From positions 1 through 37,209 of the IMG/VR virus record IMGVR_UViG_3300017774_003532: DNA of 37,209 nucleotides. The stretch is one strand, 5' to 3'. Numbering within the stretch: the stretch's first letter is position 1; each line of letters opens with the position of its first letter. The stretch is from a virus. Taxonomy: Duplodnaviria; Caudoviricetes. A program made the translations under genes and the position numbers. Shown one piece after another: positions 1 through 37,209 of this stretch. The notes beneath the pieces are model-generated. The model made no database searches. It was not told where the DNA came from and saw only the letters and a program-made list of their open reading frames with translations.

Positions 1-879
1 AATATAGATTCCGGAGCTAAAATAGATTTATTAGCAAGCGAAAATATTAATCTTGATGGTAGCGCAGTTCATCTTAATTCTGGCAATGCAGGCGCTGCTT
101 CAGAATCTCAAGAAAGCGTTATTGCTGGATCTTCTAATATTGGGGTCATTGCAAGTCGTAAAGATATTTCAGATAATGATAAAAATGATCCGCTGGTTCT
201 TTCTTTAGCCGATAGCCGATCGATTGCATTAGAAGAAGAAACTCAATCTCCTGAAGACTCTAGTAGTCAAAAGAACTTAATTATTAGCGAAGGCTTTGCT
301 AATGCCGCAGATCTAAGTGCACCGCCTACTGCTGTAGATAGTAAGACGGTGGAGTCGGAGCAACAAAATTTTGTTGAGCCTGACGTTAAATTAAAAACTG
401 TAACTCAATTGCCAGGCAATTATAATCTGTCGCCTAATTTTACAGTTGAAATGCTATCTAATAAAGCTGCAGTTACTCGGGATCCTGTCCGGGGTCATGA
501 AAAAGCTACTTACGGGGAGATCATTTTTAATCTGCAGGCTATAGCACTTAATGTACTTGAACCAGTAAAGAAGATATACCCTAATATGTTTGTTACATCA
601 GCTTTCAGGGATCCAGGTAATGCATCTAATGCTAAGACCTCTCAGCACCCTTTAGGTCAAGGAGTCGATATACAATTTAAAGGTATTACAAAGAAAGAAT
701 ATTTCGAAATAGCAACTAAACTTGCAAAAGTTCTTAAATACGATCAGATGATATTAGAGTATTGTAGCTACGCCAATAATCCATGGATTCATATCTCTTA
801 TGCCGTGAAGAATAGAAGTCAGGTATTAACTTTCTATAACCATAAAACCCACTCTCAGGGTCTAACCCAGTTAGCATAA
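1..879 (+). CDS. 3' part of gp5-like baseplate hub/central spike with C-terminal M15-family (LAS-type) zinc peptidase; 5'-truncated by window
   Basis: Frame 1 is open from base 1 (NIDSGAKIDLLASENINLDGSAVHLNSG..., resembling the end of a gp5/VgrG beta-helix) through an acidic linker into the listed 349..879 ORF. That ORF has SAFR...SQHPLGQGVD...WIHISY (H-x6-D...HxS zinc motif). It lies just before the PAAR-like and gp25 genes, as gp5 does in T4-likes. Confidence 0.75.
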   Translation, partial: NIDSGAKIDLLASENINLDGSAVHLNSGNAGAASESQESVIAGSSNIGVIASRKDISDNDKNDPLVLSLADSRSIALEEETQSPEDSSSQKNLIISEGFANAADLSAPPTAVDSKTVESEQQNFVEPDVKLKTVTQLPGNYNLSPNFTVEMLSNKAAVTRDPVRGHEKATYGEIIFNLQAIALNVLEPVKKIYPNMFVTSAFRDPGNASNAKTSQHPLGQGVDIQFKGITKKEYFEIATKLAKVLKYDQMILEYCSYANNPWIHISYAVKNRSQVLTFYNHKTHSQGLTQLA

Positions 880-1124
880 TGGCAGGAATTGCAAGAATTG
901 GTGATAAAGACACTAGAAACGATACGAAGAACAATGGTAGCTCGTCTGTCTTTGTTAACGGCAAAGGCGTAGTTCGTATTGGAGATAGAGATACCAGAAA
1001 TGACTCTATGATTCAGGGAAGCTCAGGGGTATTTGCCAACGGAATAGGTATATGCCGAATAGGTGACCGTGACAGTAGAAACGACAGTATCCGTGAAGGA
1101 AGTTCAGACGTGTTCGCTGGCTAA
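879..1124 (+). CDS. PAAR-like / gp5.4 spike-tip protein
   Basis: 81 aa with three repeats of RIGDxD[TS]RND...GSSxVF(xNG); located between the gp5-like gene and gp25; TAATG stop/start overlap. Confidence 0.8.
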   Translation: MAGIARIGDKDTRNDTKNNGSSSVFVNGKGVVRIGDRDTRNDSMIQGSSGVFANGIGICRIGDRDSRNDSIREGSSDVFAG

Positions 1125-1132
1125 TATAAATA
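1125..1132 (+). promoter_or_regulatory. T4-type late promoter TATAAATA
   Basis: Exact gp55-type consensus in the intergenic gap before gp25. Confidence 0.75.
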
Positions 1133-1137
1133 TAAAC

Positions 1138-1533
1138 ATGGCTACACGAAATACCAGACAATATTCAGATTTTAATCTTCTTTTTTCTTCTCACCCCGTA
1201 ACCGGTGATGTGACTAGAAAGAACGATGAAGAAGCTGTTAAGCAATCTCTTAGAAATTTAATATCTACGAGGCACTACGAGCGTCCCTTTCATCCTGAAA
1301 TTGGCTGTCAGATACATGGTCTTCTATTTGAGAATTTTAATCCTGTGACTGCACAGGTTATGAAAAAGACTATCTTTGATACTATTAATAAGTTTGAGCC
1401 AAGAGCAACGGTGTTAGAAGTTGTACTTCGTGAGAAAATAGATAATAATGAAATTGTATGTGATATTATTTTTAGATTAAACAACTCTGATAGACCTATC
1501 ACTTTAACAACACTAATAACAAGAGTAAGATAA
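1138..1533 (+). CDS. gp25: Baseplate wedge subunit gp25 (GPW/gp25 family)
   Basis: YSDFNLLF..HPVTGD...AVKQSLRNLISTRHYERPFHPEIG...I.KFEPRA. The ATG at 1138 is preferred over the listed 1063 start, which overlaps the PAAR gene. Confidence 0.92.
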   Translation: MATRNTRQYSDFNLLFSSHPVTGDVTRKNDEEAVKQSLRNLISTRHYERPFHPEIGCQIHGLLFENFNPVTAQVMKKTIFDTINKFEPRATVLEVVLREKIDNNEIVCDIIFRLNNSDRPITLTTLITRVR

Positions 1534-3380
1534 TGTCTAACTTAAGAATTGCCGAGCTTGACTTTGATCAGATCAAGACAAACTTAAAAACGTTTTTAAA
1601 CGCTCAAACCGAATTTACAGATTACGATTTTGAAGGCTCCGGTCTATCTACTCTGTTAGATGTGCTTGCTTACAACACCCACTATAATGCTTACTTGGCT
1701 AATATGGTGGTAAATGAGATGTTTTTGGATTCTGCTGTAAAAAGATCTTCTGCAGTATCTATTGCCAAACACCTAGGTTATACCCCAGTATCAGCCAGGG
1801 GCGCAGTTGCTAATTTAGATATTGTAGTTACCAATCCATCTAACTTGCCTGCATCCTTGACAATGGAACGTTACACACCTTTTACCTCTACAGTGGATGG
1901 GGTACCATATACGTTTCTAACTACAGACGCTAAAACTGCTCAAAGAGAAGGTTCCACGTATACATTTGCAGATGTAGATGTCACAGAAGGTACTTTATTA
2001 AGTTATAGCTATGTTGTATCCGATATAACACCGGCTGCCAAGTATGAAATTCCAAATGAAGCTGTAGACACTACCACTATTAAAGTCAGTGTTCAAACAT
2101 CTTCTTCTGATACAACTACAAGCACTTATACCCTTTCGACAGATATTACCGGTATAGGAAGTACATCTGCGGTCTATTATCTTGAACAGAACCCTCAAGG
2201 TAAATATCAAATTTATTTTGGTGATGGTATAATTGGTAAGAGTTTAGTAGCAGGTAATATTATTACTATTCAATACCTGGTTGCAACAGGTTCAGCAGTT
2301 AACGTATCCAGCACTGTATCCCAATCCTTTACTGCTGGTACTACCATTGGTGGTTCAAGCGCAATTGCTATTACCGTTAACAGTAACTCAACTGGTGGTG
2401 CAAACACTGAAAGTATTACCTCTATTAAGTTTAATGCTCCCCGGGTAAACGCATCTAAGAATAGAGCGGTAACTGCTACGGACTATGAGGCTCTAATACT
2501 TGCAAATTATGCAGGTGCAGAATCGGTATCTGTATGGGGTGGGGAGGACAATGATCCCCCTTACTACGGTAAAGTATTAATTTCATTAAAGCCGTATTCT
2601 GGTTTTACTATCTCAGATGCAACAAAGAATAGTATTAAAACTAACATATTAAAATCTAAACAGAGTATTACAATTATTCCTGAGTTTATTGATCCAACGT
2701 TTTTTTATGTTAACCTAACTGCAGACGTTGTTTATAATTCTTCTATTACTACATTATCATCTGATCAAATTAAGACTCAAGTTAACACCGCTATAACAGA
2801 TTACTTTTCTACTAACCTTCAAAAATTTAATAAAGAGTTTATTTACTCTGCATTAACAAGTGCTATTTTAGCAAAGAACTCTGCAATTACAAGTGTGTTA
2901 ACTAATCTTAAATTACAAAGACGAATTATACCTACATTAAATACTACTAATTTATTTACAGGAGATACGTCTATAAAATATAGAAACCCTTTAAAACCAG
3001 GTACTATTCTTTCTAGTTATTTCTTTATATCTGTAGGCGGAGTTGCTACACTCGTTAAAATAACAGACTTACCTAATGATACCCCACCAAATGATTCTGG
3101 TTCCGGGGTACTGAGATTAGTTAATGTAGTTAACAGTTCAATAGTTGCAACTAATGTCGGTACTGTTAATTACGGAACTGGGGTAATTAGTATAACAGGT
3201 ATTACCCCTATCGGTATACCAGCTGGGGTAACGGATATTAGAATCACCGGCACTGTTCAAGAAGCTAGTTATAATTTAGCAGTTTCAAGAAGCGAAATAT
3301 TAGTACAGGATGATACTACCGTTAATAAGATTGGTGGCTTGCTAGCAGGTACAACAATTAATGTGACAACATCGGTATAA
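1533..3380 (+). CDS. gp6: Baseplate wedge subunit gp6
   Basis: ELDFDQIKTNLK.FL...FTDYDFEGSGLS.LLDVLAYNTHY...NEMFLDSA; IYFGDG; NRAVTATDYE; VWGGEDNDPP.YGKV. Confidence 0.95.
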   Translation: MSNLRIAELDFDQIKTNLKTFLNAQTEFTDYDFEGSGLSTLLDVLAYNTHYNAYLANMVVNEMFLDSAVKRSSAVSIAKHLGYTPVSARGAVANLDIVVTNPSNLPASLTMERYTPFTSTVDGVPYTFLTTDAKTAQREGSTYTFADVDVTEGTLLSYSYVVSDITPAAKYEIPNEAVDTTTIKVSVQTSSSDTTTSTYTLSTDITGIGSTSAVYYLEQNPQGKYQIYFGDGIIGKSLVAGNIITIQYLVATGSAVNVSSTVSQSFTAGTTIGGSSAIAITVNSNSTGGANTESITSIKFNAPRVNASKNRAVTATDYEALILANYAGAESVSVWGGEDNDPPYYGKVLISLKPYSGFTISDATKNSIKTNILKSKQSITIIPEFIDPTFFYVNLTADVVYNSSITTLSSDQIKTQVNTAITDYFSTNLQKFNKEFIYSALTSAILAKNSAITSVLTNLKLQRRIIPTLNTTNLFTGDTSIKYRNPLKPGTILSSYFFISVGGVATLVKITDLPNDTPPNDSGSGVLRLVNVVNSSIVATNVGTVNYGTGVISITGITPIGIPAGVTDIRITGTVQEASYNLAVSRSEILVQDDTTVNKIGGLLAGTTINVTTSV

Positions 3381-3381
3381 C

Positions 3382-5067
3382 ATGGCGACAACAAGAATTA
3401 AAGAAAAAGTATCGGAGCTTGTAAACAGTCAGCTACCTGAGTTTATCAGGTCTGACTATACAACCTTTGTTGCGTTTTTAGAATACTACTATAAGTTTTT
3501 GGAGCAAGATCAGGGTGCTTTAGAGCTTGTTCAAAATGCAAGACAATATAGTGATATTGATCAAACTACAGAATCGTTTGTTAATTATTTTCTAACGAAC
3601 TACGCTAAAGACTTACCTGTAAGCTTATTAGTTGATAAGCCTCTTTTAATTAAAAAAATTAAAGGGCTGTATGCTGCAAAAGGTAGTACCTTATCTATAG
3701 AGACTCTGTTTAAAGTTTTATATGATACTGCTGCGCAAACTAACCACCCTTATGAATTTGTATTAAGACCATCTGATGGCCAATGGAGTCTTAGAACTTC
3801 TATCCGGGTTCTTCTTACCTCTGGAAGTGCAGCAGATATAAAAGATAGGTTCTTATCGCTTTCTAAAAATAATATTAATTATACTGCAGAAATTGTTAGA
3901 GTTAAAAGTCTTAGTGGTAATTTATACGAAATATTTTATCACAGTGCTTTTCCTGTTCCATTTGATATTGATGACGGTATTACAGTAACCGGTACTAGTG
4001 GAATACTATTTACCGGTATTATTAAACCAACTACAACGAATGTAGAAATTGTATCCGGAGGCTCTGGCTTTAGAGTCGGTCAAATCTTTAACGTAACGGT
4101 TGGTAGCGGTGTAGATACAGTAGTTAGAATAGCAAGAGTTAGTTCAACTGGCTCTATTCAAATATTAAGATTTTTAAATTATGGTTATAATTTTACCGAA
4201 GATCTCAGTATTATATTATCTAACGCTTTAGGTGTTACTAAAAGAGTTAAGTATTTTCAAACCAGAGGCGGAGGTTTTTCTGAAACCTTTGACGCGACAA
4301 GATTACATTCTATATCTGATAGCGATAGATACTTCTTAGAAGATTATGTTACCCCTTTTTCATATACAAGTACTACTTTAGTTTCAAGCTCAGCAACATC
4401 TCAGATACTGACATCTGTTACAACAGCAGGAGTTGAGAACCCTAATGATGCAAGCTTCAACTTTACATTAGGCGCTGTAGCTAGGTATCCTGGGCAATAC
4501 ATATCTACCCAAGGCTTTGTATCTGAACCAGATGTACGAGTTCAAGATAGTAAACTGTATCAACCTTTTGCATATCAAGTTTCCTCTGAATTAGATATTA
4601 GTACATTCTATAATATTGTCAAGAAGCTAGTTCACCAGGCTGGTACTAATTTATTTGTTAATAGAGTATTATCTGTAACAGCCAATTTATCTGCTAACGT
4701 TAGTGTAGTAAGTAAACAAAATGTTTACGCAGATCTCTTTGATACATTCTCAACATTAGAGACCGTTGCTAAGTTAGTAAGTAAGGTTGTAGATGCTGAC
4801 AATTTAAGTACTACAGAAAATACTGTTTATTCAATAACTAAGCCGCTTGAAGATATTACTACTATCAGCGATACTATTACCATAAGTATGTATAAGGTCT
4901 CTACAGACGATATTACATTAACTGATAATAATAGCTTTACATTTAGTAGGACAGAATCAGACAGCGCTACTGCAACCGATACAACAGAAGACTACACTGA
5001 TAACACTGGTGCAACAGGGTACTTTTTAGAGACTTACGCTGCTTTTACAGCAATTTCGTTTAGCTAA
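3382..5067 (+). CDS. Baseplate wedge protein, gp7-like
   Basis: SQLPEFI..DY..FV.FLEYYYKFLE; LY.AKGS..SIE.LFKVLY; RVQDS.LYQPFAYQV...VKKLVH.AG; positioned between gp6 and gp8. Confidence 0.7.
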   Translation: MATTRIKEKVSELVNSQLPEFIRSDYTTFVAFLEYYYKFLEQDQGALELVQNARQYSDIDQTTESFVNYFLTNYAKDLPVSLLVDKPLLIKKIKGLYAAKGSTLSIETLFKVLYDTAAQTNHPYEFVLRPSDGQWSLRTSIRVLLTSGSAADIKDRFLSLSKNNINYTAEIVRVKSLSGNLYEIFYHSAFPVPFDIDDGITVTGTSGILFTGIIKPTTTNVEIVSGGSGFRVGQIFNVTVGSGVDTVVRIARVSSTGSIQILRFLNYGYNFTEDLSIILSNALGVTKRVKYFQTRGGGFSETFDATRLHSISDSDRYFLEDYVTPFSYTSTTLVSSSATSQILTSVTTAGVENPNDASFNFTLGAVARYPGQYISTQGFVSEPDVRVQDSKLYQPFAYQVSSELDISTFYNIVKKLVHQAGTNLFVNRVLSVTANLSANVSVVSKQNVYADLFDTFSTLETVAKLVSKVVDADNLSTTENTVYSITKPLEDITTISDTITISMYKVSTDDITLTDNNSFTFSRTESDSATATDTTEDYTDNTGATGYFLETYAAFTAISFS

Positions 5068-5083
5068 CTTACAAGATGGCTTG

Positions 5084-5091
5084 TATAAATA
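5084..5091 (+). promoter_or_regulatory. T4-type late promoter TATAAATA
   Basis: Exact consensus, intergenic, upstream of RBS GAGGA and ATG 5121. Confidence 0.75.
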
Positions 5092-5120
5092 TAACATAGA
5101 ACTTCTTAGAGGAATAAAAC

Positions 5121-5561
5121 ATGTTCACAGAATCGATAAATGTCAAAGGTAATTTAGAAATTATTCTTTTAGACGAGTCCGGTAAGCAAAAAGATTATAG
5201 AAAAGTAAATAACCTGGTTGTTGCTGTTGGTAAAGATACAATTGCTTCAAGAATGGTGGGTAACACAACTGCAATTATGAGTCATATGGCTGTAGGTTCA
5301 TCCAATACTGCCGCAACTACCTCTCAAACTGCCTTAGGTGCAGAATTAGGACGAGTGGCTCTTGACTCAACAACTAGATCTTCTAATACTATTACATATG
5401 TAAGTACTTTTCCTGCAGGTACAGGTACGGGGGCAATCACTGAAGCTGGCATCTTAAATGCTTCCTCTTCTGGTAATCTATTGTGCAGAACAGTTTTTGG
5501 TGTTGTTACTAAAGCGGCTGGCGATACTGTGGTTATTACTTGGAACGTTACTGTAGCATAA
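5121..5561 (+). CDS. Small conserved virion/baseplate-associated structural protein
   Basis: 146 aa, NLVV.VGK...MAVG...TALGAE..R...GAITEAGILNA...LLCRTVF..V.K; resembles tail-fibre attachment N-terminal domains; good RBS. Confidence 0.6.
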   Translation: MFTESINVKGNLEIILLDESGKQKDYRKVNNLVVAVGKDTIASRMVGNTTAIMSHMAVGSSNTAATTSQTALGAELGRVALDSTTRSSNTITYVSTFPAGTGTGAITEAGILNASSSGNLLCRTVFGVVTKAAGDTVVITWNVTVA

Positions 5562-5562
5562 T

Positions 5563-7695
5563 ATGTCTTTTCTCTTAAAAGACACTATCCATCGTTCGTT
5601 GGTAGATAGTGTTTATAATGAATTCTTATCGCGAAGAGCCAACTATTACTATTTTATTGGTAATATAATTGAGTGGGCGAGTCCTCAGGTTCCAGAAACT
5701 CCTGAAGTTACCCAGAACTATGAGTATAATACTCGCAACGGTATTCTAAGTGTTAAGAAGATTAATTTAAGAGACGTATCTTATGTAGTGCCAAGAATAA
5801 ACTGGACGACCGGTACAGTATACGATCAGTTCGATGGTGACTACAGCGCTACTTCCCCTGCATATTCCGGAGCTACTAGTTTAAAGACAGCTAATTTTTA
5901 TGTATTGACAGGTGCGTTTGGAGTATACAAATGTATTTTTAATAATAATAATGCTGCGTCTACAGTGGAGCCTTCCGGTCAAGACATAACCACGTTTGCA
6001 ACAGCTGATGGTTATGTTTGGAAATATCTTTACACCATTCCTCTTTCTTCACAGAATCGTTTTTTGACTTCAGACTTTATACCAGTTCAGAGGGCAGTTA
6101 CAAATGCTTATTATTCTGAAGGTGAAGTAAGCAGTGTTATCATTAATAATGCTGGGTCTGGTTATACAAGTAATGATGATGTAACATTAACAGTTACAGG
6201 TCAGTTCCTAGGGCTATCTGGTAATTCAATAGCTAATTTAACACCTGTTTTCAATACCTCTGGTGAGTTTATTGATGTAAGAATAAAAGACGCCGGGGCT
6301 AATTATAAAACTGCATCTATTACAATTAACGATGGCGGGGGCAAGGGTACAAGCTTACTTAATAATATTAGTAATGTAAGAATATTTAATACTGGTGCTG
6401 GTTATAATACAGCTGTTATTGCTAACACTACTGCTACAATAACTACCTCTGGTCTTGCTCAGCCCACCTCAAATGCTTTTGCAAATTTAATATTCAGTAG
6501 TAATGCTTTAGTAGATATAGTATTAACTAATAAAGGTACTGGCTATACTACTGCTGCAAGAGCAAATACAACTATTACAATTAGTACGTCTGGTAATAGT
6601 CAACCTACATCTAATGCAACTGCCAATTTGTTTTTTGCTACCTCTGCCGTTCTAACTCCTGTACTTCGAAATGGCTCTATTCATTCAGTCTTAATTGAAG
6701 ACGAAGGTACAAGATACAGTTCAAACGTTAATACTATTATTTCAGCCATTGGTGATGGTTCAGGCTTTGTAGCTACACCATTTATTAATTCAACCGGTCA
6801 AGTTGAAGATGTTATTATTGAAAATCGCGGTACTGGTTATTCCTATATTAATTTAACTGTTGCAAGCGCAACTGGTACCGGTGCTAACATATTTGCTAAT
6901 CTTTCTGTAGATGATATTGATACTTTACAGACTGTTGTTGAGCTGTCAGCTGTAAACGGAGGCATCCATGCATTTAAAGTTAGTAATGCAGGCAACGGAT
7001 ACTCTTATGCCAACGTTACAGTAGCAGGTGATGGTATTAATTTTACAGGTAATGCAGTAATAGTAAATAATACTATAAGCTATATTTCTGTATTAACTCC
7101 GGGTTCTGGATATACTAATGCAAATGTAACTATAACAGGTAACGGGGCAAATGCAAATGTATCTGCCATATTATCTCCATACAGGGGTCATGGTAGTGAT
7201 CCAGTTAGAGAATTATTTGCAGATACTTTGATGTTTACCTCAACAATAAATAATGAAAAGAACCAAGGTGTTGATGTAAAGAATGATTATAGACAATTTG
7301 GCATCATTAAAGATTTAAAACAATACGATAATGAGCGAGCATTTGCCAACGTTATTGGTAGTGCATGCTTTCTCGTAACAGTTGATACTGTTAGTGGGCT
7401 TGCCCGAGATACTATATTGACTCATCTGGTCGGTACCTCTAAACGATACTTTGAAGTAGTTGAAGTAGTTCCTTTAAGTAATCAAATATTAATTCAAAAC
7501 AAAAATAATCACGATGTAACAACAGGTGACGTATTAACTGACGAGACATCAGATCTAGACTATGCCATTACAGATCTGACAATTTTACCCACCATAAATA
7601 AATTTAGCGGTGACTTATTGTATATCGATAATAGAACCTCGGTTAGTTACAGCGAACAACAATTAGTTACTCTTAGAACAGTACTCAAATTATAA
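5563..7695 (+). CDS. gp8: Baseplate wedge subunit gp8 with a large central repeat insertion
   Basis: N-terminal VVPRINWTTGTVYD...NFYV...VYKCIFNNN...EP...DGYVWKYLYTIP; C-terminal GHGSDPVREL...NDYRQFGII...SGDLLYIDNR; several V.I.N.G.GY modules in between. Confidence 0.85.
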   Translation: MSFLLKDTIHRSLVDSVYNEFLSRRANYYYFIGNIIEWASPQVPETPEVTQNYEYNTRNGILSVKKINLRDVSYVVPRINWTTGTVYDQFDGDYSATSPAYSGATSLKTANFYVLTGAFGVYKCIFNNNNAASTVEPSGQDITTFATADGYVWKYLYTIPLSSQNRFLTSDFIPVQRAVTNAYYSEGEVSSVIINNAGSGYTSNDDVTLTVTGQFLGLSGNSIANLTPVFNTSGEFIDVRIKDAGANYKTASITINDGGGKGTSLLNNISNVRIFNTGAGYNTAVIANTTATITTSGLAQPTSNAFANLIFSSNALVDIVLTNKGTGYTTAARANTTITISTSGNSQPTSNATANLFFATSAVLTPVLRNGSIHSVLIEDEGTRYSSNVNTIISAIGDGSGFVATPFINSTGQVEDVIIENRGTGYSYINLTVASATGTGANIFANLSVDDIDTLQTVVELSAVNGGIHAFKVSNAGNGYSYANVTVAGDGINFTGNAVIVNNTISYISVLTPGSGYTNANVTITGNGANANVSAILSPYRGHGSDPVRELFADTLMFTSTINNEKNQGVDVKNDYRQFGIIKDLKQYDNERAFANVIGSACFLVTVDTVSGLARDTILTHLVGTSKRYFEVVEVVPLSNQILIQNKNNHDVTTGDVLTDETSDLDYAITDLTILPTINKFSGDLLYIDNRTSVSYSEQQLVTLRTVLKL

Positions 7696-7707
7696 CATAG
7701 GTAAGAG

Positions 7708-10700
7708 ATGGCGATTAATTTTAACACCGATCCGTACTTTGACGATTACAATGAAGCTAATGGCTTTTACCGTATTCTCTTTAAACCAGGGGTGGCTGTT
7801 CAGGCAAGAGAACTAAACCAACTACAGACAATTCTTCAAAATCAAGTTACAAAATTTGGTAATCATACCTTTAAACCTGGTTCAATGGTTATACCGGGTA
7901 ATTTAGTTATTGATAAGACTCTTAACTTCGTTAAACTTTTACCTACTCACAATACAATAGATATTGATGTTCAAAATTTTATTGGTAAAGAATTACAAGG
8001 TCAAACAACTGGTATTCGCGCAAAAGTTATTCAAGTCGATGCAGCTACTGACACCGATCCTCCAACAGTATATGTAAAGTATCTTGATTCAGGTACCAAT
8101 TATACAACAACGTCATTTGCTAACTCAGAGACATTCCAGACTGTCGACGGTGGTACAACATATTATGCTACTACTATTGCTGCCTCTGCAACAGGTAAGT
8201 CTTCTGCTGCTAGTATCTCTACAGGTATCTTTTTTGTTAAAGATAGATTTGTCAGGGTAGAAGCACAGACAGTTATTTTGCAAAAATACGGTATTGTGCC
8301 AAGCTATAGAATTGGGCTTTATGTTGCCGAAGATATTATTAACAGTGAGGATGATGAGTCCTTACTAGATCCAGCTATTAGTACATTTAATTACTTTGCA
8401 CCTGGTGCCGATAGATATCGAATTATACTTGTATTATCAAAACGGCTACTAAGCGATAGCGTGACTTCAGATAGTTTTTTTGAACTCAGTAGAATTGAGA
8501 ATGGTGAAGTAGTCTCTATTACCGACAAACCTGGCTATAATGTTCTTGCCGATGAGTTGGCTAGAAGAACATATGATGAATCTGGCGACTATACAGTCAA
8601 GCCTTTTAATTTAAAAATTATAGAGCACTTAAAAGATGTTAACCACCCAGATGGTTATTTAACTAGTAACCAGGGCGGCACAGGTAATTTTGGTATTGCA
8701 GTTATTAGCCCAGGTAAGAGTTATGTCAAGGGTTACGAAGTAAGTACTATTTCAAATACCTACCTACCTTTTAACAAACCTAGAGATTCTGCCAACGTAA
8801 CAAACGCAGTAGTCAGAACACCTATAGGTAATTACCTTAACGTTTCCAATACATTCGGTATTCCTAACTTTACATCAGATCTTAGCACAGTTAATTTGTA
8901 TAACAAATATACAAACGCAAAAGGATCTTCTAACGGTACATTGGTTGGAAATGCAAGGATTAGAGGATACGAGACCGGATCTGGTAACGTAATGTTAGAT
9001 GCATCGACAATGAAAGCTTTCTTGTTTGATGTTCAAATGATTAAAGGATACGCATTTGACAGAGACGTTAAGAGTCTATTTCAATCTAGTGTTTCAGATA
9101 CAGGTTATGTTTCAACCGCGTATACGTCCGATGTGGTACCTACGGCAGTAGCTATTACCGGCAGTCTATCTTTAACCAACGGTTCTAATGCTGTTACCGG
9201 TGTAAATACTATATTTACCAGCGAATTAAAAGTTGGTGATTACGTACAGTTTACATCTGATACTAATTCATATTATGTGGCAGCAATTACCACCAATACA
9301 GCTCTTACAATTGGTAGAACTTACCCTCTTGCAAACGTATCAGGAGTTAATGCCTCTAGAGACAGCGCGGTAATTGCTGATGCTGATAAATCGGTTTATA
9401 TATTCCCATTTGCAAACGATGTAATTAATAACATATCTGATATTACTTTAAGAACCAGACGGGTATCATATGGTACACTGGCATCAGGTAATATTGATCT
9501 CTCAACTGCAGTTAATTCTACCTTTGCCTCTAGAAGTGATACTAGCTACTTTGCAGTAGCCGTTACTGGTGCTAAAGCAGGTAATGTATTCTATGTAGGT
9601 TCAAATAATTTTGAATACACAGACGGCACCAATAGAAACATTCGTATTAAATTATCAAGTTTTGGTTTAACAAACGAAGACATTTTGGTATATAGTACTG
9701 TTATTAAAAGCAACCCAGCTGCAAAGACTAAGACAAGCACATACGGTTCTATTACTTTAACTGCTAAAACTGATTGTGAATCAGCTGTAATTTCTTTAAG
9801 TAATGCTGATGCATACGTTATTTCTAACGTTAGAATGTCATCCAATGTATTTGGTACTTCATACTTAGATTCAAACGCTGTCGACATCACAGATAACTAT
9901 ACATTAGCTACAGGTCAAACTCCTACCTACTATGGTATATCATCAGTTAAAATTAAACCTGGTAAGCCGTTACCTACCGGTCCTCTAAAAGTAAGTTACG
10001 AGTATTATACGCATGGATCTGGAGATTATTTTAGTGAAGCGTCATACCCTGATTATGAAGACATTTCACCTTTTGTCGATCAAGGCATTACATACAATTT
10101 AAGAGATAGCCTGGACTTTAGACCAAGAATTTCTAATGACGGGGCTAACTTTAAAAATACCGGCGCTGTAAGAACAGAATTTATTGATTACAATAATGAC
10201 TTTCAATGTGACTATATCTATTATCTACCTAGGATTGATAAAATATACATTACTAGTAAAGGTGAAATTGCATACAAAGAAGGTACAAGTTCTTTAGACC
10301 CTGTCGAACCAGTGGTGGAAGACCAGTCCATGCCATTATATGTGATTGAGCACCCAGCATACGGTTTTGATATTAACAGGGATTCTAATTTTACCCCGCT
10401 AGATCAAAAACGGTACACCATGAAAGACATTGGTAAGTTAGAAAATAGAATTAAAAATCTAGAATACTACACTACCTTGTCCTTACTTGAATTGGATACA
10501 GCAGTATTTTCAGTCAAGGATCAATTTGGATTAGACAGATTTAAAAACGGGTTTGTGGTTGACTCGTTTACCGGTCACGGAACAGGTGATATTAGAAACC
10601 CTGATTATAATGTTTCAATGGATTTTGCAAAGGGAGAGTTATTACCCAGCTTTAACCAAAACAATTATAAGTTAGCTGAGGTTAATAGTGTTACTGCCGA

Positions 10701-12429
10701 TCGTACAGCCAATGGTTATACATTGGTAAATGATACAACTATTATGTTGAGTTATACCGATGAAGAGTATGCAGTAAACAATGTAGCCAGTACCGATCAG
10801 TATATTAACCCGTTTGATATTTATATCTATACCGGCTCCATGCAACTGACACCTAGTGGTGATACATGGTATGATGCCAGTGAAAAACCATTAATTTATA
10901 AAAATGACAACGGGGAGTTTGATACTTTAATTCCTGATTCAATTGGTGAAAAGACATATGGATCGGTTTGGAATTCATGGAAACAGTTCTGGTATAGTCC
11001 AGGTAATAATGATGGTGTAAAAGCTATTTCTGATGGTGTTGTTTTAACTCAGGCCTCCGTTAATAGTAATGCTAACAATGTTGTGTTTCCTTATGCGAGA
11101 GCGGTAAATATTAGATTTACTGCCTCCAGACTTAAGCCTAGAACTAAGTACTATGCATTCTTTAATGAATATAACGTAACAAATTTCTGCTTCTCCCCGT
11201 CTGGATCAGGCAATATATCTAGTTTTGTTAACGACTATAGTAACCAGGGCGTATTAGTTTCTGATGACACAGGTACAGTATCAGGATATTTTAGATTTGA
11301 CCCAGCTGCATCTGGCTTAAAAATACCTACCGGTGCTATTAAATTCAGACTAACAGATTCTTCGACGGATGCAAGTAATAAAGAATCTTTTGCAGATGCT
11401 TATTTTACTTCAAGCGGGATTTTGGCAAAACAAGAGCCACCCCGTATTAATTATGTACCACAGCCTGTTATTGTATATCAACCTATTAACTCTGTAGATT
11501 CTAGACCTGGTAGTGTAACAGTGTACAACACCCCTACCACTGCTGAACCAGATACTGACTGGACCACTACCCGTACAACTACTACTACAAGTACAACGAC
11601 TTCAACCACTTCTACCACTTCTACAACCTTATATATAGTAGAGAATGGTGACCCCGTTACCAGCACAACTTCTACAACCTTATATAGACCAGAGAATGTT
11701 GACCCCGTTACCAGCACAACTTCTACAACAACAACTACAACTGTTGCTCCTACCTCTTCTACATCTACTGGTACTACCGCAGCAGCTATTGTACTTGGGT
11801 TTACCGATCATGCTGTTTCCTTCCTGGAAAATACTACCATAACCAGTACTAGTAAGGATTTAAGAAGTACGTTTCAAGATACTTTGGTATCAACAACAGG
11901 TTTTGTCGAAGCTACATTCCTTGCAAATCTGCCTACGTCTACATCTACTTACAATACAATTGCTTTGCGTGATCCAACGGTTGGTGGAAATACGTATGAT
12001 TTTGTAAGTGGTGCATCAGTAACGGGTGATGCTGCAGAAGCAGTACTACCAAATCAACTAACAATGAATCAGTATTATACAGCTACCAATATTATGGAAG
12101 CTAGAAATGCGGATACGGGAGATTTGTTTATTGCTGATATCAGAAATAGTGTATCTACAGAAAAGTGGGAAAGCGTTATTGTACCAGTATATGAGGCTGT
12201 GAAAGCAACTACTACAGAATTAGTAGCTGCAGGCGCGCCAACTTCTGAAATGTTAGCGTTTTACCAGGCAGGAATTGCTAACGGGTCATGGATAGAGAGC
12301 ACAGAAGGGGTACAAAAAGCAATTGATAACTGGGCTGCAGCAATGACTCTGGGATTCATTGACGGTCAAAGCTCAACCGCCCAGACGGCAGCCTCTATCA
12401 CAAAATCAGGCTCCGGTCTAGCTAATTAA
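7708..12429 (+). CDS. Large virion structural protein, DUF4815/VrlC-like (N-terminal part), with Thr-rich linker and acidic C-terminal region
   Basis: NFNTDPYFDDY...RILFKPG.AVQARELNQLQTILQNQ; APGADRY; LARRTYDESGDY; YYLPRIDK; RYTMKDIGKLE.RI.NLEYYTTLSLLE; DRFKNGFVVDSF. Confidence 0.8.
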   Translation: MAINFNTDPYFDDYNEANGFYRILFKPGVAVQARELNQLQTILQNQVTKFGNHTFKPGSMVIPGNLVIDKTLNFVKLLPTHNTIDIDVQNFIGKELQGQTTGIRAKVIQVDAATDTDPPTVYVKYLDSGTNYTTTSFANSETFQTVDGGTTYYATTIAASATGKSSAASISTGIFFVKDRFVRVEAQTVILQKYGIVPSYRIGLYVAEDIINSEDDESLLDPAISTFNYFAPGADRYRIILVLSKRLLSDSVTSDSFFELSRIENGEVVSITDKPGYNVLADELARRTYDESGDYTVKPFNLKIIEHLKDVNHPDGYLTSNQGGTGNFGIAVISPGKSYVKGYEVSTISNTYLPFNKPRDSANVTNAVVRTPIGNYLNVSNTFGIPNFTSDLSTVNLYNKYTNAKGSSNGTLVGNARIRGYETGSGNVMLDASTMKAFLFDVQMIKGYAFDRDVKSLFQSSVSDTGYVSTAYTSDVVPTAVAITGSLSLTNGSNAVTGVNTIFTSELKVGDYVQFTSDTNSYYVAAITTNTALTIGRTYPLANVSGVNASRDSAVIADADKSVYIFPFANDVINNISDITLRTRRVSYGTLASGNIDLSTAVNSTFASRSDTSYFAVAVTGAKAGNVFYVGSNNFEYTDGTNRNIRIKLSSFGLTNEDILVYSTVIKSNPAAKTKTSTYGSITLTAKTDCESAVISLSNADAYVISNVRMSSNVFGTSYLDSNAVDITDNYTLATGQTPTYYGISSVKIKPGKPLPTGPLKVSYEYYTHGSGDYFSEASYPDYEDISPFVDQGITYNLRDSLDFRPRISNDGANFKNTGAVRTEFIDYNNDFQCDYIYYLPRIDKIYITSKGEIAYKEGTSSLDPVEPVVEDQSMPLYVIEHPAYGFDINRDSNFTPLDQKRYTMKDIGKLENRIKNLEYYTTLSLLELDTAVFSVKDQFGLDRFKNGFVVDSFTGHGTGDIRNPDYNVSMDFAKGELLPSFNQNNYKLAEVNSVTADRTANGYTLVNDTTIMLSYTDEEYAVNNVASTDQYINPFDIYIYTGSMQLTPSGDTWYDASEKPLIYKNDNGEFDTLIPDSIGEKTYGSVWNSWKQFWYSPGNNDGVKAISDGVVLTQASVNSNANNVVFPYARAVNIRFTASRLKPRTKYYAFFNEYNVTNFCFSPSGSGNISSFVNDYSNQGVLVSDDTGTVSGYFRFDPAASGLKIPTGAIKFRLTDSSTDASNKESFADAYFTSSGILAKQEPPRINYVPQPVIVYQPINSVDSRPGSVTVYNTPTTAEPDTDWTTTRTTTTTSTTTSTTSTTSTTLYIVENGDPVTSTTSTTLYRPENVDPVTSTTSTTTTTTVAPTSSTSTGTTAAAIVLGFTDHAVSFLENTTITSTSKDLRSTFQDTLVSTTGFVEATFLANLPTSTSTYNTIALRDPTVGGNTYDFVSGASVTGDAAEAVLPNQLTMNQYYTATNIMEARNADTGDLFIADIRNSVSTEKWESVIVPVYEAVKATTTELVAAGAPTSEMLAFYQAGIANGSWIESTEGVQKAIDNWAAAMTLGFIDGQSSTAQTAASITKSGSGLAN
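11617..11729 (+). repeat. Near-perfect 51-bp tandem duplication (TSTTLY..ENxDPVTST) inside a Thr/Ser-rich linker
   Basis: gagaatg(g/t)tgaccccgttaccagcacaacttctacaac at 11641 and 11692. Confidence 0.9.
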
Positions 12430-12451
12430 TAATGGGAACAAAGGAATATAA

Positions 12452-14296
12452 ATGACAGTTAGTTTAAACGTCGATGGGGGAACAGGTTTAGTAGGATACT
12501 ACGATACGCTTGCTCAATCATTTTTTGTCGATGCTCCTATTCACGTCACTAAAGTAGATCTTTATTTTAGCAGTAAGGATAGTGTGAGCCCTGTTGAAAT
12601 GACGTTGAGAAGGGTTGAAAATAATATACCCAGTTCTAATGTCTTACCAAACTCAATCGTTACCAAAGCGGTTGCTGATATTAGTACCTCAACCGATGGA
12701 GCAACTGCTACCACATTTACCTTTCCTATCCCTGTTAGTCTTGATATTGGTCAATACTGCTTTACCCTATCTTCAGTATCAACAAGGAATAGAGTATTTG
12801 TGAGCCAGATAGGGGGTCTTGATTTAGTTAAAAATTCTATTATATCCAAACAACCGTATGCCGGTGTTATGTTCCTTTCGTCAAATGGGTCGATGTGGGA
12901 AACAGATCAAACTAAAGATATTAAATTTAAGGTGTATCGCGCTAGACTTACTTCAACGTCTGCTACTGTAGATTTAAGGATCGATAGTAAAGGCATGGTA
13001 TCACCTACGTTGAAAAAGCTTGATACTGATCCTTTTAAGTCTTATACTTCATCTGCTGTAGTGAAGGTATTTCATAATAGCCATGGATTCCAAAACGGTA
13101 GCTATGTTAAGTTTAATGGTATACCAAATGAAATTTCTTATTTGTCTAACACTGCATCCAGTGTAACGGTTAATAATGGTATACCAGTTCAAAAGCTATC
13201 TAATACTTTCTTTAATGTAAGTAATGTAACAAATGACTCTTATACTGTTACATTATCAACTAGTGCAGGAGAAACTGCAAACATTACCCCCGGCCGCTTT
13301 GGCGGTAAGGGTATTTTATCAACCACCATTCAACCATTCACAACAGTCTTTCCAAACTTAAGTGCTTATGCCCCCACTAAAGCATCTATAGTGCATAAGT
13401 TAAAAACCATTGATAGTTCTTATACTGTCAGGGACTTCGTACCGGTTACTCCTACTGATGTTACTTTTAAAGATTCTGCAAGACTACTTTTAGACTCAAA
13501 AAACAGTGCTGAGTCCGCCGGTGGAGCTGACAGCTTTGTTTATCGTCTTGAACTTTCAACCTCTGACATCTACTCATCACCTATTATTAACATACCCTTA
13601 TCTGGTGTACTGTTTGTTACACCAGATATTAATAGCCCGTCTACTTCTGAAAATTTAAGTCTAGATACTATTACAATTACAACAGCAGACACCGGGGTTT
13701 CATTTACATCAACCGGGGTAATAAATATCAGTGGTACGAATGCTAAGGCAAATGCCAAGGTTATGCTACCGGGGGCAAACGTGGTTATCAGTGGCGGTCA
13801 TGCCAATAACAGTAGTGATGTAAGAATTACATCGGTTGCAATCGATGGTTCTTCTGTTACGGTTAATAATCCATATGCTATTACTGAGCCAGCTGGTAAT
13901 GCAATTACCATCTCATACAAGCCAATATTTATTGCTGAACAAGCGGCCACAGGAAGTAGTTCAAAATCTAAGTATGTAACCAGAAAGATTGAATTAGCTA
14001 ACCCCGCCTCTGCCTTGTTAGTACGCTTCTCTGTATTTAAACCTGTAAATACAAGTATTGAGGTGTTTTTCAAAACTCAAAATGGTAATGAATCTAGTTC
14101 TTTTGATACCAAAGAATATACATTACTAGATATTGGTACACTAAAAAATACTGTAGACGGTCAATATATTGATGTAGAAAAATTTATTGACGAGTTAACC
14201 CCGTTCAATGCATTTGTTATTAAGATTGTATTTAAATCTTCGTCAATCGCCTATTATCCCAAGGTTAAGGATTTAAGAATTATTGCTTTATCATGA
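12452..14296 (+). CDS. Virion structural protein corresponding to the C-terminal part of DUF4815/VrlC-like proteins
   Basis: D.LAQSFFV...VTKVDLYFSSKD; KQPYAGVMFLSSNGSMW..DQ..DIKFKVYRA; SKYVTRKIEL.NPA; F.AF.IKIV...PKVKDLRIIA. Confidence 0.75.
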   Translation: MTVSLNVDGGTGLVGYYDTLAQSFFVDAPIHVTKVDLYFSSKDSVSPVEMTLRRVENNIPSSNVLPNSIVTKAVADISTSTDGATATTFTFPIPVSLDIGQYCFTLSSVSTRNRVFVSQIGGLDLVKNSIISKQPYAGVMFLSSNGSMWETDQTKDIKFKVYRARLTSTSATVDLRIDSKGMVSPTLKKLDTDPFKSYTSSAVVKVFHNSHGFQNGSYVKFNGIPNEISYLSNTASSVTVNNGIPVQKLSNTFFNVSNVTNDSYTVTLSTSAGETANITPGRFGGKGILSTTIQPFTTVFPNLSAYAPTKASIVHKLKTIDSSYTVRDFVPVTPTDVTFKDSARLLLDSKNSAESAGGADSFVYRLELSTSDIYSSPIINIPLSGVLFVTPDINSPSTSENLSLDTITITTADTGVSFTSTGVINISGTNAKANAKVMLPGANVVISGGHANNSSDVRITSVAIDGSSVTVNNPYAITEPAGNAITISYKPIFIAEQAATGSSSKSKYVTRKIELANPASALLVRFSVFKPVNTSIEVFFKTQNGNESSSFDTKEYTLLDIGTLKNTVDGQYIDVEKFIDELTPFNAFVIKIVFKSSSIAYYPKVKDLRIIALS

Positions 14297-14541
14297 TAAA
14301 CAAAGATAATTTAGTTAAGGTCAAGGACCACCCAAACCATTACCGAGACCCTCGATCTAAAGCTATTCTGGTGGTTGATAGTGTTTCAAGACAAAATTAT
14401 GTCAATCAAAAAACATTAGCACTTAGGACAGTGGGTACTACAGAAAGACTTCAGTCCGAGATGCAAAGTATGAGAGATGAATTAAGGGAGTTAAAGGATC
14501 TGCTTCGGTCCTTGGTTAATAACTCTACATCAGATAAATAA
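14293..14541 (+). CDS. Small conserved protein with C-terminal coiled coil
   Basis: VKVKDHPNHYRDPRSKAIL followed by heptad-like ELRELKDLL; ATGA overlap with upstream gene. Confidence 0.65.
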   Translation: MINKDNLVKVKDHPNHYRDPRSKAILVVDSVSRQNYVNQKTLALRTVGTTERLQSEMQSMRDELRELKDLLRSLVNNSTSDK

Positions 14542-14578
14542 ACAATAAATATTTAAAAGAATACTGTAAGGTAATTAC

Positions 14579-15709
14579 ATGGCAACGATACTCTTAAGAA
14601 CCGCTAATTCGATCTCTAGTCCAGGGTCTACCGTAAAGGGTACACCTCTGACTAATTCGGAAGTGGACAATAACTTTTCTAATATTAATATTACGCTTGG
14701 GGTTCTTTCTAATCTAAGTACATCGGCCAATGCGAATTTGGTTGCTGCAATTAACTCTGTTACCTATGCGGTTGGTTCTGACGGTAATGTCTTAACCAGT
14801 AATGGTAATACATGGTTCAGTAGTGCATTACCTGCCAGTGGTTTGTCTTATGTAACCAAGTCTGCCAATTACACTATTAATAATAACGAAGGTGTTCTCG
14901 CTAATACTGCAACTGGTGCATTCACAGTCACATTACCTTTAAGTCCTGTCGTCGGTAATCAGGTGGTGGTAGCTGACGCATATGGAGATTTTGGTGCAAA
15001 CGCATTGACCGTTGGACGTAACGGGTCTACTATTGCAAATGTCGCAGAAGATTTAATAATTGACATTAACGGTGTAAGCGTACAATTAGTCTATACCGGT
15101 TCTACATGGGATGTATTTGCCCAAGTAGGTGCAAACGGTGGAACGGCTGTAACTTTAGATGGTACCCAGACATTAACTAATAAGACTTTAACCAGCCCTA
15201 CTTTAACGACTCCAGCTTTAGGTACCCCTTCTGCAATTGTCTTAACCAACGCTACCGGTACCGCTAGTAGTTTAACTGTTGGTAAGATTACTATAACAGA
15301 TGAAACAGCATCAGTATCAACCTATTACCCCATGTTTACAAGCAGTAATACAGGTGGGTTGAACGCAAATGTTTCTTCTACCGGTTTGACATTTACACCT
15401 TCTACCGGTCTTTTAACATCAACTGACTATAACTCATCTTCAGATATGACGTTAAAACAAGATATTACACCTATTGTAAATCCTTTAGATATTATAAGTC
15501 AATTGAATGGGTTTGGATTTACATGGGTAAAGAGCAAAGAAAAAGCATACGGGTTATCAGCTCAAGAAGTTGAAAAAGTAATTCCTGACGTAGTTAGGCA
15601 AAGACCTGATGGTACCAAGGGTATTAATTATATGAACCTGACTGCTTTCTTAGTTGAAGCAATCAAGGATTTAAAACAAGAGATAGAAGAGCTTAAGAAG
15701 CCTAAATAA
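14579..15709 (+). CDS. Tail-fibre protein with gp9/gp10-like domain and C-terminal peptidase S74 intramolecular chaperone
   Basis: N-terminal KGTPLTNSEVDNNF; central TVTLPLSP..G..V...D..G.F..N.LTV.RNG..I; C-terminal SSD..LKQDI...G..FTW...GLSAQEVEKVIPDVV...INY...LVEAIKDL. Confidence 0.8.
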   Translation: MATILLRTANSISSPGSTVKGTPLTNSEVDNNFSNINITLGVLSNLSTSANANLVAAINSVTYAVGSDGNVLTSNGNTWFSSALPASGLSYVTKSANYTINNNEGVLANTATGAFTVTLPLSPVVGNQVVVADAYGDFGANALTVGRNGSTIANVAEDLIIDINGVSVQLVYTGSTWDVFAQVGANGGTAVTLDGTQTLTNKTLTSPTLTTPALGTPSAIVLTNATGTASSLTVGKITITDETASVSTYYPMFTSSNTGGLNANVSSTGLTFTPSTGLLTSTDYNSSSDMTLKQDITPIVNPLDIISQLNGFGFTWVKSKEKAYGLSAQEVEKVIPDVVRQRPDGTKGINYMNLTAFLVEAIKDLKQEIEELKKPK

Positions 15710-15722
15710 TAACAACAATAAC

Positions 15723-15742
15723 CGAGTTCAAAAGGAACGAAG
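15723..15742 (+). promoter_or_regulatory. Putative RBS-overlapping RNA hairpin (copy 1)
   Basis: C-GA-GTTC-aaaag-GAAC-GAA-G immediately before ATG 15743; a second copy lies at 32381-32404. Confidence 0.5.
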
Positions 15743-16492
15743 ATGGCAATTAAAATAGGCGGAACAACCGTCATAGACGACAGTCGTGCTGCAAACGTAG
15801 TTTCAATAACGGGTCTTACAACCCCTCTCTCAATAGCTCAAGGTGGAACTGGTTCCTCCTCTACAGCTCACACCAGCCTTACTACTAACGTTTCAGGTAC
15901 TTTACCTGTAGCTAACGGTGGTACAGGAGTTACTACAAGTACAGGAACGACCAGTGTCGTACTATCAAATTCACCCACGTTGGTCACACCAGCCCTTGGT
16001 ACGCCAAGCTCTGGTAATTTAGCTAACTGTACATTCCCAACACTGAATCAAAATACATCTGGTTCAGCAGCCACATTTACAAGTACTTCACAAAACTCTC
16101 AGTTTAACTCTGTAGGTGTAGGTACAGCAGCTTCGGCTACAGCAGGTGAAATTCGCGCAACCAATAACATTACAGCCTATTACTCTTCTGATAGAAAATT
16201 CAAAGAGAATGTACGGGATATACCTAATGCATTAGAAACAGTTAACAGCATTGGCGGTAAGTTATTTGACTGGACGGATTCTTATATTGAATCTAAGGGT
16301 GGTGCAGATGGGTACTTTGTACAAAAAGCTGACTTTGGTGTTATTGCCCAGGATGTACAAGCCGTTTTTCCAGTAGCCGTTCGTACACGTGAAGACGGTA
16401 CACTTGCTGTTGACTACGAAAAACTTGGCGTACTGGCTTTTGCCGCATTGATTGAACTAACTAAACGTGTTGAGGCACTGGAGAATAACTAA
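15743..16492 (+). CDS. Short tail-fibre protein with C-terminal peptidase S74 chaperone
   Basis: MAIKIGGTTVIDDSR; L.(I/V)A.GGTG repeats; GEIRATNNITAYYSSDRKFKEN...FDW...GVIAQDVQAVFP.AV..REDG.LAVDYEKL. Confidence 0.8.
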   Translation: MAIKIGGTTVIDDSRAANVVSITGLTTPLSIAQGGTGSSSTAHTSLTTNVSGTLPVANGGTGVTTSTGTTSVVLSNSPTLVTPALGTPSSGNLANCTFPTLNQNTSGSAATFTSTSQNSQFNSVGVGTAASATAGEIRATNNITAYYSSDRKFKENVRDIPNALETVNSIGGKLFDWTDSYIESKGGADGYFVQKADFGVIAQDVQAVFPVAVRTREDGTLAVDYEKLGVLAFAALIELTKRVEALENN

Positions 16493-18000
16493 TGGCTCTT
16501 AATGCTTCTGGTGCAATTAGTCTTGGTGGAGCAACTGCAGGGCAGTCTATTAACCTTGAATTAGGTCTTTCCGCTACCGCTCTAATCGGTTTGAACGATG
16601 CTGCCGTTCGTACACTTTTGGGTAAAGCAAGTGGTGCTATTTCTTTGAATGATGCCTACGGTAAAAGCAATCGCACAGATTTTTTCTCAACTTGGTCGAA
16701 CTCGCTGAATATAAGCCAGATGTTTACTGGTGCTATTGATTCTTCTGGTAACATTACATCGTTTATGAAAAGTGGGACACAGAGCAATCGTACTGCTATT
16801 CTACGACTAAACTCTGCCGGCGCAGTGATATCTCAACAGTATGTTGGGTCCATTGGTGGGTCAAGTGTACCTAGTGAGTGTTTTTACTCAAGCGTTTCTG
16901 ATTCTTTTTACTTTACAACCCTTAGCTCAAGCAGTGGGTATTTCACCGTTATGCAAGTTAGTACATCAGGTACTTTGATTGGCTCAGGTGCTATACGTCC
17001 TAATACGCAGGCCGGCAATAGTGCTAGACTCAATGCAGTTGCTATTAATTCTAGTGGTGAACTTCTTGTTAGTTTTAGGTTTTATTATTCTTCAGGTAAA
17101 AGCCAATATACTAAGCCTATGACAGCAAAGTTTTCTGGTAATTTGGGTACCGGGAGATCATCGTACAATAGTCAAGCTGTTTGGCTCAAAACCACAGAAA
17201 ACGCGAATGGTGGTGGGAATGGTTATGGAACAATGCTTTTTGAATATAGTGGTTTTCTCTATGGATTTGGCACCAATAGTAGTAATTATCCCAGTTTAAT
17301 AAAATACAATCTTGATGGCACTGGAGTTACTCCTACAAATGCCAATAATGTAATGACAATGTCTGGCGGCAATTATTACGGCGGCGCCGCATTTTATAAC
17401 AGTAGTGAAAATGCTGTATATGGTTCTGGGCAGTGGACAGATGCAAATGCATCTGGCATAGTGGTTAAATTTGTTGGAACTACACCAACTTGGGCTCGCT
17501 TACTTTCTAATACCCAAGGTGGTTGGCAACACATGACTCTTGACTCATCTAATAACGTATATGTTTTTGCCGGAAAATATAACACATCGGAGAGAGCTAT
17601 TGTTGCAAAGTATAACTCAAGTGGCACATTGCAATGGCAACGCTATTTTAGGTTTACTGGAACCAATATTATTGGTTATTCAAGATTTTCCGGCTTGTCT
17701 GTTTACAGCGGGGGAGGCACATTATGCCTTCATCTAACAATAGCAAGAAGTGGATCCCCGTATACTTATGGTACTATTATAACGTATCCAACCGATGGAT
17801 CTAAAACAACAGGGGCAATAACTAATTCTGAAGGATTAACACTAACTATTGAAACCGCTGCTGAAACATCATCAACCAAGACTTTTACAACTTCAGATTA
17901 TCATCATTCCAGCACGAGTAATTATAATCCTGAATATGGGTTAGGTGGCTTCTCCATCGACGGAACAGAAACGTCAAATAACGTAACACAATCAATATGA
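16492..18000 (+). CDS. Putative receptor-binding/fibre-tip protein, Ser/Gly/aromatic-rich, possibly a beta-propeller
   Basis: N-terminal MALNASGAISL...INLELG...ISLNDAYGKS; blade-like repeats (IDSSGNI, INSSGEL, LDSSNNVYV, KYNSSGTLQWQR). Confidence 0.55.
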   Translation: MALNASGAISLGGATAGQSINLELGLSATALIGLNDAAVRTLLGKASGAISLNDAYGKSNRTDFFSTWSNSLNISQMFTGAIDSSGNITSFMKSGTQSNRTAILRLNSAGAVISQQYVGSIGGSSVPSECFYSSVSDSFYFTTLSSSSGYFTVMQVSTSGTLIGSGAIRPNTQAGNSARLNAVAINSSGELLVSFRFYYSSGKSQYTKPMTAKFSGNLGTGRSSYNSQAVWLKTTENANGGGNGYGTMLFEYSGFLYGFGTNSSNYPSLIKYNLDGTGVTPTNANNVMTMSGGNYYGGAAFYNSSENAVYGSGQWTDANASGIVVKFVGTTPTWARLLSNTQGGWQHMTLDSSNNVYVFAGKYNTSERAIVAKYNSSGTLQWQRYFRFTGTNIIGYSRFSGLSVYSGGGTLCLHLTIARSGSPYTYGTIITYPTDGSKTTGAITNSEGLTLTIETAAETSSTKTFTTSDYHHSSTSNYNPEYGLGGFSIDGTETSNNVTQSI

Positions 18001-18308
18001 GTATATACATTAAACTTTTAACACTTGAATATCCTCGTCACGAGGGTGACATTCGTCTAGAATATCCTGAAATTCTAGAAACACAAACAGGAGATGATTT
18101 TCCTTGTCCTTCTACATATGCCAAAGTAGAATGGGTAGATCCTCCTGAAATAAACCCTAATACTCAAAAATATTTTGAACTTTCACCGACTCAAGTCGGA
18201 GGTATTTGGACTATAGTATGGGGTGTAAAAGATTTAACTGATGAAGAAAAGGAGGATCTTCAAATCCTTCGAGGTCTTGGAAATAGTATAAGTGTGGAGC
18301 GTTTATGA
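17997..18308 (+). CDS. Hypothetical protein, possibly tail-fibre assembly/accessory
   Basis: EYP...YAKV....PP..NP.TQ...E..P....G.W...W.V.DLT.EE; ATGA-coupled to the upstream fibre gene. Confidence 0.5.
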   Translation: MSIYIKLLTLEYPRHEGDIRLEYPEILETQTGDDFPCPSTYAKVEWVDPPEINPNTQKYFELSPTQVGGIWTIVWGVKDLTDEEKEDLQILRGLGNSISVERL

Positions 18309-18661
18309 ATGTTAAAAATGAAGTAAAAATTGTAGATAATGTTTTTGTTAAAATGTTTTATTTAGAGCAAGTTGGTGATATAATTACTGGCCACGCTCAC
18401 ACTTTTGATCATATCACTTTGCTTGCAAGAGGAAGAGTAATGATGAGTGCTGAAGGTGTTGATAAGGAACACGTTGCACCCAAACTTATTGTAACACCAA
18501 AAGGTCTAATCCACAAATTTGAAGCCTTGGATAAAAACTGTATTCTTTGTTGTGTTCATGCAATTCGTGATGGAGATGGGGAAGAAGATGTAGCTCCTCC
18601 CGGTATCACAGAAGAGCAAGCCAATTTGTTTATGGAACAGTTTCCTTTGACTCAAGAATGA
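18305..18661 (+). CDS. Cupin-fold protein (paralog 1)
   Basis: GHAHTFDHITLLARG...HKFEAL...CCVHA cupin metal motifs. Confidence 0.75.
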   Translation: MNVKNEVKIVDNVFVKMFYLEQVGDIITGHAHTFDHITLLARGRVMMSAEGVDKEHVAPKLIVTPKGLIHKFEALDKNCILCCVHAIRDGDGEEDVAPPGITEEQANLFMEQFPLTQE

Positions 18662-19014
18662 CTACTCAGACTCAAGTAACTTTAGTAAACAATTTATTCC
18701 TTAAAATGTTTACGTATAGTGAGGTTGGTGATGTCAATCCAGGTGGCGGTCACAAGCACAGTTACGATCATATAACACTCCTTGCTCGTGGATCTTTGTT
18801 ACTAGAGACCGATGCTGGTCAAGAAACCCATGTAGCACCTAAGTTATTTGTTACTAAAAAAGGTGTTGAACATAAATTCACTGCTCTAGAAAGAAACACT
18901 GTAATGTGTTGTGTTGTTCCTATCAGAGATGGTGAGGGGTTGGATGACGTTGCTCCTGCAGATATTACTGAGCAACAAGCTAAAGAATTACTCGCAAAAT
19001 TCCCTTTTATTTAA
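18658..19014 (+). CDS. Cupin-fold protein (paralog 2)
   Basis: GHKHSYDHITLLARG...HVAPKL...HKFTAL...CCVV; collinear with the previous ORF, both 118 aa. Confidence 0.75.
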   Translation: MTTQTQVTLVNNLFLKMFTYSEVGDVNPGGGHKHSYDHITLLARGSLLLETDAGQETHVAPKLFVTKKGVEHKFTALERNTVMCCVVPIRDGEGLDDVAPADITEQQAKELLAKFPFI

Positions 19015-19022
19015 TTTAACTT

Positions 19023-19583
19023 ATGAGTGTTTTTGTTATTCCTGGATTTATTTCAGCTGAAACTTGTTCCTCTTTAAATGATTGGGTTGATCAAGGTGTA
19101 ACAGAAAAGTGGTTGGATAAGGGAATAAGTCGAAGTTCTAGTTGGGATTATGAAAAAAGAGTGACAACTAGGAATTATGCTGACAGGTTTCAATACTCTC
19201 CAGTCGTTTATCAAGTCTTTGACAAAATTACTGATCACCTAGGTCTTCAAGACATACCTAAAAGCACTGCTGGAGCTGGCAAGGATGGTATTGTTGTGAG
19301 TTGCACATTCCCTGGTGGTGATGTTTACCCTCATAGAGATCCAATGGAAGGAAATGACCTTCACGTGCTAAGATGTAATATCATGTCACGTGACTCAGAT
19401 GCTGGTGGCCAGCTGTTCATTGGTGGAGAGCATATTGATATTGGGGTAGGAGACTTACATTGTTATCTCCCATCAAATGTTGAACATTATGTCACTCCTG
19501 TAGAAGGTAATACTTCTAGAATTATGTGGATGTTTGGATATAAAATGAATATTCCGGACTTCTTAAAACTAAAAAAAATTTAA
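19023..19583 (+). CDS. 2OG-Fe(II) oxygenase (prolyl-hydroxylase-like)
   Basis: HxD (PHRD), GGQLF, distal His (EHYVTPV) and Arg (TSRIMW). Confidence 0.8.
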   Translation: MSVFVIPGFISAETCSSLNDWVDQGVTEKWLDKGISRSSSWDYEKRVTTRNYADRFQYSPVVYQVFDKITDHLGLQDIPKSTAGAGKDGIVVSCTFPGGDVYPHRDPMEGNDLHVLRCNIMSRDSDAGGQLFIGGEHIDIGVGDLHCYLPSNVEHYVTPVEGNTSRIMWMFGYKMNIPDFLKLKKI

Positions 19584-19615
19584 TTAATTGATACTAAATT
19601 TAATGAAAGAAAAAT

Positions 19616-20185
19616 ATGAACATATTATTTAACAATTACAACTACATTATAACTAATGAGGATTTTCTTACTGATGAAGAAATCGATAAGTTGAATGGGG
19701 TGATCACAAAATTGCCTGCTAAAGATAAAAAAGATTTGAGTTTGATTGCTGATATTGGTTCATTTGGTCCAAGGTGCAGGGATATTGAAACAAATGAAGA
19801 AAATCAATGGCTTTATGAAAAAGTCCTAGCTACCGTTACTCAATGTAATAATCAATTTTTTCACATGAAATTGACTGGAAGTGATTTATTCGAACACCAG
19901 ACATATGCATCTGTCGGAAGCCATCTTAAAGCTCACCGAGATATTTCTAACGAATACTTTCAGAAAAAAATTAGATTTAATATTCAATTGTCTGATAGTG
20001 AACATTATGAAGGTGGAGACATGCTAATTTACGAGAAGAGCATTGAAGCTCCTTTCGAAGTCTCTCGTAAAAAAGGATCAATTGTTATTTTTGCTTCTTC
20101 TTTGTTTTTGCATGAAGTAAAACCTATATCTTCAGGTCAGATGGCATCTGTTACAGGTTGCTTCTACGGGCCCCCATTAGAGTAA
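19616..20185 (+). CDS. 2OG-Fe(II) oxygenase, PKHD-type, possibly degenerate
   Basis: AHRD...IQLSD...YEGGDM...KGSIVIFAS...LHEVKPI...GP. Confidence 0.75.
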   Translation: MNILFNNYNYIITNEDFLTDEEIDKLNGVITKLPAKDKKDLSLIADIGSFGPRCRDIETNEENQWLYEKVLATVTQCNNQFFHMKLTGSDLFEHQTYASVGSHLKAHRDISNEYFQKKIRFNIQLSDSEHYEGGDMLIYEKSIEAPFEVSRKKGSIVIFASSLFLHEVKPISSGQMASVTGCFYGPPLE

Positions 20186-20186
20186 G

Positions 20187-20202
20187 TTAACTTATAAGTT
20201 AA
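20187..20202. repeat. Perfect 16-bp palindrome TTAACTTATAAGTTAA between convergent stop codons
   Basis: Read directly; nearly fills the gap between the + strand stop at 20185 and the - strand stop at 20203. Confidence 0.85.
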
Positions 20203-20484
20203 TTAAACTTCTTCAGTAGCAAATGTGGTAGTAATACCGTTAGTAGTACAGTAAGCAGTGATCCAGTATAGATCACTAGAGCTATCAGCTAGATCACTCT
20301 CAATAGATGTGAACACGGAACTATCTTCTGATTGTCTAATAGCCTGCTTAGTCAAACCATCATCAGATAAGATCTTTGTGTTGGTTAGTTTATACTTACT
20401 ATTGATGACAACTCCGCCATCAGTCTCTCCTGGCCATTGAACATCAGCATTAGGTCTAACTCTTGTGATTGTATGTTTGTACAT
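20203..20484 (-). CDS. Small antisense-oriented hypothetical protein (93 aa)
   Basis: Fills an otherwise empty gap; its upstream - strand sequence reads GATAAATAgtagtttAAGGAGttaaaATG (late-promoter variant plus strong RBS). Confidence 0.75.
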   Translation of the reverse strand: MYKHTITRVRPNADVQWPGETDGGVVINSKYKLTNTKILSDDGLTKQAIRQSEDSSVFTSIESDLADSSSDLYWITAYCTTNGITTTFATEEV

Positions 20485-20502
20485 TTTAACTCCTTAAACT
20501 AC

Positions 20503-20510
20503 TATTTATC
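20503..20510 (-). promoter_or_regulatory. Late-promoter variant GATAAATA for the antisense gene
   Basis: tatttatc on the + strand, just upstream of RBS AAGGAG. Confidence 0.5.
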
Positions 20511-20555
20511 TACCCTGCATACCCAACAAATTACTTAACTAATTACCTAATACCA

Positions 20556-20575
20556 AAAGGGCCCTAGGGCCCTTT
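20556..20575. terminator. Perfect 20-bp palindrome AAAGGGCCCTAGGGCCCTTT, probable bidirectional intrinsic terminator
   Basis: GC-rich stem with A/T tails on both sides, in the intergenic region between divergent promoters. Confidence 0.7.
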
Positions 20576-20578
20576 CCT

Positions 20579-20586
20579 TATAAATA
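20579..20586 (+). promoter_or_regulatory. T4-type late promoter TATAAATA
   Basis: Exact consensus directly after the hairpin. Confidence 0.75.
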
Positions 20587-20609
20587 TAATGTAAATATTG
20601 AGGAATAAA

Positions 20610-20942
20610 ATGGCTGTCATCTCCAACCTAGCAATCGATCAAGGAACAACATACAGTGTTACTATAACTGTAACTGATGACACCGGTTCGGCCAGGGATT
20701 TGACCAACTACACCGTTCGTTCCCAGATGAGAAGGTCTTATTATACCAATGCAAATGTCTCCTTTTCAGCCAACATTGCCAGTCCTACCGATGGTACGGT
20801 TTCTCTAGATCTAACCAATACCCAGACCAGTGCCTTAAAACCCGGTAGATACGTTTATGATGTCGAATTAGTTTCCAATGTATCAACAGTCGAAAGACTG
20901 GTGGAAGGAATCGTCACCGTTTACCCAGAGGCTACAAGATAA
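20610..20942 (+). CDS. Small beta-sandwich virion adaptor protein (BppU-N-like by motif resemblance)
   Basis: NLAIDQGTTY...DLTNYTVRSQMRRSY...L.LT.TQT.AL.PGRYVYDVEL...RLVEGIVTV.P; start placed at ATG 20610 after RBS GAGGA. Confidence 0.6.
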   Translation: MAVISNLAIDQGTTYSVTITVTDDTGSARDLTNYTVRSQMRRSYYTNANVSFSANIASPTDGTVSLDLTNTQTSALKPGRYVYDVELVSNVSTVERLVEGIVTVYPEATR

Positions 20943-21167
20943 ATGGCAACTAACAACATTTCTGTAATTCAAGGATCAAAACCATCCGCAAGTATTACAG
21001 TTAACAAATCAACAGGGGGAAAGTTGCAATCGCTTGCCGATGTAAACACCTCCGACCTACAAGATGGTTATACTATTATTTACGATACAACTACAAATAA
21101 GTGGGTCTCCCAACCTATTTCAGCTGGCGTTGTATCAGTAACAAACGTGGATGGCGGAACGTACTAA
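20943..21167 (+). CDS. Mini fibre/linker protein ending in VDGGTY
   Basis: LQSLADVNT...DGYTIIYDTTTNKW fibre repeat; C-terminal VDGGTY. Confidence 0.65.
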   Translation: MATNNISVIQGSKPSASITVNKSTGGKLQSLADVNTSDLQDGYTIIYDTTTNKWVSQPISAGVVSVTNVDGGTY

Positions 21168-21190
21168 AAAAATAACAACCAGGAACCACG

Positions 21191-22891
21191 ATGGCAACCA
21201 CAATTCAAATTAAGCGCTCCCCCAATGTAACGGCGGCAACTACTACCGACTTACTTGAAGGTGAATTAGCCTATTCGTACGATAAGAGTAACGATGGTTC
21301 AGGGGCCAAGTTATATATTGAGGTACAAGATGCCGGTGGTAATGAAACTATTCATACCATTGGTGGTAAGTACTATACATCTAAAGTAGATGCTGCCACC
21401 AATCAGAGTACCGTTAATACAATTGTTTCACGTGATTCAGCAGGTAACTTTTCTGCTAACACTATTACTGCTACCACATTTTTTGGTAATATTGTCGGTA
21501 CCATTAACGGGGTTGCATCATCGGCGAATAAATTAGAAACTGCCAGACGCATTAACCTGGGTGGTGATCTTCAGGGTAATGTATTATTTGATGGTACCCA
21601 AGATGTTACCATTTTTGCAAATGTAATCAGCAATTCTGTTACCCTTGGTACTGATACAATTGGTGACTATGTTGCAAACCTAACAGCTGGTACCGGTGTT
21701 ACTTTATCTGGTCAGGCTGGCGAATCTTCTAACATTACAGTCAGTATTGGGCAGGCAGTTGGTACGTCTTCAGATGTAACCTTTAATACTGTCACATCAA
21801 GATTGTTTGGCCAGGCTAACACTGCCACCGCCTTACACACTGGTAGATACATTAATTTGTCTGGTGATATCTCAGGTTCTGCCTACTTTGATGGTACAGG
21901 TAATGCAGACATTTCTGCAATTGTAATTCAATCCAATTCTGTTAATCTTGGTACTGATACCACAGGGGATTATGTTGCGAACTTGACTGCAGGTTCAGGT
22001 ATTGCTTTAACTAATGCTGGTGGTGAATCTGCTAACGTTACAGTTGGTTTATCTACCTCAGGTGTATCCGCTTCAACATACGGTGGTACAACAAACATAC
22101 CTGTATTCACAGTTGATACATTCGGTAGGGTCACATCAGCTTCTAACGTAGCTGTTTCCACCTCCTTCACATTAGCTGCAAATGCTGGTACCCCTGATAC
22201 TCTAAGTGGTGGGGACACACTAAGAATTACCGGTGGTACAGGTATCAATACAGTTGTATCTGATAATACGATTTCAGTATTTAACACCGGTGTTACATCT
22301 CTTTCTGGTACTGCCAATCAAGTTACAGTTAGCGCATCCAATGCCTCTGTTACGTTAGGGTTACCCAATGATGTTGTTGTTAACAATAACCTGACAGTAC
22401 AGGGTAATTTGTTTATAAAGGGCACGGCAACAACATTACAGACTACCACAGTTGTAGTCAATGACTCTTTAGTTAAATTTGGAAATGCCAATCCAGCTAA
22501 TTCGTTGGATCTTGGTTTTTATGGTGAATATGTTGACGGTGGTACTAAAAAGTACACTGGTATTTACAATGATCATACAGACAATAAGTTTAGATTATTT
22601 GCAGGTTCTACTGTTGATCCCGCAGGTAACGTAGTCAATACATCTGACGCCGGGTACACAATTGCCACCCTGGTTGCTAACTTAACCGGTGGTACGGTAT
22701 CTGGTTTAACTGCTAACATCGCCGTTGGTGATGGTGGTACTGGTCGTGGTACCTTTACAACCAATGGTATTTTGTTTGGTAATGCCACCGGTGCATTGAG
22801 GGTAACTACTGCAGGCACTGCCGGTCAAATACTACAGGTTGGTAACGATGGTGTGCCGTTGTTTGCAAGTGTAGATGGCGGAACATACTAA
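21191..22891 (+). CDS. Tail-fibre protein (N-terminal IQIKRS domain, C-terminal VDGGTY)
   Basis: MATTIQIKRS...L.EGELAY; duplicated R.INL.GD..G...FDGT...SV.LGTDT.GDYVANLTAG; TYGG...IPVFTVD..GRVT.AS. Confidence 0.75.
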   Translation: MATTIQIKRSPNVTAATTTDLLEGELAYSYDKSNDGSGAKLYIEVQDAGGNETIHTIGGKYYTSKVDAATNQSTVNTIVSRDSAGNFSANTITATTFFGNIVGTINGVASSANKLETARRINLGGDLQGNVLFDGTQDVTIFANVISNSVTLGTDTIGDYVANLTAGTGVTLSGQAGESSNITVSIGQAVGTSSDVTFNTVTSRLFGQANTATALHTGRYINLSGDISGSAYFDGTGNADISAIVIQSNSVNLGTDTTGDYVANLTAGSGIALTNAGGESANVTVGLSTSGVSASTYGGTTNIPVFTVDTFGRVTSASNVAVSTSFTLAANAGTPDTLSGGDTLRITGGTGINTVVSDNTISVFNTGVTSLSGTANQVTVSASNASVTLGLPNDVVVNNNLTVQGNLFIKGTATTLQTTTVVVNDSLVKFGNANPANSLDLGFYGEYVDGGTKKYTGIYNDHTDNKFRLFAGSTVDPAGNVVNTSDAGYTIATLVANLTGGTVSGLTANIAVGDGGTGRGTFTTNGILFGNATGALRVTTAGTAGQILQVGNDGVPLFASVDGGTY

Positions 22892-22900
22892 AAAAACTAC

Positions 22901-22908
22901 TATAAATA
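22901..22908 (+). promoter_or_regulatory. T4-type late promoter TATAAATA
   Basis: Exact consensus, intergenic. Confidence 0.75.
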
Positions 22909-22938
22909 TATTATTAATTGTTTTCTCTTGAGGTGAGT

Positions 22939-23613
22939 ATGGAAGATCCAAGTAAGTTTTTTAATGTAATAATAGACAGAACTAATCAAAAATTAAATTC
23001 TTTTCAGGCGCAGATCATCGTACTTGAGTCACAACTTCAGATGGCTAATGATGAGAGAGATTCCTACAAGAAATATGTTGAGGAAATGCCATCATTACAC
23101 CATGACGTTGAAGCTCATAATAAGTTAAAAAATGATTATGCTGCATTAGAAGATAAATTACATGCAGTGTTATTGGCAAAGGATGAGCAGCATAAAGAGG
23201 CTGTGGAACAACTACGCAATGATTTTGTAATAAAATATAAAGATCTTGAAGATTCTATTTTAGAATTAAAAGAACAGCACAGACAGGTGTTAGATGTACA
23301 ACGTGATGATTTTGTAATAAAATATAAAGATCTTGAAGATTCTATTTTAGAATTAAAAGAACGTCACAGACATGTATTAGATTTACAACGTGAAGAAATT
23401 GAAAAGAAGTACGAACATCTTATTGTTTCTTCAAAAGAAAAAGATGAACAACTTCAATTTGCCTTAGATAAAAACGAAGTACAAGCTGAGAAATTAAAAA
23501 TATTGCAATCGAATATCAACGATAGTACGAATTTTATTCGTGATCAAAACGAAACACTTCTACAAGAAATAAAAAGACTTAAAGCTGAAATGGCTGAAAT
23601 GTCTAGCAAATAA
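22939..23613 (+). CDS. Coiled-coil protein (possible fibre chaperone) with internal 29-aa duplication
   Basis: E/K/L/Q-rich heptads; ATG 22939 follows RBS GAGGTG (the listed TTG 22918 start is less likely). Confidence 0.65.
   Translation: MEDPSKFFNVIIDRTNQKLNSFQAQIIVLESQLQMANDERDSYKKYVEEMPSLHHDVEAHNKLKNDYAALEDKLHAVLLAKDEQHKEAVEQLRNDFVIKYKDLEDSILELKEQHRQVLDVQRDDFVIKYKDLEDSILELKERHRHVLDLQREEIEKKYEHLIVSSKEKDEQLQFALDKNEVQAEKLKILQSNINDSTNFIRDQNETLLQEIKRLKAEMAEMSSK
23221..23393 (+). repeat. 87-bp-period tandem duplication (DFVIKYKDLEDSILELKE)
   Basis: gattttgtaataaaatataaagatcttgaagattctattttagaattaaaagaac is identical at 23221 and 23308. Confidence 0.92.
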
Positions 23614-26246
23614 TGGCAACAGAAATTCAACTAAAACGGTCTTTTACATCCGGGCAAATTCCGGGTGCTGCTAATGTTTTGGTTGGAGAACCAGTACTTA
23701 ACCTGGTTGACAGGGTACTGTATACCAAGGACAACAGCGGCAATATCGTCGTTATCAGTTCTGGTAATGCCTCTACTATTGCATCTTTGGCGTTCAATGC
23801 TGCCAATGTGGCAGCTGCATACACAGTTGCCGGGGTAGCCGGTAACGTATCTAACATTCAATTGGCTTCTGGAATTACCTCTTCCGGTCTATTAACAACA
23901 GCCAATATATCAGAATTAACCAATCTTTATTTTACCAACGCCAGGGCAAGAGAATCTATTACCATTGCCTCTGGTAATGTAAATGGTAAGGGTTCTTACG
24001 ATAGCGCTACTGGTGTTATATCGATTAATGCCGCCAATGTAACCGTTTCCTCTAATGCTCCAACTAACCCCTATGTAGGTGATCTGTGGATCCATGCAGA
24101 TACTGCCGTTGAATATTTGTTCTTTGGCGACGGGGATACCTTTCAATGGGTTGAACTTGGAGAACCAAGTACTGGTAGTTCGGAGTCAACGATAACTGTA
24201 GCCGGGGTCACCGGAAATGTATCCAATGTTCAATTGGTATCTGGTATTTCTCAAACAGGTATACTGACTACAGCAAACGTCACAGAAGTAACAAATTTAT
24301 ATTTTACTAATGCGAGAGCCGTTGCTTCATTAACTGCCGGTCAAAGTATTACTATTGATGCTAATGGCAGAATTAATTCTACTGCCACTGGGAGTTCTTC
24401 TACCTACGGTGATTCCAACGTTATATTATTAGGTTATGCCACTAATGCCAATGTTGCTTTAAAAGCAAACGTCGCCGATCTTAAGACGGCCAACGTTGCA
24501 GAGCTTACAAATTTATATTTTACCAATTCAAGAGTTTATTCTAACGTTACTCAATTAGGGTATATTACTTCGGCCTCTCTATCTGGTTATGCTACCAACA
24601 CTCAATTGGGTACTTATGCTACTAATGCACAACTGGGTTCCTACGCAACTAATGCCCAACTAGCTAGTTATGCTACTAATGCACAATTAACCTCGTATGC
24701 AACTACAACTAATGTAGCATTAAAGGCTAATGTTGTTGATTTAACTACGGCTAATGTAACAGAGAATACTAATCAATACTTTACCAATGCTAGGACAATA
24801 GCTGCCATTACCAATACTACTTTAAGTAATTTAACAGTATCAGGTAATATTACACTGAATGGTCAGCCAACAACTTATGGATATGTTAATGGTAGTTATT
24901 TGTTTGCTCTTAATAATGCCGATCAGTCAGTTGGACAAAATGGTGCAGTTAACTTCCAAACTACAAGTGCAAGTAATGGTAGTCTTATAACTAAGACTAG
25001 CAACTCCCAGATAACTCTAGCATCAGGTAATAGTTATAAATTAAGAGCCGTAATAGGACGTTTACAATCAAGTTCAACTTGGGCTCAATTTAGATGGTAT
25101 GATGTGACCAACAGTGCCTATGTTGGCTCAGAAGGATTCAGTGAAGTAGTGAATTCAACAGGGGCAATTGGATCAACCAATGTGCCTACAGCCTACGTGA
25201 CGCCTAGTGTAAATACTACTTATGAACTAAGACAGACTACAGTTAACACAATTACTGTTAATGCTTATGCTTCAATGGAAGTTGAACAAATAAATCCCAC
25301 CATAGCAGTTCAAGCCACTGCCACTGGCACGGTTGCTACAAACTATATAGCAACCACAAGAACAGGAACAAACCAAACTATCACCACCGGCGGAACCGAT
25401 ATTGTATTGAATACCACAGACAAATCTTCTGGTAGTTCAGTCACATACAATACCAGCACTGGTGTTTATACACTGACTGCTGGTACGACTTACGAGTTGT
25501 CATTTACTCCAAGTTGGAACTATCCTTCTGGTGGTAGTTCTTATATTCAGTATGATTGGGTTGACGCCACTACTAACACTTCACTGGACAGTGATAGTGG
25601 ATCATTTTGCACTGCCTACGCTTACACCTACACTTTTGCCTCACACAACCATAACATAATCAGCAAGTTGGTTTATACTCCCTCAACCAATCAAACTGTA
25701 AAAATTAGAGCAACTGGTACAAACAATACTGGAGCAGTTTTGACCGCAGGCAGTAGTGCTTATGTCAAGGCAATGAACGCAATCTTTGCCCTCAACGCTC
25801 TAGCCACAATGGCCACAACTGGTAATGTCAGTGTTGGAGGCGATCTAAGTGTTACAGGAAATGTCACAGGTACTAATCTAACTAGTAAAACCACAGGGTC
25901 TTGGACAGTGACCACAGGAACAAATACTTACAGCATCACAGTTCCTATAAACGGCAATTATCAAATTTGGGTTAGAGCCAACATCCCTAACGGTATCATA
26001 GCTTACCAGGCCACTGTAGGTGTTACTAATACCAATGTGCCAGTGCTGGGTACTCAGCGAGCATGGAACTACACTGGTGGCGGAAGTCCAATATTACTAA
26101 CAAGTATGCCAACGCAGATTGTAGGAGCAGAAGGCACAATATCAACTACTGTGGTATCAACCACTACCGCTAACCGGTTAGATTTTGGTATTAACAATAC
26201 TAGTGGGTCATCTCAAACAGTATATTGGGGTTATGTTACATTATAA
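23613..26246 (+). CDS. Tail-fibre protein (N-terminal IQLKRS domain, NLYFTN repeats, beta-rich C-terminal head domains)
   Basis: MATEIQLKRS; four LxTAN[IV]xExTN[LQ]YFTNxR repeats; YATNAQL tandem; C-terminal beta-rich domains. Confidence 0.75.
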   Translation: MATEIQLKRSFTSGQIPGAANVLVGEPVLNLVDRVLYTKDNSGNIVVISSGNASTIASLAFNAANVAAAYTVAGVAGNVSNIQLASGITSSGLLTTANISELTNLYFTNARARESITIASGNVNGKGSYDSATGVISINAANVTVSSNAPTNPYVGDLWIHADTAVEYLFFGDGDTFQWVELGEPSTGSSESTITVAGVTGNVSNVQLVSGISQTGILTTANVTEVTNLYFTNARAVASLTAGQSITIDANGRINSTATGSSSTYGDSNVILLGYATNANVALKANVADLKTANVAELTNLYFTNSRVYSNVTQLGYITSASLSGYATNTQLGTYATNAQLGSYATNAQLASYATNAQLTSYATTTNVALKANVVDLTTANVTENTNQYFTNARTIAAITNTTLSNLTVSGNITLNGQPTTYGYVNGSYLFALNNADQSVGQNGAVNFQTTSASNGSLITKTSNSQITLASGNSYKLRAVIGRLQSSSTWAQFRWYDVTNSAYVGSEGFSEVVNSTGAIGSTNVPTAYVTPSVNTTYELRQTTVNTITVNAYASMEVEQINPTIAVQATATGTVATNYIATTRTGTNQTITTGGTDIVLNTTDKSSGSSVTYNTSTGVYTLTAGTTYELSFTPSWNYPSGGSSYIQYDWVDATTNTSLDSDSGSFCTAYAYTYTFASHNHNIISKLVYTPSTNQTVKIRATGTNNTGAVLTAGSSAYVKAMNAIFALNALATMATTGNVSVGGDLSVTGNVTGTNLTSKTTGSWTVTTGTNTYSITVPINGNYQIWVRANIPNGIIAYQATVGVTNTNVPVLGTQRAWNYTGGGSPILLTSMPTQIVGAEGTISTTVVSTTTANRLDFGINNTSGSSQTVYWGYVTL
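24585..24705 (+). repeat. 27-bp (9-aa) tandem repeat xxYATN[AT]QL, about 4.5 copies
   Basis: GYATNTQL-GTYATNAQL-GSYATNAQL-ASYATNAQL-TSYAT, with synonymous divergence between copies. Confidence 0.85.
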
Positions 26247-26279
26247 TCATAACCAATTAATTCTTACAGTCTAGATTTT

Positions 26280-26287
26280 TATAAATA
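26280..26287 (+). promoter_or_regulatory. T4-type late promoter TATAAATA
   Basis: Exact consensus, intergenic. Confidence 0.75.
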
Positions 26288-26335
26288 AACGAGTAACTCA
26301 ATTGGCAGTAATCCAACAATAAGGAAGCAGAAAAA

Positions 26336-29300
26336 ATGGCAACGACACTAAATTTTCCATCAAGCCCGGCCCTAAATGACACGTATGCATTTGGTGGGAA
26401 GACATGGACATACAATGGTTCAGCATGGAAATTAAATTCCACCGCTTTAACTACAACCGGGGTAACTGAAGGTACTAACCTTTATTTTACAAATGCCCGT
26501 TCAAGAGCTGCAATTTCGGTTGCTGGTTCTGGTTCTTATGATAGCGCTACAGGTGTTATCACTGTTACTGGGGGCGTTACATCAGTTAACGGTCAAACAG
26601 GTGCTGCTACCGGTTTTGCTACTACTGCAAACAGCCTTTCGCAATTTGCTTCTACCACATCTGCACAACTTGCTACACTGATTTCTGATGAGACAGGTAC
26701 TGGTTCCGTTGTATTCTCTGCATCACCTGCACTGACAGGTACACCAACTGCTCCTACTGCTGCCAATAACGTATCGACAACTCAAATTGCTACTACAGAG
26801 TTCGTTAAGAACACCGTTGCAAATTTAATTGATGGTGCACCTGCATTATTAGATACTCTTAATGAGCTTGCTGCAGCTATTAATGATGATGCTTCTTTCT
26901 CTGCAACTATTGCTAATACAATTAGTGTAGCTCAAACTACTGCAGGTAATGCCTTTGGTCAAGCAAACACTGCTACCCTTGCTGCTTCCTCTGCTTTTGG
27001 ACAAGCCAATACTGCCACCCTAGCTAGTGCTGCAGGGTATGCTCAAGCCAATACAGCTACTTTAGCTGCTTCTGCCGCATTCGATTCTGCTAACACCAAG
27101 GTTGCCACGGTTGCTGGTGTTACAAGCACAACAATTTCCAATGCTCAATTGGCATCTGGTATTTCTTCTTCTGGTATCCTTACAACTGCCAATGTATCAG
27201 AACTAACTAACCTGTACTTCACCAATGCTCGTTCACGTGGTGCAATTTCCGTAGCAGGTGCTGGTTCTTACGACAGCAGTACTGGTGTTATTACTATTAC
27301 CGGCGGTGTTTCATCGGTTGGTGGTGCCACAGGTGCAGTATCCAATGCTCAATTAGCAACAAGTGTTATTACATCAGGTGTTCTTAATACATCTAACGTT
27401 GCTGAAGGTGCAAATCTTTATTTTACAACCTCAAGAGCTCGCAATTCAATTGATGCAGCAGCTAATGGAGGAATTACCTATAGTTCGGCAACTGGTAATG
27501 TTTCTCTAAGCGCTTCTGGTGTTACAGCTAACACATACGGTGGTGCATCAAAAGTACCAGTATTTACAGTTGACTCAACTGGTAGAATCACATCTGCTGC
27601 AAACGTTAACGTTGCCGGTGTTTCTACATTCAGCGCTTCTGGTAATACATTTACAATTGGAACTGCCGATGGCGGTTCGTTCTCTGCAAGTATTCAACCT
27701 AATTCTGTTGAGCTTGGTAGAGACACAACTGGTGCGTACGTTGCCTCAATGACAGCTGGTAATGGTATCACAGTAGGTACAGCAACCGGTGAAGGTTCAA
27801 CACCTGTTATTACTAACACCGGTGTTCTTACTGTTAATGGTCAGTCTGGTAATGCAACTGGTTTTGCAACCACAGCTAACTCATTAGCACAATTTGCTTC
27901 TACTACTTCTACCGAACTTAGAACTCTTGTTTCTGATGAAACTGGTTCAGGGTCATTGGTGTTCTCTGATAGCCCAGTTCTAATTACTCCTAACATCGGT
28001 ACAGCTTCTTACGCAGTATTGACTAACGCCACTGGTCTTCCAGTAGCAACCGGTATTTCTGGTCTTGGTTCTGGTGTAGCAACATTCTTAGCTACCCCTT
28101 CTTCTGCTAACCTTGCAGCCGCGGTCACCGATGAAACTGGAACAGGCACTCTTCTGTTCTCTAACTCACCAGTCATGGTAACTCCTAACATTGGAACACC
28201 ATCGTACTTGAACCTAGCGAATGCTACAGGTCTATCTATAAATGCTATTTCAGGACTCAACGCTAACGTTGCAACATTCTTAGGTCAAGTATCTACTAGT
28301 GCTAACTTAGCAGCTTTAATTACTGATGAAACTGGTACAGGATCATTAGTATTTGGTACAAGCCCTGCAATTACTACATCGTTAACTACACCTAGTTCAT
28401 CTTTTGACTTAGTCAATGGTACTGCAACTACAGTTAATTTTGCTGGTGCAGGTACATCAGTTAATATTGGTTCATCAGCAGGAACTGGTAATACTAATAT
28501 TAGAAATAATTTGTTTGTTGCAGGTAACTTGTTTGTTCAAGGTACCACAACAACTGTATCATCTACAACATTAGATGTTGCAGATAAGAATCTTACATTA
28601 GCTAAAGGCGCAGGTTCTAGTGCTGGTGCTGATGGTGCAGGTATCACGATTGATGGTGCTAATGCAACCTTCAACTACGTACACGCCACTACCGCATTTA
28701 CATCTAGCCAAGATATTGATCTTGCTACCGGTAAAGCTTATGAGATTAATAATACCCAGGTTCTAAGTGCAACTGGCCTTGGTCCTAACGTTGTTGCATC
28801 TAACTTAACATCAGTTGGTACAATTACTACAGGTGTATGGAATGGTACAGAAATTGGTACTGCTTACACAGCTGCTAAAGTTACCTCAGTTAATGGACAA
28901 GTTGGAGCTGCAACAGGATTCGCAACAACTGCAAACTCATTAGCACAATTTGCATCTACTACATCTGCTCAACTTGCAACATTAGTTAGTGATGAGACCG
29001 GTACTGGTAATCTGGTATTCTCTACAAACGCTGTATTGACTACACCTAACATTGGAACACCATCGTACTTAAACCTAGCAAATGCTACAGGCTTATCTTT
29101 AAATGCTATTACAGGTTTTGGTGCAAACGTCACAACGTTCCTAGCAGATCCAACGAGCGCAAAGCTTGCATTTGCCATTACCGATGAAACAGGTTCTGGT
29201 AATGTGGTGTTTAGTAACAGTCCAGCTCTGGTAACTCCTAACTTGGGTACACCCTCTGCGGCTACTCTCACCAATGCAACTGGTTTGCCAATCAGTACTG

Positions 29301-30976
29301 GTGTATCCGGTCTGGGTGGAAACGTTGCGACCTTGTTGAGCGGTGAAGCTAAGACAGGTGTTATTGCTACTACATACGGTAGTGCTTTGAACATTCCGGT
29401 CATTACTGTTGATGAATACGGTAGAATTTCTTCTGCTGCCAACGTAGCCCTGGTATCAGGTGTATCTTCCGTCGGTGGGGCAACCGGTGCTGTATCTAAT
29501 GCTCAACTGGCTTCTGGTATTACCACATCTGGTGTATTGACAACTGCTAACGTAGCCGAAGTAACTAATCTGTATTTTACCAATGCAAGATCTAGAGCTT
29601 CTGTATCTGCTGGTACAGGTATCGGGTATGATAGCAGTACAGGTGTAATCTCTTCTACAATTACTCAGTATACTGATACTAATGCAAGAGCTGCACTATC
29701 TATTAATGGTACCAAAGGCTCTTATAACAGTAGTACTGGTGTATTTGACTTTGCCAATATTGCTAACGTTACAGTATCTGCAAGTGCTCCAGGTTCACCA
29801 AATGTTGGTGATCAATGGATTGATGAAGATGACGGTACAGCATACTTGTACTTCAACGATGGTACAAGCTCACAGTGGGTTGAACAGGCCACAGGTATGA
29901 TTGTAAGTTCATTGGTAGAGTCGGTTGGTGGTTCAACTGGAGCAATCTCTAACGTGATGCTTGCAACTGCTCTAACTGGTCAGAATATTACAGTCGGTAA
30001 TTTAATTCCTTCCGGTAATTTAATTCAAAGTCTAGGTAGCCCGACTAATCAGTTTAAAGATCTTTATCTAGCTGGTAATACTATTCACCTGGGTGGTTTG
30101 CAACTTACAAACAATGCCGGGGGCTTGTCGGTGGTAACGCCAGGTGGATCCGGAGCTGCTGATCTAACAGCTGGTAATGTTACTGTTAATGGGAACTTAA
30201 TCGTCCTTGGCTCAACTACTACAGTTTCTTCTACGACCCTTGAAGTTGCAGATAAAAATATTACTATTGCCAAGGGTGCTGCCAACAGTACTGCTGCTGA
30301 TGGTGCAGGTATTACTGTTGATGGTGCGAGTGCCACACTTAACTACGTACATGCTACGACAGCCTGGACATCTAGTCAAGATATTAATCTGGCTTCTGGT
30401 AAAGTATTTAAGATTAACGGTACAACGGTTGCTGGTACATCTGGTGTAACTGCTGCCTCTTACGGTAATGCTACTTTAATACCATCATTTACAGTTGATA
30501 CATTTGGTAGAATTACTGCTGCTTCTAACGTTGCTATTACAACCGGTACAACAATTACCGATGATACAACAACTAATGCAACAAGATTCTTGCCATTTAC
30601 ATCTGCATCCTCAGGTTCTATAAGTGCAGTCAATGTAGCTTCTTCTAAGTTGACATTCAATCCATCTACAGGTCAATTGACTGCAACTGACTTGAATTCT
30701 TCTTCTGACGCAAGATTGAAGAAAGATGTTTTAACCGTTACATCGGCACTTGATAAAGTTGATGCTCTACGTGGTGTTACCTTCACATGGAAAGACAGCA
30801 ACGTTAAGGCAATCGGCTTGATTGCCCAGGAAGTTAAAGAGGTCTTGCCAGAGATTGTTTCTACAGACGACGACGGCTACATGGGCATCAGATATACCAA
30901 CGTGATTGGTGTATTGGTTGAAGCCATTAAAGAATTGAAAGCAGACTTCGAGGCATACAAAAAGACACATCCTTAA
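26336..30976 (+). CDS. Long repetitive tail fibre with C-terminal peptidase S74 chaperone
   Basis: MATTLNFPSSP...TWTYNGSAW; repeats DETG[ST]G.LVF, GFATTANSL.QFASTTS, NLYFTNAR, ADGAGIT[IV]DGA; SSDARLKKD...LRGVTFTW...GLIAQEV.EVLPEIV...Y...LVEAIKEL. Confidence 0.85.
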   Translation: MATTLNFPSSPALNDTYAFGGKTWTYNGSAWKLNSTALTTTGVTEGTNLYFTNARSRAAISVAGSGSYDSATGVITVTGGVTSVNGQTGAATGFATTANSLSQFASTTSAQLATLISDETGTGSVVFSASPALTGTPTAPTAANNVSTTQIATTEFVKNTVANLIDGAPALLDTLNELAAAINDDASFSATIANTISVAQTTAGNAFGQANTATLAASSAFGQANTATLASAAGYAQANTATLAASAAFDSANTKVATVAGVTSTTISNAQLASGISSSGILTTANVSELTNLYFTNARSRGAISVAGAGSYDSSTGVITITGGVSSVGGATGAVSNAQLATSVITSGVLNTSNVAEGANLYFTTSRARNSIDAAANGGITYSSATGNVSLSASGVTANTYGGASKVPVFTVDSTGRITSAANVNVAGVSTFSASGNTFTIGTADGGSFSASIQPNSVELGRDTTGAYVASMTAGNGITVGTATGEGSTPVITNTGVLTVNGQSGNATGFATTANSLAQFASTTSTELRTLVSDETGSGSLVFSDSPVLITPNIGTASYAVLTNATGLPVATGISGLGSGVATFLATPSSANLAAAVTDETGTGTLLFSNSPVMVTPNIGTPSYLNLANATGLSINAISGLNANVATFLGQVSTSANLAALITDETGTGSLVFGTSPAITTSLTTPSSSFDLVNGTATTVNFAGAGTSVNIGSSAGTGNTNIRNNLFVAGNLFVQGTTTTVSSTTLDVADKNLTLAKGAGSSAGADGAGITIDGANATFNYVHATTAFTSSQDIDLATGKAYEINNTQVLSATGLGPNVVASNLTSVGTITTGVWNGTEIGTAYTAAKVTSVNGQVGAATGFATTANSLAQFASTTSAQLATLVSDETGTGNLVFSTNAVLTTPNIGTPSYLNLANATGLSLNAITGFGANVTTFLADPTSAKLAFAITDETGSGNVVFSNSPALVTPNLGTPSAATLTNATGLPISTGVSGLGGNVATLLSGEAKTGVIATTYGSALNIPVITVDEYGRISSAANVALVSGVSSVGGATGAVSNAQLASGITTSGVLTTANVAEVTNLYFTNARSRASVSAGTGIGYDSSTGVISSTITQYTDTNARAALSINGTKGSYNSSTGVFDFANIANVTVSASAPGSPNVGDQWIDEDDGTAYLYFNDGTSSQWVEQATGMIVSSLVESVGGSTGAISNVMLATALTGQNITVGNLIPSGNLIQSLGSPTNQFKDLYLAGNTIHLGGLQLTNNAGGLSVVTPGGSGAADLTAGNVTVNGNLIVLGSTTTVSSTTLEVADKNITIAKGAANSTAADGAGITVDGASATLNYVHATTAWTSSQDINLASGKVFKINGTTVAGTSGVTAASYGNATLIPSFTVDTFGRITAASNVAITTGTTITDDTTTNATRFLPFTSASSGSISAVNVASSKLTFNPSTGQLTATDLNSSSDARLKKDVLTVTSALDKVDALRGVTFTWKDSNVKAIGLIAQEVKEVLPEIVSTDDDGYMGIRYTNVIGVLVEAIKELKADFEAYKKTHP

Positions 30977-30981
30977 TACGT

Positions 30982-30989
30982 TATAAATA
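30982..30989 (+). promoter_or_regulatory. T4-type late promoter TATAAATA
   Basis: Exact consensus 6 nt after the stop of the long fibre gene. Confidence 0.65.
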
Positions 30990-30990
30990 T

Positions 30991-31028
30991 ATCAGGGAGA
31001 GGGGGTGACTTCCTCCCTGATTTCTTTT
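30991..31028 (+). terminator. Intrinsic terminator-like hairpin
   Basis: ATCAGGGAG...CTCCCTGAT stem followed by TTCTTTT. Confidence 0.7.
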
Positions 31029-31036
31029 GAAAGAAT

Positions 31037-31570
31037 ATGCCTTTAAATTTTCCCTCTTCGCCGGCGACAAGTACCACCTATACGTTCAATAATAAAACTT
31101 GGACATATAACGGTAATGCTTGGGCGTTATCGTCTGGGGGATCACTCAATACATCGTTAGTACCGGAAGGTAATAACTTATATTATACCAATACACGGGC
31201 AAGGGATGCAATAAGTGTATCTGGCTCTGGATCTTATGATAACAGTACCGGTATTATTACAATTACCGGGGGTGTCTCATCGGTAGGCGGAGCAACTGGG
31301 GCAGTATCAAATGCTCAATTGGCATCGGGTATTTCTAATGCTACCATCAGTAACCTTACTCTTTCAGGAAATGTGACTGCAGGCAATGTGACGCTTGCAA
31401 CAAATGGGGTGTTAAGATTTCCAGACGGAACGACGCAGAACACTGCAACTTCTGCTTCTGGCACCCTCATAAATATTATTACACGGACAGGCAATGTGGC
31501 GGTGGGTGCCCTGAATAGAACTATATCTATCCAAGGTAGATCCTCCAACACCACGGTTGCTATTGCATAA
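31037..31570 (+). CDS. Short fibre module (N-terminal LNFPSSP domain)
   Basis: MPLNFPSSP...TWTYNGNAW is paralogous to the 26336 N-terminus; NLYYTN repeat; RFPDGT.Q. Confidence 0.75.
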   Translation: MPLNFPSSPATSTTYTFNNKTWTYNGNAWALSSGGSLNTSLVPEGNNLYYTNTRARDAISVSGSGSYDNSTGIITITGGVSSVGGATGAVSNAQLASGISNATISNLTLSGNVTAGNVTLATNGVLRFPDGTTQNTATSASGTLINIITRTGNVAVGALNRTISIQGRSSNTTVAIA

Positions 31571-31578
31571 GGTTAAAA

Positions 31579-32316
31579 ATGGCGAATAGATTTCCATTAG
31601 TTGTAGACAGTATTAATTTAAATATTAAAGAATTGCCATCTGGGGATAACCTGGACTTGACTGGAAGTGCTGTTGTTAATGGGGCATGGCAGGGTAATTC
31701 AATATCAACAACATATACGGATGCAAAGATTGTATCTGTATCCAATACTGCACCTATCTCTGTTGTTACATCTTCAGGTGCGGTAACGGTTGCATTGTTA
31801 AGTTCTGGTGTATCGGCTGCCTCATACGGTGGTACAGGTAACACAATTTCAATTACCGTTGATTCTTTTGGAAGAATCACATCTGCCTCTAACGTTTCAA
31901 CGACGACCGGGGTTGTAGCCGGGACCTACGGTGGTACCGCTGTTGAAGGGGTATTTACAGTAGATGCATTCGGTAGAATTACTGCTGCATCCAATGTTAC
32001 CGCCCAGGTTGCTAATACAAATATTACTGGTCTTATTACCAGTTCTCAAATTGCAAGCGTAGCAAACACCCAATTAACTGGTCTTGTAACTAGTGCGCAA
32101 ATTGCAAGTGTTGCTAACACCCAGATTACTGGTAATATTACTGCTTCTCAAATAGCACCTACCGGGGTCACTGCTACTACCTACGGTGGTGCATCAAGTA
32201 TTCCTGCTATCACCATTGATGCACAGGGTAGAATTACGGCTGCATCCAATGTAGCCGTTACAGCCGGTGTAACAACAGGTAAATCAATTGCTATGGCTAT
32301 TGTATTTGGTGGTTAA
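31579..32316 (+). CDS. Short fibre module ending GKSIAMAIVFGG
   Basis: MANRFPLVVD...IKELPSGDNLDL; three YGG....T[VI]D..GRIT.ASNV repeats; QIASVANTQ repeats. Confidence 0.75.
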   Translation: MANRFPLVVDSINLNIKELPSGDNLDLTGSAVVNGAWQGNSISTTYTDAKIVSVSNTAPISVVTSSGAVTVALLSSGVSAASYGGTGNTISITVDSFGRITSASNVSTTTGVVAGTYGGTAVEGVFTVDAFGRITAASNVTAQVANTNITGLITSSQIASVANTQLTGLVTSAQIASVANTQITGNITASQIAPTGVTATTYGGASSIPAITIDAQGRITAASNVAVTAGVTTGKSIAMAIVFGG

Positions 32317-32321
32317 AAAAG

Positions 32322-32372
32322 TATAAATATTTAAAAGAATAACAAAGTTCAAATTATTTCTAACTATAAATA
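32322..32372 (+). promoter_or_regulatory. Two tandem late promoters TATAAATA (32322-32329 and 32365-32372)
   Basis: Two exact consensus copies in one intergenic gap. Confidence 0.7.
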
Positions 32373-32380
32373 ATATTGAG

Positions 32381-32404
32381 CGAGTCAAATCAAAAAGGAC
32401 GAAG
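32381..32404 (+). promoter_or_regulatory. Putative RBS-overlapping RNA hairpin (copy 2)
   Basis: C-GA-GTC-aaatcaaaaag-GAC-GAA-G immediately before ATG 32405. Confidence 0.5.
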
Positions 32405-32614
32405 ATGCCCATCAAAATAAACAATACCACGGTAATAGACGATTCACGTAATATTACTAATGTGGCCAACGTAAGTGTATCTGGTACTATTTCCGGTAAC
32501 GTTACAGCCAGTGGTACTATTTCAGCTGCATCTTTCTCCGGTTCTGGAGCAAACTTAACAGGAGTTGCCTCATTAGGAAAAGCTATTGCAGTTTCCTTAG
32601 TCTTAGGAGGCTAA
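32405..32614 (+). CDS. Mini fibre/linker: N-terminal IKIxxTTVIDDSR, C-terminal GKAIAVSLVLGG
   Basis: N-terminus paralogous to 15743; C-terminus paralogous to 31579 and 32619. Confidence 0.75.
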   Translation: MPIKINNTTVIDDSRNITNVANVSVSGTISGNVTASGTISAASFSGSGANLTGVASLGKAIAVSLVLGG

Positions 32615-32618
32615 ACAA

Positions 32619-32837
32619 ATGACGACTCTGTCATCCATACTCACCCCAACCAATATTGTTACTGCTGGCAGTACCACTACGTTGACCAATAAAACAATTG
32701 GTGTTTCTCAATTGAGTGGTGCTGTATCGATTAGTAATGGTGGAACCGGACAAACTACCGCTTCTGCTGCCCTCAACGCCCTGGGGGGCGCATCAACCGG
32801 TAAGTCAATTGCTATGTCAATAGTATTTGGCGGATAA
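32619..32837 (+). CDS. Mini fibre/linker ending GKSIAMSIVFGG
   Basis: TLTNKTI and ISNGGTG fibre motifs; RBS GGAGG inside the previous gene's end. Confidence 0.75.
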   Translation: MTTLSSILTPTNIVTAGSTTTLTNKTIGVSQLSGAVSISNGGTGQTTASAALNALGGASTGKSIAMSIVFGG

Positions 32838-32868
32838 ATAATCAATAATGACATCAAGGAAATTTTAA

Positions 32869-33237
32869 ATGGCCATCCCTAATATCGTCAACGTTAGCAG
32901 TATCCAGGCAAAGAGCTTTGGTAACACACTAACAACATCTAATGCTTTGGTACTTGTAAATGGTGCAAGTTCTGGTAACTGTATCAAGATCAATAACATT
33001 GTTCTTTCTAATTACAGCAATACCGCAACCACTGCTAATGTGGAATACAACAGAGCGGCAGCCGGCACCGGTACTGCCACCTTCTTGGTATCCCAGGTAT
33101 CTATCCCCTCTGGCGCCTCATTGATTGTCACAGACAAGTCAACTGGTTTCTACATGGAAGAAGATACAAGTATTAAAGCGGTTGCTACTACAGCATCTGC
33201 AGTACAGATTTTTGTATCGTTCGAAGTAATCAGCTAA
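32869..33237 (+). CDS. Small beta-sandwich adaptor-like protein (MAIPNIVNV...)
   Basis: KINNIVLSN...VSIPSGASLIV.DKST.FYMEED.SI...VSFEVIS; RBS AAGGA; GATAAATA at 32833-32840. Confidence 0.65.
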   Translation: MAIPNIVNVSSIQAKSFGNTLTTSNALVLVNGASSGNCIKINNIVLSNYSNTATTANVEYNRAAAGTGTATFLVSQVSIPSGASLIVTDKSTGFYMEEDTSIKAVATTASAVQIFVSFEVIS

Positions 33238-33244
33238 TTCTACT

Positions 33245-34114
33245 ATGTCTAAAAGACTTGGTGGATACATATCCACTGCATTTAATGGCCTGAATACTGC
33301 ACCCCCGACATTGGAATACCTTGTCGTGGCTGGCGGGGGTGGTGGTGGTGGCGTTCAAGCTGGAAATGGTACTGGAGGTGGCGGTGGTGCTGGTGGTCTG
33401 TTAACCGCTACGGGTCTTTCTGTCACTATTAGAACTTCTTACACAATAACTATTGGTGCTGGTGGCGCAAGTACATTAAATAATGGTGCTAACGGCTCAA
33501 ATTCTGTTTTTAGTTCTATTACTGCAACAGGCGGTGGTGGTGGAGGCGGTGCTGGTGGAGACCCTAGATTAACAGGTGGCTCTGGAGGTGGAGGTGGTGG
33601 TGGCACTTCTGGTCAAACTTCTGGTGGCTCTGGAATATCGGGACAAGGTTTTGCTGGTGGTGCAGGAATATTTTCTGCACCAAATTATGGTGCTGGAGGT
33701 GGTGGCGGAAGCGGGTCAGTTGGCATAGCAGGAACTACCATTAAAGGTTCAAGTGGTGGCACAGGAACTAATTCATCCATTTCTGGTTCATCAATTCAAT
33801 ACGCTGGCGGTGGTGGTGGTGGAACTTACAATGGTGGTTCTGTTGGGTTTGGTGTTTCTGGAGGTGGTAACGCTGGAACTGCTAATGGTGGTGTAGGCAA
33901 TGCTGGAATAGCAAATACAGGCTCTGGCGGTGGTGGTGGTTCATCTAATGACACAGTTAATTTCTTGGGCGGTGCAGGCGGCTCTGGCATCGTCATCATC
34001 CGTTACCCATCTTTTTATGCAGCTGCAGCCTCCACAACAGGTTCACCTGAAACGTATATTACTGGCGCCTGGCGCGTTTATAAATTTGTAGCCTCTGGCA
34101 CAATCACATTCTGA
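33245..34114 (+). CDS. Glycine-rich domain protein (virion adhesin-like)
   Basis: EYLVVAGGGGGG...GGGGAGG...YTITIGAGG...YAGGGGG...NTGSGGGG...GGSGIVIIRY...YKFVASGTITF. Confidence 0.75.
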   Translation: MSKRLGGYISTAFNGLNTAPPTLEYLVVAGGGGGGGVQAGNGTGGGGGAGGLLTATGLSVTIRTSYTITIGAGGASTLNNGANGSNSVFSSITATGGGGGGGAGGDPRLTGGSGGGGGGGTSGQTSGGSGISGQGFAGGAGIFSAPNYGAGGGGGSGSVGIAGTTIKGSSGGTGTNSSISGSSIQYAGGGGGGTYNGGSVGFGVSGGGNAGTANGGVGNAGIANTGSGGGGGSSNDTVNFLGGAGGSGIVIIRYPSFYAAAASTTGSPETYITGAWRVYKFVASGTITF

Positions 34115-34121
34115 GGTTTTA

Positions 34122-37100
34122 ATGGCAACAGGTAATTTTACTCTCAAACAAGTTAACCAGGCAATTGCCCAGGGTGCATGGTCGGGTTACATCGCCCCTA
34201 GATGGGTGGAGTATCTTGTTGTTGCTGGTGGTGGCGGTGGAGCCAATGGTATAACAAACGGAAACAATGGCGGTGGCGGTGGTGCTGGCGGTTTGTTGAC
34301 GGGCATTGTGACTGTCGCTACTGGCACTTCATACACTGTGACTGTTGGCGCAGGGGGTGTAACTGGTAGTGGTGGGTTGTACGCTGGTCTACAAGGTGCT
34401 AATTCTGTTTTTGGGTCTATAGTATCTACAGGTGGAGGTGGAGGCAGGTCGCCATCTACTCCAACAACAGGTGGAGGTGGTGGAAGCGGTGGGGGTGGAG
34501 CTTCTGGTGGCTCAACAGGAGCAAATTCTGGTGGAGATGGAGTAGTTGGGCAAGGAAATAAAGGTGGCTCAGGAACTGATGGAAATACTATTCGGGCCGC
34601 TGGTGGTGGTGGTGGAGCAGGAACTATTGGATTAAACGGCATTACATCTTCTACTGGAGGAAATGGTGGTGCTGGTATTGCCTCCGCAATTACAGGAACT
34701 GTAGTTACATACGCTGGCGGGGGTGGTGGTGGTATTGCGTTTAGTGGAAGTTCTCCATCTGGAGTAGGGGGTGTTGGTGGTGGTGGTGGTGGTGCAACAT
34801 CTGCAACATCTGCAACAACAGGTTCTGCTAACACTGGTGGAGGCGGCGGCGGAGCGTGGGGAACTACTGCTGACACTAATGGCGCAACTGGCGGTTCAGG
34901 TATCGTAGTAGTCAGATACCCCGGCAACGTGCAGTTCTACACTGGCGGTACAGTTAACTACAGTAATGGATACATCATCCACATCTTTACAGCATCAGGC
35001 ACATTAGCCCCGACTGCTCCAACCGTATACAGCACATCATATCAGATTTCACGTAGCTTAAGATTTAATGCGGCTGACTCTACCTACCTGACAAGAACAC
35101 CCGCAAGTGCATCTAATCGAACAACATGGACTTGGAGTGCTTGGGTAAAGCGAGGTAGTTTTTCTGGAGTTAACCAAGTTTTATTTGGTACGCTTAATTC
35201 AACGTCATTTTTCATATATTGGGATACTGTTAATTGCTTGAGCATTACGGATGATTCGGGGGCTGTTATTGCGTTAGGAACTACTCAGGTATTTCGTGAC
35301 CCATCTGCTTGGTATCATGTTGTTTTTGCGCTTGATACAACTCAGGCTACTGCAAGCAATAGGGTAAAGTTGTACATCAATGGAACGCAAGTAACAGCGT
35401 TTCAAAGTACACCACTATATCCAGCGCAGAACACAACATTTGGCATCAATGCGGCAACGGCACAACAAATTGGTAGCCGAGGTACGGGAACAAACTTGTT
35501 CTTAGATAGTTACATGACCGATGTACACTTTGTTGACGGTCAGCAGTTAACCCCATCATCGTTTGGTGCAACTGATACAACTACCGGTGTGTGGGCACCT
35601 ATTCAGTACACAGGTACATATGGTACCAACGGGTTCAAGTTAAACTTCTCTGATAACTCCAACACAACTGCTGCCACTTTGGGTGCAGACTCATCGGGTA
35701 ACGGTAATAACTGGACACCTAATAACTTCTCTGTGACTGCCGGTGCAGGTAATGATTCCCTTGTAGATACCCCAACACCGTACGGTTTTGATACTGGTGT
35801 GGGTGGGGCTGTGCGGGGGAATTACGCTACGCTGAATCCGTTGACTAATAGTTCTCCGTATGTATTAACTGATGGAAACTTGTTGGCTACCCGCACAGGA
35901 ACGGCGGTTGGTTATAATATTGCAACTATTGCTGTAAGTTCTGGTAAATGGTACTTTGAATTTACGCACAATGGTAATGGAAGCGGAAACTCTGCAGCGA
36001 TTCAACTAGGAATTATTTCAGCCGAAAATCTTCCTGCGTTTACAACCAATAGCCCAGCAAATAGTTATTTATATCGTTCTGACGGAAATAAAATAATTAA
36101 CGTAACAGGTTCAAGTTACGGCGCAAGTTGGACAACCAATGATGTGATCGGGGTAGCAGTTAATTTTGATACCTCAACACTTACATTTTATAAAAATGGC
36201 GTGTCTCAAGGTGATTTAACTACATCGCTTCCTTCTGGTAATTATCTTCCAATGGTTGCGGAAAATAGCAGTGTAAATGCAACAGTTAGCGTAATTGCCA
36301 ACTTCGGTCAACGCCCATTTGCCTACACAGCCCCAGCAGGCTTTAAAGCACTTTGCACAACCAACTTACCTACACCGGCAATCGGTGGTTCAAGTGAGAC
36401 TTTGGCCAGTAAGTTCTTCAATCCTGTTTTGTACACAGGCAATGGTTCAACGCAGTCTGTGACTGGTGTTGGATTTCAACCTGATTTTGTTTGGGTCAAA
36501 GAAAGAAGTTCTACTTCTGGACATGTTTTGTTTGATGCAATTAGGGGTGTTACTAAATATCTTGAAAGCAATGCAACAGCCGCAGAAGGAACAGATGCCT
36601 CTACATTGACGGCATTTAACAGTGATGGTTTTTCCGTTGGCTCAAGTGGGGCAATGAATCAAAGCAGTCAAACTTATGTAGGTTGGAACTGGAAAGCCAA
36701 CGGCGCAGGCGCTTCTAACTCAGCAGGCTCTATCACTTCATCAGTAAGTGTCAATCAAAGAAGTGGTTTTAGTATCGTGACATATACAGGTACAGGGGCT
36801 AACGCTACTGTGGGTCATGGTTTGGGTGTTGCGCCAAGCATGGTGATTGTAAAAAGCCGTAGCAATGCTTTGCATTGGGTAATCTATGCAACTGCTATGG
36901 GTTCACCAATCCATTACCTTTTATTTAACACTGATGGCAAAGGTTCTGCCGCAACTGTTTGGAATAACACAGCACCAACATCAACAGTATTTTCAATTGG
37001 TACAGACGGAACACCTAATACCAATGGTGCAACCTATGCCGCCTACTGCTTTGCACCCATAACAGGTTATTCAGCGTTTGGCTCTTACACAGGCAATGGT

Positions 37101-37209
37101 TCTACGGATGGGCCATTTGTGTACTTGGGGTTTAGACCTCGTTTCTTGTTGTTAAAAATATCGTCTACTACGGGCGATTGGGCCATCTACGACACCTCAC
37201 GCAACACAT
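34122..37209 (+). CDS. Multidomain adhesin-like protein: Gly-rich domain, LamG/ConA-like lectin, SPRY-like domain and C-terminal YTGNG-repeat domain; 3'-truncated by window
   Basis: Not in the ORF track because it runs off the end. ATG 34122 follows GAGG and reads MATGNFTLKQ...EYLVVAGGGGG...GSGIVVVRY; SRSLRFN...TWTWSAWVKRG...FRDPSAWYH (~35040-35760); SSGKWYFE...DVIGVAV...FYKNG...NFGQRPF (~35930-36330); YTGNGSTQ...GFQPDFVWVK...GHGLGVAP. No stop codon was seen in the segments translated by hand. Confidence 0.85.
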   Translation, partial: MATGNFTLKQVNQAIAQGAWSGYIAPRWVEYLVVAGGGGGANGITNGNNGGGGGAGGLLTGIVTVATGTSYTVTVGAGGVTGSGGLYAGLQGANSVFGSIVSTGGGGGRSPSTPTTGGGGGSGGGGASGGSTGANSGGDGVVGQGNKGGSGTDGNTIRAAGGGGGAGTIGLNGITSSTGGNGGAGIASAITGTVVTYAGGGGGGIAFSGSSPSGVGGVGGGGGGATSATSATTGSANTGGGGGGAWGTTADTNGATGGSGIVVVRYPGNVQFYTGGTVNYSNGYIIHIFTASGTLAPTAPTVYSTSYQISRSLRFNAADSTYLTRTPASASNRTTWTWSAWVKRGSFSGVNQVLFGTLNSTSFFIYWDTVNCLSITDDSGAVIALGTTQVFRDPSAWYHVVFALDTTQATASNRVKLYINGTQVTAFQSTPLYPAQNTTFGINAATAQQIGSRGTGTNLFLDSYMTDVHFVDGQQLTPSSFGATDTTTGVWAPIQYTGTYGTNGFKLNFSDNSNTTAATLGADSSGNGNNWTPNNFSVTAGAGNDSLVDTPTPYGFDTGVGGAVRGNYATLNPLTNSSPYVLTDGNLLATRTGTAVGYNIATIAVSSGKWYFEFTHNGNGSGNSAAIQLGIISAENLPAFTTNSPANSYLYRSDGNKIINVTGSSYGASWTTNDVIGVAVNFDTSTLTFYKNGVSQGDLTTSLPSGNYLPMVAENSSVNATVSVIANFGQRPFAYTAPAGFKALCTTNLPTPAIGGSSETLASKFFNPVLYTGNGSTQSVTGVGFQPDFVWVKERSSTSGHVLFDAIRGVTKYLESNATAAEGTDASTLTAFNSDGFSVGSSGAMNQSSQTYVGWNWKANGAGASNSAGSITSSVSVNQRSGFSIVTYTGTGANATVGHGLGVAPSMVIVKSRSNALHWVIYATAMGSPIHYLLFNTDGKGSAATVWNNTAPTSTVFSIGTDGTPNTNGATYAAYCFAPITGYSAFGSYTGNGSTDGPFVYLGFRPRFLLLKISSTTGDWAIYDTSRNT

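What the first reader, a model, noticed from the sequence alone, without database searches (positions are those of the whole stretch)
14579..33237. Candidate plug-and-socket docking code for a branched, multi-gene tail-fibre tree
Seen: distinct internal or C-terminal motifs occur in the same copy number as distinct N-terminal motifs of downstream genes, usually the next fibre gene. (a) C-terminal VDGGTY* x2 (20943, 21191) and N-terminal MATxIQ[IL]KRS x2 (21191, 23613). (b) Internal SxxAPxxPxVGDxWI...Y....DG...QWVE x2 (~24048-24156, ~29776-29884) and N-terminal LNFPSSP..TWTYNGxAW x2 (26336, 31037). (c) TDxNSSSD-S74 x2 (14579, 26336) and N-terminal IKIxxTTVIDDSR x2 (15743, 32405). (d) TAYYSSD-S74 x1 (15743) followed by MALNASGAISL (16492). 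(e) C-terminal GK[SA]IAxx[IL]VxGG x3 followed by one adaptor (32869) and Gly-rich heads. Inference: each pair is a cognate interface. Fibres would be assembled as a chain or tree from separate, swappable polypeptides (20943>21191>23613>26336>31037/32405>...>adaptor>Gly-rich/lectin tips). This resembles the gp10-domain branching of Kuttervirus CBA120 and Klebsiella phage K64-1 tailspikes, but with several apparently orthogonal motifs. No canonical gp9/gp10/gp11/gp12 genes were recognised in the window.
Basis: partly seen in the sequence, partly recalled or inferred. Interest (0 to 1): 0.85.

Follow-up and report, generated by a model that had tools for sequence, protein, structure and literature searches.

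The report
Matched joints chain branched phage fibres
The tail-fibre genes of this aquatic T4-like phage carry five kinds of matched end-and-start motifs that pair up the same way in many other aquatic phages, so they likely act as joints that clip separately made fibre pieces together, and one internal joint, predicted to bind, would let the fibre branch.

Summary
All motifs are present as stated. The window is the baseplate and fibre region of a T4-like myophage. Viral contigs were picked by one half-motif only and the neighbouring gene read. Each 'socket' is followed by its own 'plug' class: a 81/134, b 39/96, c 26/54, d 14/48, e 72/77. The other sockets give 1/275, 2/313, 0/355, 0/361, 8/332. 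Pair a is homologous to the T4 gp36/gp37 joint. A 3:3 model of internal pair b scored 0.77 against 0.02 for the best control (mark reached by 116/157 solved, 2/215 mismatched pairs). b/B proteins occur in a published cyanophage virion proteome.

Corrections: there are likely two roots, not one chain. Copy numbers match only loosely (equal in 15/30 contigs). Many proteins carry both halves of one class, so class alone cannot fix the order. Binding and orthogonality were not shown at the bench. Peptide-docked branching is known from Klebsiella and Ackermannviridae phages; pairs b–e matched no paper, Pfam family or solved structure in my searches. This scan has noted the idea before on other DNA, including pairs like a and e. 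Verdict: new variant of a known kind.

The parts
14579..15709 (+). Root fibre 1: N-terminal anchor motif (14636-14677), C-terminal c socket at the S74 chaperone site (15416-15457)
   Evidence: anchor genes with c are followed by a C plug in 22/22 rows
15743..16492 (+). Extender: C plug (15743-15787), d socket at the S74 site (16169-16204)
   Evidence: the body behind the C plug differs in close relatives
16492..18000 (+). Tip protein with D plug; probable beta-propeller head
   Evidence: weak DUF5122 hit below cutoff; single-sequence model unusable, pLDDT 37
20610..20942 (+). Collar-type fibre attachment protein, likely root 2 (ATG start; the longer TTG ORF starts at 20598)
   Evidence: phrog_1084 and phrog_3304 'L-shaped tail fiber assembly'; 29% identical to S-CREM2 ORF84, a virion protein; next gene ends in an a socket in 23/36 rows
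20943..21167 (+). 74-aa linker ending in an a socket (21147-21164)
21191..22891 (+). Fibre segment: A plug (T4 gp37 N-terminal homolog) and a socket (22871-22888)
22918..23613 (+). Probable coiled-coil protein inside the second a/A junction; possible folding helper (inferred), probably starting at ATG 22939
   Evidence: similar small genes sit in 17/43 second junctions
23613..26246 (+). Fibre: A plug, internal b socket (24051-24155), own C-terminal domain; branch point 1
26336..30976 (+). Long fibre: B plug (26336-26428), internal b socket (29780-29884), c socket with S74 (30680-30721); branch point 2
31037..31570 (+). Side arm: B plug (31037-31123); C-terminal candidate f socket (31478-31567)
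   Evidence: f tentative
31579..32316 (+). Extender: candidate F plug, e socket (32278-32313)
32405..32614 (+). 69-aa converter: C plug to e socket
32619..32837 (+). 72-aa protein: conserved N-terminus with unidentified partner, e socket
32869..33237 (+). Adaptor (E), single jelly-roll fold
   Evidence: model pLDDT 93; best Z 10.0 Ena pilin 7a02 (rmsd 5.0, 105 aligned), Z 9.7 KHP40 cement 7dou (rmsd 3.1, 106 aligned)
33245..34114 (+). Gly-rich tip with N-terminal GG-x-I-type motif
   Evidence: PF21722; motif follows the adaptor in 39/90 vs 44/3526 background
34122..37209 (+). Gly-rich, LamG, SPRY, DUF7483 tip (runs off the contig end)

Best explanation
These genes encode fibre pieces whose ends and starts carry five classes of matched motifs, and each pair likely forms a joint by which separately folded pieces would clip into two fibre trees, with the internal b module predicted to bind the B start and likely acting as the branch point. 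Shown: the motifs, their class-specific pairing in gene order, the homology of pair a to T4 gp36/gp37, and virion presence of b/B homologs in S-CREM2 (published). Predicted: a trimeric b ring binds three B starts through invariant aromatic residues. Inferred map, tree 1: baseplate > 14579 -c/C- 15743 -d/D- 16492. Tree 2: collar-type 20610 > 20943 -a/A- 21191 -a/A- 23613, whose b site takes 26336. The b site of 26336 takes 31037 (> 31579 -e/E- adaptor) and its c end takes 32405 (-e/E- adaptor); the adaptor carries the tips 33245 and 34122. Inferred from established S74 chemistry: c and d become the mature C-termini after the chaperone cuts itself off, so these joints would open only after the fibre has folded. 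My odds per pair: a 0.9, b 0.85, e 0.85, c 0.7, d 0.6; real branching at b 0.65.
For: Socket-only DNA scans. Regex-only table: cognate next gene a 49/121, b 26/60, c 12/38, d 11/51, e 66/71; off-diagonal 0, 4, 1, 0, 0. HMM table: 81/134, 39/96 (57/86 within two genes), 26/54, 14/48, 72/77; background A 72, B 73, C 10, D 23, E 20 of 3666. Within 5 kb downstream: 59/69, 62/67, 21/34, 13/29, 32/33. Plug-only scans: B has a b match within 6 kb upstream in 49/55 (32 full, 17 partial), a/c/d in 0; C has c within 6 kb in 17/24, d in 0. Natural swaps on one anchor: c>C 22/22, e>E 8/8, b>B 2/2; in L691/L693 both c and C are replaced. S74 genes picked independently: c 9 C and 0 D of 27; d 5 D and 0 C of 16. 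T-even check: gp37 scores 46-50 bits on the A profile and gp36 ends D-F-G-x-[YF] in 4/4 phages; gp36 binds the gp37 N-terminal region (PMC3004832, passages); score 0.77 vs best control 0.02, runs agree in >=85% of contacts, partner pLDDT >=78; mark reached by 116/157 solved and 2/215 mismatched pairs (calibration only roughly applicable). b/B counts in 50 contigs: rho 0.88; presence agrees in 26/27 contigs not picked for b. S-CREM2 virion proteome (PMC10665884 Table 3): 4/4 b proteins, 2/3 B proteins (one with a single peptide).
Against: No bench test of binding. About half of b, c and d sockets have no cognate plug in the next gene (57/96, 28/54, 34/48), and d lacks D within 5 kb in 16/29. 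One close lineage (L682, L684, L685, L687; also L760, L763) keeps a C plug after an anchor fibre with no c socket. In plug-only loci the previous gene has strict c in only 14/38 and full b in 11/65. Counts are loose: b=B in 15/30; sockets per gene vs plugs nearby rho 0.09. 69 proteins hold both A and a, 37 both B and b, so class does not fix the order. Rows were thinned at 70% identity but are not phylogenetically independent, and the plug profiles were built from these same loci.
Confidence: 0.72

Rival explanations
1. The motif pairs are recombination cassette borders: a conserved gene end plus the next gene's conserved start travel together as one DNA block during fibre shuffling, with no protein contact.
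For: Adjacency is the main signal; C plugs persist after loss of c in one lineage; fibre genes share many repeats.
Against: Pairs hold when another gene intervenes (17/43 second a junctions; 57/86 b within two genes). b is internal, often far from the gene end. Pair a matches a known physical joint. The b/B model uses the invariant residues.
Confidence: 0.1
2. The joints are real but the product is a set of alternative linear fibres: same-class plugs compete for one site (26336 or 31037; 15743 or 32405; three e proteins for one adaptor), with no second-level branching.
For: Two copies per class; loose stoichiometry; three e sockets for one adaptor; G004 has two c and one C.
Against: 26336 carries B, an internal b and a terminal c, which gives two exits from one protein. 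Cultured phages have tandem b sites followed by runs of B genes: S-CRM01 three sites then three B genes among the next four; S-H34 three sites then five B genes.
Confidence: 0.13
3. Plugs such as B, C and D are only folding or trimerisation caps of their own protein, and each binds a common hub, not the upstream gene product.
For: b also occurs in baseplate wedge proteins (S-H34, S-CREM2 ORF122); B and b are weakly alike (hhalign probability 21%).
Against: The socket class, not the anchor, predicts the next plug on one shared anchor. b in the wedge is still a b/B joint.
Confidence: 0.05

Closest known systems
T4 long tail fibre, gp36-gp37 joint (PMC3004832, passages read)
   Same: The A plug is homologous to gp37 residues 4-57 (E 2.8e-16); gp36 ends in a D-x-G-x-aromatic motif like socket a; same gene order.
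   Different: Used twice in series here, hung from a collar-type protein instead of gp34/gp35. No solved structure matched the 23613 A plug.
T2/S16 gp37 with gp38 adhesin (PMC9608196, passages on S16 gp38; gp37 chaperone cleavage recalled)
   Same: An S74-type fibre is followed by a tip protein with its own N-terminal attachment region, as in c/C and d/D; Gly-rich heads occur too.
   Different: The D plug does not align with gp38 (hhalign probability 0.2%). T2 and STML-198 gp37 have other residues at the site. Here two S74-site classes each predict a different partner.
Klebsiella podophage KP32/K11/KP34 branching domain plus conserved peptide (PMC13352976, abstract and section 21)
   Same: An internal site in fibre 1 binds the N-terminal peptide of fibre 2; shown there by engineering.
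   Different: One joint type and two RBPs there; here five or more classes and a 35-residue internal module. Homology to the KP32 domain was not tested directly.
CBA120 TSP1-4 (PMC8825819, abstract) and phiKp24 hyperbranched fibres (PMC9700779, passages)
   Same: Multi-level branched receptor-binding complex encoded by clustered genes.
   Different: Those use T4 gp10-like XD domains and depolymerase tailspikes; no such family hit here.
T5/DT57C LtfC collar with LtfA (PMC10713586, passages)
   Same: 20610 hits the PHROG named for this assembly protein; short N-terminal strands of the next gene could add to its sheet (inferred).
   Different: Myophage; position on the virion unknown; no PDB sequence match.

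Membership tests
T4 gp36/gp37 joint (pair a) | N-terminal domain homologous to gp37 residues 1-57 | tested here: met
   The profile from 112 plugs scores T4 gp37 48 bits, 21191 50 bits, 23613 47 bits; T2, STML-198, PhT2 46-50 bits
T4 gp36/gp37 joint (pair a) | Upstream partner ends in a D-x-G-x-aromatic motif | tested here: met
   4/4 T-even gp36 (one with an extra terminal Ser); window 2/2. Short motif, so homology rests on position and pairing.
T4 gp36/gp37 joint (pair a) | Physical end-to-end binding of the trimers | not tested
T4 long tail fibre (gp34-35-36-37) | gp34, gp35 and full gp36 homologs present | tested here: inconclusive
   No such family among the listed hits, but PHROG output was cut to 5 per protein and the contig is a 37-kb fragment
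gp10-like (XD2/XD3) branched tailspike systems | gp10-like domains in the primary fibre | tested here: inconclusive
   No Pfam/PHROG gp9/10 hit; the b module is only 35-45 residues with no relevant PDB sequence match; the fibres were not folded for a structure search
gp10-like (XD2/XD3) branched tailspike systems | Beta-helical depolymerase tailspikes as branches | tested here: not met
   Tips are Gly-rich, LamG, SPRY, DUF7483 and a probable propeller; no lyase or hydrolase family hit
T2/S16 gp37-gp38 adhesin tip (pair d) | S74 chaperone at the fibre C-terminus | tested here: met
   PF13884 in 14579, 15743, 26336, with S-D-x-x-x-K intact
T2/S16 gp37-gp38 adhesin tip (pair d) | gp38-type N-terminal attachment domain | tested here: not met
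   hhalign probability 0.2% against STML-198 gp38; no PDB hit
KP32-type branching domain / conserved peptide (works like pair b) | Internal site binds the N-terminal peptide of the next RBP and is needed for its incorporation | tested here: inconclusive
   Predicted binding; incorporation needs a bench test

The most novel reading that the evidence does not exclude
Aquatic phages share a portable kit of at least five non-cross-reacting joints, two of them unlocked by chaperone self-cleavage and one a three-way branch module, with I/L sub-types setting the order. Because same-class joints are duplicated, one genome builds a mixed population of dendritic fibres with different tips, and the whole fibre tree can be read from sequence and rebuilt at will.
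Probability: 0.3. Interest if true: 0.87.

Novelty: new variant of a known kind. Interest (0 to 1): 0.68.

Why it matters
Most fibre genes of uncultured T4-like aquatic phages are unannotated and their architecture is unknown. If the joints are real, gene lists become assembly maps, and host-binding tips can be traced to their parent fibre. The scans estimate hundreds to about 2000 IMG/VR stretches per narrow pattern, so the kit is common. Cultured cyanophages (S-CREM2, S-CRM01, S-H34, S-CAM4) carry b/B, so it can be tested now. Small orthogonal three-fold connectors would also be useful parts for phage and nanofibre design, and pair a points to the residues of the T4 gp36/gp37 joint.

Tried and rejected
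Pfam scans of the 52 b members and 38 adaptor members gave only scattered weak hits. C, c, d, e and a sockets were not searched against PDB or Pfam on their own. The ESM atlas gave only hypothetical clusters for the adaptor. My first idea that D is the gp38 N-terminus was rejected. The single-sequence model of 16492 failed. 'More sockets per gene means more plug genes nearby' was not supported. No upstream partner was found for the 32619 start in 6 rows. Paper searches for the motif strings found no phage paper. The library lacks most subscription journals, so absence from print is not shown. PMC13252515 (abstract, section 10 part 1) describes a fibre C-terminus binding the next protein's N-terminus in a mycobacteriophage; I did not test homology. 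No supplements were read; the S-CREM2 supplementary tables may bear on the annotation of ORF84. Dropped before counts: L615 (T4), L671 (same sequence and length as the window), genes cut by locus ends, next genes more than 300 bp away, and near-duplicates at 70% identity or more.
Full report
Context. The window is a whole 37-kb virus record. Genes at 1063-14296 are T4-like baseplate genes: gp25, gp6, gp7-like, gp8 and a DUF4815 protein split over two ORFs. The gp6 is 44% identical to Pelagibacter phage HTVC008M and about 40% to Methylophilales phage Melnitz. In close relative G004 the same fibre cluster runs on to genes I recognise from recall as neck gp13-15. The host is unknown.

Observation. 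Counts of 1-3 in one window prove little, so I tested across genomes.

Cross-genome design. ORFs were called and the next gene's start classified. With fixed regular expressions the cognate plug followed in a 49/121, b 26/60, c 12/38, d 11/51 and e 66/71 thinned rows; wrong-class plugs numbered 0, 4, 1, 0, 0. With profiles and further loci the figures were 81/134, 39/96, 26/54, 14/48 and 72/77, against 1/275, 2/313, 0/355, 0/361 and 8/332 after other sockets. Seven of the eight b-to-E cases are genes that hold a second socket. The profiles were built from these loci and rows share ancestry, so the p-values overstate independence.

Reverse test. Two plug-only scans gave: B with a b match within 6 kb upstream in 49/55 (32 full, 17 partial; some loci overlap the b set), and C with c in 17/24. 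The immediately previous gene had strict c in 14/38 (five more show near-variants by eye) and d in 0/38.

Natural swaps. Among 60 rows sharing the 14579-type anchor (window and near relatives included), c was followed by C in 22/22, e by E in 8/8 and b by B in 2/2. Eighteen rows had neither. Five had a variant end before E. Five had C without strict c: one is a variant site, four are one lineage that has truly lost c, which is the best counter-example. In close relatives the protein behind the C plug varies in length and body while the plug stays.

Pair a is known in kind. A profile of 112 A plugs hits T4 gp37 residues 4-57 at E 2.8e-16, as well as it hits the window's own two. gp36 of T4, T2, STML-198 and PhT2 ends in D-F-G-x-aromatic. 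The T4 review states that trimeric gp36 binds the N-terminal region of gp37 (PMC3004832, passages).

Pair b is the branch candidate. It is internal, so a partner there leaves the fibre end free. A 3:3 model of window 24030-24164 with 26336-26455 scored 0.77 (best of three controls 0.02; contacts agree >=85%; partner pLDDT >=78). The mark was reached by 116/157 solved and 2/215 mismatched pairs, a calibration that fits this job only roughly. The closest contacts join the socket's Q-W-V-E strand to the plug's last Trp; Q, W, V and that Trp are invariant in the alignments. Controls were unrelated proteins, not other sockets. Counts over 50 contigs correlate (rho 0.88; 0.63 among the 30 with b; equal in 15/30; partial matches included). 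Cultured cyanophages not used for the profiles repeat the pattern. In the S-CREM2 virion proteome (PMC10665884, section 18), 4/4 b proteins and 2/3 B proteins in the regions I read were detected.

Pairs c and d sit at the S74 self-cleavage site. That cleavage after the Ser leaves the motif as the mature end is established knowledge for endosialidase-type chaperones (recalled, not tested here). The residues before the site predict the next gene's class with no cross-over (c 9 C, 0 D of 27; d 5 D, 0 C of 16). This works like gp37/gp38, but D is not a gp38 homolog. d is the weakest pair (13/29 within 5 kb).

Pair e is the tightest in gene order. The adaptor is a single jelly-roll, and the gene after it starts with a GG-x-I-type motif in 39/90 rows against 44/3526, suggesting a further adaptor-to-tip joint.

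There are likely two roots: the 14579 anchor, and the collar-type 20610, whose next gene ends in socket a in 23/36 rows and whose S-CREM2 homolog is a virion protein followed by a single 4971-residue fibre. A candidate sixth pair joins 31037 to 31579 (4 of 5 rows by eye). Class alone cannot order the chain, since 69 proteins hold A and a, and 37 hold B and b. For a, first and second junctions differ at one plug position (I:L 28:6 vs 10:20, p=1e-4), and chains stop after two (next protein has a socket in 30/40 vs 3/37), hinting at sub-types. No such rule was found for b, c or e, so mixed assembly remains open.

Comparison and verdict. Docking of an N-terminal peptide on an internal site is shown for KP32-type phages (PMC13352976, abstract and section 21). 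gp10-like branching is described for CBA120 (PMC8825819, abstract) and phiKp24 (PMC9700779, passages). This system works like them but shows no gp10 family hit and no depolymerase tips. Pairs b-e matched nothing in my paper, Pfam and PDB searches, within the limits listed under Tried and rejected. Earlier unchecked notes of this scan proposed similar joints on other DNA; they were leads only. New variant of a known kind; interest 0.68.

Noticed in passing
window 7708-12429 and 12452-14296: The DUF4815/phrog_358 baseplate protein is split into two ORFs; it is split in most close relatives but one ORF in L714. The first part ends in a Thr-rich repeat.
   Followed up: partly
window 17997-20185: Small genes between the two fibre trees: two paralogous cupin-like proteins (weak phrog_12032) and two 2OG-Fe(II) oxygenase-like genes; similar sets sit at this place in relatives and could modify fibre proteins (guess).
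   Followed up: no
window 33245 and 34122 N-termini: Tips in other phages often start with GG-x-I followed by a G-W-x-L-x-x-Q motif in one protein; here the two motifs appear divided between two adjacent tip genes.
   Followed up: partly
L616, L677 (gene after the 23613 homolog): Relatives have an extra tip gene right after the 23613 homolog; the window has only an 89-bp gap, so 23613's C-terminal domain may be an empty docking site.
   Followed up: no
L616, L684, L693, L697, L732, L734: Another recurring junction: proteins ending in a W-I-I-S/T-G-x-G-L-T motif are followed by tips starting M-S-G; not in the window.
   Followed up: no
L742-L748: Anchor fibres ending in Cys-rich C-N-C repeats, a possible metal-binding end or another socket.
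   Followed up: no
L751 (S-H34) and L755 (S-CREM2 ORF122): b sockets occur inside the large baseplate wedge protein, so B fibres may dock directly on the baseplate.
   Followed up: partly
L369, L719, L735: A variant e end (A-L-A-I-A-L-G type) precedes a variant adaptor, a possible sub-type of pair e.
   Followed up: no
window 1-879: The cut first gene ends in a peptidase M15-like domain, directly before a PAAR gene: probably the baseplate spike with a cell-wall enzyme.
   Followed up: no
window 20203-20484 (-): 93-aa ORF on the minus strand between the two fibre blocks; no family hit.
   Followed up: no
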